A stretch of DNA of 64,000 nucleotides from an uncultured virus (IMG/VR IMGVR_UViG_3300005265_000028). Lineage: Duplodnaviria > Heunggongvirae > Uroviricota > Caudoviricetes. A program made the position numbers and the translations under genes. The notes under the pieces are model-generated. The model did no database searches and was not told the origin of the DNA. It saw nothing but the letters and a program-made list of their open reading frames with translations. Shown in pieces: positions 1 to 64,000 of this stretch (positions are counted from its first letter, which is position 1; the number at the start of each line of letters is the position of its first letter). The DNA is taken from IMG/VR virus record IMGVR_UViG_3300005265_000028, one strand, 5' to 3'.

Positions 1-3000
1 GCTGATTTCAGGAAATTCGATTTGATACGCAGCCTGATGTTTGGTACTAAACGATACGTAGAGTTCAAAGACTCTATGTATTATTACGCTCAGGATGTTA
101 ACTTTATCAGTTACCTGAGAGCATTAGATGACGAACCTATACGTGAGTACCAGAAACTAGCTGGCAAGATGAGCAAGATAATAAACGAGCGTGAAAAGGG
201 CAGAACCATAGCACCAGAGGTTGTAGAAGCGCAAGTGGAGCTGATACTAGCGCGTGTCCACAAGGAACTCGACGTCAGGCTCGAACGATTGTTACAAAAA
301 GATAATATCACATTACACAGACCGTTCCTTAAGCTCGATGAACGATTGGGGCTCAGACGGATACGAACGGATAGCATGGAGAAGGCTGCAGCTGATATTA
401 ACATCATACTATCTCAGCTGACTAAACGTATCTATGGCGAGAAAGCTGAAACGATACCAGCTGGTCGTATGGCTAAACGGTTACTACTGCATGCTAGTAA
501 AGAAGAAGTCGCCGAGATGTTGCAACGTGGCGCTGCAGAAAGCACTGCACGTACTGTCGGCGATGCTGTGATAGAATCTTTCGTAAAGAAAGGGAAACTA
601 ACAGTCGGGTCTAAAAGTATACTGGGAAGCGCTATAATAAGCTCAGCTGGTATGCAAGCGTTTGAACGATTCAGAAAACAATTCGAAGCAACAAGCGGTC
701 AGCTGAAGAAAGATAGTTCAGATGTCGGGTCGTTAATAGCAGAAGCGTTATACAAAGCTAAGATAACGACACCTGAGCAATACTTCGCACCTAAGTTGAA
801 TAAACAAACATTCGAGAAGATAAAGGAACGTGCACTTGAGCTCGCGAAGATGCATGAGTCGTTAGAGGGGAATGTGTCGAAACTGGCTAGCAAACTCAAG
901 GTGCAGAGTATAGAATACAAATCGTTACTACCGTATTACAGAAAAGCTCTGAAGTTCGATCGGAACGAGATAGCAAAGGATATTAATTATCTGTTCAAAT
1001 ACATACAGCATAGTGTTGGGGACAACATAAATGTTATGATGCGAGTGGTACATGGCGGTAAGAACGTTCAGATAGGTGTATTGTCTGAACGTTCTATTGA
1101 AGCTGCCAGAACATTCGTATCAGGCACAGCTGGCGATGTTATAAAGCCACAGCGCATATATTCAGCTGAAGCTAATATACTCAACCTGATAGATATACCT
1201 ATACCGGGCACAGAAGAAGTTACAGTTGCTGGTCGTAAGTTATCTAATATGGTGTTCGCACAGTATCCAGCTGAGCTGGCACGCAAGTTCAATCTGTTAG
1301 GCACGACGGAGGATCTGTCACGTCTATCAGATGCCGCTATAAGACGCAGGTTAGTCAAACAAGGAGTTATAAAAGAGAAGGATTACTACACATTAACTGA
1401 TATAATGATGTCTGTATATAAAGATCAAACGTTATGGCGTAATGTCAAACGTAAGAGTTATCGTATGTATGAAGTAGCGCGTGAATACGAACAAGTAATT
1501 GATTACGAAGCGAAACGGAAGCTGCGGGAAGAGTATCTACGTTTGAGTCGTGAGATAAATACTATGTTCAATATGAGACGTAACGAGGTTGTGAAGCTGT
1601 TGTCACATGTTCAGAGTCCGGAACGTTGGCTCGAAACAATAATGGGCGAACATGCAATCGAATTAGCTTCACAGACTGGTTCGATGTCTGATGTGTTCAA
1701 GAATACATTGATACATTATCCTGATATAGCTTCAGCGTTCGGTACAGAGAAGATAAAAGCGTTAATAGAGAATGTTGCGGAAACATTAAAAGACAAGAGT
1801 AATATCGGTCGTCTATGGGGACGAGTTGAAAAGGAAATCAAAGGTAACGTGTATCCGATAGACCTATCGGCGTTATTCCCGTATGGTCGCGAGACCAACC
1901 CTCAGTCGCCACGTATCGAACAGATGTTGAGACACCATATGCTTGAGACACATGAGGGTGGTATAAAGAACGTGCCGTATGCAGAAACTGAATACATGCG
2001 TGAATACAAAGCTATCGCTAAGGAGGTACGTAAGAAACATAACCTACGCGAAGCTCAGAGCCAGATGCCGATGGTTGTTGGGTTAGCTGATGTTGATGAT
2101 CAGCTGATACGTTACATCGAGAAGAACTACGGTTACAGACCGCTTGGCGCTACGACTATAGAGAGCCGTGCTATAGTGTCATCGAGCGTTATGGAGCGTT
2201 ACACGATAACAGATGAGTTACACAAAACTATCGCGAACACAATAGTGCATAATGTTCATGGTAAACCAGTCGAACGTAAAGTCGGCGATGTGATAGAGCA
2301 CGGAGCTTTATTGGGTTACACTAAAGAGGGTCAGGAAATACGGTTCATCCATCCGTTCCAGGAACAAGCTAAATACATAGGCGATTACCTCATGGAGCTA
2401 ACTGGCGACAAGAGGGTTGTGCAACGGCAGCTGCAAGGTTTGAAAGCTGGTCAGGCACGTATAGCAGCCATTGAGACTATGGCTGGTGGCACTAAACGTT
2501 ATAAGATAGAGATACCCAAGCCATTTATTGAATCGATAGACCTGCTGGTGCCCGGTACTAAGGTTACAGCTGAGTTCATACGTAAAGAACATCTTGCTGA
2601 CGTCCTGCCGGGTTATATGGAGATGGTCATGTCGCCACAGGAACTAGCGAAATCTTCGAGGTTACATCCCGGTACGTTGATGGCTGGACATGTTGGCTAT
2701 GCTGTCGCAGCGTTACGTGACGAAGAGATATTACGGTCCAGAGCTAAACGGATGGGTCTGAAAGATGTGGATACAGCAGTTAAGCAGATGAGAGCTGAAG
2801 CATATGAAACTATAAAGCTGTTCACTGGTATAACGAAGGAGAAGCTCGATGTTACGAAACCCGTGTTAACACCGATTTCGTTACCGAAGGAAGAAGCTAA
2901 AGCAGCAATCGAAGCAGCTAGCAAGATGAAGCTATTCCAGCCGATATATAACAAGGAGTTGGGTCTACATATCAAGGAGTTAGCATTCGATTTCGTTGTC

Positions 3001-5364
3001 AGTTCAAATATATTCTTTTCACGTACACGCGGTATGACCCCTAATATAGCTACAACAGGGGTTCGTTTCGGGCATCGCGAGTTAGCGTTCCTCGTGCAAC
3101 AGGGGTATAACGAGATAGCTAAACATATAATGATGGAGTTCGATCGTGAAGCTTATCGGAAAGGTAAATATTTCAAACGTGCGATCGACGCGCTCGCTGG
3201 TAAAGCGAAACGGCCGAAAGGGGTAGAAGCGTTAAGGTTAGAAGATTTTGTGCCCGTAGAATCGGTTACCGGCAAAGGTTACCAGAAAGCTGGTACTATA
3301 CTTGAAGCTATATCGAAGAGCGGTGGCTGGATCAAACTACCGAAGGAGATAATGTTCAACCCATACCGCACACGTTCACGTGGCGCCGGAGCTGGTAACC
3401 TCATAGAGCTAAGCGAGATATATGTACCGCCGGTTAGTATGTTCAAAGGTAAAGAAGGAGTATACGGCGAGTACGTATCAATAATCGGTGATCTGTATAA
3501 AGCTATGAAATCAGAGACACCGGAACGTGATACGTTACGTGCTGTCGAACGGTTCTCTGAACGTGTTGTAGCTGATGTATTCGGGAAACGTTCTGTACTC
3601 ATGAAAGCACAAGTTGCGGATATGCCGATGTCAGCTGTTGCGAGAGCTGCACCAGCTGTTACAGGCGCTCCTGCCACAATATATATGCATCCAGAAACTT
3701 TCAAAGCACAATTCGCTGGTGCTGGTGTGAGTGGCGAGAAAGCGCTTGAAGTATTAAAGATTCTGCAGAGCCGTGGTGAGGAGATGCATATGCTAGCTCA
3801 TAGGTTCCCGACTGCATATGCGGAATCGACTTCAGCTGTAGCGGTAAGGGTTGCGACTAAAGAATCGAAGCTCGGTCCGATAGCGCCGGGTGTTGTGCAT
3901 ATAGACCTCGGGTCGATGGCGCTTAAGCACGGAGATTTCGATTCAGATCTACTGGCACGTATAGGGTTATACAATATTAAGAAGGAACAATGGGAGAAAT
4001 GGGACGCCAAGAAGATAGCAGACGAGATAGAGCGCTCGCAGCTGCATAAGGAGATGAAACGGTTCCGTGCGAAACGTATAGAGCACGTTCAGGCAGCTGA
4101 ACGTATATTAAGAGCCAAGTACAGAGATACAGCTGAATCTGAACAGCTGAAGAATCTCGTGTCGAAATACGGGTTAGAGAATGTATACGAATCGTTACAT
4201 GCTAAGTATAGTTATATAGCAGATGAAGCGATAGAGAAAATGTCTGAGCAGGAGTTCCTTAAGGGTATCTCTGATCTATTGGAAGCCAAAGCTGGCACTA
4301 AGACATGGACTGGCTCGTTACACAACTTCGCTACAGCTGTATCAAGTATGGGTAGCGAAGTATGGGGTGGCAGCAAAGATATGGCCGCTAAGATGGAAGC
4401 GGTTACAGCTTTCTCAGGCGCGTTATCACAATCGATACTTTCAACCAAAAAGACTGGTGCACCACCAGTTGAAGAGTTGTTGTCGATACTCGGATCACGT
4501 AAGATATCAACATTACCAGAAGCTGAGAGCTGGTTCGTTGAAGCGTTAAAGAAGCACGGCGTATACGAAGATTTCATCGGTGTAGCTGGCAAGCACATGT
4601 TATTGTCAGGTGTAGCGGATACAGAAGAAAAGATAGCTGAGCTCGGACGTAAAGCGATAAGTGGTACATTCGAGATGTTCAGAGCGTATGCCAATATGAC
4701 AGGTAAATCCATATCGGTACGCGAATATGCTGCGAGTCCAGCGTTCAAACGCGCATACAAGAGTGAACATTCGCTGAAAGGGATATCAGTGATGGAAGCA
4801 GCTGAAGCTTTAGAAGAAAGCAATCTCGGCCGTACCATTTCTGGTTTATTGGCACACGGCACAGTTGGAGCTGATCCACGTAAAGCGGTTAGACAGATGG
4901 AGATAGGAACAGCGACCGAAGCGGTAACGAAAGCAATATCAGGTGCTGCGAATGAAGCGGTAAAAGAAGTGCTGGATAACTCATTAGCACGCAAGGTTGG
5001 GATAGGCGCTGCGGTTGCAATCGGAGCATTCGGGCTATTCTCTATGTTACCGCTTGGCGGTGGTCCCGGTGATAGTAGCAGTTACGGTGGTGCTCAGAAG
5101 TACATGAGTGGTTCAACGTTATCGCAATACGTGTACAACGATTTCATGTCGTCGAGCGGACCGCCAAGTTACGAATCGATGTATATAGATGTTTCAGCGA
5201 AATCTGATGGTACAGCTGAAGATATAAATAAACAGGCGTTACTTGCTATAAGGAACACAATGCCTGTAGCAGTTAAAGGCGAAATAAATATAAACGATAA
5301 TCGTCAACAAGTGCACGAGTTGGTCGACAGAGTACTCAACCGTGCGATAAGAAGGATGGTGTAG
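1..5364 (+). CDS. Giant virion-module protein with fused RNA polymerase beta/beta-prime-like motifs (candidate virion RNAP); 5' end lies outside the window
   Basis: Frame is open from base 1. Collinear beta-like motifs SALFPY, TIESRAIVS, KVGDVIEHGALLG, GTKVT, MEMVMSPQ..SRLHPGTLMAGHVG and GVRFGHRELAFL are followed by beta-prime-like GWIKLP, IYVPP, FGKR, AHRFPT and HGDFDSD. C-terminus has a Gly/Ala hydrophobic segment. Confidence 0.75.
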   Translation, partial: ADFRKFDLIRSLMFGTKRYVEFKDSMYYYAQDVNFISYLRALDDEPIREYQKLAGKMSKIINEREKGRTIAPEVVEAQVELILARVHKELDVRLERLLQKDNITLHRPFLKLDERLGLRRIRTDSMEKAAADINIILSQLTKRIYGEKAETIPAGRMAKRLLLHASKEEVAEMLQRGAAESTARTVGDAVIESFVKKGKLTVGSKSILGSAIISSAGMQAFERFRKQFEATSGQLKKDSSDVGSLIAEALYKAKITTPEQYFAPKLNKQTFEKIKERALELAKMHESLEGNVSKLASKLKVQSIEYKSLLPYYRKALKFDRNEIAKDINYLFKYIQHSVGDNINVMMRVVHGGKNVQIGVLSERSIEAARTFVSGTAGDVIKPQRIYSAEANILNLIDIPIPGTEEVTVAGRKLSNMVFAQYPAELARKFNLLGTTEDLSRLSDAAIRRRLVKQGVIKEKDYYTLTDIMMSVYKDQTLWRNVKRKSYRMYEVAREYEQVIDYEAKRKLREEYLRLSREINTMFNMRRNEVVKLLSHVQSPERWLETIMGEHAIELASQTGSMSDVFKNTLIHYPDIASAFGTEKIKALIENVAETLKDKSNIGRLWGRVEKEIKGNVYPIDLSALFPYGRETNPQSPRIEQMLRHHMLETHEGGIKNVPYAETEYMREYKAIAKEVRKKHNLREAQSQMPMVVGLADVDDQLIRYIEKNYGYRPLGATTIESRAIVSSSVMERYTITDELHKTIANTIVHNVHGKPVERKVGDVIEHGALLGYTKEGQEIRFIHPFQEQAKYIGDYLMELTGDKRVVQRQLQGLKAGQARIAAIETMAGGTKRYKIEIPKPFIESIDLLVPGTKVTAEFIRKEHLADVLPGYMEMVMSPQELAKSSRLHPGTLMAGHVGYAVAALRDEEILRSRAKRMGLKDVDTAVKQMRAEAYETIKLFTGITKEKLDVTKPVLTPISLPKEEAKAAIEAASKMKLFQPIYNKELGLHIKELAFDFVVSSNIFFSRTRGMTPNIATTGVRFGHRELAFLVQQGYNEIAKHIMMEFDREAYRKGKYFKRAIDALAGKAKRPKGVEALRLEDFVPVESVTGKGYQKAGTILEAISKSGGWIKLPKEIMFNPYRTRSRGAGAGNLIELSEIYVPPVSMFKGKEGVYGEYVSIIGDLYKAMKSETPERDTLRAVERFSERVVADVFGKRSVLMKAQVADMPMSAVARAAPAVTGAPATIYMHPETFKAQFAGAGVSGEKALEVLKILQSRGEEMHMLAHRFPTAYAESTSAVAVRVATKESKLGPIAPGVVHIDLGSMALKHGDFDSDLLARIGLYNIKKEQWEKWDAKKIADEIERSQLHKEMKRFRAKRIEHVQAAERILRAKYRDTAESEQLKNLVSKYGLENVYESLHAKYSYIADEAIEKMSEQEFLKGISDLLEAKAGTKTWTGSLHNFATAVSSMGSEVWGGSKDMAAKMEAVTAFSGALSQSILSTKKTGAPPVEELLSILGSRKISTLPEAESWFVEALKKHGVYEDFIGVAGKHMLLSGVADTEEKIAELGRKAISGTFEMFRAYANMTGKSISVREYAASPAFKRAYKSEHSLKGISVMEAAEALEESNLGRTISGLLAHGTVGADPRKAVRQMEIGTATEAVTKAISGAANEAVKEVLDNSLARKVGIGAAVAIGAFGLFSMLPLGGGPGDSSSYGGAQKYMSGSTLSQYVYNDFMSSSGPPSYESMYIDVSAKSDGTAEDINKQALLAIRNTMPVAVKGEININDNRQQVHELVDRVLNRAIRRMV

Positions 5365-5367
5365 CAG

Positions 5368-8300
5368 TTGAGTAATAATGATACAAAAAATATAGAGTAC
5401 ATAAGTGAGGAACAGGACAAACACACGCAAAAGGATGTAAATGATATATATAACAGAGTTAATAGTGTATTCGATGAAGTTGATTTACCGATAGATGATA
5501 AGACTGGTATCAGCCTATTGGATTATCCGGATCGATACATCGGTGATGAACGGTTCGTACGTCAGGGTTATATCAGGATAGGTGATTCTATATTCAGGTG
5601 TCCGCCTACTGCTATAAGTGTAAGGGTTACGAATGATGTGCATGCTATACCACTAGTGCGTTCCAGCACGATGCAGCTGTTCTCAACTGGTAAATGCGAG
5701 AAGGTTGTATCGATAGAGCTATATTTCAATGGTCGGAGCGAAATATATGGTATAGAACGTAGTGTTCCGTACTACGAAGACGGCGTGATAAGATACAGAA
5801 ACGTGCCGCATCCCAACACATTGAGAGCGCTTGTAGCACAATTCAAACGTATGCCGTTCGTACCAGTTGAGAGTCATGAGCTAATCAAATACGGTATCGA
5901 TGCTCTGGCGTTACTACAGCTCGATATAGAGACTGTTCCGAACTATCCTAATCTTCTGAAAGCTACAATAACTGCTACACAGTACGAATACAGACATGTA
6001 TTACCTGGGATGTACAGATTACAGGATTGGATCATATGGCCTGTATGGCGTTGGCATTGGCGGAACGAATACATCGACACGGCTGCTACAGATAACTCAG
6101 CTGATGTGTCTAACCGTATAGATGCGCCACCTGAAGACGACAAACCGTTCAATGAGATAAAGTTTTATGTGCTCGACAAGAGTGAGCTGGAGAAACGTAA
6201 GATAGCGCGCCAGAAGATTGATTTATCTTTAGGCGAAGCATACAAATGGACAGAATCTGAGCTCATAAAACACGCATACGCGTGGGATATGGATTACGAG
6301 AATATACATGTTATCAGTATGCATATATCGTTTACCAACCAGTTCTCTGCGTTACAGTTGTTAGATTCCGAGCATAGCGCGTTACAGTTCATGGGTGGCA
6401 ACAACTGTGTAGTACAGTTCAACGGTTATTGTCGCGACTATACGATTGATAAGTTCGAAGCTATGTTCGGCAGGATACGCGAGCTCGTGCGTTCGTATCA
6501 TTTCGAGATAAACTCGGGGTTCTTCTTCATAGAGAACGAATTACTGAATAAGCTGAATGTACATAATTTCATACCATCACGCTACGAGTTCACAACTGTA
6601 CAGAATCAGCCATCACTCAGAGCGTTCACAATACAAGCTATGGAGTTCGATACACAGCAGAGTGCTTACGAACAATTCAAACGTATAAGAACAATACTGA
6701 CACAAGAGAAGCTGCAACGCTTAAGAATAGATGATACTAATAGCACATTGAGTGAAATAAACAGAGCCATCCATGCTGCTATAACCGAGAAAGCGTTAAG
6801 TAACAGTAGCGTTGTGGCATTCGCTTCGATAACCGGTCGGTTAGAAGTGTTAAAAGGAGTTAACGTATACAGGATACTTGATTACCGTAAGTCAGGGATG
6901 TTCAAGAATGCTGGTTACAAACAATCAGCTATGGAAGCTATGAAATCGATGGAGCTATATCCCGACTTGTCTCTGCCGACTGTTGAAGACCTGGTGCATA
7001 GCATAATAGGTATAAGCGCAGATTTCGTGCGACACGGCGGGAAACCGTTAGTTATATACGAGATAAGTAAACAGGAACAAGATAGGGTATCAGCTGTTGC
7101 AGGTCAAATCATGGAGATAGCTTCCAATATGATAACGACTAATATACCGGATGCTGCACAGACGCTTGATCTGTATAACAGCCAGCTGAGATATCGTATA
7201 GATATTAATAGCATAAAACCAGGGTTAATAGATATTGCGATGTTCTATACCGGCGGGTTATACGTCGATCCTGATTTCTATATGTATAAACTGAACTACA
7301 ACCCGTTTGTAGAGAGCTTGTTAGGGCAAGCTGAGCTGAGCGCTGATGAATACATAGTAGAACGCACGCGGCAACAATACATAGGTAAATACAGATTACC
7401 TCGTTCAGCTGATATAGATGAAGCTGTAGGTGCATTCGCGTTGAATACAACTATGATAGAAAACATGCATCACGTGATAATGGCTGGTGATAAACAAGGA
7501 TTAACACCTATAGACGTATACACAGACCTTATGACCGATAGCACAGCGGTAGCAGCAGCTATATCAGAGTTCTATACCGGTAAGCTGTTCGGGCCGAATA
7601 ATGATCCAACCGAATACATTGAAAAAGTTGATAGTAACGATATTCCCGGTATAGAGATATATCGTGATAACGAGTACAAGAAAGAGCACGTCGATATGTT
7701 ATGGAAGCTGTTACGAGAGAGTATAGGGCAACATATACAGGATAGCCCTATGTATTACCTACAGAAACTCGAGAGTAAACAGACGAATATCATGACACCA
7801 CCGGTTATATATGCAGCTGTATACGCGAAGTTCGGGTTCGAGAGCCTCAACATCAACGAAGCCGATGATGTATTCGAGTTCGTTGAGCTGTTCAGTAAGG
7901 AGTTGAATATGGCGGAAGCGTTCAGAGGCGACGATACAGTTCAGCTCGATATATGGCAACGTATAAGGATATGGGTTGCCGATACGTTGAACTATGCCGA
8001 ACGGTATATGAAATGGCAGTTGGATACTATTGATTTGTTCACCAACATAATCTATGCCTATATGTTGGCATCGTTCAAGCATAACAAGACCAGGTTCAGC
8101 TTCCCACGTGAACCCATCGGCACGGTTGGTGTGCCGGTTGAACTGTCACCAACAACTGGTGCTGCAGAGAATATTGTCTGGCCAAACTTGGAGTCGTTAC
8201 AGCCTGGTATAATGGAAGAGCTCATTAAGTTCACACAGGCGTTGGTCGTGTACATAGATATATATAGTTACGAGATGACATATCATGCAAAAATAACCAA

Positions 8301-11300
8301 CGAAACTGCGATTGCAATTAATGAGACTATAGCCTCTGGCGCAAGTGTCTCGGAAACTGATATAAACTATACTAATTTAGTACGTGCTATTGGTCGGACG
8401 ATGCATTTGAAAGAAGGAATAGATCTGATACGTGTTATAAATGGCTTAAATGCAGCTGAACATAGCGGATATAACGATTACAAATCTGTGTTGATAAGTT
8501 CACCGATGCTTGAGCTTAATTTCAACAATTTAGTATCAAACAATAAAGAGGATTATAACTCGTATTGGGCGTTTGGGCCTCTGCAATTGTTGTTATATGA
8601 TATAGGCGAACCAGTGTTTGATAATGTATCTGATGAAAAGTTCCAAGAATACAGAAAACAATACAAGAAATTGATGTTACCATCAAAAACCGCATACGTC
8701 AGCCACGGCACAGTGCCTACAGATGTGGAGACAATGATAGTTACTCAGCTGAATTATAAACGTGATTTCATACGTAAGTTCATGAACTATATGTTATCTA
8801 ATTTACATGTTTATTACGAAGCTTGTTTATGGTTGTTACGTAGTAAATTAAAAGATATAGATGCCGGTCTTGTTGATGAGAACTACTTGAGAGCAATATG
8901 CACAGCTTGGTATAGTAAATCAGACGATAATTACTACAGATGTTTTATGTTAGGTTACGAGCAGGAGGTCCCGGAGATACGTAACAATCCTGAGCATTAC
9001 AACGCGTTGCTACAAGCTATGGGGAATGTGTTCAACGTGAATGCAACAACATATCAATCAGCTGATGCCGGTGCCAAACAGATGAGCAGTATATTCGATC
9101 AATACAGGGAAGAGAAATACAAAACTATTGGCGTTGAGACCAATACAGCTGGGCTTGGGTTCATGCAGTTCGTTCGTTACGGCGCACCGTTTGATCACAC
9201 GACTCAATTCGAGCATTTCTGGGGTCATTACATAGATTTGTTTGAGAACACGTTTTTCGGTCGTATAATCACCGCCTTTCCGTCTTATTGTCTGTTAATA
9301 ATAGATGAAGCGGAGAGCGGGTTCATAGCTTATAATCCGATATATAACTCAAGCGCAGCGCTTATATCGTGCTCCATACGTAGAGATTGGAAAGATCCAG
9401 TTGACGTATGCACTTTGGAGCTATCTAATTGTTATCGGCACCTATCGTCTTATCTGGCTGACCAGTACTTAGCGAACATGCAGTACCGACATAACTGGTT
9501 CTCTGCTATAGGGCTGTTGATGCCAGGTGTACTTGATAGAGCTTTCGGGTTCTATATCAAGGAACGTAACTACAGGTATATCCTGAACCAGAGAGAGAAG
9601 GATATCCAAGCGCTTATACTAAGACCTGGTGTCAGGATACATCTCAGGTTAGGTTATAGCGCTAACGCTATGAATATGCCGATAGCGTTTAACGGAACGG
9701 TTACTGAAGTTGCACCGGCAGGTGATACCCTCAGTATAATAGCGCAGGGTGATGGTGTAGAACTAGTGAAGAAGATACCAGCTACTAATATGGCAGCTGA
9801 CATAAGAACATTCAATTTCGGATGGGAGCCACGTGAGTTGATAGTACATATGATGATGTCACGGGGCGATATGTTCAATCGTGGTATAACACAGTACTGG
9901 TGGGAGATATTGAGAAGGTTCCTCGAAGGTTCTTTAGCTGGTCGTATATTCGCACGTAATCCGCTGGGTATAAAGCATTTCGGTGATCCATTATATTTCG
10001 ATTTGCAGGACGTTGATTTCTCTACACTTAACACGTACGACAAAATTTTTATAGAAATCAACAAGATAATTAGCGATGTCACAAACATTTATACGGGCGG
10101 TAAAATAGAATCAAAATTTCTCGGTGGTATTCCAAGTTTCGCGATCGCCTGTACGTTACCATTAGTAGCGGGTGTTGGTATTTATTATATTGGATTGCCC
10201 ATATTGTCAGCGGTAGCAGCAGCTCCTATTATAGGTATACCGCTTGCAGCTGCTACGGTGGGCGGAATATTTGCAGCAACGTATTACATAAGCAAATATT
10301 TCAAATTGACAGCACGCAAGGCATGTGGCGAGATAGGCGAGAACGTGTATTCGATAACCGGTTATGAAGAAGACGAGAACGGCGAGATACCACTTGGCCG
10401 TTTGAATTCAGATTTAGGGTTTTTGCATAGCAAAAAGGTCGGGATGAACATGTATATCTTCAACAAATCTCCCTGGGATCTGATGAGACTGATGGCAGAT
10501 GCTAACCCGAACTTTGTTGTCGCTGTCAGGCCGTTTGAGTTCAGATCAACACTATTCTTCGGGCAGCCGTATTATCAATACAGGTACAGCTATAGCCGTG
10601 TCGGTATCGATGAATGTCTCGCTAATGATAAGTTCATAAAGTATTACGGGATCCCGATGTGTTATTTGATGAAAACGTTCTCACAGATACATCTCGCACA
10701 TTCGTCGCTCAACATGTTCGGTAATAATATAACAGCAAGCGAAGATGAGATGTGTAACCAGATAATAGCTACGTATTACACACAACCGGGGTTATCACAA
10801 TCGAATATGGCAGCTGAAACACAGGTTGTATCACGCTGGATATATCCAGAGCGCCGTAAGACTAATATAGTCGATACTAATTATGTTGGTTTCACAATGG
10901 ATGATAGTCTACAAATGAGATATTTCGCTTTACCGTTCAAGAACTGGATACTCAAGCCTTTCTATAATATGCATACACGCTACTACACAACCAGAGAGAA
11001 AGCAAGGATGATAGCACGTAGCATACTACGCGATTACGTGCGGCAGATGTATCAAGGGTATGTGACCGTTATTGGTAACGGGACTATATGGCCGCATGAT
11101 AAGATGTATATAAACGATAACTATAACGATATGCGTGGTATGTCTATAGTGCAACAGGTCAATATACATTTCTCTAAGGAGACTGGTTTCGTCAACAACG
11201 TGAGAGTCGGGCCATACGCATATGTTAAAGGTGACAAGAAGCTGCTTGAGCTTACAGCGCATGGCAGATTGATGGGGATGACCGCTGTGTTGGTAACACA

Positions 11301-12891
11301 AGCGTTTGTGATGCGTTACCTCATGTCGAAAGGATACAGGGAACTCATAAGTGCTATACTCAACTTGAGCGGTTACCTTACGAACATAGGCTGCACAACA
11401 CCGATCCTTGCGACAGCTGAAATTATTGGTATGACCGACAAGCTGATCCATACTCTGATATACAGACCGAACGAAATAATAAATGATATAGGTGGCGCAT
11501 TCGCAAATATATATGAGAGTGCGATAGAAGATGTTGCAGCACTTGGCTTAAAAGAGACTGAGATGATGCTAACATTCGAAACATCAACATTTGGGCATGG
11601 TGCTTATCGGTCGTTCATAAAACAGATGCGTGCGCTTACTGAAGCTGGTTCAGCTGATGATGTTGCACATATAATAGCTGAGCTTACCAAAATACGTACC
11701 GAGATAGAAGAAGCTACTAAGGCTGCACCCGCTATAGAGAAGATGTTTGCAGAACGTGCTATAAAGTTATCGAGCGCTGATATCATAGCTAAAGCGTTAG
11801 CAGAAGCTGACGAGAAAGTGTTACAGACTGTGCTTAAACTGGCAATAACAGAGGCTGATGAAGCGTTATCAAAGGCGACGGTAGTTAAAGCTGCAGAGAC
11901 TATGTTGTTAACAAGAGGTACGCTCGGGAAGATTATATTACGTTCGTTGCTATCACCGTTCTCAACTGCAGGTTCAGCATTAGGCACTGTTTTGCTCGGG
12001 CCAGTCGGAGGTACTGTAGGTTGGTTCATTGGGTTTGCGTTAGATGTTGTGTTATACGATATGTTACTATCGATACCACTAACATATTTCAACAGATACT
12101 TCGATGACGAATACGCTTTGGAGCTATCTGTGTTAACATATCGTGGCCGTGAATTCACAGCAGGCCTGAACGGGCACCATCTCAACGAAATAACCGGCCG
12201 TTCTATCACCGGGAGAGTTAACGGGCCGTATAATTATTTCAAAGGTTATGACTTGTTACTCAAATCACTCGGCAACGAAGCTAATCGTGTTACACAAATA
12301 GAAGAATATAGCGAGTTATTTGATAGCAACGGTTACACCTATGGTTCATTAACTACTGTATCCACAGATATGGGGGCACAACTGGCAGCTGCTGCGCTTA
12401 ACTATATGAACGATAGTTATTATAGTAGTGGTAAGACGCCGTATTCGCCAGGCACACGTGATATGTGTGCTTATCTCATAAGAGATATAGCGCATATAGC
12501 CGGTTGGGAGCTGGCAGTTGCTAATAAACCAGCTGATAATTGGGATCCAACATATAACTACGGTCCCGGATACGCTAATTCATTAACTGGTTGCGGACCG
12601 TTCTATAAGGTAACAGAAGACAACAAAGCATCTGTTATCAACAGTATACAGCCTGGTGATATCTTGTTCTTCGCACGTTACATAAATACCGGTATAACAT
12701 CTGTGCCGGACGGTTATTACATAGCGCATGTCGGGTTAGCTATTAATAACACACAGATGATACATTACAGCTCGTCAGCTGGTTATTTACCTAAAGTTGT
12801 TGATATCAAAGCGTATTGCGATTACTCTGATCTATACGGTGTATGTAGACCAGTCGCAATGAACAACAAACCTATAATGAAGAGGCGGTGA
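5368..12891 (+). CDS. Very large baseplate hub/tail-tip-like protein with C-terminal NlpC/P60 peptidoglycan hydrolase domain
   Basis: 2507 aa. Hub-like segment CTLELSN...LRPGVRIHLRLGY...FNGTVTEV...IIAQGDG; hydrophobic stretches; C-terminal DMCAYLI...QPGDILFF...HVGLA....MIH (Cys-His-His). Confidence 0.7.
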   Translation: MSNNDTKNIEYISEEQDKHTQKDVNDIYNRVNSVFDEVDLPIDDKTGISLLDYPDRYIGDERFVRQGYIRIGDSIFRCPPTAISVRVTNDVHAIPLVRSSTMQLFSTGKCEKVVSIELYFNGRSEIYGIERSVPYYEDGVIRYRNVPHPNTLRALVAQFKRMPFVPVESHELIKYGIDALALLQLDIETVPNYPNLLKATITATQYEYRHVLPGMYRLQDWIIWPVWRWHWRNEYIDTAATDNSADVSNRIDAPPEDDKPFNEIKFYVLDKSELEKRKIARQKIDLSLGEAYKWTESELIKHAYAWDMDYENIHVISMHISFTNQFSALQLLDSEHSALQFMGGNNCVVQFNGYCRDYTIDKFEAMFGRIRELVRSYHFEINSGFFFIENELLNKLNVHNFIPSRYEFTTVQNQPSLRAFTIQAMEFDTQQSAYEQFKRIRTILTQEKLQRLRIDDTNSTLSEINRAIHAAITEKALSNSSVVAFASITGRLEVLKGVNVYRILDYRKSGMFKNAGYKQSAMEAMKSMELYPDLSLPTVEDLVHSIIGISADFVRHGGKPLVIYEISKQEQDRVSAVAGQIMEIASNMITTNIPDAAQTLDLYNSQLRYRIDINSIKPGLIDIAMFYTGGLYVDPDFYMYKLNYNPFVESLLGQAELSADEYIVERTRQQYIGKYRLPRSADIDEAVGAFALNTTMIENMHHVIMAGDKQGLTPIDVYTDLMTDSTAVAAAISEFYTGKLFGPNNDPTEYIEKVDSNDIPGIEIYRDNEYKKEHVDMLWKLLRESIGQHIQDSPMYYLQKLESKQTNIMTPPVIYAAVYAKFGFESLNINEADDVFEFVELFSKELNMAEAFRGDDTVQLDIWQRIRIWVADTLNYAERYMKWQLDTIDLFTNIIYAYMLASFKHNKTRFSFPREPIGTVGVPVELSPTTGAAENIVWPNLESLQPGIMEELIKFTQALVVYIDIYSYEMTYHAKITNETAIAINETIASGASVSETDINYTNLVRAIGRTMHLKEGIDLIRVINGLNAAEHSGYNDYKSVLISSPMLELNFNNLVSNNKEDYNSYWAFGPLQLLLYDIGEPVFDNVSDEKFQEYRKQYKKLMLPSKTAYVSHGTVPTDVETMIVTQLNYKRDFIRKFMNYMLSNLHVYYEACLWLLRSKLKDIDAGLVDENYLRAICTAWYSKSDDNYYRCFMLGYEQEVPEIRNNPEHYNALLQAMGNVFNVNATTYQSADAGAKQMSSIFDQYREEKYKTIGVETNTAGLGFMQFVRYGAPFDHTTQFEHFWGHYIDLFENTFFGRIITAFPSYCLLIIDEAESGFIAYNPIYNSSAALISCSIRRDWKDPVDVCTLELSNCYRHLSSYLADQYLANMQYRHNWFSAIGLLMPGVLDRAFGFYIKERNYRYILNQREKDIQALILRPGVRIHLRLGYSANAMNMPIAFNGTVTEVAPAGDTLSIIAQGDGVELVKKIPATNMAADIRTFNFGWEPRELIVHMMMSRGDMFNRGITQYWWEILRRFLEGSLAGRIFARNPLGIKHFGDPLYFDLQDVDFSTLNTYDKIFIEINKIISDVTNIYTGGKIESKFLGGIPSFAIACTLPLVAGVGIYYIGLPILSAVAAAPIIGIPLAAATVGGIFAATYYISKYFKLTARKACGEIGENVYSITGYEEDENGEIPLGRLNSDLGFLHSKKVGMNMYIFNKSPWDLMRLMADANPNFVVAVRPFEFRSTLFFGQPYYQYRYSYSRVGIDECLANDKFIKYYGIPMCYLMKTFSQIHLAHSSLNMFGNNITASEDEMCNQIIATYYTQPGLSQSNMAAETQVVSRWIYPERRKTNIVDTNYVGFTMDDSLQMRYFALPFKNWILKPFYNMHTRYYTTREKARMIARSILRDYVRQMYQGYVTVIGNGTIWPHDKMYINDNYNDMRGMSIVQQVNIHFSKETGFVNNVRVGPYAYVKGDKKLLELTAHGRLMGMTAVLVTQAFVMRYLMSKGYRELISAILNLSGYLTNIGCTTPILATAEIIGMTDKLIHTLIYRPNEIINDIGGAFANIYESAIEDVAALGLKETEMMLTFETSTFGHGAYRSFIKQMRALTEAGSADDVAHIIAELTKIRTEIEEATKAAPAIEKMFAERAIKLSSADIIAKALAEADEKVLQTVLKLAITEADEALSKATVVKAAETMLLTRGTLGKIILRSLLSPFSTAGSALGTVLLGPVGGTVGWFIGFALDVVLYDMLLSIPLTYFNRYFDDEYALELSVLTYRGREFTAGLNGHHLNEITGRSITGRVNGPYNYFKGYDLLLKSLGNEANRVTQIEEYSELFDSNGYTYGSLTTVSTDMGAQLAAAALNYMNDSYYSSGKTPYSPGTRDMCAYLIRDIAHIAGWELAVANKPADNWDPTYNYGPGYANSLTGCGPFYKVTEDNKASVINSIQPGDILFFARYINTGITSVPDGYYIAHVGLAINNTQMIHYSSSAGYLPKVVDIKAYCDYSDLYGVCRPVAMNNKPIMKRR

Positions 12892-12897
12892 TGTCGA

Positions 12898-13869
12898 ATG
12901 AGGTATCCAGATTCAAGGCGTCATAATGCGTTACAACAATACATAGACAACAGGATCGAAAAGATCGTACCTTCGTTTGCCGGAGGAATATTAGCTAAAG
13001 TTGTTGGCTACATAAAAGAATACTTCGATTATAACCCTGAGCAGAACAATATAGGTAATAATCAGGGGATCCCGTCTATATCGCTTGTTACCGATGAAGA
13101 AAAAGAGAACAGCAACATAGATAATAACGACAACCCAGCTGACACTAACACTAATACTGACGATATTGTTATAAAAGATGTGAACCTTGTTACTCCAAAT
13201 ACCGATAATGATGATACCAAGACTGAATTGTTTGATAGTATGAAATGGCATCATCCGTTGGAAAATACCGACAATTTTTCACCTGATGTAAGTAGCAATA
13301 AGATAACATTCGATGACACCAACGCTGGCACAGTGTATGCTATTGATGATATGACGATAAAATCTATACATCAACATCATTCCAAACTATTCGACATAGA
13401 GTTTCTTCTTCTGACAACTAACACCGGAACGACTGTAACATACAAAAATATAATAGTGTCATATGATGATATTTATATAGACAAGTATTACAAACGCGGA
13501 GAAGTAATTGGTCGTTATACTGGAGAAGGAGAATTTTATGGGAAAACAGTTGATTTCGAAATAATAATAAATTCCGGTCGCACAGAAAACAATAAAGATA
13601 CACACAAAGAGACCACTAAAAACGATGATGATAATGTTTCATTAATACCTGCGCCTGGGCTCAGATACGCGGAGTTCGATTCGCGTGGTCGTCATAATTA
13701 CGAAAATATAAGCGTAAAGGTAGAATATGTATCACATTCCGGTAATGTGATACAAGAAAGGCTACCGTTAGCGTATAACGCTACACCTTCGAATAATAAT
13801 ATATCTGTACGGTATAGCATACGGTATATCAAATTTAAAGAATACGCCGTATTCGTAATGGAGAGGTGA
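12898..13869 (+). CDS. Virion-associated protein with degenerate M23 peptidase-like domain
   Basis: WHHPL...GTVYAIDDMTI...YKNI...GEVIGRYTG...VDFEI resembles an M23 fold without the Zn-binding HxxxD/HxH motifs; located in the tail module. Confidence 0.4.
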   Translation: MRYPDSRRHNALQQYIDNRIEKIVPSFAGGILAKVVGYIKEYFDYNPEQNNIGNNQGIPSISLVTDEEKENSNIDNNDNPADTNTNTDDIVIKDVNLVTPNTDNDDTKTELFDSMKWHHPLENTDNFSPDVSSNKITFDDTNAGTVYAIDDMTIKSIHQHHSKLFDIEFLLLTTNTGTTVTYKNIIVSYDDIYIDKYYKRGEVIGRYTGEGEFYGKTVDFEIIINSGRTENNKDTHKETTKNDDDNVSLIPAPGLRYAEFDSRGRHNYENISVKVEYVSHSGNVIQERLPLAYNATPSNNNISVRYSIRYIKFKEYAVFVMER

Positions 13870-13873
13870 TGAC

Positions 13874-14410
13874 ATGGAACGTTCAAGACGGATAGCAGCT
13901 GATATGCTCGATGTAGATAACAAACGCGATAGCGTAAAAACTAATATGCGCATACGTCTCAGAGCAGACGAAGACTATATAATCAATGTCGGCAAAGACG
14001 TATATGGGATACTGAATAATCAACACATAACATTCGGTTATGATGATGAGCGCGTAACTAACAGATATGATATATTATATGCGGACAACAAACAGAAGGT
14101 CACAACCGGCACTTATGATATCGAATGTGATACGTTTAATATGAACACAGCTGAATATATTCTGAACGGGAGGGTGTTGAATGATGACGTTATGATGGGC
14201 GCTGAGTTCGTTCAGCTGAGCAGTAATGTTATCGAAGCACTCAAACGGTTACATAATATCGATACTGCTATGCCGGTTATAACAGATGAAGATATCAAAC
14301 GAGTACCGATATTTCAAGTGGATACGGATAGCAAAACCAGACGCGCTAGATACTTGAGCTCATTCGATTTACCGGAACTCAAGCTCAATAAACGGGACGA
14401 TCTGCTCTAA
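13874..14410 (+). CDS. Hypothetical tail/baseplate protein
   Basis: 178-aa ORF with GAGG RBS, tightly tiled in the virion module. Confidence 0.5.
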   Translation: MERSRRIAADMLDVDNKRDSVKTNMRIRLRADEDYIINVGKDVYGILNNQHITFGYDDERVTNRYDILYADNKQKVTTGTYDIECDTFNMNTAEYILNGRVLNDDVMMGAEFVQLSSNVIEALKRLHNIDTAMPVITDEDIKRVPIFQVDTDSKTRRARYLSSFDLPELKLNKRDDLL

Positions 14411-14415
14411 CGTTA

Positions 14416-14436
14416 ATGCTATAATTTATATAGCAT
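14416..14436 (+). promoter_or_regulatory. Extended -10-like element (TGCTATAAT) inside a short inverted repeat
   Basis: atgctata-attta-tatagcat in the only sizeable gap of the structural block, upstream of ATG 14471. Confidence 0.35.
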
Positions 14437-14470
14437 AGTATACTATAAATTGAGATTTGGAGATGTATTT

Positions 14471-15940
14471 ATGTATACACAGATACACGAGAACGAGATA
14501 TACAACGGATGTATATATGACCAGCATATCAATTCAGCTGCCAATATAGCTGGCAGCAAGATACAACAGGCTACGATAACGACACGAGGAACAGTTGTAT
14601 TCGCTTCAGATGGCGAAGTAGCCGCTTCAAAAGCGGTCCAAGCGAACGACTCACGGTTACATACACAGGGAAGTGATAGTGGCACAACAGCTAATACTTA
14701 TACAGTTAACACTGACTATTCAGCTGGTGATGCGACTACAATAGTGTTGATGCCAGATGGCGCTATACGTTTCAATGATACCACTAACTACTTGGAATAC
14801 TGTAACGATTACAGTACAACCAAGACTTGGTACAGGCTCATAGGACTCGATGAGCCTGATGTTATAGATTTGAGTACCAAACATCTGATACTACCGATGA
14901 CTTATCCGAATGCTGCGCATGGTAAATCAGACGGCTCTATAGTATGGGACCCCGATATACGACAAGCGTATATATACGAAGATGCTAATACTATGTATCT
15001 CCCATTCGGCTATAGCGCGTTCTATAGGACAACGAAGACCGGCGCAGATTCGAATGACCCTGCGCATACAGAGTTCGAGTTATATCACGGAGCGTTTCTG
15101 CCGGATGGTATGAACCTAGAGGTCTTTGTTAATGGTCAGCTGAAGACTTCGTTCGGTGCTGCGCCTGATTACATGGTGATAGATCAACGTACGATAAGTT
15201 TCTTCACACCATTAAATGCAGCTGATGTAATCGAGATGGTAGTATATGCTGATATATTATTCCGTAACACCCAAACAGGTGCAGATGCTATAAATAACCC
15301 TACGAACACACAGTTCTATATAGGGCTTGATACCGATGATTACTCGAATGCTCAGCTGATGGTATATGTAAACGGTGTATTGTTACAGCCGACTGATTAC
15401 AGCGTTAACGGCGATGTTGTAACACTTATTAACCCGATTGCTGATACTGATGTGTTAGACACTATAGTCGTTATGAAGGGTATAACGGAGGGTGGCACAC
15501 AGAACGATATAACCGGTGTGTTATCAGATACGTTCAGAATCGGTATGCTGATGCACGAATGGCACGAAACACAGACGTTACTGTTCGGTCGTTCGCATAG
15601 TGAGGACGTAGGGCTCAGGAACAACCATGGTGTTATAGAATGGAAAGATTATGGCGACACATGGAAACCTATAAGCAATATAACGGGCGGCAGTGTCGCG
15701 GTTAAACATTACGAAGCATTCTATGGCTCAGAAGCTTCTGATGCACCTATTAACAAGCAATTCACAGTAACCGGAGTTAACTTGCCAGTTGATACGAACC
15801 AGATACAAGTGTTTGTTAACGGTCGGTTGCTATCGTACGGCAAGGGCGCATGGACCAAGTTGAACGATACGACTATAGAGCTAACTGATTACGTGGCTAA
15901 TAGTGATATCGTAGATATATATTTATATGAATTGGGTTGA
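14471..15940 (+). CDS. Tail fibre/collar-like protein with repeated VxVNG beta-sandwich units
   Basis: Three repeats: LEVFVNGQL, LMVYVNGVLL..DY, IQVFVNGRLL. N-terminal ATITTRGTV fibre-like motif. ATG 14471 follows GGAG. Confidence 0.6.
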   Translation: MYTQIHENEIYNGCIYDQHINSAANIAGSKIQQATITTRGTVVFASDGEVAASKAVQANDSRLHTQGSDSGTTANTYTVNTDYSAGDATTIVLMPDGAIRFNDTTNYLEYCNDYSTTKTWYRLIGLDEPDVIDLSTKHLILPMTYPNAAHGKSDGSIVWDPDIRQAYIYEDANTMYLPFGYSAFYRTTKTGADSNDPAHTEFELYHGAFLPDGMNLEVFVNGQLKTSFGAAPDYMVIDQRTISFFTPLNAADVIEMVVYADILFRNTQTGADAINNPTNTQFYIGLDTDDYSNAQLMVYVNGVLLQPTDYSVNGDVVTLINPIADTDVLDTIVVMKGITEGGTQNDITGVLSDTFRIGMLMHEWHETQTLLFGRSHSEDVGLRNNHGVIEWKDYGDTWKPISNITGGSVAVKHYEAFYGSEASDAPINKQFTVTGVNLPVDTNQIQVFVNGRLLSYGKGAWTKLNDTTIELTDYVANSDIVDIYLYELG

Positions 15941-16650
15941 TAGATATGAAGATACTATTCAGCGACGTACATCTTGGGCACGCGGATTTCATGAATATCA
16001 AAGAGTTCAACGATTTCCTTGAGCTATGTTACGACGATAAGTATGAAGAGGTTATAATAGTTGGTGATCTATTCGAGTTATGGACATCAACAGTCGAAAA
16101 TATATTGGGTTACTACAGGACACGTCAGCTGATGAAAAAGATAGCTGATAAAACCACCTTCGTGCCTGGTAACCACGATATGTTATGGCATTATCATCTC
16201 AAGGATTATTTCAAATTCAATAGAGTTGTATATCCAGAATATGTATTCAATTATTGCGATAAAGTATACTATGTATCTCATGGTCATACCTATAGCTTGG
16301 AATCACATTTCAGAGGTTACAAGATATTCAGTTTATTAATGAGTATAGGGATGTTCAGTAAATTGTTCTATGCTATGTTCAAGGAGCCGCAGTATCAATG
16401 GTTAGAAAAAATATATCGTCGTATCTCTGTTAATAACACTAATAACACGATAGATATACAACGTAATGCTGCAGAAGAATTGATAAAAACATATAACTAT
16501 GATTACATAATATTCGGACATACACATAGTATGCTATCAGAAGGCAAATATTATAACACTGGCAGCTGGCTGGAGGGTATGGATTATCTTGTGATAGATA
16601 ATGATGGTATGATAACGACTAATACATATAGTAGTATGAGGTTATTATGA
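15937..16650 (+). CDS. Calcineurin-like metallophosphoesterase (LpxH-like)
   Basis: Motifs SDVHLG, GDLFE, GNHD, SHGH, FGHTH, NTGSW. Confidence 0.85.
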   Translation: MIDMKILFSDVHLGHADFMNIKEFNDFLELCYDDKYEEVIIVGDLFELWTSTVENILGYYRTRQLMKKIADKTTFVPGNHDMLWHYHLKDYFKFNRVVYPEYVFNYCDKVYYVSHGHTYSLESHFRGYKIFSLLMSIGMFSKLFYAMFKEPQYQWLEKIYRRISVNNTNNTIDIQRNAAEELIKTYNYDYIIFGHTHSMLSEGKYYNTGSWLEGMDYLVIDNDGMITTNTYSSMRLL

Positions 16651-17021
16651 ACGATTTCAAATACAGCGAAGACTATGACCTATTGATCGATAGAGATTTT
16701 GTGTTGGCTTCACAATACGAATCTGATAAACAGCTGATACAGCTGAAACTTATTGGTGATAACACCGATTTCGTATTACAGAAAGAGCTGTGCGCAACTC
16801 TGAGCGATTATATAGGTGAGAATAACGACGAAACGACTGCTACTGCTGTTAATAATCGTGTGTATTCAGTATTAGCAGCTGATAGCATGCTTGATATATC
16901 AAGTATAAATGTATCGACTGTACCAGTTGATTATGATACTATAAATGTATCAGTATCGTATACCGCTAATGATGACGGGTATGTGAAACAAATATACGAA
17001 TACAGAGAGCTGGTGTTATAA
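16647..17021 (+). CDS. Baseplate wedge protein (gp25/W-like)
   Basis: 124 aa, typical size, directly upstream of a J-like gene; LSDYIGE.ND..T pattern. Confidence 0.55.
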   Translation: MNDFKYSEDYDLLIDRDFVLASQYESDKQLIQLKLIGDNTDFVLQKELCATLSDYIGENNDETTATAVNNRVYSVLAADSMLDISSINVSTVPVDYDTINVSVSYTANDDGYVKQIYEYRELVL

Positions 17022-17834
17022 ATGATTAAAGAATATGAACAGCTGAATGAGATCGCTGAACGCAGGCTTATTAATAGCTTACCATCGTTACAGATAAGAC
17101 GCGCAGGCTCAGCCTGTCGCAGTATGATGGAAGCATTCAACGCTGCGTTAGCTGATATATATATAGATGTGCTACACGAGATCAACCAAGCTGATATCAA
17201 TTCAGCTTCAGCTGATAACCTGACACGTATCGGGGAGACATACGGGGTGTTCAGAGCGCCTCATGAATCCGATGACGTTTATCGTGAACGTGTAATCAAA
17301 TCGTTCGTTACCAACACGATGACAACGAAACAGTACATACTGGAAAACGTGTATCGTTACAACAATGTAGCTGAAGTTATATACAAACCATATGTGGCGG
17401 GTAACGGTACGTTCGTGTTATACATAGTTCCAGTGAACAGTAGCATAAGTGATACCGAGTTGCGTAGTATACAGAACACTGTTAATAGCAGTGTCGCCGC
17501 TGGTTGTCGCGGGATAGTTAAACGTGCAGTTGTGCTTAGTGTTCAGCTGAAAGTTAATCTGATATTCAGCGACCCAGCTGATACGACCAGACGTAACGAT
17601 ATAAGGAACAGATGCGCTAATGAGCTAGTGAATTACATCAACACACGCAAGGCTGGACAACCGTTGATAATCAATGAGATACGCAGATTAGCTATGAATA
17701 CTGATGACAGCATATCAGATATATCAATCGAATACATACGTATAAACGGGAACAATATAATACTGAAGAACTATTACACTAAAGAATACGAGGTGTTAAG
17801 ACCAGCTGTTAACGCAGCTGTTATAGTCGCATGA
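17022..17834 (+). CDS. Baseplate J-like protein
   Basis: SASADNLTRIGETYGVFR...ESDDVYRERV; GNGTFVLYI; LVNYIN....GQPLIINEI. Confidence 0.7.
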   Translation: MIKEYEQLNEIAERRLINSLPSLQIRRAGSACRSMMEAFNAALADIYIDVLHEINQADINSASADNLTRIGETYGVFRAPHESDDVYRERVIKSFVTNTMTTKQYILENVYRYNNVAEVIYKPYVAGNGTFVLYIVPVNSSISDTELRSIQNTVNSSVAAGCRGIVKRAVVLSVQLKVNLIFSDPADTTRRNDIRNRCANELVNYINTRKAGQPLIINEIRRLAMNTDDSISDISIEYIRINGNNIILKNYYTKEYEVLRPAVNAAVIVA

Positions 17835-20800
17835 TACTATATAGTAAAGATGACAACATATTGAGTCAGCTGACACAACGAATGGCTGATACGCTCGGCA
17901 GCTTCATGGCTGCTGTTACTAATAGTATAACCGCTAAGTTCATAACTTCTGCTTCAGCTGGTTCTAATTGGCAGAAGTTCATTAACCCGTTCGCGTTAGA
18001 ACTAGACGAATCAGCTGAACTATGTGTTGATGCAGTCAAGTTCCCGTTATTCGCGATGAACAAATTGAGCCACGTATACACACTATCGATACCAGCTGAT
18101 ATAGATGATATAACAGATGTAGCCAGCGTTACAGTATCAGGTGATACCACGATGATGAAGTCCAGTTACATATGGGATTTCATTTATGGTTATCCGTTAG
18201 TGGTCAGCCATACCGTAACAGCTGTTACAGACACAGTGTTGGTTGGTAACCGCATAGCGTATGATCTGAACGGCGGGTATATGTTGAACTACGTAACTGT
18301 CAATGGGATAGAACGTGACGACTATATAGTCACGTATTCAGCTGGCTATCAGGCAATAAAGTTTACGAGTAACCTCAACATAAACGATGTAGTAGTAATA
18401 TCATATAGAACAGATAACACATTTTATTACGATAAAGATAATTATACACTCTATATACGCGGCCATATAGATGATACGGTAGATACTTTTTATCAATCAG
18501 ATACCGGCCAGTGGTATCCTGATACGCCGGTAATCGGACATGATGGTTACAAACCAGTATCGCATCATATATGGAATAGGCTAGATAGTTATGCGTTACT
18601 TAGTAATACGGAACGTAAGAGCGATGAGAACGATTCTGAATTCAAGGAACGCATAATAGACGCGTATTTGTATAGGCCGTCTCAGAATATAACAGGTATA
18701 CGTAATGTATTAGCGCAGAAGCTTGGGTTGATACAGCATACCACATGGCCAACTGATACTATTGATATCACACTTGATAATATATGGCCTGATAGTGTGC
18801 GTATAGATTACAAACCGTTACGTATGTATTCATTCGAGTTCGACGGGGTAGTTGTGCCGTCGAATGTCAATAACAATAGCGTTCGTGTATTCAGAAACGG
18901 ATTATTACTTAGAGCAGATGAAGATTATACTTTCGATGGATACACAGTATCGTTCACCAGGCCTCTGAAACCGTTAGAGAATGTAGTCATAGACTATCTG
19001 TTGCAGGATGACACGTATCCGACTTATGTGTTATACAAAGTGCCTAACACCCAGATAGATGGGGTCAACAGGTTATTCAACCTGCCACACCAACAGGTTA
19101 TCGGGAAAACACAGGTGTATCATAACCTGTTACGTAAGGTCAACAATGCGGATTATATAGAACACGATGGTTCAATAGAGTTCATCTCCACACCTACTAA
19201 TACAGATAATATATTCTTAGTGTATTACATACGCGACAATCATATTAATAACGGATACAGGTTCGAACGATATATTCCGACTGAACCGATTGATGGTGTG
19301 AACACGACATTCACGATACCAGAAGCAGCTAATACTGTTATGGTATACGTTAACGGCGGATACAAACATATAAATGACGATTATACGATGCCTAATAGTA
19401 GCACTGTCGTGTTACACCTTGCACCTGAAGTTGGTTCGACTGTCGAGATAGATTATTACGTACATAACGATAAGACACAGGGTGGTTGTGGCTACGAGCA
19501 GCTGAGCTTCATGTTACGGCCTGACGGCTCTATAGAATGGCATATAGGAACACTTATGCCATCTGAACACTATGCTGAATTATCCGTATCACTGAAATAT
19601 TTGCACGAAGACGAATCAACATTTGACGATGTGTATATGACAGCCAGTGTACGGACAAGTTCTCTGTATGCGACTGGACCGATATGGTTCAATACTCGTA
19701 GTTACATAAAACAGGATGTCTCTATGCTCGGTGGTGAAACGATAGCTAAGCGTATCACATTGGAGCCGACGAATAACGGGTATGTATCAGCTGAAACACG
19801 TGAACCTAATGAGTTATATGGTTACGTGCCGTATCACCCTGTAATAGATACACGATACGAGTATTACAACACACGCGATCTGGATGATAAATACATACGT
19901 TATAACGATAATATAGTATATGTATTCAAAGTACGGAACACCGGCAATATACGAGCAGAAGATGTTATATGTAACATCTATGTGCCACAACGTTTCGAGC
20001 TCATCGACAATGGCGGTGGCAGCTTCTCGTTACACTGCCATTCGCCAGCTGGTAAACGACATGATGTCAGATACATAAGAACAAGCAGATGGTCAGCTGA
20101 TACAGCTGAATCAATAAATATATATCATCTATGGGACGAGTATTACCAGACACGATTATTAATGCAGGATGGGACGCCTACTAATCAGCTGATAGAGTTC
20201 GTTAACACTCTTAACGACATAACATTACACTTATGGTCGAACGGGAAATGGGATGTATCGTTATGGGAAACGATGAGACGTATATACGGTGATGTGATAA
20301 GCTTTGTCACATATAATACGTATACATCGAAACATGAACTGGAAGCTGCAGATAGCCGGAATAATTCGTATAGCTATCTACCACACTACTGGGACCCGGA
20401 TATACGGTGTTACCAAACAACTGAACGGCAAGAGCTCGGGAATATACCACGCAGGATGGATTTCGTTAGCGGTATAGGGTTCGATAACGACCTTGAGCTA
20501 TCAGTTGATGATGAATTAGAGTATTTCAACGATACGGCAATAAATTCCTATAAAATCAAACTCAAACCCGGTGTGTTCTATCTGAATGATATAGAAGGTT
20601 ATCAGTATGCAGCGATAGGGTTAGTATCATTCGATACGACTAATCCGCTTGGCGCTAGTAACGATATAGCGATACCAGCTGATAGCACTGAGATAAGATG
20701 TATAGTCGTTGATGCTAACGAGCTATACGCTTGCAGATACACAGAGTTCTATGACTCCAGCAATAACAGGACACATACCAAATACGAAGTGTTACGTGGC

Positions 20801-21466
20801 AACAATTATAACACGAAGTTGCACCTTGAGTTCAGAGATGTAACTGTTAACGCTTTGTATCACGAAGGGGCTCTTGTCAGTAATTCGATGTATACAGTTG
20901 ATGATAACACCATAGTGCTCAACAATAACGCACCTGGCGTCGAGTATGTTGCGCAGGATAACGAATACGTTATATACGACTATACGAGCTATGAAGTTGA
21001 GTACACTCTTAATCATTCGTTTTACATATCGAATGACGCTGTATACTTCGATGCGTATTACCAAGAAGGTGTTATCTATTACGAACGTTCAGCTGATTCT
21101 CTGTTCAATACAGGCCTATCGATGCATCCAGCTAATAACCCGTATACACGCAAGTTCGTATATGCTGATATATACGAACCATCAGCTGAAATGATAGAAT
21201 GCTGGTGCACACCGACACAGATACGTAATAACAGTAATATGCCAGTTGTGTGCGTATGCGCTGTTACAGACAAACACGGCACGCCAGTGTCAGGTTGTTC
21301 TGTCCAGTGGTTATCGACTGATGGTCAGTCATATACTGTTACTACTGACCAGTATGGCAGAGGCACATGGTTCTTTATGCCTAATAGTCACGCTGGTAAT
21401 TACGTACATATAACCGCAAAGATAAGTAACGATTTATTGGATAGTTGCAAAGTATATATTTATTAA
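17831..21466 (+). CDS. Large baseplate wedge/tail protein with VxxNG repeats and C-terminal Ig-like domain
   Basis: WNRLDSYALL...ER...END.EFKERI wedge motif; repeats VRVFRNGLL and VMVYVNGG; C-terminal VTDKHGTPVSG...TTDQYG. Confidence 0.6.
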   Translation: MILYSKDDNILSQLTQRMADTLGSFMAAVTNSITAKFITSASAGSNWQKFINPFALELDESAELCVDAVKFPLFAMNKLSHVYTLSIPADIDDITDVASVTVSGDTTMMKSSYIWDFIYGYPLVVSHTVTAVTDTVLVGNRIAYDLNGGYMLNYVTVNGIERDDYIVTYSAGYQAIKFTSNLNINDVVVISYRTDNTFYYDKDNYTLYIRGHIDDTVDTFYQSDTGQWYPDTPVIGHDGYKPVSHHIWNRLDSYALLSNTERKSDENDSEFKERIIDAYLYRPSQNITGIRNVLAQKLGLIQHTTWPTDTIDITLDNIWPDSVRIDYKPLRMYSFEFDGVVVPSNVNNNSVRVFRNGLLLRADEDYTFDGYTVSFTRPLKPLENVVIDYLLQDDTYPTYVLYKVPNTQIDGVNRLFNLPHQQVIGKTQVYHNLLRKVNNADYIEHDGSIEFISTPTNTDNIFLVYYIRDNHINNGYRFERYIPTEPIDGVNTTFTIPEAANTVMVYVNGGYKHINDDYTMPNSSTVVLHLAPEVGSTVEIDYYVHNDKTQGGCGYEQLSFMLRPDGSIEWHIGTLMPSEHYAELSVSLKYLHEDESTFDDVYMTASVRTSSLYATGPIWFNTRSYIKQDVSMLGGETIAKRITLEPTNNGYVSAETREPNELYGYVPYHPVIDTRYEYYNTRDLDDKYIRYNDNIVYVFKVRNTGNIRAEDVICNIYVPQRFELIDNGGGSFSLHCHSPAGKRHDVRYIRTSRWSADTAESINIYHLWDEYYQTRLLMQDGTPTNQLIEFVNTLNDITLHLWSNGKWDVSLWETMRRIYGDVISFVTYNTYTSKHELEAADSRNNSYSYLPHYWDPDIRCYQTTERQELGNIPRRMDFVSGIGFDNDLELSVDDELEYFNDTAINSYKIKLKPGVFYLNDIEGYQYAAIGLVSFDTTNPLGASNDIAIPADSTEIRCIVVDANELYACRYTEFYDSSNNRTHTKYEVLRGNNYNTKLHLEFRDVTVNALYHEGALVSNSMYTVDDNTIVLNNNAPGVEYVAQDNEYVIYDYTSYEVEYTLNHSFYISNDAVYFDAYYQEGVIYYERSADSLFNTGLSMHPANNPYTRKFVYADIYEPSAEMIECWCTPTQIRNNSNMPVVCVCAVTDKHGTPVSGCSVQWLSTDGQSYTVTTDQYGRGTWFFMPNSHAGNYVHITAKISNDLLDSCKVYIY

Positions 21467-21480
21467 CAGGAGTGATACAA

Positions 21481-24348
21481 ATGTTCCCTAACGATATAGA
21501 AACATTCGGTCCGTATATCGACGGTCAGATCCATTGGGCTGCGCATCAACAGGAGCTCGGTGATGCTATAACACGTATTATGACATTCATTGGCACCAAT
21601 GGAGCGAACGGGCCATTCGTACCAATGCCTGATACTACCACACAGATACCGGCGCCGGTATGGAACACGGTTACAGCGGGCGCTAGGGTTGATGGCACAT
21701 TAGTCGTATATCTGTCGTGGTACATCGTGTCAGATACACGTGCGGTCAGATACATAATAGAACGTGCCGTTACTGATACCAGCCAATCGACAGCGCCGTC
21801 AACCGGGTGGGAACGTGTGCCGGCTGGCGGGATAGCCGGGCGCACTACTGATGAGTACATAGACAGCCAATCGATAAACTCTGGCTATAAGTATTGGTAT
21901 AGGATAGCAGCAGCTGATGTGTTAGGGAACACAGGTGTGTTCAGTTCGACTATAAGCGTTGAACCAGATAACACCATAGTATTCGGTGATCCTGATCAGC
22001 TGACATCTCTATACGTATATCTTGATGCCAAGCAGGAACCGATTGCGCGTTGGACTTTTAATACATTCAACCAATCGAATAACTATTATCAAGCAACTGA
22101 AATAGTCGTATCAGCATCTACCGATCCAGCTGATACTGGCGCTCAGTACTACAAGAGCACAGATATAGCATACCCTGTTAATAAATTGCATATATACGAA
22201 TTATACGATTTCTCAGCTAACCCGCCTGATGATAAGTTCAATATAGATGATACTATATATGTGCACGCACGAACACGTAACATATTCGGTAACGTGAGTG
22301 GTTGGATATCTGCTTCGTTCAAGATAGAAGATTTACTGAACAACTATACCACATACCAATGGGAAGGCTGGAATAACTTCAAGGTGTTAGTTGAGAACCA
22401 TTTCTATCTCGGCGGTTCCAGTTACACATTCGATCCAAAGGATTTCGCAGCTGATGTGGATGATCTCCAGTACATAGGGTATAATATAGCAGCTGGCACT
22501 ATCCAGACACATGCATTAGCTGTCGGTAGCGGGCATCGTAACTTCGATATTATTGGCGTAGATTTCATACAGAACGATTCGCTCGGCGCTGATACTGACG
22601 ATAACGGTTGGTTACGTGTAGTAACAACGAAAGCTAACCCCATTATTCAGCTGATACATGGTACTTCTAAAGAAGACCCTGGTGAGATATACACATGGGT
22701 TGTTAACAAGTTTGAAGGTGATTCATTTGGCACACATCCAAATACGACCGGTATTGCACACGAATACGCAGCTAACAGTTTACCTTATTACGTGTATTTC
22801 AAATGTTCTAAAACAGATAATACAGATTGCGATATTGTGCTTAGCACTGACAGGCTTGCTCCAGACGGTGCAGACCATAGCACACCTAATCAGTACTATT
22901 GGTTCATGGCCGGGATATGGGATGTAGACACAGATGAGCCTGGTCGGTTGGGGTTATCATATGGGTTCACATTCATAGATGGTAACCATATAACCACTGG
23001 TATAATAGATGCTAACAAAGTGAATATCCATGGTGCGGGCGGCGATGTCGTGATAGACGGCTCTAATATAAAGATAACGAACGGCTCAATGTTATTCGAG
23101 ACAGCTGATCCAAGTTCAGCTGATAGAGTCTGGATAGACGACGATGGGATACACGGCACACGGAACGATGGTTCGTTTTTCCATCTGACATCGAGCGCTG
23201 GGTTCAGCATGCAAACCGGTAGCGGCAAGCCAGTACACATAGATACTAACGGTATATGGACTGGTACCTCATATAATAATGATTCCATCTGGATAAGAGA
23301 TCAACGTATAAGTGTTTATGATACATCCAGCGCACACCATACCACATTCGGTCGATACGATGCTGGCAAATACGGCATTCTAGCGGGTCTCAGTCCATCA
23401 GCGTTCCCAAGAGTAGAGTTAAACGAATACGGTATATCCTGCTGGAACGCTAATGGCGATCTGTTGTTCTCAACAGCTGGTGATGGAACATTCAACGATA
23501 ATCTGGTCGGTACCGCTAATATATCACGTCGTGTCGCATTAGATCCTGATGTTAATAATCCCGACTATTTCATGCAGTTCTGGGGCACCGATGGCAGTCA
23601 TCGTAAGTTACAAGTAGTCGAACCAGACGGTGGCGGCGGCTACAATCTGGTTGGCGACTACATAATGGTTAACCGTTGCCATTGGGCGGATCACTTAGGG
23701 CCGGATGGATACAATACGAGTCAGCTGACAAACCAGGCGTTCAGAACGATACATCCGAGCTCTGGTAGCGATGTTGTTGCAGACCAACGGCATGACACTC
23801 TGAATATCTCAGGTGCTAACGGTATAGTAGTTAGCGGTAACGCTGGTTCTGATACTATCACGATAGATGGCGCTAATATCACACGTTATGCGTTCAGAAC
23901 GATACACCCGAGTTCAGGTAACGATGTGGTTGCTGATAGTAACCACGATACATTAACTATCAATGGGACTGGTGGTATTACTGTTACTGGCAATGCTGGT
24001 AGTGATACTATTACTATAGATGGCAGTGGAGTAGGCTCTACTAGTGGTTCAAGAGTGAGAACCGTTATAAAAGGGCCGTATTACGATGGCACAACTAGCG
24101 ATGGCCATACGTTCACAGGACTTGGAGCATATAATGATGTGCATATTGCCTATGCAGCTTATGAATATCAATCTGGTAGCGGTAGCACTAACTATACCGG
24201 TCATTCATGGAAAGTTTATACAACCAGCTATGATACGAGTCAGAGCGCTTCTGGGATATTCACAATAAACTACAATGTTGAGATACATAACCCATTGCCA
24301 GCCAGTCCGCATCATTTCAAATTCTATATCATAGTATCAGTATGGTAA
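21481..24348 (+). CDS. Tail fibre / receptor-binding protein with FnIII-like domains
   Basis: YKYWYRIAAADVLGN (FnIII-like); IDGNHITTGIIDAN fibre motif; Gly-rich beta repeats; AGGAG RBS before ATG 21481. Confidence 0.7.
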   Translation: MFPNDIETFGPYIDGQIHWAAHQQELGDAITRIMTFIGTNGANGPFVPMPDTTTQIPAPVWNTVTAGARVDGTLVVYLSWYIVSDTRAVRYIIERAVTDTSQSTAPSTGWERVPAGGIAGRTTDEYIDSQSINSGYKYWYRIAAADVLGNTGVFSSTISVEPDNTIVFGDPDQLTSLYVYLDAKQEPIARWTFNTFNQSNNYYQATEIVVSASTDPADTGAQYYKSTDIAYPVNKLHIYELYDFSANPPDDKFNIDDTIYVHARTRNIFGNVSGWISASFKIEDLLNNYTTYQWEGWNNFKVLVENHFYLGGSSYTFDPKDFAADVDDLQYIGYNIAAGTIQTHALAVGSGHRNFDIIGVDFIQNDSLGADTDDNGWLRVVTTKANPIIQLIHGTSKEDPGEIYTWVVNKFEGDSFGTHPNTTGIAHEYAANSLPYYVYFKCSKTDNTDCDIVLSTDRLAPDGADHSTPNQYYWFMAGIWDVDTDEPGRLGLSYGFTFIDGNHITTGIIDANKVNIHGAGGDVVIDGSNIKITNGSMLFETADPSSADRVWIDDDGIHGTRNDGSFFHLTSSAGFSMQTGSGKPVHIDTNGIWTGTSYNNDSIWIRDQRISVYDTSSAHHTTFGRYDAGKYGILAGLSPSAFPRVELNEYGISCWNANGDLLFSTAGDGTFNDNLVGTANISRRVALDPDVNNPDYFMQFWGTDGSHRKLQVVEPDGGGGYNLVGDYIMVNRCHWADHLGPDGYNTSQLTNQAFRTIHPSSGSDVVADQRHDTLNISGANGIVVSGNAGSDTITIDGANITRYAFRTIHPSSGNDVVADSNHDTLTINGTGGITVTGNAGSDTITIDGSGVGSTSGSRVRTVIKGPYYDGTTSDGHTFTGLGAYNDVHIAYAAYEYQSGSGSTNYTGHSWKVYTTSYDTSQSASGIFTINYNVEIHNPLPASPHHFKFYIIVSVW
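23737..24023 (+). repeat. Two-copy 153-bp (51-aa) tandem repeat inside the fibre gene
   Basis: AFRTIHPSSGxDVVADxxHDTLxIxGxxGIxVxGNAGSDTITIDG starts at 23737 and again at 23890. Confidence 0.9.
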
Positions 24349-24369
24349 AGAAAGGTTCGGTGAACACGA

Positions 24370-25032
24370 ATGGATGTTAAAGTATTATACAACGTTTTCA
24401 CAGGTCATATATTATATCGTTATGTATTAAAAGATAATGAAGATAGCTCCGTTAACATAAAAGATTATTTCAGGAGCAGTCTGTATGAACCAAACAAATA
24501 CGAACTGTTCCCCGGCTCTAATATATATCCGTATGATAACTCTTATGGGTTATCCTGTGATAGCTGTTCAGCGCTAGAGACCGAAGGATGTTGTAGAGCT
24601 AAATACATATCTGATATAGAAGATTTATCGTATTTCGCTAACAAATATATCGATGTAGCAACCGGCGATATCGCTGAGTTACGTGCACTCGATGTGGTGA
24701 TAAAGAATACGGACGGTTCAGCTGTATCATATGATCAGGACTATCAAGCTTATAAGCTCACGGCTAGTACTGATTACAATATTGTTATCAACGTATTGGA
24801 TCCTAATGGCAATACTGATACCAGCTGGACTAATCGTAAGCTCAAAATAGTTGTAACGAAAGGGTTCGCCGAGCCTGTTGTAACTGTAACGAACGGGACA
24901 GTTACAGTCGTTTACACCAGTTCAGCTGATAAGAGTCAAAAGGAACACATAATATGCTACGGTCCGGTTGTAGGTCCTGATGATACGTATGTGCCGACTG
25001 CACAGTTCGTTCTGGATATTGCTATAACTTAG
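24370..25032 (+). CDS. Hypothetical fibre-associated protein with Ig-like C-terminus
   Basis: 220 aa, directly after the fibre gene; VLDPNGN..., VTVTNGTVTV. Confidence 0.5.
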   Translation: MDVKVLYNVFTGHILYRYVLKDNEDSSVNIKDYFRSSLYEPNKYELFPGSNIYPYDNSYGLSCDSCSALETEGCCRAKYISDIEDLSYFANKYIDVATGDIAELRALDVVIKNTDGSAVSYDQDYQAYKLTASTDYNIVINVLDPNGNTDTSWTNRKLKIVVTKGFAEPVVTVTNGTVTVVYTSSADKSQKEHIICYGPVVGPDDTYVPTAQFVLDIAIT

Positions 25033-25049
25033 TATAGGAGAAACATGAT

Positions 25050-26780
25050 ATGTCTGTATACGGATTACCAACATACGGCGATATGGTTTATGGCTATGAT
25101 GGCATAGATACCACGTGGCCGACTCTGAGGTATTACATAGGCGATTATGTGCCAGCACATTCGATAAACCTGGCGTATGTGCATGTGCCAGAGATAAGAG
25201 CAGCTGATAACGTGAGACTCATACATTACATAGATACATCGTTGATACATAGCGTTAAAGAGAAGTTCGTTATGTATTCAGACGGCGTTGGTCATATCCA
25301 GCAGTTCGAGTCAGATAACGATTACATAATATTCACAGATAAATATGATGTGCCTGAACAGACTGTCCGGATGCATTCGGATAACGAGTATTATCTGTTA
25401 CGACATGCGCTCTGGTATCGTCATAAGCTGAGGAGCTATGTCGCAGGGCCAGTTGGCTTGGCTACTGGCGAATGGTTCGATGGCAATATCAAGCTAGTGT
25501 TACCGGGCACTGACAGTATACCGGATGGTTATTGCTGGCGAATCAATATAGACGCTGTAATAACTGATGGCGTATACGAATGTTCGGTATGGACTAATTT
25601 TCAGAGACCTGGTTATTACATAGAATATACTGATTCTAACAGTGTATATAGGCGCGAGATGCTGTTAGCGTTCCCGACTGTGTATCAGGCAACAACAACT
25701 GGCGTGTTCAGAACATACAGCGCGATTATAAATGCTAACAACAAATACGATGTAACATGTAACGATGTGTTCGAGCCTAATTATCCCGTATGTATATATA
25801 TACCGACCTCGCATATCTTCAGGTTATTCATGCCGGCGTATAATCCTGATAGACACGCGTGGTATCTCAAGATAGGACGTGGCAACGTTATACGTAACGG
25901 ATTGTTATACAGGAACAGTATGTATTACCAGCAGAATTTCGTTAGCAACAAGTTGCCGGTTATGCGTATACTGACTGATAAGTGTCAGCTGATAAACCAT
26001 AGACAGCTGAAGGTTACACATACACCGGTATACATGTGCCCTGATACAGCTGATAGTTTCGGTATAAAGGTATATGTATCGAACGATCGTAGCGGTAGCA
26101 CTTATACGACGTATAGCACTAAGCCAATCGGTACAGAAGATGCAGCGGAGATAGTTGATATCGATTGTATAAACGGGATAATAACATTGCCTGATAACTC
26201 TATAAGAGAGGACTCCATAGTATCAGCTGATTATTACATATGGGAGCTATACCACAGTTATACCGGCTACAACAACAATATCGATATATACAGATACATA
26301 GATTTCAACCCTAACTATAACCATTACACGGTATATACAGCTGATAGCCAGACTTACGGTAGCTCCAAGTATCTAATCGATAAGGATATACATATATGGT
26401 TGAATAATAATAATATATCTGATCAGAACATATATCATACATTCACATCGTCCCATAACGAACAGCATGTGACATCAAACTCTGACACTATGCTGATCGG
26501 TGTAGTCAACGTTTCAGGTGCTACTAAACAGCCTGTTGTATTCGATGCACGCAGACGTGGTGGCGGTATAAAAAGAAGCATTAAACCGAACCACGTAAGT
26601 GAGCAGTACTGGGATATATCGTACTGGGAAGGTATACCGTACCAAAGTAATGGCGCATATGTTGTTGACATCAATACAACTAAACAATATACTAAAAAAT
26701 ACATAAAAAGTATAACAGACGAGTATGGTGCAGCTGGCACCATGGCTTTGTTAACAAACAGGACTGGTAGTGATGTCTAA
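25050..26780 (+). CDS. Virion structural protein (baseplate/tail-associated)
   Basis: 576 aa, AGGAG RBS, Tyr/Asn-rich like its neighbours; FDARRRGGG...WDI motif. Confidence 0.55.
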   Translation: MSVYGLPTYGDMVYGYDGIDTTWPTLRYYIGDYVPAHSINLAYVHVPEIRAADNVRLIHYIDTSLIHSVKEKFVMYSDGVGHIQQFESDNDYIIFTDKYDVPEQTVRMHSDNEYYLLRHALWYRHKLRSYVAGPVGLATGEWFDGNIKLVLPGTDSIPDGYCWRINIDAVITDGVYECSVWTNFQRPGYYIEYTDSNSVYRREMLLAFPTVYQATTTGVFRTYSAIINANNKYDVTCNDVFEPNYPVCIYIPTSHIFRLFMPAYNPDRHAWYLKIGRGNVIRNGLLYRNSMYYQQNFVSNKLPVMRILTDKCQLINHRQLKVTHTPVYMCPDTADSFGIKVYVSNDRSGSTYTTYSTKPIGTEDAAEIVDIDCINGIITLPDNSIREDSIVSADYYIWELYHSYTGYNNNIDIYRYIDFNPNYNHYTVYTADSQTYGSSKYLIDKDIHIWLNNNNISDQNIYHTFTSSHNEQHVTSNSDTMLIGVVNVSGATKQPVVFDARRRGGGIKRSIKPNHVSEQYWDISYWEGIPYQSNGAYVVDINTTKQYTKKYIKSITDEYGAAGTMALLTNRTGSDV

Positions 26781-29732
26781 ATGCGTAGATATATAGATAA
26801 ATACTTAAGTATTATAGAGCCGATACAGAGTTATATATATAGCAGTTTCATATCAGATGAAACTGCTAATAATATTACTATGGCAAATAATATAGGTAGT
26901 AAAACATTCAAGCCGTATTACATAAACATGAGGGATGCTAATAATTGTAACGCTGTATTGAGCTCATATGCGTTTAACGATATGCAACGTAGCTTCATAG
27001 CTGATATAAGCGCTCTGTATTCGGTAGCTAACTATTGCGATTTGCTCATGAGACGTAACAAACAAATATCGGTATCAGAGATAGAAACGATAAATAATAA
27101 TATAGATAATGCCAACAGAGCGATAGAGAGACGCAAGTTCATAGTTACACGTGATATCCTGGGGTTCACTGAAGTATGGTACGACACGTTCAGGACTAAC
27201 GAGTTCATACTACCTAAGAACGATCCGTTATATAACGGATATGAATACTCGCACGATCAGCGTAACCACAGGGTAACTGTGAGTAATCGTAACATATACA
27301 GATACAACAATAACAGTATAGCTGATATACGTATAACAGACAGACGTGGCGTAACAATCGGCCCATCGAATAAGATACATACGATAGATTACGCTATAGA
27401 CGATTCAGATGATACGTATTGGTCTGAAGTCATATTATCAGATGATCGGCTAGCTATACCTTATAAGTACACGAATAACGATGAGATAGACCGTAGCGCT
27501 GTGGTAGCGTTACGTATAGAGTTCAAGGGTATGAAGTATATCAATGAGATACGGCTGAAACCGTTCAGCTGTTACCCGATATATGTGCTCGGTATCTATG
27601 CGGTCGTAACAACTAACGGTAGCGATACTATAACACGTTACATAGTATCTAACAACCAGAGTGTTGACTACTATGTGCACGAACCACGATACATAGATGG
27701 CAGCCATTCGTTCTTCTTCGCGCCATGTGGTGCGACTGCTGTTGTTATAGTATTAGCGCAACCGCATTACACTAAATCGTATTTCAGGCTCAGAAGCGGG
27801 AAACGAAAAAACTACGAAATATTTAACACAATATATAACACCACCAGTATATTGGGTATGCTGGACTACTCTGAATTCGATACTGATGCTGATATCGCGA
27901 AGACATCAGCTAATATAGTCAAAAGTATGGTTAACGAGTTACCGAGTGTTAATACCGGTTTCGTATCGATAGAGAATAAACAGAAATACGAACATTACAG
28001 CAAATACGAGTACATATTCGGCGCTTACGATATATCATTGAAATATAACGAATACGAAGATATAGGTGTAATCATATCTAAACCTATAAAGACAACAGCT
28101 GCACCTGGACAGATAGCAATATATAGCGATAATTCAACGATAAACGAATACGGCACAATAGAATATTCGATAATAATAAATAATAACGAATACCCAATCG
28201 TTCCTATTAACTGGAACGTTGTATACGAGAAATGTGATAGTGAACGAATATCAGCTGATAAGTATTACACCAGGTTCGTTGATGGCTTGGGCGCTACCTA
28301 TGGGTTGTTACATGTTATAGAACGTGACAGCATATCAAGGTATCAGCTGCCTGTTGCATATGATAGTAACGGTGCATTCGTTGATCTGTCAGCTGTAACA
28401 ACATCAGATAACATGGTGTTACAGTATCCGTATCTACCGACTGGTAATGCCAGTATAACACAGGGTAACGGGTATCACAGCAAATATCTTGATGTGTTAC
28501 ATAATAATATTGGGATTGAGCCATGCGCTGTCACTGTTACGATAGATAAGTTCAATACCTCTGATAACTCTATAGTTATACCAGACGTGCCGTTCGTCGA
28601 TCTTAGATTAATAGCATCGAATAATTATGATGTACATAAGAACTATAACTCAGATGAATACGTACCGATTGTAGTAACTATACGCAACCACAAAGTCGAA
28701 TACTATAACGGTATTGATGGCAACATATCATCAACTGACACTATAAGCCAATTCATAACTGACACGTCGGTATTGGACAGGCCATATACGTTCAATGTAA
28801 CTGACTACAGAACTAATCAGCTGACATATATGCAACAGTTCGAGCCTATAGGATATAACGATAATAACGAGCTGACTGTTGGTGATAACTATTACATAGA
28901 GTATCAGGTGTTAGGTAACAAGATATATTTCAATACCAACCTGTCCGGCGCCAGTATAGATGTAACGTATTACAAGATACCGTCTGAGTTCCATATCAAA
29001 GCGCGTATATTATCAACCATACCGGGACGTGTTGATAACCCACCGTTCATTAATGGTTACGCGTGTCTCATCAATTATGCTAACCAGAATATATCAGCTG
29101 ATACTAATGAAGATACAGCATATGTTGCGTCCAGTGATCCGTATGGCTGTAACTTCACGATACGTCAGGACTACGGGTATCTGCATTACAGCGATGATTA
29201 CGTAGATGTGCCACTTACAACTCTTAACGATCCGAACGATATAGTGGTACCGCAAGTCAGGCGGTTCTATATATACAACACAGGCGTGATACGTTCACGT
29301 TACAAGCTGTTCATCCGTTGTTCTGCGATCAAACATATAGACCCGGCTAATGACATGGCATGGTTACTCGCTGTCACTGGTATGGGGTTATCGACTGGCT
29401 TGACCGCATCAGGTGGACACGGTACAGATGATATATACACAACAGACAATAGCGCTATATGGAACGCTAATATACAGGTGTTCCCGAATAGTGTTGATTG
29501 GTTCGTTGTTACTTTGGATGATACATATATAGAACCTTATAGTATTAACTATTACGATATATCGATCAAACCGATATCACCTAACCATACGAGTCAGCTG
29601 AATGAAACAAAACTTTATGTCGAGACATTCGTAGAAGCTATCGATGATAAAGGGTTATATGATCAGAACGGTGTATTACACAAATGCAGACGTCAAGGTA
29701 CACCGTATTACGTGGCTTATAGAGGAGTCTGA
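26781..29732 (+). CDS. Virion structural protein, paralogue family with discoidin-like AIDxxxDTYW motif
   Basis: 983 aa; YAIDDSDDTYWSEVI; YEYIFGAYDISLKY. Confidence 0.55.
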   Translation: MRRYIDKYLSIIEPIQSYIYSSFISDETANNITMANNIGSKTFKPYYINMRDANNCNAVLSSYAFNDMQRSFIADISALYSVANYCDLLMRRNKQISVSEIETINNNIDNANRAIERRKFIVTRDILGFTEVWYDTFRTNEFILPKNDPLYNGYEYSHDQRNHRVTVSNRNIYRYNNNSIADIRITDRRGVTIGPSNKIHTIDYAIDDSDDTYWSEVILSDDRLAIPYKYTNNDEIDRSAVVALRIEFKGMKYINEIRLKPFSCYPIYVLGIYAVVTTNGSDTITRYIVSNNQSVDYYVHEPRYIDGSHSFFFAPCGATAVVIVLAQPHYTKSYFRLRSGKRKNYEIFNTIYNTTSILGMLDYSEFDTDADIAKTSANIVKSMVNELPSVNTGFVSIENKQKYEHYSKYEYIFGAYDISLKYNEYEDIGVIISKPIKTTAAPGQIAIYSDNSTINEYGTIEYSIIINNNEYPIVPINWNVVYEKCDSERISADKYYTRFVDGLGATYGLLHVIERDSISRYQLPVAYDSNGAFVDLSAVTTSDNMVLQYPYLPTGNASITQGNGYHSKYLDVLHNNIGIEPCAVTVTIDKFNTSDNSIVIPDVPFVDLRLIASNNYDVHKNYNSDEYVPIVVTIRNHKVEYYNGIDGNISSTDTISQFITDTSVLDRPYTFNVTDYRTNQLTYMQQFEPIGYNDNNELTVGDNYYIEYQVLGNKIYFNTNLSGASIDVTYYKIPSEFHIKARILSTIPGRVDNPPFINGYACLINYANQNISADTNEDTAYVASSDPYGCNFTIRQDYGYLHYSDDYVDVPLTTLNDPNDIVVPQVRRFYIYNTGVIRSRYKLFIRCSAIKHIDPANDMAWLLAVTGMGLSTGLTASGGHGTDDIYTTDNSAIWNANIQVFPNSVDWFVVTLDDTYIEPYSINYYDISIKPISPNHTSQLNETKLYVETFVEAIDDKGLYDQNGVLHKCRRQGTPYYVAYRGV

Positions 29733-29733
29733 A

Positions 29734-32175
29734 ATGAATAATTATTTGATACATGTACCATTAACATATATAGATAATATAGCGAACGCTAGGCTTAAAT
29801 TGATAAATAAACGTTATAACATAGATATAAAGAACGAAGCCACTCTATTACAGGTGCTCATCGAACAGCACAACAGACATTGGAACAATATCGGTAAGCC
29901 ATTAGTACTGGAGATGGCTGATATAAAGAACGAACCGTTCGTAGCTGAATACCATAACCTCGCAGTCGATCTGATAGATAACGATATCAGCATATTATTC
30001 GATGAATACCCGCAGCTGCTGAGCACCATAGCTGCTAACTATAACTATAACAGCGTATCGAACGATGTGCTCAGATATCATATAGATAATATAACAATCG
30101 ATGCGAACAACTACGATATCAAAGAATCAGCTGTAGTGGCATCCGGTAATTATTCGGTAATAATAACTGATGAGCTGAATAATACAACTAATATAGATGA
30201 CAACTACACTTCAGCTGATATAACTAACGGATACGCCACTCTACCTGTATCCGATAGCCCATATGATATATCAGGTAACGCTAAAGTATACCTTGTTAAT
30301 GCCACACGGTTCATGAACGATGACGGTTCGTTACGTCAAGGTATACCGGGATTAACTGAACAGGTGATAACAGTCGATATCCCAGGTGTTGAATCGAACG
30401 GGTTCCCAGGCTCCATACACGAAGGTAGAAGCACATATGGTATAACAAACGATGCAACTGGCGATACATCGATGCAGGAGATAATTGAGCCAATAGACGG
30501 ACAGGATATACATATCGATATGAACGCTGTGATAGATGGGAACCCAGACACTTGGTACGCGACTGAGCTATGTAATGTTACACCTGAGATGCTTGAGATA
30601 GATCAGTATGGTTATAACTTCGCTAAGCCTAACGATGATATACGTTGGGCTATCGGTAGCCGTGATGGCGAAACGCTAAAACTAGCGTTACTGTTACATC
30701 TCGAAGAAGAGGTGCCAGCCAACAAAGTTGTGGTATCGGTACACGATACGAAGCCAGCATCTGCTAGTATCGATGTTGTGATGGTACGTAGCGACGGTGG
30801 CGATTGGAAGGTTGCGCATCGTAACGAGATAGTGCCGACTAATGATACTGATCAATACAACGATACTAATACAGCTGAACCGGCTGGTAACAGTAACGAT
30901 GATATAAACCGGCAGGTGATGCAAGCTCTGCCGGTATCTGTGCAAGCAATGATTCTCAATAACCCAGCTGCGTTACAGTTACCACAGATAAAAGATGTAG
31001 TATCCAGTGTATGTGAACAGTATGGGATAACATACGAAGAGTTCAGTATACCAGCTGACTATTCAGTAACATATTTCGGGTTCACATATACCAGTGGTGG
31101 CGGATATACACCGAGCACATATGGCGTATCAAACAACTCTGATGTCACAACACAGCAAGGGTATTACGATATAGACACACATGACTCGTCAGTATCAGCT
31201 GAATACATTGATATAGATACTACACGTAACGTAACACCTGATAACACAAAGCTGAGTATAACATTCGATAATAGTAACCGTATAAAAGAGTTAATAGTCC
31301 TGTTGAAACAGACACGTTCGTATAATTGTAAGATAATACATAGGTATTACGAACACATATATGTCACACGCACGACTGAGACAACAAGCGAAAGTGGTGG
31401 TGTGTTCAAACATCATACGACGCAACATACTGAAGTTACTATGCAGAAGACTGTAGAACGTGTCGAAGGCCAGAACTTACCGGCAAGCGCTATGTTCGCT
31501 GGTATCGGCGGGAACAGCGAGGCGCATCAGGGTGCAGGCGCAACAATCGGGAATGTGCTGACAACTGTCGGGAGCACTATGGCGATGGCTGGTATAGGAG
31601 GCGTCGCAGCTCCTATAGTCGCAGGGTTAGGTATGATAATAGGTGGCCTCTGGGGTGGCACAGAGACTACTAGCACTAATACTGATGTTATCCAGGACGA
31701 GTACATAACAGGACTCGAGCTCATGGACGGTTGGAAATACATTATAGGTGTTAACGATATAAGCTTATACGGTACTAGTTACAAACAGTCAGCTGATATA
31801 GTTAGCAACAACTATGTGTTACCGTTCGAGATACGTTCTGTCTCTCTGAACGTATCACAGGTGGTGCCACGAAGCTATCCGGCTGGCGAATGGATAAAGC
31901 ATTACATAAGCATAGATAACGGTAGGAGCTGGAACCGGATAATACCGTCTAATTATCCGGTTAGTAGTAGCGAATACCCACGTGTGTATCTGATAAACGC
32001 AGAGGATACAGCAACATCTGTGTTGACTCAGCTGATAACAACAGCTGATCCTGTGCATACGGTACGATACAAATGTGTGTTAACACGGCCAGCTGAGTAC
32101 CCACATAACCTTTATTCGCCTATACTATATTCGTATTCGTTACATGTATCAGGCGAGATAGGAGTGACTGAATAA
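29734..32175 (+). CDS. Virion structural protein, paralogue family, with Gly-zipper hydrophobic segment
   Basis: GAGGAG RBS before ATG 29734; AVIDGNPDTWY; WKYIIGVNDISL; GAGATIG...GIGGVAAPIVAGLGMIIGGLWGG. Confidence 0.55.
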   Translation: MNNYLIHVPLTYIDNIANARLKLINKRYNIDIKNEATLLQVLIEQHNRHWNNIGKPLVLEMADIKNEPFVAEYHNLAVDLIDNDISILFDEYPQLLSTIAANYNYNSVSNDVLRYHIDNITIDANNYDIKESAVVASGNYSVIITDELNNTTNIDDNYTSADITNGYATLPVSDSPYDISGNAKVYLVNATRFMNDDGSLRQGIPGLTEQVITVDIPGVESNGFPGSIHEGRSTYGITNDATGDTSMQEIIEPIDGQDIHIDMNAVIDGNPDTWYATELCNVTPEMLEIDQYGYNFAKPNDDIRWAIGSRDGETLKLALLLHLEEEVPANKVVVSVHDTKPASASIDVVMVRSDGGDWKVAHRNEIVPTNDTDQYNDTNTAEPAGNSNDDINRQVMQALPVSVQAMILNNPAALQLPQIKDVVSSVCEQYGITYEEFSIPADYSVTYFGFTYTSGGGYTPSTYGVSNNSDVTTQQGYYDIDTHDSSVSAEYIDIDTTRNVTPDNTKLSITFDNSNRIKELIVLLKQTRSYNCKIIHRYYEHIYVTRTTETTSESGGVFKHHTTQHTEVTMQKTVERVEGQNLPASAMFAGIGGNSEAHQGAGATIGNVLTTVGSTMAMAGIGGVAAPIVAGLGMIIGGLWGGTETTSTNTDVIQDEYITGLELMDGWKYIIGVNDISLYGTSYKQSADIVSNNYVLPFEIRSVSLNVSQVVPRSYPAGEWIKHYISIDNGRSWNRIIPSNYPVSSSEYPRVYLINAEDTATSVLTQLITTADPVHTVRYKCVLTRPAEYPHNLYSPILYSYSLHVSGEIGVTE

Positions 32176-34130
32176 TGAATACCAGGCAGATGCAGATATA
32201 CAAATTATCGAACGATGTGCTCATAGAGTTCATAACTAATGGGACATACCCATTAGCTGGCCATGTGATAAAAGAGGTGCTCAGACGCGCCAGCGGACGT
32301 GTTATAGGCACACCGTTCACATTATATAGGCATATCAAATACAGAGAGCCGACTGACGCTAATAAGTACTACAGCTTCTTCTCTGAAGCGTCGGATGATA
32401 TAGAGTTACTCTATAATATGTTAGCTGACACTATACGCAGGTTAATAATAGATATGGATTATCAGCTGACGTGGCGCGCACGTGTTATCAATAAAGTCAG
32501 AGAGACTGAACGTGCGTTGAACACAATATCTAACGGGTATGTGTTCACAGAACATTTCAATAACATGAGAGACATAGATGTATCTGACACAACAGCATTC
32601 GTTAACCTCAAAGAGTCTGCGGTTACGTTACCGGAACGCAATAGAGACTCTATGCGTATATATCCTGATATATCGAACGTATCAGTTACAGCTGACCGTG
32701 CTGCAAAAGATTATGGTTCGATCGATAATATATTCGATGATTCATATAATACGTTCTGGTTGAAACAGATATCAGTTGATAACGACTCGGTTATCAATAT
32801 AACTATTAATATACAATTCGTTGATGCTATCAGTTGTAACAAAATATTTATAGCTGGCTTCGGGCCACGTGATACCAGTGTATCAGTAACATTACATGCT
32901 GATAACGAAATAGTTGTGTTAGATGAACGTATTATCAGCTCATACAGAAATACAGCGTATTACATAGAAACAACTGATATAGATGCGATAACATTAGTAT
33001 TAACCAAAAACAAAAGCGACTACACAGATAATAACAAATACATCTACGATTTCGGGCTGCAGAGTCTCGAGTTTTATTCAGTTAAGTACATGACCGATAC
33101 AGCTGAAGTTATAAGCGAACGTATAGGTTTCAAGGATATATATTCAGCTGATGTTCCAATAAATGTTGTTACACTATCAGCTGATTACAACGAGCCATCT
33201 GGCACGAGCTGTAAGTTCTATGTATCGGTAACAAATAATGATACCCCACAGAACTGGTTATTAATCAATAATAACGAGCCGTTTGTTATCGCTAAACGTT
33301 CTGACGCCAGCTATTCGCTCAGCACGATAGAACGTTACAGCTTCGATAGCCGTTACGCGAATGAGCTGTTCTGGTTACGCGGTAACGGGTTCGTATCGTT
33401 ACCGTTGCTTCATAGCGATGTTCAGCTGAAACGTGATAACGAATGGTTAGTACAGTACTACTATTACGATGACGAAGAAGCTACATTACCTATGCCGGAC
33501 CAGTTCGTTGCAACTGGCCATAGGATCTATACGTATTGGCGTGACAGCTTCAGGTTATGTCGTATCCCTGCGAGCAGAGGGTATAAACGTAGTATGGTTA
33601 TGTTCACAACATACTTCTATGCGACACGTAACGAAACAATAGAGTGTTCACCCGTACCGTTATATTTCATAGAGAAACAGAAACGTGTTTTATATCTCAA
33701 CGGTTCAGCTGTACATACAGAGAAGTATAGCGCAACACAAGCTCGTTACGTGCTAAACATCATAGAAGGCTGGAACCGTTTGAGCTATGTAACAAACGAT
33801 TACATGCCTGATGATAAACACCAAATCGATGCGTGTATATCTTACGTACGGGTTACATACGGTCTGACGTGCTCCAGAAGTTATATGCATAGAGTTAATA
33901 TATACGATTTAGCGTACAGAGCGCGTCAGAGCGATACAACGAAGTATGCTATAAGTAACGATAACAAAATAGTAGTGCTAAGCAATACAGAAGCCAGGTA
34001 CGCGTTGAGCTACAAATATATCAACAGCTCAGATGCTTCGTATAATATATTCTACAGAGCTACTGTTAGCACAACAGATGCTAACAGCACGCCAGTGATA
34101 AATAGTATCAAGTTGGTGGTTAACAAATGA
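32175..34130 (+). CDS. Virion structural protein, paralogue family
   Basis: 651 aa; NIFDDSYNTFW; YIYDFGLQSLEF; C-terminal STPVINSIKL. Confidence 0.55.
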   Translation: MNTRQMQIYKLSNDVLIEFITNGTYPLAGHVIKEVLRRASGRVIGTPFTLYRHIKYREPTDANKYYSFFSEASDDIELLYNMLADTIRRLIIDMDYQLTWRARVINKVRETERALNTISNGYVFTEHFNNMRDIDVSDTTAFVNLKESAVTLPERNRDSMRIYPDISNVSVTADRAAKDYGSIDNIFDDSYNTFWLKQISVDNDSVINITINIQFVDAISCNKIFIAGFGPRDTSVSVTLHADNEIVVLDERIISSYRNTAYYIETTDIDAITLVLTKNKSDYTDNNKYIYDFGLQSLEFYSVKYMTDTAEVISERIGFKDIYSADVPINVVTLSADYNEPSGTSCKFYVSVTNNDTPQNWLLINNNEPFVIAKRSDASYSLSTIERYSFDSRYANELFWLRGNGFVSLPLLHSDVQLKRDNEWLVQYYYYDDEEATLPMPDQFVATGHRIYTYWRDSFRLCRIPASRGYKRSMVMFTTYFYATRNETIECSPVPLYFIEKQKRVLYLNGSAVHTEKYSATQARYVLNIIEGWNRLSYVTNDYMPDDKHQIDACISYVRVTYGLTCSRSYMHRVNIYDLAYRARQSDTTKYAISNDNKIVVLSNTEARYALSYKYINSSDASYNIFYRATVSTTDANSTPVINSIKLVVNK

Positions 34131-34408
34131 GGATACGTACTATATTCAACGCGCCTTATCGTGGTATCACGAGTTCATATAAACATAATATTATGCAGCT
34201 ATCGCTGTTATCAGCTGTCTCTGAAGCGATGGATTCAGCTGACTCAGTCGGCGATGCAGCTTTCGTTATGATCGACGATGTCAGCTCGATCGATATACAT
34301 GAGGGTAGTAATACCTATACGGTAAACAAGAAAGACCTTAACGGTATAGTATCAGATTTCGTTGATATGAAACGTTTGACCACATATAACGCAATAGGAG
34401 AGATATGA
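34127..34408 (+). CDS. Small structural protein
   Basis: 93 aa; YRGITSSYKHN shared with the next gene; ATGA overlap. Confidence 0.55.
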   Translation: MRIRTIFNAPYRGITSSYKHNIMQLSLLSAVSEAMDSADSVGDAAFVMIDDVSSIDIHEGSNTYTVNKKDLNGIVSDFVDMKRLTTYNAIGEI

Positions 34409-34409
34409 T

Positions 34410-35669
34410 ATGGAACTCACAGCCAAGTACTTCCCAGCTAAATACAGGGGTAACACATCCAGCACAAACTATAACGAGTTCATACGTGCTATCTGTGATG
34501 ATGTTGCAACTGTCACTAAAGATATAAATAAACATAAGACCGAACTGGCCAACTATAATAAGATGATGCTGTTACAATTCGCTTATCTGCAACGTGAATA
34601 CAACACATTGCTAGCTGATTACCATGCGTTACAATCGCAATACAACTCAGTAGTAGCTGGCAGCACAACCAGTGTGTATATAAACTATTACGATACATCT
34701 GTAGTATCGTATGGTGGGTATCCGTCATATCCTCTTATTGGTTCAGCTGACCGTTGCACAACCGATAGCCGTTTCGGGCTACTCACGGCACACGAAGCTG
34801 ATAGTATAAGCCGTATATATCTATATGACGATATAACTGGCGGTACATACCTGCCGGTATCAATGAATAACTATTATACTACAGAAAACGGAGAGGTGTT
34901 GATAAGGCTGTCCGACCGGAACTATAGCGAGCTATCGATGAATAGCATAAAATATGCGCTGGACGGCCGTGAGGATACGTATTGGTTCATGGATATAAAG
35001 TATAGCACACCAGTGGATTACATCGACGTTCTCATAGATATACCGTTACCGTTAGATTCGATAAGCACTCTCAATAGTAACTACATAATAGTAGAACCGT
35101 TACCAGTATTCGCGACTGAGATACGTGGCGTATGGTATTCGTATGATGACCGTGCGACTGTATTGATCAACGCAGCTGCTAATACCAATAGTGACGGTAT
35201 AACTGATATGACAAGTTCTGTTGTCAACTGGCAATCAGCTGATATAGATGTATCACCTAACAGTTATCACGCTAGACGAAACTATGACAGCAAATTCATA
35301 TTCCCTACCAAACAGTTCAACGCTATACGTATAGCGTTACGTGCTAACTGTTATACTATTGATGGAGGGTTACGTAATTTTTATATAGGATTGAGAACTC
35401 TGGATTGTGGCTATACCGATTACACAGCTGGGAAAGCGTTAACATCGTTGAGTCTTACGAGTAACAGCTACAAATTAGTATACGATCCAGCTGATACGAA
35501 TAACACGCTCGTTAAATACAAGTTGTATTACTCTAACGGGCTAGGTGATATAGTCAAATACGATTTTAATAGAGAACTACCCGCTGGTATAAACAATATA
35601 TTCATAGAAACACAGTTCGATACGTCTACCTATATAGACCTGTTGAATATACGTTATGACGTATGGTAG
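34410..35669 (+). CDS. Virion structural protein, paralogue family
   Basis: YRGNTSSTNYN, N-terminal coiled coil, YALDGREDTYW, FYIGLRTL. Confidence 0.55.
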   Translation: MELTAKYFPAKYRGNTSSTNYNEFIRAICDDVATVTKDINKHKTELANYNKMMLLQFAYLQREYNTLLADYHALQSQYNSVVAGSTTSVYINYYDTSVVSYGGYPSYPLIGSADRCTTDSRFGLLTAHEADSISRIYLYDDITGGTYLPVSMNNYYTTENGEVLIRLSDRNYSELSMNSIKYALDGREDTYWFMDIKYSTPVDYIDVLIDIPLPLDSISTLNSNYIIVEPLPVFATEIRGVWYSYDDRATVLINAAANTNSDGITDMTSSVVNWQSADIDVSPNSYHARRNYDSKFIFPTKQFNAIRIALRANCYTIDGGLRNFYIGLRTLDCGYTDYTAGKALTSLSLTSNSYKLVYDPADTNNTLVKYKLYYSNGLGDIVKYDFNRELPAGINNIFIETQFDTSTYIDLLNIRYDVW

Positions 35670-35943
35670 GTTGGTTCGTATGGTGATACTCAAGGATTAC
35701 AAAGGTTTATGCACACGTTTCACGTATTACAAAGAATATGGGCTAGTAAAAATAGATAATAATATATATAATATAAAGAGACCGATCAAACTGAACAAGA
35801 AACTGAAAGCTGTTCTAGCTGAATGGCCTGGTGCTGTTAAACGTGTGTTACGCGAATGCGGGCTTCAGCTCGAACAGTTATCAGCTGACACAATAAAACT
35901 CAAGGAGGCAAGCTACGATGGAGATAAAGATAAAAGGCGGTAA
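35656..35943 (+). CDS. Hypothetical protein
   Basis: 95-aa ORF tiled between neighbours. Confidence 0.45.
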   Translation: MTYGRLVRMVILKDYKGLCTRFTYYKEYGLVKIDNNIYNIKRPIKLNKKLKAVLAEWPGAVKRVLRECGLQLEQLSADTIKLKEASYDGDKDKRR

Positions 35944-36157
35944 ACTCAAACGAGACACATCAGGACGTGGCGCGCGGTTCGAAGCGATAAATGAACTGAT
36001 GCCAAAACTGCCATCGAACATAGATGGCCAATGTCGTATATGCGGTCGGATGATAATGAGAGACAACACTCTACCAGCTGGTATATTCGAAGGAGAACTC
36101 AAAGCTAATGTTCATTTCAAGTGCTGGCAAAAGAATAGGCGCAAAGCTGCTCAATAA
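35918..36157 (+). CDS. Small putative Zn-binding protein
   Basis: AGGAGG RBS; CRICG...HFKC. Confidence 0.5.
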   Translation: MEIKIKGGKLKRDTSGRGARFEAINELMPKLPSNIDGQCRICGRMIMRDNTLPAGIFEGELKANVHFKCWQKNRRKAAQ

Positions 36158-36884
36158 ATTCTTTAAATGTCCGATGTTGATGTTCTATGACGATATCGGG
36201 CTACGTGACTACAAGGAGTATTCGTTCAACAAGTCGTTAGAGAACACGTTCAACGCGTTCTTCATGAAACGATACGACTATGTGAAAGTGAGACAACCTG
36301 AGATGCGCAGGTTCTTCTCAACGTGTTATACTGCGTATATGTCAGGCTATCGTGAGAGCAACAAATTGACTAGTAACGATGCTATGCGTGCGACTAATAT
36401 GATAAAAAAGTTCTACGATGTATTCGGGTTCGATGATGACAGCATAGAATACGAGGTTGTTGATATCTCAGCTGAATACAACGTAAGCTGTACCTGCGGC
36501 TCACACTATCTCATAGGCGTATTCAACGCGATACTGTATTGTGATGGGAAACATCACATAATATTATACGACCACAGCGCTCGTAGGCACGATAAGAGTT
36601 ACACTATGTATTCGTATCTGCCGACTATAAACCTATATGCTTATAATAAAGCATATACCAACAAAAAAGATTGTGACATATGGGTTTATTACACACGGTT
36701 AGGCAAGATACAATCTGTTAAACGTTCAGTTGAACAGATCAACGAGCTCGGTCGTTTCATATGTATAGCTAACGAGGCGCTGAACGGGATGTCCGTATGG
36801 CGTATAGACGATGAAGTACGATGTAACTCTTGTGCTCACAAGATGATGTGTCGCAATACCGGGAGGGGAGATAAAGCTTTATGA
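36108..36884 (+). CDS. PD-(D/E)XK (Cas4/AddB-like) nuclease-fold protein, catalytic motifs degenerate
   Basis: FFKCP, LIGVFNAI (in place of G.iD), LYAY, and C-terminal CNSCAHKMMC Fe-S-type cysteines. Confidence 0.55.
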   Translation: MFISSAGKRIGAKLLNKFFKCPMLMFYDDIGLRDYKEYSFNKSLENTFNAFFMKRYDYVKVRQPEMRRFFSTCYTAYMSGYRESNKLTSNDAMRATNMIKKFYDVFGFDDDSIEYEVVDISAEYNVSCTCGSHYLIGVFNAILYCDGKHHIILYDHSARRHDKSYTMYSYLPTINLYAYNKAYTNKKDCDIWVYYTRLGKIQSVKRSVEQINELGRFICIANEALNGMSVWRIDDEVRCNSCAHKMMCRNTGRGDKAL

Positions 36885-36950
36885 ATAAGAGATGTATATT
36901 CATAGTTGAAGACATGAATGCTAAACAACCAATAGTTACAAGGAGCGTTT

Positions 36951-38096
36951 ATGACAAGCGGGATAAAGAAGATACTAAAAGTGCTGAACAACAAAAGGAA
37001 AGAAAAGAGACTACTACCGATTGAAGAGCTGATAGGGTTAGTTAAACGTATAGAAGCACGTGATATATCAGCTGAAGAAGCCAGTGAGGTTATACGGGTG
37101 TATTCTATGCTGACTAACCTGTATAGCGACGAGGAACGGAAACGTATAGAAGAGATGCGCGATATCGTGTATGACTACATAGCTGATCTGGTACTACAAT
37201 ATCGCGCATCTAGCGGTTCTATGCAGGACGAGTTATTGTTGCATATGGTAACACTATATTCGTGGCTGCTGAATATGTTATGTGATCTCATTTATACCGA
37301 TAACTACGTATACATGGATTCCAATAATTATCACAGACGTTTCATCAATACATTCAAAGGCAAGAACAGCAACAACAGTACCGCAACGACATATACATAT
37401 GCGACCATACTATGCAAACGTATGTTCACACGCGACGAGTTCGTTGTAACCTCTTGTATAACACTTATAAATGCTATGAACAGCTGTAAGGAACCGGAGC
37501 TGTTCATGCATTACATGAACAAAGTGTATGTGATACGGTTAGCGCAACGCATAATATCTGAAGCTAACGATATAATGGCGCATCAGAAGTTCATAGCGCT
37601 CGATACAAACAATATAGATACAGCTGACAATAAGCTGGTCGCTCATAGCGAATACATCAGAACACAGCACGACCCGTTGATACAAGCGATACACGTCAAC
37701 AAACTCTTTATGATCGCACCGGGTAGTCAGCTCGATTCTAACTGGGTACGTGGTTTAACATGTGACGAAGCGTTCAAATGCTTGAGCACATGTGAACGTT
37801 ATGAGCTGAAGCTGCGTACTGAATGTTTCGATAATATAAATATATCGAAACGGCTCGGCAAATGGCAGCCACGTATGAGTAAAACCAAATCGTTCGAACG
37901 TATAGCTTCAAAGGTTAGCCGTAACAGCAGACATAAACACTACAAACCGTTACGTTGCAGGTGCGGGAATATAATATATAGACGTATAAAAGAAAAGACT
38001 ATTGAACGTTGTGATAGATGTGAAAAAAGAAACAAGGATAGCAAGACTGCTGAACGAAACTCTAAAGACAGAGTATATAAGAAATGGTTTCTATAG
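36951..38096 (+). CDS. Sigma-70-like transcription factor with C-terminal Zn ribbon
   Basis: Region-2-like LVLQYRASSG...ELLLHMVTLYSWLL; region-4-like AFKCLSTCERYELKL....NINISKRLG; CRCG...CDRC. Confidence 0.5.
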   Translation: MTSGIKKILKVLNNKRKEKRLLPIEELIGLVKRIEARDISAEEASEVIRVYSMLTNLYSDEERKRIEEMRDIVYDYIADLVLQYRASSGSMQDELLLHMVTLYSWLLNMLCDLIYTDNYVYMDSNNYHRRFINTFKGKNSNNSTATTYTYATILCKRMFTRDEFVVTSCITLINAMNSCKEPELFMHYMNKVYVIRLAQRIISEANDIMAHQKFIALDTNNIDTADNKLVAHSEYIRTQHDPLIQAIHVNKLFMIAPGSQLDSNWVRGLTCDEAFKCLSTCERYELKLRTECFDNINISKRLGKWQPRMSKTKSFERIASKVSRNSRHKHYKPLRCRCGNIIYRRIKEKTIERCDRCEKRNKDSKTAERNSKDRVYKKWFL

Positions 38097-38472
38097 CGCG
38101 ATGCGTAGCCCTAAGGGTTACCCGTTACAATACGATTTCCTGTGTTACTACGTTATGAGTAACGGCGCGTGGCGACCGATATTCGCTATAGAGTACCAGG
38201 GTATACAGCATAAGAAAGCTATATACGGGAAACGGAAACTCATGTATCAACAGAAATGTGATCAGCTGAAACAACGTGAAAGCGATAAGCTGCGTATCAA
38301 GTTGATATATATGTATCACGATGAACGTATATCAGCTGAACTGTTATTCAGGAAACTCAACCACATAAAGCTGTTGAAACGTATGTTGAGGTTATCGTTG
38401 ATAAAAGATAAATACATACTACTGGCGCATGAAATACTGTTCGGTATAAACGAAAGGAAAAAGAAAGAATAA
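38002..38472 (+). CDS. Vsr/DUF559-like endonuclease
   Basis: LQYDF...FAIEYQGIQH...QKCDQLK...IKLIY. Confidence 0.7.
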   Translation: MNVVIDVKKETRIARLLNETLKTEYIRNGFYSAMRSPKGYPLQYDFLCYYVMSNGAWRPIFAIEYQGIQHKKAIYGKRKLMYQQKCDQLKQRESDKLRIKLIYMYHDERISAELLFRKLNHIKLLKRMLRLSLIKDKYILLAHEILFGINERKKKE

Positions 38473-39164
38473 TGAACGCTTATGTATCAAACGATTTAGA
38501 TGTATGCATAGACTCTGTGCTGATGAACAACTATCACGCTAACGATAGGGATTATAACGTGTTTCATCCGTCTACTATAGGTGGCTGTATCAGGAAACCT
38601 GTGCTGGATGCGTTATATATATCCAAGAAACAACCAAGCACACGACAGTTACGTGTATTCGATAACGGACACGATGTGCATAGACGTATCAGTCGTTACT
38701 TCAGGGAAGCAGGCGTGTTAGTTAAAGATGAGCTGGTTATAGATTATCCTCAGCTGAATGTAAGAGGTCATAGTGATGATCTGATACTAGTAGATGGCAA
38801 CTATTACCTCGTAGAAGTTAAAACCGCTAATAATAATTCATTCAACTACTACAAACGTATGAATAAGCCAGCTGACTCGTATTACCTGCAGCTACAGCTC
38901 TATATGCATCTCGCGAATAAGATATACGATTACAATATATCAGCTGGCTATATCCTCATAGAGAACAAGAATACACAGGATATACTCGTGTTCAGAACAG
39001 AGTATGACGCAACGCTCGGGGATGAGCTAGAAGAGAAGATAAAGACGATAAACAAATACATCCAGGCGGGCTATATCCCGCCGGTTGAATACGATAACAC
39101 GAAGTTCCCCTGCAGCTGGAAAGGCGGCTGTTGTGATTACTACGAGTATTGTTGGAAAGATTGA
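38472..39164 (+). CDS. Cas4-like PD-(D/E)XK exonuclease
   Basis: PSTIGGCIRK, GHDVH, GHSDDLI, VEVKT, QLQLYM, and C-terminal C....CCDYYEYC. Confidence 0.8.
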   Translation: MNAYVSNDLDVCIDSVLMNNYHANDRDYNVFHPSTIGGCIRKPVLDALYISKKQPSTRQLRVFDNGHDVHRRISRYFREAGVLVKDELVIDYPQLNVRGHSDDLILVDGNYYLVEVKTANNNSFNYYKRMNKPADSYYLQLQLYMHLANKIYDYNISAGYILIENKNTQDILVFRTEYDATLGDELEEKIKTINKYIQAGYIPPVEYDNTKFPCSWKGGCCDYYEYCWKD

Positions 39165-40022
39165 TTAGTTCCGAACAACATGGTTGCTCGTCATTATCAC
39201 AGAAGCTTCGTATTCGTATTCGTCCAGCTCTAACAAGTGTTCTATGATATTAAGCGCATAGTTGTTGCTGAATATTAGTAACGGCTCTGCGCTTTTGTTA
39301 ATGAATTCGGCTACATCGTATTCAACAGCAACATCGTTCGTATGGAACACTATCGTGTTGTTGATACGTTTATGCGGGACATGTTTAACACTTATCAGCT
39401 GATAATCATTAAGATGATATGCTACTTCTTTAGCTGCCGCGAAGAGTATCCTGTAGTCCGCATTGTTGTTATATACTGTTATACTCCAATTGTCAGTTGA
39501 TATAACTGTCGATTCGACTAATACATCATACACTTCGTTATCTCTGATTATATTCACGTAGTAATAACCGTATAACGTATAGTCAGATAACTTTATAGTG
39601 TCATCGTTATCAACAATAACCACCGGGCACTCAACCGGTTTGAATATCGAATGTATAGCTTCAACAGCTTCAGCTGAATCGATTGTCAGCTTCTTAACAG
39701 TGCCATAACGTTTAGCTTTGAAACGTAACACTTCTTTATCATCGAAACCGTAACGCAAGTATAACCTATACAGATGGTATTTACGTATAACAGTTCTGGC
39801 GATACGGTAATCGTGCTGTATTGTTAACGAACAATCTATTATACCAGCTGATTCCAACGCTTTAGCTACATTATAGAGCGCGTAACATACGAGTTTGTAA
39901 TGATGATACTTATTGTTACGTAACGCATCATACGTTAATGTCCAGTTGTCCTTGTCGGTAACCGAAATGTCTATCATTACTGTATCGTCACTAATTGTTA
40001 CTACGCCAGTCTTTTCGATCAT
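39165..40022 (-). CDS. Hypothetical protein (possible degenerate RNase H-like folds)
   Basis: 285 aa, AGGAGG RBS; weak NNNADYRILFAA and LTIQHD resemblance. Confidence 0.5.
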   Translation of the reverse strand: MIEKTGVVTISDDTVMIDISVTDKDNWTLTYDALRNNKYHHYKLVCYALYNVAKALESAGIIDCSLTIQHDYRIARTVIRKYHLYRLYLRYGFDDKEVLRFKAKRYGTVKKLTIDSAEAVEAIHSIFKPVECPVVIVDNDDTIKLSDYTLYGYYYVNIIRDNEVYDVLVESTVISTDNWSITVYNNNADYRILFAAAKEVAYHLNDYQLISVKHVPHKRINNTIVFHTNDVAVEYDVAEFINKSAEPLLIFSNNYALNIIEHLLELDEYEYEASVIMTSNHVVRN

Positions 40023-40040
40023 TGGTAATGCCTCCTATAC

Positions 40041-40085
40041 AAAAAATAACAAGAGCTATTTATAGCCGTTCCAATAGCTCTTGTT
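40041..40085 (-). terminator. Intrinsic terminator-like hairpin
   Basis: 13-bp perfect stem aacaagagctatt (40048-40060) / aatagctcttgtt (40073-40085), followed on the - strand by ATTTTTT. Confidence 0.7.
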
Positions 40086-40141
40086 TATTAAGTTCAGTGG
40101 AAGAGGAAATTAGTATTCATATATGTATTATAACATAATTA

Positions 40142-41026
40142 TTATTCTCTGAATATACTTATATGGTCTTCGCCACAATGCTCGTGTGTTATCAGTATTA
40201 CTTGTTTGTTACAATATTCTGCGTAACAGCTCAATATCTTCATTAGTTCGCAATACTTAGCGATATGCAACTCAAACGTGTTGATAATGAATATGATATT
40301 ATGGTTACGGATGTTGTGTATCAACTCGAATAGTAAGCTGATTATATTCAGATCTGTTCTGTTCAGCTCTTTGCTGTTAACTGTGAATTCTTTGTTATGC
40401 ATCAGTATGGTCACGAATACTTCTGATCTGTTACCACGCTCGAATGATAATCTTATACGTATACCATCAGCTATATCGGTTAACACATTATTGATGTATT
40501 CATTAGTATATTCTAATGCTTCAGTTGGAGCTATATCGATCACATCTCTATGGTAAGCGAACAGATCAGACGCTACTTCGTTTATATCTCTGATTACTAT
40601 ATCATTAGGTATACATGCTAACGATAGTAATGTCTCATAATCTATTATACTGTATATTGGCCCGTTAGCGAACCTGAAGTTGACTAACGGGATCTTATCC
40701 TGCGCTATAGCAGCTATCTCAGCTTTGTTGAGAGTTTCCTGTTTAATCGTTATCTGTTTCTTACCAGTCTGTTTGCATTCTATAGAGAATATACCACGCT
40801 TAACATCGTTACGGTAACTAGCTGTCCTGCTGTTACCTGAATTGGCGTTGAGCGTATCAAGCTCCAGTTTGTGCCCCTTCCGTTTAGAACGTTTGTAGTG
40901 CTTGCTGCGTTTCGCAAGCTTCAGTTTCGATTGCCTGTGGCAACGCCAACAGACATCAGGGAAGTTGAGACACATATCAGCTATCTTGCATTGCTTCTTG
41001 AACTCTTCCGGCACATCATTGATCAT
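40142..41026 (-). CDS. Resolvase-like PD-(D/E)XK domain fused to degenerate SbcC/Rad50 C-terminal ATPase half
   Basis: N-terminal NSG...NDV....SIECKQTGKK; C-terminal DLNIISLLF...IIFIINTF...KQVILITH. Confidence 0.5.
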   Translation of the reverse strand: MINDVPEEFKKQCKIADMCLNFPDVCWRCHRQSKLKLAKRSKHYKRSKRKGHKLELDTLNANSGNSRTASYRNDVKRGIFSIECKQTGKKQITIKQETLNKAEIAAIAQDKIPLVNFRFANGPIYSIIDYETLLSLACIPNDIVIRDINEVASDLFAYHRDVIDIAPTEALEYTNEYINNVLTDIADGIRIRLSFERGNRSEVFVTILMHNKEFTVNSKELNRTDLNIISLLFELIHNIRNHNIIFIINTFELHIAKYCELMKILSCYAEYCNKQVILITHEHCGEDHISIFRE

Positions 41027-41543
41027 ACTTTATCTTCTCCGTTTCGTTCCTCAGTAATGACCCTTGACTCTGCAGCCCTCTCAACACATCATCGAATGTC
41101 CTTGATATCCTATCCAGCATCGCCGCTTTCTGTCTATACGATAATAGCATATCAGGCAAGTCAACAACTATCTGTTCCGTATGCTGGTTGAACGTTAAAC
41201 GTGACATATAATCTGGTTTCATCTTGAATTTCTTCAACAGTTTCAACGCTTCACCTTGCCGTTTCGCGTCATTATAGCCTCTGCCAACCGGCATCTTCGA
41301 TACGAGCATGGACATCTCGTCTTTATAGATATCTTTCAGTAACGATAGTTGAAAACTGTTAACCGCTTGGTAAGGTGCTAGCAGTAACTTAGCGGTATTG
41401 ATCTGTTCTATCCTGTTTATTATGTCTTCATGTGTTGGCGATTCCAGATATTCCATTTTCGCGATATCGAATATTGCTTCGATATCAGCTGTCCAGTCAT
41501 CGAATGACAGGTTTGCTATCTCCTCAAAGTTTTGTCTGAACAT
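41016..41543 (-). CDS. Hypothetical helical protein
   Basis: 175 aa with GGAGGAG RBS, inside the recombination cluster. Confidence 0.55.
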   Translation of the reverse strand: MFRQNFEEIANLSFDDWTADIEAIFDIAKMEYLESPTHEDIINRIEQINTAKLLLAPYQAVNSFQLSLLKDIYKDEMSMLVSKMPVGRGYNDAKRQGEALKLLKKFKMKPDYMSRLTFNQHTEQIVVDLPDMLLSYRQKAAMLDRISRTFDDVLRGLQSQGSLLRNETEKIKYDQ

Positions 41544-41559
41544 AATTTTAATACTCCTC

Positions 41560-41808
41560 CTATCCTATACGTCTGATATTATAAGCTGTTGCCTTAGCTT
41601 TCTTCGATACAGCTTCACGTACCATGAACACGACTGTATCGCCTTTACGTGGTTTGTAGCCACGTTTGATTGATGTCGCATGGAAAAATATCTCGCGTTT
41701 CGTTATATCCCTGTATGCTTCATCTATACGTACGAACCCGTAACGTTTCTTCCTTGAGAACCATACAACTTCGCCCAGATATTCTTTATCAGCTGACAAT
41801 ATGATCAC
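41560..41808 (-). CDS. Cold-shock domain protein
   Basis: GEVVWFSRKKRYGFV...EIFFHATSI...KGDTVVF...ATAYNI. Confidence 0.85.
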   Translation of the reverse strand: MIILSADKEYLGEVVWFSRKKRYGFVRIDEAYRDITKREIFFHATSIKRGYKPRKGDTVVFMVREAVSKKAKATAYNIRRIG

Positions 41809-42542
41809 CTGCCTATCGCTTCGAGTACAGTGCTCTTTATATGCGCAGAACGTAACCGCACCTGTTCTGTATAGTACTTGTATTTGTTACTTTTATGTTT
41901 ATATGCTTGTATACGTGCCAGGTTAAGCTTTATAACGTCCGATGGGTTATAAGTAACATATACTGCCTTATCATTATAGCGTGGTATTTGTTCATCTATC
42001 TCGTATATACGTGAGAATAACGCATATGTTGATAGTTTTCCAAACGCTATAATGCAATCATATTCTATAGCGCTGAGCTCTCTCATCAACCGTGCGTTAC
42101 ATGCTTTTATCTCTGCTATCGTTGGTGCCCTGTCTGCTGGTGTCATACATTTGACCACACTTGTTATATAGAACTCGTCACGCGATATGTTATTCTCTCT
42201 GAAGAACTTGTTCAGGAACTGACCAGCTGTGTTGAAATACGCTTGCTTATATGATAGTTCTATACCGTGTTCACCTTCTATGTATTCACATTCCAACCGC
42301 CAATCGCTCGAAGGTGTCATTGTAAGATAATAACCGAAACAGAACGGCATGTTCTTACAGTTACCACAACGTGAAGCGAATAACTCAGACATGCCGCTCA
42401 TTATTATCCCGGTACGTATATCAACATAGTTCGGGGAATACGTCAGTATCACATATTTACATCTCTTTCTATCACACTGCTGCTCTATAAACGGTGAATC
42501 GTTATAGAGATACAACTCACAATCACATCTACGTATTGTCAT
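41805..42542 (-). CDS. Uracil-DNA glycosylase family-4-like protein, degenerate active site
   Basis: AGQFLN, YITSVVKC.....RAPT..EI.AC, IIAFGK and TYNPS are present; GEAPG and the HP motif are altered. Confidence 0.65.
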   Translation of the reverse strand: MTIRRCDCELYLYNDSPFIEQQCDRKRCKYVILTYSPNYVDIRTGIIMSGMSELFASRCGNCKNMPFCFGYYLTMTPSSDWRLECEYIEGEHGIELSYKQAYFNTAGQFLNKFFRENNISRDEFYITSVVKCMTPADRAPTIAEIKACNARLMRELSAIEYDCIIAFGKLSTYALFSRIYEIDEQIPRYNDKAVYVTYNPSDVIKLNLARIQAYKHKSNKYKYYTEQVRLRSAHIKSTVLEAIGR

Positions 42543-43615
42543 TCTTCATTACCGCCTCTCTGCGCAGCCAGCACACGTTCTCTGTATTCCGAATAGTCGA
42601 GTGTGCTCAGATATCCACATAGAGCATCTATACCTTTGAATTTCTTGTTATCCAGAGTATAGTATACACCTTTCTGTATTATAATACCAGTCTGTAACCC
42701 AGCTTTGTACATATCGTAGATGTTATCGAGCCCTATACCAGCGATTAATCTGAACTTGAACGTATTCCCTTTACAACTCGCAGCTGACACTTTCGATTTG
42801 TCTATGAAACCCTCGCAGCTATGGCCGATCTGTTCGTAATCTGAACGCACATCGCCGCTACGATATATTATTCGTTTCCCGTGTCGGTAGACCCTATCGG
42901 CTTTAGCGAGACGTTTCTGTAGAAATATAGATACATGCATGTAATAACGTAACGCCTGACCACCCATAGGCTGCAAGTTATTACCATAGCGTTGCCCTAT
43001 ATTGGTGCGCGGTTGGTTGATTATTATTACACTCTTACGATGTAACGGATCCCTGTTCATCATGTTGAGCAGCTTCGGTAAGTTCTGGCTCAGGAATAAC
43101 GATAACGAGCCAATCTTTTCTGGCTCATCAGCTGATTTCTCTAACTCAGCTATCGGTTTCATACCCGGCAGACTATCGATAACGAATAAACGCGCGTAAT
43201 TCTTAGCCATAACAGCTTCCATAGTCGCCATTATAGCCTCTCCACCGAACACGTTCTGAGCTGGCAGTAACCTGTCTATATTCACACCATGTAACTTCAT
43301 GTATCCCTCATCATATGTCTGCTCAAGATTGAAATACATCGCTAACTCATCGGGATACTTACGTTGGTACTCAGCTATTATATTGAACGCTAAGGTGGTT
43401 TTGCCGGAACCATTATCACCCCATATATGGATTATCTTGCCATCAGGGATCGGTAACCCGCCACACTCCATCGCCAGGTCCAGTGTCAGGCAGCCAGTTG
43501 GACACACATTACGTTGTATAGCTTCAGGCGGAACGTCGCAGGCCCGATATATAGCATACTTGTTCTTCAGGCCTGCGTTTATCTCTTTTATTACATCTTC
43601 TATCTTAGTAGCCAT
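42539..43615 (-). CDS. recA: RecA/UvsX-like recombinase
   Basis: PTGCLTLDLAM..GGLP, GDNGSGKTT, FVIDSL, IINQPR, GGQALRYY. Confidence 0.9.
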   Translation of the reverse strand: MATKIEDVIKEINAGLKNKYAIYRACDVPPEAIQRNVCPTGCLTLDLAMECGGLPIPDGKIIHIWGDNGSGKTTLAFNIIAEYQRKYPDELAMYFNLEQTYDEGYMKLHGVNIDRLLPAQNVFGGEAIMATMEAVMAKNYARLFVIDSLPGMKPIAELEKSADEPEKIGSLSLFLSQNLPKLLNMMNRDPLHRKSVIIINQPRTNIGQRYGNNLQPMGGQALRYYMHVSIFLQKRLAKADRVYRHGKRIIYRSGDVRSDYEQIGHSCEGFIDKSKVSAASCKGNTFKFRLIAGIGLDNIYDMYKAGLQTGIIIQKGVYYTLDNKKFKGIDALCGYLSTLDYSEYRERVLAAQRGGNEE

Positions 43616-43626
43616 GTTCCACCTAC

Positions 43627-44028
43627 CTAACCGATATCAGCCATATCTATGTCTTCCTCAGTATCTTCCTGTTGATTCGTCGATTGCTGACTACCACTAC
43701 GACGCGGTAACTCGAAATCCAGTATGTTAACGAATAACGAATACGTACCACTATTCTCGTTATATGATGGGGTGCCTCGTAACTCGAACTGGATACTATA
43801 GAGCGTATCTTTCTTACTCAAATCCAGCATACTCTCCCAGTTCTTCTTCGGGCCCCAATAGGTGCCGTTGATATACAAAACCTTTTCTTCTTTATCTCTA
43901 CCGTCATAGATGAATGTCATCAACGGTAGTTTTATGTATCTGATATTATCGTTATCATCAAGGATATAGTCATCGTCCGTCATATCCCTTGATATCAAAG
44001 CTTTTGTGATAGTACCGAATAGTTTCAT
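43627..44028 (-). CDS. Putative SSB-like OB-fold protein with acidic tail
   Basis: MKLFGTI start, YINGTYWG, acidic C-terminus EDTEEDID; adjacent to recA. Confidence 0.45.
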   Translation of the reverse strand: MKLFGTITKALISRDMTDDDYILDDNDNIRYIKLPLMTFIYDGRDKEEKVLYINGTYWGPKKNWESMLDLSKKDTLYSIQFELRGTPSYNENSGTYSLFVNILDFELPRRSGSQQSTNQQEDTEEDIDMADIG

Positions 44029-44066
44029 AACTCCTCCTTATATTTAACTAATATTTTTTATCATAA

Positions 44067-45554
44067 TCATTTATTATCTATTAGCTTATAGATGCTAGCT
44101 AACTCTTTTATATCTTCTATGTACCATACGGTCATAGCACGTTCACCATAAGCTGACAGACGTTTACGCCACTTACTCACAAGCATCCCGCCGACATCTG
44201 TGTCATTAAGTATGAACTCGTCTCGATCGTATATATCATATATTATAGGACTACCCTTATCAGCTGATACCCGTTCGATACGACCGATTGATTGTTCCAC
44301 TGTCTTCTTGTTCTTAACTGGTGTGGCGAATACTAAAGCTTCGAGTGTAGGCATATCCAGACCCTCTTCAGCTTTACCATAAGTGGCTATTAATATAAAA
44401 CTTTCGTCACGGTTATAATCAAACTTCAGGTTACTATGCAGCTTATATATCTTATGCTTGAAACCTTTTATATCAGCTGAATATGCTATCAGCCGGTCAT
44501 ACAGATGATCGCAATGCGCTATGTAACGCGATAGTATCAGTATCTGTTTGTGTCGCTTCGTAGCAGCAAGCGTTAACTCTGCGATATCATGGTTACGTTT
44601 CCCGTTGAATATTAGCTCTTTCATGAGCTTATTGTTATCATTACCGTGTTCATGTTTGAACTCGCGTTTCAGTGCTATCACATCAGCTTTCATTATATGG
44701 TTCGATTCGATTAACCGTTCGTGTGTTATACGATGTAGCTCACGGCCTATTATGCAATACAACATACCATCTAACTCGTCACGCCTATATGGTGTAGCAG
44801 TCAAACCGAACCGGTACTTAGCTTTGAACCGTGAGATCACTTGCCATGTTTCAGCTGCACTATGATGCGCTTCGTCGATCACTAGACATCCAACGTGGTT
44901 GTATATATCATAAGTTTCGTCTTTGCTATGTTCGGAGCGTAACACTACATTATCTGTTATATTATTTATCGACTGTATCGTTGCTACAGTTAGCTTACGA
45001 CCTATAGTCTTTTTGTTGCTGGCTATGATACCGATATCTTTTTTGTCTATATTAGTGAACCTTTTGAATACATTTATAGTCTGATGTATGAGTTCTATCT
45101 TATGTGTCAACCATAATACCGGTGTTTCCGCAAGAACCGCTAGCATCATACCCATAACGGTCTTGCCTGAGCCAGCTGGGCTAACAAGTATACCCTGCGA
45201 ACGTTTGAAACACGCATCAACTGCTTCCAGTTGATATTCATACGGTTCAAAGCTGTCAGTAAACATTATGGGCTCGTTAATCTCCGGTTTTATACGTCTA
45301 TCACGTATGACAGGCTTCACGTTATACTTGAGTGCCAGTTCATACGCATCACGCGTCATCCCGCGATGTAACGCTATCGAATCATCGCTCTCTGTATATA
45401 GATATATGTTCTTCTTGAGATACCCGGCATACAGGCCACGCGATACACGTCGCCTGTACTCTGGGTTCATAAATGTTGATAACCCTTTGAGCTCCATCCT
45501 TACTTTCTCTGGCGCATCATACAATGTGCACATATTATCTAATACTATGTCCAT
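44067..45554 (-). CDS. Superfamily 2 (DEAH) helicase
   Basis: YEYQ, SPAGSGKT, IDEAHH, GLTATP, EGLDMP, QSIGRIER. Confidence 0.9.
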   Translation of the reverse strand: MDIVLDNMCTLYDAPEKVRMELKGLSTFMNPEYRRRVSRGLYAGYLKKNIYLYTESDDSIALHRGMTRDAYELALKYNVKPVIRDRRIKPEINEPIMFTDSFEPYEYQLEAVDACFKRSQGILVSPAGSGKTVMGMMLAVLAETPVLWLTHKIELIHQTINVFKRFTNIDKKDIGIIASNKKTIGRKLTVATIQSINNITDNVVLRSEHSKDETYDIYNHVGCLVIDEAHHSAAETWQVISRFKAKYRFGLTATPYRRDELDGMLYCIIGRELHRITHERLIESNHIMKADVIALKREFKHEHGNDNNKLMKELIFNGKRNHDIAELTLAATKRHKQILILSRYIAHCDHLYDRLIAYSADIKGFKHKIYKLHSNLKFDYNRDESFILIATYGKAEEGLDMPTLEALVFATPVKNKKTVEQSIGRIERVSADKGSPIIYDIYDRDEFILNDTDVGGMLVSKWRKRLSAYGERAMTVWYIEDIKELASIYKLIDNK

Positions 45555-45979
45555 GGCACCTCTCCACTCTCCTCTAGCTCATGGTCGTCAATAACAACAA
45601 TGGCCAGAGGAAATACACAAGCGTATTTCTCGCGTTTCGTTATACCAGCTGAAATCAGCATATTCGTTACTACCAGGATATGCTGCCCCATAACAGCGGT
45701 TAGTTCGCCTGCTGCTATGTATTGATGTAATGGGTTTGAATAATCGATTACTGCATATAACACGTTATTGTTATTGCGACTATTCGTTAGTTTCGTATTA
45801 TTCGATAATACCAGTAACGATTTATCTCTATCCTGCGGTAATAGAAGCTGTCCGATGCCATATATAACACTTGTTCTTGTTTCAGCTGAGTTATATACAT
45901 TAGCTACGTATTCATCAACTGTAACTATTGCGCCTTTCTCTATGTTACGCATTATGTATTCCTCTGCTTTTTCGTTCAT
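45545..45979 (-). CDS. Hypothetical protein (possible OB fold)
   Basis: 144-aa ORF tiled in the operon. Confidence 0.5.
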   Translation of the reverse strand: MNEKAEEYIMRNIEKGAIVTVDEYVANVYNSAETRTSVIYGIGQLLLPQDRDKSLLVLSNNTKLTNSRNNNNVLYAVIDYSNPLHQYIAAGELTAVMGQHILVVTNMLISAGITKREKYACVFPLAIVVIDDHELEESGEVPWT

Positions 45980-46330
45980 TTACATCATCCTTTTGTATCT
46001 ATTTATTCTCATCATCGTATAACCTATACGTCTCAATGGAGTCAATAATCCGAACAATATCCTCGCAACCGTGCCTCTGGGCCTGAAGAACGTTAGAAGA
46101 TTAACAAGTATTATGAGCCCATCGATGCATACACTTGCTGCATTAAATAACTTGAATGCTTTCTGTCTACGTCTGAACGAACGTCTCCTGCGTTCCTGTT
46201 GTTCACCTTTGAATGTTCCGTCGTAGACACCAGCATTCTGTCTCATGAAGTCGTTGAAGTCATCATACCTATCATAATTGTTATAACTATGGTAACCGGC
46301 CATACCCTTTGTATATACCTCCTTATACAA
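45980..46330 (-). CDS. Hypothetical protein with hydrophobic C-terminal segment
   Basis: ORF of up to 116 aa; true start probably ATG ~46303 after AGGAGG. Confidence 0.45.
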   Translation of the reverse strand: MYKEVYTKGMAGYHSYNNYDRYDDFNDFMRQNAGVYDGTFKGEQQERRRRSFRRRQKAFKLFNAASVCIDGLIILVNLLTFFRPRGTVARILFGLLTPLRRIGYTMMRINRYKRMM

Positions 46331-46351
46331 ATATTTTTTGTTATAGCTTAA

Positions 46352-46837
46352 TTATTTATTATTTATTATATCAACGAGATCGTTATAGCTAAGTGTTATC
46401 AACCATTCGCTACGGTTCCTACGTTTAACTATCACAGGTATTGTCGGTTTATTGTTAATATCATACCTGTCGATCGTAGTATACAGTTGTTTATCGAAGA
46501 ACTTCATGCTTTCACTGGCCTCGAATGAGCTAAGCTCTTCGAGTGAAACATCCTTGTATTTGACTAACCTGAAGAATGTATTAGCCAGCATGGTAACCAG
46601 TTCATCTTTTATCACTATATCATTAAGCATGAGCTTCTTGTAATCCATAGCGAACGAATCTTTATAGTATTTCACTTCAACTACTAACGCATACCCGTTA
46701 ATATAAGCTATTACATCGTTCTTGATATCTGGACATATACCGCTACCAGTACGGATAGCCTCATAACCATAAGACTCGAACAGAGCTTTTACTTCACGTT
46801 CCGCTCTATTTCCTTTTGTCCTGCTTTTCTTTGCCAT
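46352..46837 (-). CDS. Hjc-type Holliday junction resolvase
   Basis: MAKKSRTKGNRAEREV...GYEAIR..SG...DVIA.....VVEVK. Confidence 0.8.
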   Translation of the reverse strand: MAKKSRTKGNRAEREVKALFESYGYEAIRTGSGICPDIKNDVIAYINGYALVVEVKYYKDSFAMDYKKLMLNDIVIKDELVTMLANTFFRLVKYKDVSLEELSSFEASESMKFFDKQLYTTIDRYDINNKPTIPVIVKRRNRSEWLITLSYNDLVDIINNK

Positions 46838-47111
46838 CCTTCTTACCTTTCTGTTTCGGTTTCTGTTCTTTCTGTTCCTTTTGTTTCTTTGGCTTCTTAT
46901 GCTTGAACTCCACAGTAGAAGAGCCCGTATGCAACACCAACGGCACATTTGTGGTTTCACCATCATTCTTGTCGATGATGATCTTGAATGTACCCTTCGT
47001 GTTGAGAAGAGTTGTAAGTAATACTAACAATTCATGCCGCGATAAATCCTTGTTTGACTCGAATAATTTATCACCAGCTCCAAGTGATAGTTTAAACATT
47101 ATTTGTGTCAC
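46806..47111 (-). CDS. Small protein with basic low-complexity (KQKE) tail
   Basis: AGGAG RBS; KKPKKQKEQKEQKPKQKGKK. Confidence 0.5.
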   Translation of the reverse strand: MTQIMFKLSLGAGDKLFESNKDLSRHELLVLLTTLLNTKGTFKIIIDKNDGETTNVPLVLHTGSSTVEFKHKKPKKQKEQKEQKPKQKGKKDGKEKQDKRK

Positions 47112-47599
47112 TCCTTTTTTATATTTTCAGCTGACTTGCTCAGCAAATAGTTCTTAAGCGATTCTGTGCTATAGACCTCATAGGTATGTACAGAATACCG
47201 GTTGCATATGGCACGGAATAGTTTAGCGCTATTATATATTTCTGGTGGTTTAAGTTTCCGTGTTACCAGCACTATCCTTGAGTTATACGTTTTTATGAAT
47301 TTGTATAACTCATATGTTGAGTTGAATATATTATGTTCAATTACCGGTAATATCGGTAAAGCTTTCCGTATGATATAGCTTAGCAACATGCGGTTCATAT
47401 CATTATTGATAACGTATACGTATTTGTTGTTGAACGTTCTTATGGCTACTAATCCGTTATCATCTACATATTCTATCATATTATATCTGTTTATGCCAGT
47501 TATATTATTTGATTTACTAGATATTACGGCAGCTGATACAGGCAATTTATCTATCGCTTCTATCATGCTGCCGTAATACACATATAAATAATTAACCAT
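47108..47599 (-). CDS. Hypothetical protein
   Basis: ORF between RNR and the next gene; start at ATG 47599, just after the RNR stop. Confidence 0.5.
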   Translation of the reverse strand: MVNYLYVYYGSMIEAIDKLPVSAAVISSKSNNITGINRYNMIEYVDDNGLVAIRTFNNKYVYVINNDMNRMLLSYIIRKALPILPVIEHNIFNSTYELYKFIKTYNSRIVLVTRKLKPPEIYNSAKLFRAICNRYSVHTYEVYSTESLKNYLLSKSAENIKKE

Positions 47600-47603
47600 A
47601 CTA

Positions 47604-49733
47604 TCACAACGAACATACTGAATAGCCGCATTCCATACACATCTTACAACTCTCACGATATACAAGCGCGTTACCGCATTCCGGACAAGGCATGTAATTA
47701 TTTATTACCTGTTCGTTCCTTGAGTTGTGACGATATACTGTTATGCTTTTACAGCCCATCTCATGCGCCAATACATAGGCGCGTTTGACATCTTCGACAG
47801 TCGCATCTTCTGGCATATTGATCGTTTTGCTTATCGCGCCGTCAACGTATTCCTGACACGCAGCTTGCATCTTTATATGCCATTCATACGAGATATCTCT
47901 AGCTGTAACGAATACATCTTTCACATCAGCTGGTATACTATCGATATCCTGGATCGAACCGGTTACAGCGATCTCTTCTATCAGCTTGTTGCTATAGAAT
48001 CCTCTTTCCTTAGCTACTCGCTCGAACTGTTCGTTCACCATGAATAACGAATCACCGTCCAGTATATTCTCTTTCCGATAGACTATAGCAGCAATCGGTT
48101 CTATACCATATGAACAGCCAGCTATCATCGCACGACTGCCTGTTGGCGCTATGACCAACAGCTGTTTGTTCATATCGTGTTTACGTTCGATTGCCACTTG
48201 TGTGGCTGCTAGCTCCGCATAAGTCTTTATCTTACTCATGAGAGCACGCATGACAACCAAGCCGTGTTCGCTGTTATACTTTATGCCCATCTTCACTAAC
48301 ATATCTGCGAAACCCATCACGCCGAGCCCGATCTTTCTGGTCAGCTGGGTAGCATACTTGATGCTGTTTAATACATAATCGTTCATATCGATTATAGTGT
48401 CCAAGAACTTAACTGCTAGCGTTGTGATACGTTTCAGCTGACTGTAATCAATCTCACCGTTACCGTTTACTAACCTTGAAACATTTATCGCACCAAGTAT
48501 ACAACTCTCATATGGTAACGCCCAGAACTCACCACAGTTATGTACAACTAAACCCTCGACTACACCGAGATGGTCTGAGTTATCGATAGAGAAGTCGTAT
48601 ACATCAGCTGAACCTAGTTCACGTATCTCGTCTATCGGCTCAGTATAACCGTGTCCATAACGTTTTAACGGCCTGCTCATCATCTCGGACGCCTGCATCA
48701 CAACACCATTGGTTGTTACTAGCTTATGGTCAGGAGTACATTTCAGTAACAGCTGACCATCTGCATATAACCCTATAACTTGTTTATGACCACTATAGAC
48801 TATTCGACCGTTACAGATATTGTTCTGCCAGTCTCTTAGCTTACAAGCGCCCCTGTTTGTCTTTATGAGCTCACCGAACGTTTTGTAACCTTCAGCTGTC
48901 AATATCTTCATATCAGCTGTAAAACATGGATTAGATGACTCTATCCTTCCGAGACTCGGTGTTGGGTTATACTTGTTGATAGTATCTATGAACCCTATAC
49001 CAGGCTCGCCGTTCTTCCATGCTTGGTATGCTATACGATCAAGCAACGCTCTGGCGTCTACATGTCTAACAACTTTGCCGGTACGCGGGTTGATCAATGG
49101 GAACATCTTACCGAGCTTAACGCATTCCATGAACTCGTCAGTTACTGTAACCGTTATATTGAATGTTTCCAGAGCACCCTCTTCGTTCTTACATGTTATG
49201 AATTCCTCGATATCAGGATGTGTAACAGATAATACCGCCATATTAGCACCCTTACGACGACCGCCTTGTTTGATACTGTGTGTAGCGCTATTGAACACTC
49301 GCATAAACGATATGGGACCACTGGCAACACCGTTTGAACTACGTACTATATCACCTTTAGGTCTTATAGATGAGAACGAGAAACCTGTGCCACCACCACT
49401 CTGGTTGATTAATGCAGATGATTTGATAGCATCGAATATTTCCTCTATCGAATCACCAACAGGTAGAATGAAACAGGCGGATAGATTCTTTATCGGTGTA
49501 CCGGCATTCATTAAGGTTGGTGAATTAGGGAGAAATAATAGGTTACTCATGATATCGTAGTACTCGTTGGATAACTGCTTCATATCTTCAAGCGACATAT
49601 CAGCTGAATAGCCGCTTGCAATATAACTAGCAACACGCCTGAACATCTGCTGGGGTGTCTCAATAATATTGTTGTTCTCATCCTTGAGTAAATATCGTTT
49701 GTTAAGGATGAATTTAGCATTACTACTAAGCAT
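47604..49733 (-). CDS. nrdJ: Class II (B12-dependent) ribonucleotide reductase with intein
   Basis: FLPNSPTLMNAG, LSACF, GGGTG, QGGRRKGANM, GEPG, NP[intein]CGE, ESCILG, RKIGLGVMG, IAPTG, AISKTIN, C-terminal CPECG...C..CG. Confidence 0.9.
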   Translation of the reverse strand: MLSSNAKFILNKRYLLKDENNNIIETPQQMFRRVASYIASGYSADMSLEDMKQLSNEYYDIMSNLLFLPNSPTLMNAGTPIKNLSACFILPVGDSIEEIFDAIKSSALINQSGGGTGFSFSSIRPKGDIVRSSNGVASGPISFMRVFNSATHSIKQGGRRKGANMAVLSVTHPDIEEFITCKNEEGALETFNITVTVTDEFMECVKLGKMFPLINPRTGKVVRHVDARALLDRIAYQAWKNGEPGIGFIDTINKYNPTPSLGRIESSNPCFTADMKILTAEGYKTFGELIKTNRGACKLRDWQNNICNGRIVYSGHKQVIGLYADGQLLLKCTPDHKLVTTNGVVMQASEMMSRPLKRYGHGYTEPIDEIRELGSADVYDFSIDNSDHLGVVEGLVVHNCGEFWALPYESCILGAINVSRLVNGNGEIDYSQLKRITTLAVKFLDTIIDMNDYVLNSIKYATQLTRKIGLGVMGFADMLVKMGIKYNSEHGLVVMRALMSKIKTYAELAATQVAIERKHDMNKQLLVIAPTGSRAMIAGCSYGIEPIAAIVYRKENILDGDSLFMVNEQFERVAKERGFYSNKLIEEIAVTGSIQDIDSIPADVKDVFVTARDISYEWHIKMQAACQEYVDGAISKTINMPEDATVEDVKRAYVLAHEMGCKSITVYRHNSRNEQVINNYMPCPECGNALVYRESCKMCMECGYSVCSL
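48537..48926 (-). mobile_element. 130-aa mini-intein (no homing endonuclease) at the RNR NP|CGE active site
   Basis: Begins CFTADMKILT, block B CTPDH, block F VYDFSI, ends VVHN followed by Cys. Confidence 0.92.
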
Positions 49734-49761
49734 TAAAACATCTCTCCTATACAATTACAAT

Positions 49762-50208
49762 TTATCTCAAACTATTTATTAACTCTATAGCTGCACGCTC
49801 AGCTTCACTTATAGAACGGCTAGCTTCTTTGAGTAACTTGTCGTTATCAACTGTCCTGGAAAGTTTTAGTTCTTCTACCTGGCGTTCCAATTCTTCTATT
49901 CTGGACAGATGTTTGCTTATCTGTTCGACGAATATCTTTGTTATACGTTCGATCGTATCGTTAAACCTATTAATTATCTGTTCGATAGCATTATCGTTAT
50001 TATCAATGTTATTAATATTATCGATTGGTTGCATAATATATTCCTCCTTTTCGTTATCTTGTTCGTTCAGATATTTGTATATATTGATATATCTGCCAAC
50101 TGTCGAACGGCTAACACCGTATTGTTCAGCTATATCAATATAACGTGAGCCGGACCTGTGAAGGTCATACCATTCCCTCATGTATTTATGATACTTAGAG
50201 ACACGCAT
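49762..50208 (-). CDS. HTH DNA-binding protein with coiled coil
   Basis: GSRYIDIAEQYGVSRSTVGRY plus a heptad C-terminal half. Confidence 0.7.
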   Translation of the reverse strand: MRVSKYHKYMREWYDLHRSGSRYIDIAEQYGVSRSTVGRYINIYKYLNEQDNEKEEYIMQPIDNINNIDNNDNAIEQIINRFNDTIERITKIFVEQISKHLSRIEELERQVEELKLSRTVDNDKLLKEASRSISEAERAAIELINSLR

Positions 50209-50250
50209 ATCTTTCCTGGTCCTCCATAACTATAGTTGTGATTAATATAA

Positions 50251-50613
50251 CTATATGAGTTTCTGTTGTTTATCATACAGCTCTACAACATTCTCTAATA
50301 CTTCTGGCATCACAAGTATAGACATACCAGTCTGTAGTTCTTTCAGCACTATACATGTATGTATATCAGTGCTCTTGAATTTAGAAGAGCCTTGTACGAT
50401 ACCATTGATTGTTCCGACTATCTCGTACTCATTATCAGACAGTTTGACTTTGCTGCCATATACTATACGTTTAACTAAAGCGTTCCGTTTCTCGCTGATC
50501 ATTTTGTTCAGCTGAACTAACTCTTCCATCAGCTCATCTTTCAGTTTCACGAGCTCACTTAAGCTCAGCTCTTTCTCTTTGTTTTTCTTGTTATTATTCT
50601 GTTTCTTAGCCAT
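50251..50613 (-). CDS. Hypothetical protein
   Basis: GGAGG RBS before ATG 50613. Confidence 0.55.
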   Translation of the reverse strand: MAKKQNNNKKNKEKELSLSELVKLKDELMEELVQLNKMISEKRNALVKRIVYGSKVKLSDNEYEIVGTINGIVQGSSKFKSTDIHTCIVLKELQTGMSILVMPEVLENVVELYDKQQKLI

Positions 50614-50617
50614 ATTA

Positions 50618-50920
50618 TTAACCTCCATATATTTCACGTAGCATATCACGTACTACGCTATTGTTACACAAAACTATTAAACGTTTATCGTAACGCAAGA
50701 TGTTGGCACGTTCCAGATCCATACGTTCAATCTCTATCGTGCCGTACAAATAATTATAGCCATAGTTGCGACCATCTATGGCTGTAGTGCTCTTGAATGT
50801 TGTGTGGTTCCAGTCATATATTGTCAGCTGACCATTATCGAATGTATACAATATATCGAGCCTCAACTTATAGCTTCCGTCCAGCTTCCATTCTTGTTCG
50901 TATCCGACTGTGTATAACAT
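50618..50920 (-). CDS. Hypothetical protein
   Basis: 100-aa tiled ORF. Confidence 0.5.
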   Translation of the reverse strand: MLYTVGYEQEWKLDGSYKLRLDILYTFDNGQLTIYDWNHTTFKSTTAIDGRNYGYNYLYGTIEIERMDLERANILRYDKRLIVLCNNSVVRDMLREIYGG

Positions 50921-50926
50921 TTATAC

Positions 50927-51214
50927 TCACACCTTATGTATATTATGTTTCTTGAATATCTCAACGCTATCCGGTAACTGTTTGATACAATCTTCTATGG
51001 CGTTCTTCATGTATTCATTCTCTATCCGTAGTTTAGCATCTATATTACGAACCGGTGTGTTCATAAGTTTCACATACATATCCACGTATCGTGCAGCTAC
51101 TTCTGAATAGTTCTGTATATTCTCGAGTTTGTTTTTATTGATAGCTGTATCCAGCTTATTGAGAACAGCCAATAACTGGCTGTGTATTAATACATCAATA
51201 TTCATTAAGACCAA
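50927..51214 (-). CDS. Hypothetical protein
   Basis: 95-aa tiled ORF, AGGAG RBS. Confidence 0.5.
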   Translation of the reverse strand: MVLMNIDVLIHSQLLAVLNKLDTAINKNKLENIQNYSEVAARYVDMYVKLMNTPVRNIDAKLRIENEYMKNAIEDCIKQLPDSVEIFKKHNIHKV

Positions 51215-51221
51215 CTCCTTC

Positions 51222-52943
51222 TTAAACTCTTACTTTTAATAGTTTCAATAACTTATTAACATCGAAACCACTCCGCGGTTCATATACTTGTTTCTTGCCG
51301 AACCCTATCTCGTTTATGAACCTGCTCGCATGGTTCGTATATAATATTACAACATTTTCTTTTGCTCTGGTCAATGCGACATAGAATATCCTACGTTCTT
51401 CGTCTATATCAGCATCCAGCATCGGTAACACATCTTCGTCACATGCTATTATTATAACGTTATCGAACTCTAACCCCTTAGCAGCATGGACTGTCATGAG
51501 ATGCACCCCTGAGCCGTTATCTGATTCGTCAATCGCTGTTATGTAATCAAGGAACTCTTGCGTATCAGTGAAATCGCTTGCTATGTTATATAACATCTGG
51601 ACACTTATCAGGTTATAGTCTATACCGAGGTAATCGACTATTATATCCATCTTATCTAATATATTCTCACATTCGCTTATCCGACACATCACATCACAGA
51701 ACTCCTCGTAGTTGTTGTAGTACTTCTCGATCGCGTATTCAAATAACGATTTATCAGCTGAGTTAGTCACAATATCAGCTGCTTTCTTTTTGCCTATACC
51801 GCGTTTCGGTTTATTCATTATCCTGAAGAACGCTATGTCATCAGCTGGGTTACTGCTAACTTTGAGATACGCTATTATATCTCTTGCTACTGCAGTATCG
51901 AATATATCGACTCGGCTATGTAACTTATACGGTATACGCCACTTATTCAATTCTTCGATGAGCCTGGTGGCTTCTTTATGCATCCTATACAACACAGCTG
52001 TATTATTCAGCTCTTCTTCTGTCATTATACTCAGTAATCTACACACGTTGATCGCTTCCAGCTGTTTGGAATCACAGTATTTTATTACTATGTCACTGCC
52101 ATGCGCTCTGCATTTGTCTACGCGTTTGTCACCGAACAACATCTCAGCACGATTATTTATCTGATAAGTATTCCTGTAGTTAACATTCAGCACTATCACG
52201 TTACTACTTTCGTCACGTTTCCATTCTTCCAGATATTCAGGTGAACCAGCACGGAAGCCATAGATACTCTGTCGTTCATCTCCAACTATGAACAAGAACT
52301 CGTTCGCAACAAGTTTTATTATCTCGTGTTGTAACCGTGATACATCCTGATACTCGTCAACGAATATATGGGTATGTGTATCCATAATTTCGCGTCTGAA
52401 CTCTTCATCTTTAATCAGGAAATAATACATACGCTCTATCATAGATGTGAAGTCTAACGCTTTGCATTTACGCATAAGGCTTATGTAGTCACGATACATA
52501 GCAAGCTCAAGTGACGTTATATTCTGTGTCGTCATGTTGCTTATGTTGAACTGGATATTCGATACCATACCGTTCAGCTGACGTGTCGTGAATGAACCAT
52601 ACTCTTTAGCTATATTCCGCATAGCAGTCATGTAGTCTCTTCTATCCCATATAGTGAAATATCCTATCTTCTGCCTCAGCCAATACAGACACCAGCTGTG
52701 TATAGTTGATGCGAATATATTATCGTTCTCTATACGCTCTTTCATCTCGAACGCTGCTTTCCTTGTGAATGTTATGAGCAATATATTCTGTTCAGGCACA
52801 CCTTGCTCTAGTTTGTGTCGAACAGCGTTTATTAATACAAAGGTTTTACCAGCTCCAGCGCCTGCTATTGTTACCACACGGCTAGCGTTACATCTTATGG
52901 CCTCTAATTGTCTATCGTTCGCTTTCATACTCTTCCTCTCCAT
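51222..52943 (-). CDS. UvrD/PcrA superfamily 1 helicase
   Basis: AGAGAGKT, ITFTRKAA, VDEYQD, VGDERQSIYGFR, NYR, MTVHAAKGLEF, EERRIFYVALTRAK. Confidence 0.92.
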   Translation of the reverse strand: MERKSMKANDRQLEAIRCNASRVVTIAGAGAGKTFVLINAVRHKLEQGVPEQNILLITFTRKAAFEMKERIENDNIFASTIHSWCLYWLRQKIGYFTIWDRRDYMTAMRNIAKEYGSFTTRQLNGMVSNIQFNISNMTTQNITSLELAMYRDYISLMRKCKALDFTSMIERMYYFLIKDEEFRREIMDTHTHIFVDEYQDVSRLQHEIIKLVANEFLFIVGDERQSIYGFRAGSPEYLEEWKRDESSNVIVLNVNYRNTYQINNRAEMLFGDKRVDKCRAHGSDIVIKYCDSKQLEAINVCRLLSIMTEEELNNTAVLYRMHKEATRLIEELNKWRIPYKLHSRVDIFDTAVARDIIAYLKVSSNPADDIAFFRIMNKPKRGIGKKKAADIVTNSADKSLFEYAIEKYYNNYEEFCDVMCRISECENILDKMDIIVDYLGIDYNLISVQMLYNIASDFTDTQEFLDYITAIDESDNGSGVHLMTVHAAKGLEFDNVIIIACDEDVLPMLDADIDEERRIFYVALTRAKENVVILYTNHASRFINEIGFGKKQVYEPRSGFDVNKLLKLLKVRV

Positions 52944-52945
52944 AC

Positions 52946-52981
52946 CAAAATTATACCACGAGCTATAATGCTCGTGGTATA
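52946..52981 (-). terminator. Hairpin, probable terminator
   Basis: 12-bp stem tataccacgagc (52952-52963) / gctcgtggtata (52970-52981), loop tataat, followed on the - strand by ATTTT. Confidence 0.6.
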
Positions 52982-52989
52982 TTAACTCA

Positions 52990-53583
52990 TTAGCCTCTCT
53001 TCGCTCTCAACCTCTTTATCTTATCGACTATACTCTCCTTCGAGCTATCGCCAGTACCATTCGCGTTATCGTTGGCTTTGTTGTTAGCAGCTGAAGTGTT
53101 GTTCTTCTTGTTCTTTATCAATTCTCTTAATTTACTTTTACTTGTTCCTCCACTATTCGCGGAACCCCTTGTGGATACACTATTAGCTTCACGTTCACTT
53201 TTACTATACAGCCATAACGCGACACCGACATAGCTTGCTGCTAATTTGAATGAATCGCTAACCGCAGCCTTCAGGGTCAAATCTCTTGTCATACCTTTCT
53301 TGTTTATCATCTCTGAACCTACACCATACCGTTTTATAACTCTACCGTCCGGTGTTATGAACTCAATATATGATTTGACGTACCATACATCATTAATGGG
53401 CTGTACTTCTTCGACCACGAATTGCCAGTTCAATCCGAACGCTTCATCCAGCACTTTCTTGGCTTCAAATTTGTCGATGTATGTTATCTTGATATTGCTA
53501 CCCCTGTCATAGCTATACAGTTTGAGATCTTTGGTAGCCAAAGCTTCCATTATTTCTTGTTCTGTTTTCTGTTTCTCTGACAT
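52990..53583 (-). CDS. Rad52/Rad22 (Sak)-like single-strand annealing protein
   Basis: YIDKFEAKKVLDEAFGLNW...KAAVSDSFKLAASYVGVALWLY. Confidence 0.8.
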   Translation of the reverse strand: MSEKQKTEQEIMEALATKDLKLYSYDRGSNIKITYIDKFEAKKVLDEAFGLNWQFVVEEVQPINDVWYVKSYIEFITPDGRVIKRYGVGSEMINKKGMTRDLTLKAAVSDSFKLAASYVGVALWLYSKSEREANSVSTRGSANSGGTSKSKLRELIKNKKNNTSAANNKANDNANGTGDSSKESIVDKIKRLRAKRG

Positions 53584-53628
53584 TATATATGATTCCTCCT
53601 CCTAATAATTTAATATTTGATATCATAA

Positions 53629-54768
53629 TTATTTATTATTTTTATTGTTATATAGACAAACACTTTTTGCCGTTATCATTTTACGTGTCGTGTACTGATA
53701 ATCTGTTTTGATACCATCAACCGTTACAATATTACCTCTAACTAATACGTCCAAATAGTTATCTGGCTTATTGAATAAGTAACATAATATATCTCCGTAA
53801 TCGCTATTCAATACGAATTGGTGATACTTAGAGCCACGTGCCGAACGTTTATTCAGCTGAACATTTGAAATCACACCATTAATAGTCAATCGTTCGCCGA
53901 AATCTGTGTCATAGAAGTTGTCGCCACCATATTCTGTATTGTTGTAACCACAATACTCGTATTGTTTCTTCAACAGATACTCTTCTGTTGTATCGCAATA
54001 CTTGTTATAAAGCTCTACGATCTCTTCGTAATGCTCATCTGGCGTACCATCTGCTTGTTTCTTATATAACAGGAAATAGTTAAGATTATCCTTACCTTTA
54101 ACACCGAAGTATACATTCCTGCTGTAACTGCCACGTGAACAACGCATGATGAATATTTCTCGTAACATATTCGCACGGTTACCTATCGAATCCATAGCGC
54201 CACTGAACACTAATGCTTCCAGATGACCAAGCGTTATAGCGTTACGTGTACGCGCACACATGAGCATCGTATAAGCAGTTGATACAACAAGATGTTCAGC
54301 TGAATATGTCGAAGCTATATACAAACATTTGTATATTTCGCTATCTACCAGTTGTTTCAAACGTGATGGGGTCAGTTTGTACGTTTTCATACTACGTTTG
54401 GAGTCCTTTGATCTCCATTTCTCGTAGCTGGACCAGAACTTGTCAGTATAATCGCTGTAACCGTATACTTCCTTGTTTGTATTAGCTTTCTCTAACAGAT
54501 CATGCATATTCTTGAACGGCCTATTTGTTATCAACCATTTAGCTTTATCATAACCTATGGACTTAATCGCAGATAAAGAATACAGCACGCTATTAGTCTC
54601 TGGTATGTATACGAAACGGTGCATCGATCTGTTTATGTCAGGCGCTAACAGCTTCATCTTACGTTTACAATCTGCCAGTAACGCTCTGAACAGATCACCC
54701 TCGTCTTCTGACATAGTAGCAATAATTGAAGCCATAAGATGTGCCGCTTTCAAGGATTTCCCATACAC
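53629..54768 (-). CDS. dnaE: DNA polymerase III alpha, C-terminal part (finger end, HhH, OB)
   Basis: LLAPDINRS, YSLSAIKSIG, RPFKNMHD, LEALVFSGAMD, C-terminal OB fold; start uncertain. Confidence 0.75.
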   Translation of the reverse strand: MYGKSLKAAHLMASIIATMSEDEGDLFRALLADCKRKMKLLAPDINRSMHRFVYIPETNSVLYSLSAIKSIGYDKAKWLITNRPFKNMHDLLEKANTNKEVYGYSDYTDKFWSSYEKWRSKDSKRSMKTYKLTPSRLKQLVDSEIYKCLYIASTYSAEHLVVSTAYTMLMCARTRNAITLGHLEALVFSGAMDSIGNRANMLREIFIMRCSRGSYSRNVYFGVKGKDNLNYFLLYKKQADGTPDEHYEEIVELYNKYCDTTEEYLLKKQYEYCGYNNTEYGGDNFYDTDFGERLTINGVISNVQLNKRSARGSKYHQFVLNSDYGDILCYLFNKPDNYLDVLVRGNIVTVDGIKTDYQYTTRKMITAKSVCLYNNKNNK

Positions 54769-56887
54769 GGTTTATAACTTCAGCTGACCAACCTTTCTGT
54801 TCCGCTTTCTTGTAGAACAGCTCCTTAAGTTTAACTACCACATCGTGCTTCTTCTTACCCAACGCTTTACGAACTTTGTCAGCTTCAAGGTCAGTCATAC
54901 CGATAGCTCTACATGCGCCTAACACATTATCTTGATACAGAAATATACCATACGTATGTTTCAATACTGGTTCCAGATCAGGATGGATGTAATCAACTGG
55001 CTCTTCGCCGTTCTTACGTTTGATGTATAGCTGGTCTAACCCGTGTTTCAACACAGCTGGCCTGAACGATGCAACGGCAGCTGCAAGGTCATTGAGGTTA
55101 TGAGGCTTCATATCACGAATCAGTTTCTTCATCATACGGTTCTTAGCCTGGAAGAAACCGACCATACTGTCTTTTATTATGAAATTGTAGATAGCCATGT
55201 CGTCAGTAGGAATATCAGCTATTTTTATACCAAGCATATGTAACCCAGTCCTTATCGCGTATAACGAATTCAGACCAAGAAAATCCATCTTCACACCGCC
55301 GGCAGCTTCTATCGATTCCATATCATACTGAACAGCTGTAAGCCCGTCACGTATCATAACAGGCCATAACGTATGAGTAGGTTGTGATGTTATAACACAA
55401 CCACATGCGTGTAACCCATCGTTTTTGGGGATATTCATATCAGATATCACTCTAATATACTCTATCCATCGTTTATGTTCAGCTGATTTATTAGCTAACT
55501 CCAGAGGCAAATCAGTCTTAGCCAAAAGTTCGTCATAACTGGTAACATCTGCAGCTTTATTGCTGAGCGCTTTGATATCACGTTGATCTATCTCGAATGT
55601 TTTCCCAACAACCTGGATAGTAGATTTGAGTTTCAGCCTCTGGAATGTTGCGATACGCGCAACATTCTCTTTACCATACATCTCTTCAACTATCTTGAAT
55701 GCCCGGTCTCTATCTGTGTTATAGAAATCGTAGTCTATATCTGGCAATGACTTACGACCGGGTGTCATGAACCGTTCGAACATAATATTGTGTTTAATAG
55801 GATCAATATCATGCAGCTGCAAACAATAGGCGACTAACGAACCGCAAGCGCTACCACGTGGACCATACAGGATCCCGCGACGACGGAACTCTTTGAATAT
55901 ATTATAGTTCAACAGGAAATAAGGAGCTGTACCGTTAGCTTTGATTACACTCAACTCATAGTCCAGACGTTCGTAATAACGTTTGTCACAACCAGGTATT
56001 AACACTGGTAGCTGTTCATACACCAGTTCGCTTAGCTTAGTATACTCAGTATAATCGTTATCTAATTCGATATGCGGCATGAACGGTTTGTTCAATGCCA
56101 ATTCGAACTCGACTAGTTCTAATAGCTGGTTCGTATTATCTATTGCGAAACGCGGGATACCTTCGTAGCTCATCAGCTGATCATATGTCCATAGGTAATA
56201 ATAGTTCTCATAAGCTCTGCTTGGAGCATCTTTACGTTTCGTCGGCATCAATAGCTCGTCTTTGATTAAGCTATGCAGCTTATGATCGTCTGACGTTACG
56301 TAATGACTATCAGTCGCGCAATACACATTATGCTCATCGAACAACTCTAGTACGAATTCGTTCAACTTACGCTGGTTCTCTTCATATGCTGGCTGTATCT
56401 CACCTTTGAATCTGTCGCCGAACACTTCTTTATACGCGTTGAAACGTTTAACAGCTATATCTTTATCACCTTCGAGGTATGGTTTGAGGATACCGCCGCG
56501 ACAAGCGGTTGTGAGGAGGAGTCCTTCGTTGTGTTTGAATAGATCGGTATACAGTATTCTTGGTTTATAGTATTTGTATCTATACGATTCTTTCACGAGG
56601 TACAGCAGATTGTTGTATCCGGTTTCGTTTAGTACTATGATGACTAGATGGGTAGTATCCTTCGGGTCATCGTGTAACATATATGCTTCTATGCCTATGA
56701 TAGGTTTCACTCCGTATTCCAGGCACATCTGTGTATGTTCGACCCAACCGTAACAGTTGCCATGATCAGTTATCGCTAATGCTTTCAACCAACCAGATGC
56801 GTAGTCCAGATACTCTTGACTGCTTGCGATTCCGTCCGCTATACTATAGGTAGTATGAGTATGATATGGTACATACACTACTATCAA
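54695..56887 (-). CDS. dnaE: DNA polymerase III alpha, N-terminal part (PHP, palm, fingers)
   Basis: HTHTTYSIADG, AITDHG, TDSHY, RGSACGSLVAY, FERF, PDIDYDF, GLHACG, KMDFLGL, FLYQD, SYGFN. Confidence 0.92.
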   Translation of the reverse strand: MIVVYVPYHTHTTYSIADGIASSQEYLDYASGWLKALAITDHGNCYGWVEHTQMCLEYGVKPIIGIEAYMLHDDPKDTTHLVIIVLNETGYNNLLYLVKESYRYKYYKPRILYTDLFKHNEGLLLTTACRGGILKPYLEGDKDIAVKRFNAYKEVFGDRFKGEIQPAYEENQRKLNEFVLELFDEHNVYCATDSHYVTSDDHKLHSLIKDELLMPTKRKDAPSRAYENYYYLWTYDQLMSYEGIPRFAIDNTNQLLELVEFELALNKPFMPHIELDNDYTEYTKLSELVYEQLPVLIPGCDKRYYERLDYELSVIKANGTAPYFLLNYNIFKEFRRRGILYGPRGSACGSLVAYCLQLHDIDPIKHNIMFERFMTPGRKSLPDIDYDFYNTDRDRAFKIVEEMYGKENVARIATFQRLKLKSTIQVVGKTFEIDQRDIKALSNKAADVTSYDELLAKTDLPLELANKSAEHKRWIEYIRVISDMNIPKNDGLHACGCVITSQPTHTLWPVMIRDGLTAVQYDMESIEAAGGVKMDFLGLNSLYAIRTGLHMLGIKIADIPTDDMAIYNFIIKDSMVGFFQAKNRMMKKLIRDMKPHNLNDLAAAVASFRPAVLKHGLDQLYIKRKNGEEPVDYIHPDLEPVLKHTYGIFLYQDNVLGACRAIGMTDLEADKVRKALGKKKHDVVVKLKELFYKKAEQKGWSAEVINRVWEILESGTSYGFNYCYYVRRRG

Positions 56888-56900
56888 CTCCTCCTTTCCA

Positions 56901-56925
56901 AATGGCTCCTATCTAAGGAGCCATT
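56901..56925. promoter_or_regulatory. Hairpin between the primase stop and the dnaE RBS
   Basis: 10-bp stem aatggctcct / aggagccatt with a 5-nt loop; no U-tract. Confidence 0.5.
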
Positions 56926-57970
56926 AAAATTTGAATAAATGATCTATCTCTCCAATGAACCCTTTGTATTCATATTCTGTTCTGCATAGCTTCTTCAATT
57001 TATTATACAACCTGTATTTGATATATAACAAGTGCTGTTCGTTATATTCTTCAGCATCGTTCATGACTGTTTTGAAGTCTTCAGCTGAATGATGCTTGAG
57101 GTATTCACGCATATCCTTCGCTGGCAGTTTCATAACGAATACTTTACTCATACCATATAGCTTATCGATTATCTTCATAGCTGCTTCAGTGCCAGCGGTA
57201 TCGTTATCATAACATACATATACTGTTTTCCTGTTAAAATATTTGTAGCACCATTCCAGTTTGAAAGAGTTACAACCATTAGTATTCGTGACTGGCGTTA
57301 CGAATTTGTCTACACCCGCGCTGTAAGCTGCTAACACATCTGGCTCACCTTCTAGTAGAAGTAATTTGTTACTCTTAACCAGAAGGTTATGTGGATACAT
57401 AGCAGCACGGCTACCGGATGCCATAAGAGTTTTAGAGAACGGGTTACCGTTGAGTCTATGATACTTCACACATACGAGTTTGCTGTCGTTATTAACTGGG
57501 ATGACTAGTCGTTTACAGCTCTTATCGAGCCTTATACCAAGTTTGAAACGTTTAACTATATCAGTCGATATACCATATTTGTTGACTAACCTGAGATATT
57601 TGTTGTTATTAAGTAACCTATTATGCATCTCTGCGATATCTTTCCATGTAACATCCAGCTGTTGCTCATGTTTCACTAAAGTCGGAGCTAACAGCTTCAA
57701 CGCTTCTTGGAATGTTATACCTAACTTATCGATAGTCAGCTGAATGAAATCACCTGAGGTGCCACATGCTTTGCATTGGAACAAGCCGGTTGTAGAGTTC
57801 AGATACATACTCGGATTATTGTCATCATGATATATACATGTGAATACCCATTCGTTACCATACTCTTTTGGCCATTGCTCTAATACATCTTCGCAGAACA
57901 TCTGTTTATCAGTAGTATCCCATATCAGCTGTCTGTCGATACGGTTATTCGTATACATATTTATACACAT
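56924..57970 (-). CDS. DNA primase (CHC2 zinc finger + TOPRIM)
   Basis: CIYHDDNNPS...FQCKACG; EGEPD; YDNDTAG; KDMRE. Confidence 0.88.
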   Translation of the reverse strand: MCINMYTNNRIDRQLIWDTTDKQMFCEDVLEQWPKEYGNEWVFTCIYHDDNNPSMYLNSTTGLFQCKACGTSGDFIQLTIDKLGITFQEALKLLAPTLVKHEQQLDVTWKDIAEMHNRLLNNNKYLRLVNKYGISTDIVKRFKLGIRLDKSCKRLVIPVNNDSKLVCVKYHRLNGNPFSKTLMASGSRAAMYPHNLLVKSNKLLLLEGEPDVLAAYSAGVDKFVTPVTNTNGCNSFKLEWCYKYFNRKTVYVCYDNDTAGTEAAMKIIDKLYGMSKVFVMKLPAKDMREYLKHHSAEDFKTVMNDAEEYNEQHLLYIKYRLYNKLKKLCRTEYEYKGFIGEIDHLFKF

Positions 57971-58532
57971 CCTTGATCACATTAAAGAATTTTATCTCGA
58001 TATCTTTATTATTAGCTCTTAACACATACGAAGGATGATATAACATGTATACCCTGTATATCTCATTGTTGATCATAACATCTTTATGTTTCCCAGCTAG
58101 CTTCGTTATACCGCCAGTTGATTTGTTATCAACCACAGATTTGTAGGCCACATTCCCTAACACCAGTATCGCTATCGGCGAAACATAATCTATCTCAGCT
58201 GCTAATATACTATAACAGCTGAATATCGCATCATCTGGTGGTTTGACTATTGTGCCGTTGATATGCGGGAAACATTTGACTGCATTTGTTATGTAACAAT
58301 CATCAGCGGCGAACCCTGCTAGTTTGAGGTAACGGCGCAAGAGTTTACCACTCTTGCCTATGAACGGTTTCATCTGTTCGTATTCTTCTGGTCCCGGCGC
58401 TTCTCCTACTATTACTAGCTTCGCACTACCGTTACCTTCCGGGCCAACCTTATGAGACACGATACGATGTAACCGGCAACGTGTACAGTTACTGCACTGT
58501 ATACCGGTATGCAAATCTATGTCATATCTCAT
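57945..58532 (-). CDS. Uracil-DNA glycosylase family 4 (Fe-S)
   Basis: CTRCRL, VGEAPGPEE, PFIGKSG, NAVKC, LYHPSY. Confidence 0.9.
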   Translation of the reverse strand: MRYDIDLHTGIQCSNCTRCRLHRIVSHKVGPEGNGSAKLVIVGEAPGPEEYEQMKPFIGKSGKLLRRYLKLAGFAADDCYITNAVKCFPHINGTIVKPPDDAIFSCYSILAAEIDYVSPIAILVLGNVAYKSVVDNKSTGGITKLAGKHKDVMINNEIYRVYMLYHPSYVLRANNKDIEIKFFNVIKDVYKYVYE

Positions 58533-58830
58533 ATAATGATTTGTCCTCCGTTATATTCTCTTGTTCATTAGTATCAGCTGATAATTCGAAACGTAACACT
58601 TTGATATAAACTTTGCTGTCCCATTGACACAATGTGCCTGAAACCATAATCGTATCACCTTGCTTGATATTATTCTTCATCGCGATCGCCACATTTTTCC
58701 ATGCGATGATAGTAAACAAGTTCTTACCGACCGTTAATCTGAATTGTAACCGTGCGGTCTGGTTATCTGCTGGTTCTTTGAACGATACTATACGTTCAAC
58801 TATACCAACAAGAACAACTCTGTTAAACAT
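58522..58830 (-). CDS. ssb: Single-stranded DNA-binding protein
   Basis: MFNRVVLVG...FTIIAW...KQGDTIMVSGTL. Confidence 0.75.
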   Translation of the reverse strand: MFNRVVLVGIVERIVSFKEPADNQTARLQFRLTVGKNLFTIIAWKNVAIAMKNNIKQGDTIMVSGTLCQWDSKVYIKVLRFELSADTNEQENITEDKSLYEI

Positions 58831-59425
58831 ATTGGAATATCACACCCCTAACTATTTCGTTTATCTCAGCGTTAGAAAGATCAGCTGAGATATCAACAAC
58901 GACAGTACGTTCGTTATTAAGTAGCCACTCGTCATATAAAGACTTTATGTGTTTGAGATACTCGATTGTTATATTCTCTTCGCCAGAACGACCACGTTGC
59001 GCTATACGTTTAAGCGCGAATTCAATATCTATGTTGAGATAAAGGAATACATCTGGCTCACGTACGAAATACATCATATCATCGAATATCATGTTGTAAC
59101 GTTGACGTTCCCATTCTTCCATGTAACCAGCTTCAGTTACTAACCTAGAAAATATATGATAATCAGTATATATCGAACGTTCTATTACTATGTTCTTATC
59201 TGAATACCTGCGTTGTATATCGTAATGTATATGCGCACGACTCGTCAGCATCGCTAACTGGAACGGGAACGCCCATCTGTCCGGGTCTTCGTAGTACAGT
59301 TCGAGTAACCTCTTGTTCTTATCTATCGGTTCAGTAATCGTAATAATATTATAAGCGCTGGTATCTATGCGTCTTATGAACTCGCTTTTACCAGCGCCTA
59401 TGTTACCCTCTATGCTAATAAGCAT
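58823..59425 (-). CDS. Deoxynucleoside kinase
   Basis: IEGNIGAGKS, YYEDPDRWAFPFQ, ERSIYTD, RIAQRGR. Confidence 0.9.
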   Translation of the reverse strand: MLISIEGNIGAGKSEFIRRIDTSAYNIITITEPIDKNKRLLELYYEDPDRWAFPFQLAMLTSRAHIHYDIQRRYSDKNIVIERSIYTDYHIFSRLVTEAGYMEEWERQRYNMIFDDMMYFVREPDVFLYLNIDIEFALKRIAQRGRSGEENITIEYLKHIKSLYDEWLLNNERTVVVDISADLSNAEINEIVRGVIFQYV

Positions 59426-59428
59426 CGC

Positions 59429-59611
59429 TCACACCTCACACAGTGTGTTATCTTCACAGTTGCAGTTGCCTATACATAAATCAACTGGCTGTCTGCAACG
59501 GTCACATAACACTAAGATTTCACGTGCATCTCTGTAATAGTCAGCTACCAGAGATAATAATAATGTATCGTTCATATGTTTCACTCCTGATATAAAGTTT
59601 TGCATAACCAT
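59429..59611 (-). CDS. Small Cys-rich hypothetical protein
   Basis: CDRC....C..NCNC; fills the gap between genes. Confidence 0.4.
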   Translation of the reverse strand: MVMQNFISGVKHMNDTLLLSLVADYYRDAREILVLCDRCRQPVDLCIGNCNCEDNTLCEV

Positions 59612-59614
59612 TTA

Positions 59615-60595
59615 TTATTTAATTAATACATGTAAATACTCAGCAACTGAAGATGTTCTTTTATCGCTATGGCTGTTGAAACGTCTTTTGACATACGTGT
59701 AACGATCATATACGCCGTGTTTGGAGAACATCTTCTTTATCTCATTTAATGATAGAATCCCTTCGTCGTTATATGACATGAACACATATCTGCATTTCAA
59801 TCGTTTCAATAATTCGTTCAAATAACGTGCTGCGTTGCTCTTATAACACAGCTGCGAACGAATATAATTATCAGAACTGTAGTCTTGATATCTTGTGCTG
59901 CAACATTTCGCAATAGTATTCAATACTCTGTACATAGAACCGTATTGTCTACGATTATACGGCGGGTCTATATACACGATATCAGCTGAAACGAATTTGG
60001 TTAACTCGAGAGCATCTAGCCTGTATACCTTACCATTCGTTACATGCGATAACGGTAACGCTGGCAGAAACTCTATGGGCTTAACAGCGCTGCTCTTGAA
60101 TTGCTTGAGGTACGATTCATAGTTACAAGCTACATTAGCGACCCTATCAGCTGACTCTAATATAGATGCTACCACGAAATAATATAACCTATGACCTTCG
60201 TATCTGCGCGCATAGACGCAAGCTGCATCGAGCTTCATTGCGTTATGCTCTGTGTAATACATCTTACCGCCAAGCGGACTATACGTATTAGTTATATAGC
60301 CACGTAACGGTTTCAGGTTATTCAGCTGATTAATGATATCAACACACTCCTGTTGCGTATCAGCATCTAATGATAAGCCTATGTAGTTATTCGCTAACAC
60401 GTATGAGAACAACTCGATATCATTAGCTATAACACCATTGCATTCGTACATACGTTGTGCTACAACAGTAGTGCCTGCCATTATGTCAAGGAAACTATGG
60501 TTCTCTAACTTGCCATCGATAGTCCTTATGATAGTGTTATATATGAACTCCAGAACGCTTAGCTTAGAGCCAATAAAATTTAATACTTTCTTCAT
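59615..60595 (-). CDS. N6-adenine DNA methyltransferase (M.NlaIII/M.HpyI-like)
   Basis: NFIGSK, DIMAGT, ANDIE, ASILESADRVAN, YIDPPYNRRQYG, MSYNDEG; ATGA overlap with dut. Confidence 0.88.
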   Translation of the reverse strand: MKKVLNFIGSKLSVLEFIYNTIIRTIDGKLENHSFLDIMAGTTVVAQRMYECNGVIANDIELFSYVLANNYIGLSLDADTQQECVDIINQLNNLKPLRGYITNTYSPLGGKMYYTEHNAMKLDAACVYARRYEGHRLYYFVVASILESADRVANVACNYESYLKQFKSSAVKPIEFLPALPLSHVTNGKVYRLDALELTKFVSADIVYIDPPYNRRQYGSMYRVLNTIAKCCSTRYQDYSSDNYIRSQLCYKSNAARYLNELLKRLKCRYVFMSYNDEGILSLNEIKKMFSKHGVYDRYTYVKRRFNSHSDKRTSSVAEYLHVLIK

Positions 60596-61023
60596 CGTCC
60601 GGTTGAACCGTACCCACCTTTCTTTCTGGCTGTGCCGCCTAACTGTGTGGACAGCTTCCATTCCACATCCTCTACCTTACAGAACACAGCTTGCGCTATT
60701 CTATCATATTTGTTGACAACATATGGTTCAGCTGAAGTATTGAATAATATCACACCTAACTCACCACGGTACCCGGAGTCTACTGTGCCAGGTGAATTGA
60801 GCACTATGATACCATGTTTTAATGCTAAACCAGAACGTGAACGTATCTGCATCTCATAACCAACCGGTATCTCGATGGAAAACCCAAGTTTGAATAGAGA
60901 TATTTCTCCTGGCTTCAAAGCTTTTGTATCTAACGAATACAAATCGTAACCGCTATCATCGTGGTGTTGTTTCGTTGGCACCACAGCATCACTATTGAGT
61001 AACAAAAACTTTATTGTCAACAT
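60592..61023 (-). CDS. dut: Trimeric dUTPase
   Basis: SGYDL, RSRSGLA, GTVDSGYRGE, RIAQ, RKKGGYGSTG. Confidence 0.95.
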   Translation of the reverse strand: MLTIKFLLLNSDAVVPTKQHHDDSGYDLYSLDTKALKPGEISLFKLGFSIEIPVGYEMQIRSRSGLALKHGIIVLNSPGTVDSGYRGELGVILFNTSAEPYVVNKYDRIAQAVFCKVEDVEWKLSTQLGGTARKKGGYGSTGR

Positions 61024-61895
61024 ATAAGTTCACCAACTTTCTTTAGGAATAATTCTACAAGCGGATACAGGACCGTATCCGCTGCTGTATACGCGAGTTC
61101 TATATCATCATCTGGCAATACATAACTATCGTCGTAACCGTTTATACGAGCCACTTCACGCGGTGTAAGTGGCCTTATAGTACGTTCTGGAGTAAGAAAG
61201 TATTTGTAATGTTTATGTTGCGCTTGACCATACGAATGATATAGCGTATAGCGTTTCCCATTATTATAAACGAAACCAAGTTGTACTATACGTTTAGTTT
61301 TCCTGCGTAACGACAACTTGGTCTCAGAGAATAACATGATATCACGATGCAATATGTTATAACGCCATGTCAGAGCAGGATGCTGCAGGTAATCACATAC
61401 ATAGTTAACGGTCGTATACAGCTGTTGTGCTCCGAATATATTTATATGCTGATAACTCAAGTTATTCATTATCGCAATCAGGAACAGTTTGCGTTTCACC
61501 AACGGGTAACCGTAGTCGTTATTGCTGATGAATTTGTATTGCACGCAATAACCGTTCGACGCAAGGATACTGAGCAATACATCAAGCGGTCGACCACTCT
61601 GGTGTGTTACTACAGTAGTATCAGCTTCTATCAGTATCGCTGATGGTCTATGATGCCTTAAATAATTAGCAAGGATACTCTTCACTTTATTATCAGCTGA
61701 TATAGTCGGCTGTTGCCGTAACGATACTAGCATCACATCGTAATCATTGATGTGATAGTTATGTTTACAACGAGCGATACTGTAATACTTACAGAGGTTA
61801 TTGTTAAGTGTTGCGTGCACAATGGTATTGTTAGTCTTTTGTGCAGCATGTATGAAGCCTGGGGCATTCAGCACTACTAGTTTCATTATTTCCAT
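61017..61895 (-). CDS. C5-cytosine methyltransferase-like protein, apparently catalytically inactive
   Basis: Motif VI RPSAILIE, VIII DYGYPLVKRKLFLIA and IX RPLTPREVARINGYDDSY are recognisable; FxGxG and the catalytic PC are absent. Confidence 0.7.
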   Translation of the reverse strand: MEIMKLVVLNAPGFIHAAQKTNNTIVHATLNNNLCKYYSIARCKHNYHINDYDVMLVSLRQQPTISADNKVKSILANYLRHHRPSAILIEADTTVVTHQSGRPLDVLLSILASNGYCVQYKFISNNDYGYPLVKRKLFLIAIMNNLSYQHINIFGAQQLYTTVNYVCDYLQHPALTWRYNILHRDIMLFSETKLSLRRKTKRIVQLGFVYNNGKRYTLYHSYGQAQHKHYKYFLTPERTIRPLTPREVARINGYDDSYVLPDDDIELAYTAADTVLYPLVELFLKKVGELIC

Positions 61896-61955
61896 CCAAT
61901 CATAAGTATTGATATTATCGTCGCGATTATAAATATTATGAATACTAAATCGTTC

Positions 61956-62447
61956 TTATTCAAGCGATGCATCAACCGTGTCCTTTTTGAATAATATAAC
62001 TTTCTCGCCTGTAATATTATATATGTAATACTCGCTATTTATGTATTCGAATAACGCATCTAATGTTTCTGCATCTATTAGCAACTCAGACCCATAATTT
62101 ATTATCATACTCACTATATCTATACTATCAACATATGCTTCGTTCAGTAACTGTACCGTTACATTTATATTATAGTTATGCTTTATAAAATCTATTATGT
62201 CATCAACTATTAACGCGAAATCGTATGTATTACATTCCGCGTAATCGTTTATATTCTTTAACTTATCTATCAACTCAAATAACACTTCGTCTTTCTCGTA
62301 TTGCTCGCATACTGCGTAATAACTATAACATTGTTTGTTATATAATTCGCATACCTCCGTTTGGATACTGTAATGTTTGCAATATATACAATACATCTTT
62401 TCCATTTCATAACACTTCCGAATCGTTTTATATAATAAATAGCTCAA
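61956..62447 (-). CDS. Hypothetical protein with Cys-rich N-terminus
   Basis: CIYCKHY....C.......C. Confidence 0.5.
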   Translation of the reverse strand: MSYLLYKTIRKCYEMEKMYCIYCKHYSIQTEVCELYNKQCYSYYAVCEQYEKDEVLFELIDKLKNINDYAECNTYDFALIVDDIIDFIKHNYNINVTVQLLNEAYVDSIDIVSMIINYGSELLIDAETLDALFEYINSEYYIYNITGEKVILFKKDTVDASLE

Positions 62448-62765
62448 TCATAATCTCTTGATCACCATACTACGTGATACACATATATCATACATAGCAT
62501 TCTTCATCACTTCGTAATGCTCTAACGATAAGAGTATAACACAAACCTCATCAGCTGAACATATGTTGAGTCTTCTGAAACCATACACATATAACACATC
62601 TTTCATAGCAGCCTTAAGATGTTCATACATATCTCTCTTTAACACATAACAATACGGATTATTATGATACAGCGGCATATTGCATTTGCTATGTATCAAT
62701 AGCTCATGTCTTATGCCAGCTGTATCATGTATTACCAATCTATTGTTTTCGACGTACATATTCAA
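62448..62765 (-). CDS. Hypothetical protein
   Basis: 105-aa tiled ORF. Confidence 0.45.
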   Translation of the reverse strand: MNMYVENNRLVIHDTAGIRHELLIHSKCNMPLYHNNPYCYVLKRDMYEHLKAAMKDVLYVYGFRRLNICSADEVCVILLSLEHYEVMKNAMYDICVSRSMVIKRL

Positions 62766-63327
62766 CCAACTCTGCGTTTATCCGTTCTGCTACAACCGGA
62801 TAATCTTCTGTCGCATCGAACACCAGCCATTTGCTGCGTGTATCAGAACTGGCTAACGCATCATATCTGTCAGATACACGTTGCAAGAACTCAGCTGAAA
62901 GGTTGTCATACTTGTTCTTTACGACTCTGCGTTTGATCGCAACTTCGACCGGTACTCTGAGATATATAACAATATCTGGCACAGCGACATCTATTAGTTC
63001 ATGCAGTTTATTAACAATAGTTTGTTGCTCTTCATCAACACATTGATACGAAATAGTTGAATACATAGACCTGTCTGATACTACTATCATATTCCTTTTC
63101 AATGCGTTCTTGACTCTACGCATGAGGATGCTGCGTGATACGATGAACAACAATATCTGTTCCATATTAGTCAGCTCAAGTTCATACAGATTCTTGTATA
63201 TCCCGTATTCATCGAACGGTTCACGCACAACATCCAATGGTAATCTCAGCCAGTTCAGGAAACCACATAGTCTTTCCATACATGTTGTTTTGCCCGCTCC
63301 GTCTATCCCTTCAAACGCTATATACAC
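62740..63327 (-). CDS. tmk: Thymidylate kinase
   Basis: YIAFEGIDGAGKTT, REP, VSDRS..STISYQ, PDIVIYL; GTG start after AGGAG. Confidence 0.9.
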   Translation of the reverse strand: MYIAFEGIDGAGKTTCMERLCGFLNWLRLPLDVVREPFDEYGIYKNLYELELTNMEQILLFIVSRSILMRRVKNALKRNMIVVSDRSMYSTISYQCVDEEQQTIVNKLHELIDVAVPDIVIYLRVPVEVAIKRRVVKNKYDNLSAEFLQRVSDRYDALASSDTRSKWLVFDATEDYPVVAERINAELVEYVRRKQ

Positions 63328-63763
63328 AATACACCAACTCCTTTGTTTTATATTCATAGTTCTTATCAAATATATCTTTATGCAGAAGCACTTGGTGTTC
63401 GTCTTGATACAAAATCTTGTTACTATTGATACACGATGTATCTAATTCGATTCGTATAATCAAAATGTTAGAATAACCATCGAGATTATGTTTCGCATAA
63501 TCTATCAGCTGAAATAATTCCTGTATCAAACATTTGAACCTGACCAAACTTCTCTTACGGAAGAAAGCGCGACTATCGAATAGAACTGGACATGCCTGAT
63601 AATCCGGTTCAGGTAGGTGATAAGAGAGACAGAAGATTCTGTTTAGCTTTTCGTTGGTAACAGAATCTTCTGTCAGATTATTGAAAATAAAAGCGAATAT
63701 CCCTAACTGTTTATCTTGCTCCAGTTTCACTTCAAACCTTACGAGCTCTTCCACGAGTATCAC
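63311..63763 (-). CDS. Hypothetical protein
   Basis: 150-aa tiled ORF. Confidence 0.45.
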   Translation of the reverse strand: MILVEELVRFEVKLEQDKQLGIFAFIFNNLTEDSVTNEKLNRIFCLSYHLPEPDYQACPVLFDSRAFFRKRSLVRFKCLIQELFQLIDYAKHNLDGYSNILIIRIELDTSCINSNKILYQDEHQVLLHKDIFDKNYEYKTKELVYCVYSV

Positions 63764-63766
63764 TCT

Positions 63767-64000
63767 CTATAACAAACTTCTGAATATCGTTATCATCACA
63801 ATTCTGCCATCTCGTTCGACAGCTACCATTATGCCTTTAGACCGCCATTCAACAACATAACCGTCTGAACATTGGGTGAATTCGTAATCATCACCGAACT
63901 CGTCCAGGAACCCGGATATATCACTACCGATAGTATTGCCGTTAGGGGTTCTGTATAACGAAGACTCTATAGTTATCGTGGTGATGAACTTCGAGTTGTC
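63767..64000 (-). CDS. Partial hypothetical protein (3' end only)
   Basis: Frame is open from the window end: ...LYRTPNGNTIGSDISGFLDEFG...MITIFRSLL*. Confidence 0.45.
   Translation of the reverse strand, partial: DNSKFITTITIESSLYRTPNGNTIGSDISGFLDEFGDDYEFTQCSDGYVVEWRSKGIMVAVERDGRIVMITIFRSLL

What the first reader, a model, noticed from the sequence alone, without database searches (positions are those of the whole stretch)
380..63520. Window-wide highly iterated palindrome CAGCTG / (TA)TCAGCTGA(TA)
Seen: hand count of about 21 CAGCTG in 1-5364 and about 11 in 17030-18230, where base composition predicts roughly one per several kb. It occurs in both gene blocks and in different frames (SAD/SAE/PAD, QLI/QLK), so it is not a single-codon effect. 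It often extends symmetrically: TTATCAGCTGATAA at 39392-39405, and TATCAGCTGATA near 28249, 29092, 44258, 58572 and 61691. Known: phages usually avoid 6-bp palindromes (this is the PvuII site), and cyanobacterial HIP1 is the classic iterated palindrome. Inference: a HIP-like signal maintained by a modification/repair process, or a dispersed binding site for packaging, genome organisation or recombination.
Basis: seen in the sequence. Interest (0 to 1): 0.8.

Follow-up and report, generated by a model that had tools for sequence, protein, structure and literature searches.

The report
Phage saturated with a palindromic octamer
A large uncultured phage carries the palindrome CAGCTG (preferably TCAGCTGA) about once every 300 bases, some twenty times more often than chance, even where this changed its proteins; it resembles the still unexplained "highly iterated palindromes" of cyanobacteria.

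Summary
CAGCTG occurs 202 times in 64 kb, against 11.4 in dinucleotide shuffles. A shuffle that keeps protein, codon usage and dinucleotides gives 82 against 197 in genes. The preferred form is TCAGCTGA, 82 copies, about 97 times expectation.

Sites lie in both gene blocks, in all frames and in non-coding DNA. They fill 197 of 299 positions where the protein allows the word. The proteins are bent towards it: SA[DE] 51 against 10 expected, while the reverse [DE]AS is 9 against 10. At 20 of 20 sites the nearest relatives (39-43% identical) have incompatible residues.

By density, palindromic extension and pattern of deviants it behaves like cyanobacterial HIP1. It is a different word, in a phage.

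The same octamer is hyper-abundant in two Bacteroidales genomes that share a solitary C5 methyltransferase. These are probably not the host. Unrelated viral contigs are also CAGCTG-rich.

The mechanism is not shown. My best guess (0.4) is a methylation-linked signal. The phage encodes an intact D12 adenine methylase and a degenerate C5-methylase-like protein.

The parts
389..63511 (.). Dispersed array of 202 CAGCTG sites, 82 of them the full octamer TCAGCTGA. Mean spacing 314 bp, median 239 bp.
   Evidence: nulls
39392..39405 (.). Longest symmetric extension of the motif, TTATCAGCTGATAA, at the junction of the two convergent gene blocks.
   Evidence: ORF ends 39164/39165
34212..34241 (.). Two of the five non-coding sites (34212, 34236), upstream of the capsid-like gene 34410-35669. 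The others are at 35882, 36075 and 41790.
59615..60661 (-). D12-class N6-adenine DNA methyltransferase (P0002) with a DPPY motif. Candidate writer of a mark in or beside the motif; specificity unknown.
   Evidence: Pfam PF02086 E 3.4e-23; sequence; no solved relative at E <= 0.01
61017..61895 (-). Degenerate C5-cytosine-methylase-like protein (P0001). It aligns with M.HhaI residues 104-294, including the target-recognition part. It has no Pro-Cys anywhere, and its N-terminal 75 residues match nothing. Candidate reader rather than writer (inference).
   Evidence: only itself found among 5.8 billion proteins; single-sequence model unusable, pLDDT 38.6
57945..58532 (-). Family-4 uracil-DNA-glycosylase-like protein. 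A second, more divergent one is at 41805-42542 (-). Listed because a base-excision enzyme is what a methylation-linked repair bias would need; no link is shown.
51222..52943 (-). UvrD-family helicase, part of the phage's own repair and recombination set. That set also holds a UvsX/RecA-like protein (42539-43615), a Rad52-like protein (52990-53583), and RusA/Hjc-like resolvases (46352-46966, 40142-41026).
36108..36884 (+). Cas4/AddB-nuclease-like iron-sulfur protein, with a second Cas4-like exonuclease at 38472-39164. Examined as a possible site-specific nuclease; it shows no resemblance to PvuII, MutH or Vsr.

Best explanation
What is shown. This is a HIP-like element: a highly iterated palindrome with core CAGCTG and preferred form (A/T)TCAGCTGA(A/T). 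It is maintained across the phage genome by a force that acts on the DNA word itself, not on codons or peptides. That force has filled about two thirds of all positions where the proteins tolerate the word. It has also replaced amino acids to create further positions.

What is inferred. I think the word is most likely the target of site-specific DNA methylation, by the phage's own D12 adenine methylase and/or a host enzyme. On this reading the methylated palindrome is used as a mark that is read at a distance, for example as a strand or self signal for mismatch or very-short-patch-type repair, or as protection. Sites would then be gained by repair biased towards the methylatable word, or by selection for having a site within a few hundred bases of every place. 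This is the model proposed for HIP1 in cyanobacteria.
For: (1) The force acts at DNA level.
- Enrichment survives a shuffle that keeps protein, codon usage and dinucleotides: 197 against 81.9, max 102.
- QL is written CAGCTG in 53 of 79 cases. [SPTA]-A-[VADEG] is written xCAGCTGxx in 137 of 194.
- Non-coding DNA carries the word too.

(2) The proteins are bent towards the word.
- QL: 79 against 45.8 in shuffled proteins. Its reverse LQ: 45 against 44.8.
- [SPTA]A[VADEG]: 194 against 90.2. Its reverse: 100 against 91.4.
- SA[DE]: 51 against 10.2. Its reverse [DE]AS: 9 against 10.4.

(3) The gain is specific to this lineage. At 0 of 5 and 0 of 15 window sites do the only relatives found (43/42% and 39% identical) have residues compatible with the word. 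Those relatives show no excess of compatible peptides.

(4) The anatomy matches HIP1. Deviants from the octamer sit at positions 1 and 8 (51 and 27 copies, O/E 25 and 14). Positions 2-7 have 0-10 copies. Density and O/E lie inside the HIP1 ranges of PMC4390886.

(5) Methylases are at hand. An intact D12 methylase and a C5-methylase-like gene sit in the nucleotide-metabolism block. HIP1 is likewise tied to a type II alpha m6A methylase and an m5C methylase (PMC4390886).

(6) Bacteria offer a parallel.
- Of 41 related Bacteroidales genomes, two carry 1220 and 818 TCAGCTGA. Composition predicts about 60, and many relatives have 2-15.
- Exactly these two share a solitary 400-aa full-length C5 methylase (95% identical, same neighbours). 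The next best match in the other 39 genomes is 60% identical.
- In both, CAGTTG/CAACTG is the rarest one-letter variant: 0.70 and 0.69, against 1.16 in a relative. This is the product expected from deamination of a methylated inner C.

(7) Spacing is more even than chance. CV is 0.90 against 1.01 +/- 0.056 for random subsets of the possible positions (P 0.011). Unused positions lie nearer to a used site (median 93.5 bp) than used sites lie to each other (134 bp). This fits a benefit that depends on distance to the nearest site.
Against: - No methylation data exist, and the specificity of every methylase named here is unknown.
- P0001 lacks the catalytic Pro-Cys. It has no relatives in the search made.
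- The two Bacteroidales genomes have no homologue of P0002. Their methylase is no closer to P0001 than M.HhaI is.
- The two genomes are sister species, so the methylase-motif association rests on one evolutionary event.
- Vsr is present in enriched and non-enriched relatives alike.
- In the phage itself CAGTTG/CAACTG is not depleted (2.0 times expectation).
- The known repair-driven case, Dcm/Vsr in E. coli, gives only mild enrichment (recalled, not checked here).
- The evenness of spacing is modest: P 0.011 and 0.049.
- For G015, the sampled 57 kb of ORFs do not beat the strictest shuffle (43 against 33.8, max 44).
Confidence: 0.4

Rival explanations
1. The word is an unmethylated recognition site for a phage or host protein that must contact the genome every few hundred bases. 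Its job could be compaction or packaging, loading of recombination or replication proteins, or a decoy that soaks up a host defence protein. Selection for coverage, not a repair bias, makes the sites.
For: Occupancy is near saturation and amino acids were replaced. This argues for a strong benefit per site. Spacing is more even than random, and unused positions sit close to used ones. P0001 keeps the DNA-recognition half of a C5 methylase but lacks its catalytic Pro-Cys, so it could be a pure reader. The phage has a rich recombination set.
Against: No binding protein was identified. The only candidate nuclease I could model is a Cas4/AddB-like end-processing enzyme, not a site-specific one. 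Known dispersed binding sites such as parS, Noc and matS number tens per genome, not one per 300 bp (recalled). The bacterial parallel points to a methylase.
Confidence: 0.3
2. The word mimics a host 'self' signal read by a host nuclease or uptake machine. It would be a Chi-like attenuator of an AddAB/RecBCD-type enzyme that works in both orientations because it is a palindrome, or an uptake-type tag. The phage packs it densely so that any free end is protected at once.
For: The same octamer can be a chromosome-wide feature of bacteria, at 1 per 3.5 kb in a 4.3-Mb Bacteroidales genome. The phage is about 4.6 times denser (1.28 against 0.28 per kb), as expected for a small linear genome that needs protection. 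HIP1 has recently been proposed as a DNA-uptake signal (PMC13756078, abstract only).
Against: All characterised Chi and uptake sequences are asymmetric (recalled). No host with this word is known for this phage. The phage uses Shine-Dalgarno sites (20 of 37 ORFs) while the motif-rich Bacteroidales do not (6 of 120, 2 of 49). A sample of 401 Bacillota genomes had no genome above 327 copies.
Confidence: 0.1
3. The enrichment is a by-product of composition, codon usage, or repeated peptides such as SAD/SAE in structural proteins.
For: 137 of 197 coding sites fall in one frame (xCA-GCT-Gxx), and many encode S-A-D/E.
Against: All four nulls are exceeded by a wide margin. The same peptides are written with the word in about 70% of cases, although codon usage predicts about 14%. 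The reversed peptides are not enriched. Non-coding DNA and the second frame carry the word. No information lies beyond +/-2, so there is no longer repeat unit.
Confidence: 0.02
4. The pattern reflects restriction pressure on AGCT (AluI-type). AGCT would survive only where the CAGCTG context is protected by a methylase, so CAGCTG looks enriched.
For: Relatives of the motif-rich Bacteroidales avoid AGCT almost completely: 49 against 777 expected in 200 kb. AGCT-cutting systems therefore circulate in nature.
Against: In the window, AGCT outside CAGCTG is not depleted: 377 copies against 233 expected for all AGCT. Protection cannot explain a 20-fold excess, nor the amino-acid replacements that create new sites.
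Confidence: 0.03

Closest known systems
HIP1 (GCGATCGC) and 'alternate HIPs' of cyanobacteria (Elhai 2015, PMC4390886)
   Same: Both are palindromic octamers with a 6-base core that could be a methylase target. Both occur hundreds to thousands of times per Mb at O/E around 100. Both are dispersed through genes in all frames and have symmetric extensions. In both, deviants sit at the outer letters. Both co-occur with an alpha-type m6A methylase and an m5C-type gene. In both, close relatives can lack the word entirely.
   Different: The word differs and is not GC-rich. It sits in a phage, not a cyanobacterium. It fills about 66% of the positions the proteins allow and measurably rewrites protein sequence; I did not find those measures reported for HIP1 in the passages I read. 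Methylation of the word is not shown. The C5-type gene here is catalytically degenerate.
Dcm/Vsr very-short-patch repair shaping CCWGG-related words in E. coli (recalled from the literature, not read here)
   Same: It is a methylase plus a T:G-directed repair enzyme that biases the genome towards the methylatable palindrome and depletes its deamination product. In the two Bacteroidales genomes CAGTTG/CAACTG is the rarest variant and Vsr is present.
   Different: The E. coli effect is mild. Here the excess is 20- to 100-fold. No Vsr was seen in the window, and the deamination product is not depleted in the phage.
Restriction-site avoidance in phages (PvuII CAGCTG, AluI AGCT)
   Same: It concerns the same word and the same class of 6-base palindrome.
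   Different: The sign is opposite. The distant relative Bacillus phage 0305phi8-36 has 0 CAGCTG in 50 kb, against 9.2 +/- 2.8 in the strict shuffle. This phage has 202 in 64 kb.
Chi sites and DNA uptake sequences (USS/DUS)
   Same: They are short words over-represented genome-wide, read by a DNA-processing machine, and copied by some mobile elements.
   Different: Those words are asymmetric and strand-biased (recalled). This one is a perfect palindrome, and no cognate machine or host is known for it.

Membership tests
Highly iterated palindromes (HIP class, in the sense of Elhai 2015) | Palindromic word of about 8 bases at hundreds to thousands of copies per Mb and O/E of tens to hundreds | tested here: met
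   TCAGCTGA has 82 copies in 64 kb (1,281 per Mb), O/E 96.6. The ranges in PMC4390886 are 300-2700 per Mb and O/E 55-228.
Highly iterated palindromes (HIP class, in the sense of Elhai 2015) | Dispersed over the genome, in genes of both orientations, in several frames and in non-coding DNA; not part of a longer repeat | tested here: met
   There are 5-19 sites in every 4-kb bin. Frames are 137/53/7, and 5 sites are non-coding. No information lies beyond +/-2. Only one of 51 genes differs in occupancy.
Highly iterated palindromes (HIP class, in the sense of Elhai 2015) | One-letter deviants concentrated at the first and last letters; extensions keep the palindrome | tested here: met
   Deviants number 51 and 27 at positions 1 and 8, against 0-10 at positions 2-7. 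AT..AT, AT..AA, TT..AT and TT..AA flanks are the four commonest.
Highly iterated palindromes (HIP class, in the sense of Elhai 2015) | A DNA methyltransferase specific for the word or its core is encoded in the genome | tested here: inconclusive
   A D12 m6A methylase and a degenerate C5-like gene are present. Their specificities cannot be read from sequence, and more than half of the phage genome lies outside the window.
Highly iterated palindromes (HIP class, in the sense of Elhai 2015) | The word is methylated in vivo | not testable with these tools
   No single-molecule kinetic or nanopore signal data are available. The runs found are kept as contigs only.
HIP1 proper | Sequence GCGATCGC, in cyanobacteria | tested here: not met
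   The word here is different. CGATCG occurs 12 times, O/E 1.24. The genome is a tailed phage.
Chi-like or uptake-type signals | Asymmetric word with strand or orientation bias | tested here: not met
   The word is a perfect palindrome, so no orientation exists. Known Chi words are not enriched: GCTGGTGG 1 copy, AGCGG O/E 1.16.
Restriction-site avoidance | Word depleted relative to expectation | tested here: not met
   O/E is 20.9.
Short interspersed repeats (REP/MITE-like) | Conserved sequence extending well beyond the core; mostly intergenic | tested here: not met
   The flank profile is flat beyond +/-2. 197 of 202 sites lie inside ORFs.

The most novel reading that the evidence does not exclude
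A portable 'palindrome-writing' system exists outside cyanobacteria. It would consist of a methylase with a partner reader or repair activity, and it drives its own recognition word through a genome until the word fills most positions the proteins can bear, rewriting peptides on the way. It would have converged on the same octamer, TCAGCTGA, in a marine-sediment phage and in a Bacteroidales lineage, and on CAGCTG in unrelated viral contigs. If so, the 30-year-old HIP1 puzzle is one case of a general, mobile genome-editing drive, which could be dissected in a roughly 140-kb phage.
Probability: 0.15. Interest if true: 0.9.

Novelty: new variant of a known kind. Interest (0 to 1): 0.75.

Why it matters
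Highly iterated palindromes have been known in cyanobacteria for three decades without an agreed function. This window shows the phenomenon in a phage, with a new word and in a more extreme form. Two thirds of all permissible positions are filled, and the proteins carry an excess of about 137 motif-compatible peptides.

It also shows that the same octamer is chromosome-wide in two Bacteroidales genomes that alone share one solitary C5 methylase, while their relatives avoid the word up to 600-fold. That gives two small, concrete test objects: a 348-aa phage methylase and a 400-aa bacterial one. It also gives a prediction that cloning plus methylome sequencing can settle.

Whatever the mechanism, a DNA-level force strong enough to override protein sequence matters for three things: how phage proteins are compared, how hosts are assigned from k-mer signatures, and how 'avoided' and 'favoured' restriction-type sites are read in phage genomes.

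Tried and rejected
Related genomes
- Megablast of 8.6 kb against phages found nothing.
- tblastn of the capsid-like protein found nothing.
- The Pol III alpha subunit reaches only about 32% identity, to Streptomyces phages.
- One virion protein is 27.6% identical over 26% of its length to Bacillus phage 0305phi8-36.
- The search for related loci found nothing with the Pol III protein or with the capsid-like alignment, in viral or metagenome contigs.

Rest of the contig
- An exact 40-mer from the window end was absent from viral contigs and metagenome contigs. More than half of the roughly 140-kb genome (contig length) therefore stayed unseen.

Whole genome and earlier findings

Host search
- There are no tRNAs in the window.
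- Four Bacillota genomes hit by that scan are only mildly enriched for ATCAGCTGAT, at 7-44 copies.
- 401 Bacillota genomes reached at most 327 copies.
- No host was found. This is no evidence that none exists.

Link between the CAGCTG-rich viral contigs G001/G002 and the motif-rich Bacteroidales
- There was no DNA match, except one 37-base stretch at 86% identity (E 0.0016) that is not in a repeat array. I treat it as chance.

Candidate site-specific nuclease
- The weak PD-(D/E)XK hit at 36108-36884 was modelled (pLDDT 80.9). It resembles Cas4/AddB/Dna2 nucleases, not PvuII, MutH or Vsr.
- Pfam at E <= 5 on 19 unannotated ORFs gave nothing useful.

P0001 structure
- The single-sequence model was unusable (pLDDT 38.6), so no fold search was made.

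Site conservation in the 82-85% identical relative seen in run X2
- The variant table showed 40 of 452 rows, and none overlapped a motif site. No conclusion is possible.

Periodicity
- Pair distances up to 200 bp show no 10-11-bp phase.

Motif-free islands as signs of recent gene gain
- Only small genes lack sites, and none differs significantly from the rest.

Literature
- I searched for CAGCTG or TCAGCTGA with phage, palindrome, over-representation and methyltransferase, and for HIP with phage or cyanophage.
- None turned up a report of this word as an iterated palindrome. These searches cover only the held library.
Full report
**What the window is.** The 64 kb encode a tailed-phage structural block on the + strand (1-39164) and a replication, recombination and nucleotide-metabolism block on the - strand (39165-64000). 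The two blocks converge at 39164/39165, and GC skew changes sign there.
- Structural block: baseplate-wedge-like and virion proteins.
- Replication: a DnaE-type polymerase, primase, and UvrD-like and SNF2-like helicases.
- Recombination and repair: UvsX/RecA-like, Rad52-like and RusA/Hjc-like resolvases, and two family-4 UDG-like proteins.
- Nucleotide metabolism: ribonucleotide reductase, dUTPase, and deoxynucleoside and thymidylate kinases.
- Methylase genes: a D12 adenine methylase and a C5-methylase-like gene.

The phage is far from anything described. Megablast found no match. Pol III alpha is about 32% identical to Streptomyces phages. One virion protein is 27.6% identical over a quarter of its length to Bacillus phage 0305phi8-36. 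Two structural proteins have only two and one relatives among 5.8 billion proteins, at 43/42% and 38-39% identity. An identical protein is on record on a contig of 139,761 bases, so the window is under half of the genome. The one run that holds all sampled words is labelled marine sediment metagenome and may be the source. Near-identical fragments, and a relative at roughly 82-85% identity, occur in three runs of another study.

**The observation.** CAGCTG occurs 202 times, against 11.35 (largest 22) in dinucleotide shuffles. It is the most over-represented of all hexamers, at 20.9 times expectation; the next palindrome stands at 3.1. The flanks extend the palindrome. T precedes in 109 sites, A follows in 133, and both hold in 82, giving TCAGCTGA at 96.6 times expectation. 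There is a weak A/T preference one step further out and nothing beyond. After masking the word, no second motif of comparable strength remains.

**The refutation test.** It does not. For the 197 sites inside genes:
- shuffling synonymous codons within each gene gives 41.0 (max 54);
- shuffling codon order gives 19.4 (max 35);
- a shuffle that keeps the protein, the gene's codon usage and every dinucleotide gives 81.9 (sd 6.4, max 102 of 300). This null retains much of the signal by construction. For the octamer it gives 26.3 (max 39) against 79.

**The force acts on DNA, and hard.** Gln-Leu is written CAGCTG in 53 of 79 cases, although CAG and CTG usage predicts about 13%. [SPTA]-Ala-[VADEG] is written xCA-GCT-Gxx in 137 of 194 cases. 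Counting the third frame too, 197 of 299 positions where the protein allows the word are filled. The third frame, which needs rare Cys or Trp and a C-ending codon, is filled in 7 of 26. Occupancy is similar in nearly all of the 51 genes. Only the 2507-aa gene is lower, at 18 of 41. Five sites lie in the small non-coding fraction.

The proteins themselves are skewed:

| Peptide | Observed | Shuffled proteins | Reverse peptide | Observed | Shuffled |
|---|---|---|---|---|---|
| QL | 79 | 45.8 | LQ | 45 | 44.8 |
| [SPTA]A[VADEG] | 194 | 90.2 | [VADEG]A[SPTA] | 100 | 91.4 |
| SA[DE] | 51 | 10.2 | [DE]AS | 9 | 10.4 |

That is an excess of about 137 motif-compatible peptides. At the 5 sites in the capsid-like protein and the 15 in a 1211-aa virion protein, the relatives carry residues that cannot encode the word in 20 of 20 cases. 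Typically they have Ser, Thr or Asn where the window has Ala. The relatives show no excess of compatible peptides. The word was therefore accumulated in this lineage after it split from those relatives, partly by amino-acid replacement.

**Distribution.** Mean spacing is 314 bp and median 239 bp. Every 4-kb bin has 5-19 sites, and there is no helical phase. Spacing is slightly more even than chance. CV is 0.90 against 1.01 +/- 0.056 for random subsets of the possible positions (P 0.011), and 0.887 against 0.99 for uniform placement (P 0.049). Unused possible positions lie closer to a used site (median 93.5 bp) than used sites lie to each other (134 bp). This modest effect suggests that a site is worth less when another is near.

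**Comparison with HIP1.** From passages of Elhai 2015 (PMC4390886), HIP1 occurs at 300-2700 per Mb with O/E 55-228. It has symmetric extensions and shows one-letter deviants mostly at its first and last letters. It co-occurs with an alpha-type m6A methylase (GATC) and an m5C methylase (CGATCG), and is replaced in some genomes by other palindromes that have their own methylases.

The window matches each descriptive point. It has 1,281 octamers per Mb at O/E 97. Deviants number 51 and 27 at positions 1 and 8, against 0-10 at positions 2-7. Its extensions are symmetric. It also encodes a D12 (alpha-type) adenine methylase with an intact DPPY motif.

Its C5-methylase-like protein aligns with M.HhaI residues 104-294, including the target-recognition part (E 4e-11). 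But it contains no Pro-Cys at all, and its first 75 residues match no family model. By recalled knowledge of the family, that region is where the cofactor loop and the catalytic cysteine lie. Neither upstream ORF supplies them. It is not HIP1: the word and the organism differ, and methylation is untested.

**The word elsewhere.** The distant relative 0305phi8-36 has no CAGCTG in 50 kb, against 9.2 +/- 2.8 in the strict shuffle.

A scan of viral contigs for three close copies returned mostly repeat-rich genes. It also returned unrelated contigs with dispersed enrichment:
- G001: 97 sites in 31 kb, against 10.6 in shuffles.
- G002: 57 sites in 26 kb, against 8.0.
- G003: 28 sites in 11 kb, 11 of them the full octamer, together with a GATC excess.

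G001 and G002 pass the strict shuffle (87 against 35.0, and 54 against 24.4). They share no protein with the window. Their flank preferences differ, and they lack Shine-Dalgarno sites.

It hit one Bacteroidales genome seven times. That genome, G006, has 1220 TCAGCTGA in 4.3 Mb, where composition predicts about 60; the reversed-word control scored 1. Among its 40 closest relatives one more, G015, has 818. A few have 100-180, and many have 2-15. Among 401 genomes spread over the order, the next highest count is 264.

In 191 kb of G006, CAGCTG is the top palindromic hexamer (219, about 5 times expectation). Flanks are T in 61% and A in 60% of sites, and ATCAGCTGAT stands at 152 times expectation. 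A relative, G013, has AGCT at 0.06 and CAGCTG at 0.09 of expectation.

Occupancy of QL and xAx positions spans the full range:

| Genome | Positions filled | Share |
|---|---|---|
| 0305phi8-36 | 0 of 114 | 0% |
| G013 | 2 of 559 | 0.4% |
| G015 | 35 of 175 | 20% |
| G006 | 173 of 545 | 32% |
| G002 | 51 of 126 | 40% |
| G001 | 75 of 150 | 50% |
| Window | 190 of 273 | 70% |

The window is the extreme case.

**A methylase that goes with the word in bacteria.** G006 and G015, and only they among the 41, carry a 400-aa full-length C5 methylase (Pfam E 6e-87). The two copies are 95% identical and sit between a sodium:solute symporter and an ABC-F ATPase, with no nuclease beside them. The next best match in the other genomes is 60% identical, in a genome with an ordinary count.

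In both genomes CAGTTG/CAACTG is the rarest one-letter variant of the core, at 0.70 and 0.69 against 1.16 in G013. This is the word a deaminated methyl-C would give.

The caveats are real. The two genomes are sister species, so this is one event. Vsr is present in enriched and non-enriched relatives alike. The enzyme's specificity is unknown. The phage's P0002 has no homologue there.

**Are these Bacteroidales the host? Probably not.** Shine-Dalgarno-like words precede 20 of 37 long ATG-started ORFs in the window. The figure is 18 of 29 in the Bacillus phage, but only 6 of 120, 2 of 49 and 2 of 127 in the three Bacteroidales samples. Tetranucleotide profiles correlate poorly (r 0.33). No motif-rich genome was found among 401 Bacillota. 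The host is unknown, and the same octamer seems to have arisen independently.

**Mechanism.** Shown: a DNA-level, frame-independent, lineage-specific force that nearly saturates the genome and overrides protein sequence. Not shown: what reads or writes the word.

I rank a methylation-linked signal first (0.4). The reasons are the HIP1 precedent, the methylase genes in the phage, the methylase-motif pairing in bacteria, and the distance-dependent spacing.

An unmethylated protein-binding array comes second (0.3). The catalytically degenerate C5-like protein is a conceivable reader, but nothing supports binding.

A palindromic Chi- or uptake-like self signal is third (0.1).

Composition or peptide artefacts, and a protected-context effect of AGCT restriction, are contradicted by the data.

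I looked for a site-specific nuclease and found only Cas4/AddB-like end-processing enzymes.

**Verdict.** The finding is real, extreme and unexplained. It is a new variant of a known but unsolved kind of genome feature. It comes with two concrete enzymes whose specificities would decide the leading explanation.

Noticed in passing
window 1-64000: Runs and A/T-tract words are strongly depleted although the genome is 59% A+T. O/E values are AAAA 0.30, TTTT 0.29, CCCC 0.15, GGGG 0.33, AATT 0.33, AAATTT 0.14, CAATTG 0.10 and TTTAAA 0.07 (3 copies against 43 expected). Alternating TATA/ATAT and ATAC/GATA are about 2-fold enriched. CCCGGG, CCTAGG and TCTAGA are absent. The Bacillus phage and the Bacteroidales samples do not show the A-tract depletion to this degree.
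   Followed up: partly
window 53629-56887 (- strand): The DnaE-type polymerase is in two ORFs that overlap by 74 bases. One is 730 aa, with PHP, NTPase and finger domains. The other is 379 aa, with the helix-hairpin-helix part. This could be a true split, a frameshift or recoding; I did not examine it.
   Followed up: no
window 61017-61895 (- strand): The C5-methylase-like protein keeps an M.HhaI-like recognition half but has no Pro-Cys. The word-seeded search of 5.8 billion proteins found no relative.
   Followed up: partly
window 36108-36884 (+) and 38472-39164 (+): Two Cas4/AddB-like nucleases lie 1.6 kb apart. The first belongs to a family of only 7 proteins in 1.8 billion representatives. 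Cysteines are invariant (C21, CxC at 128/130, C219, Cx2Cx5C at 239-248), but no acidic or lysine residue is invariant.
   Followed up: partly
window 41805-42542 (-) and 57945-58532 (-): There are two family-4 UDG-like proteins. The first has a roughly 100-residue N-terminal extension and only a partial match to the family.
   Followed up: no
G013 sample, L281-L290: A Bacteroidales relative avoids AGCT almost completely (49 against 777 expected). CTAG is nearly absent (1 against 777) and GATC stands at 0.15. CTAG is also near zero in G006 and G015.
   Followed up: no
L128 (= G003, 11,260-bp viral record): A small element with ParA, a serine recombinase, primase, terminase and HNH is rich in both CAGCTG (28) and GATC-containing words (GATCAG 37, GGATCT 32). 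All 8 of its long ORFs have Shine-Dalgarno sites.
   Followed up: partly
L124+L125 (G001) and L126+L127 (G002): Two related, almost unannotatable phage structural modules have giant ORFs (2630 and 1441 aa). They show CAGCTG at 12-15 times expectation, with C/T before and G/A/C after the core.
   Followed up: partly
window 47604-49754 (- strand): The barrel domain of the ribonucleotide reductase large subunit matches in two stretches. Only profile positions 1-334 of 523 are covered by the best stretch, and a separate PHROG matches residues 572-693. This may be an insertion; I did not examine it.
   Followed up: no
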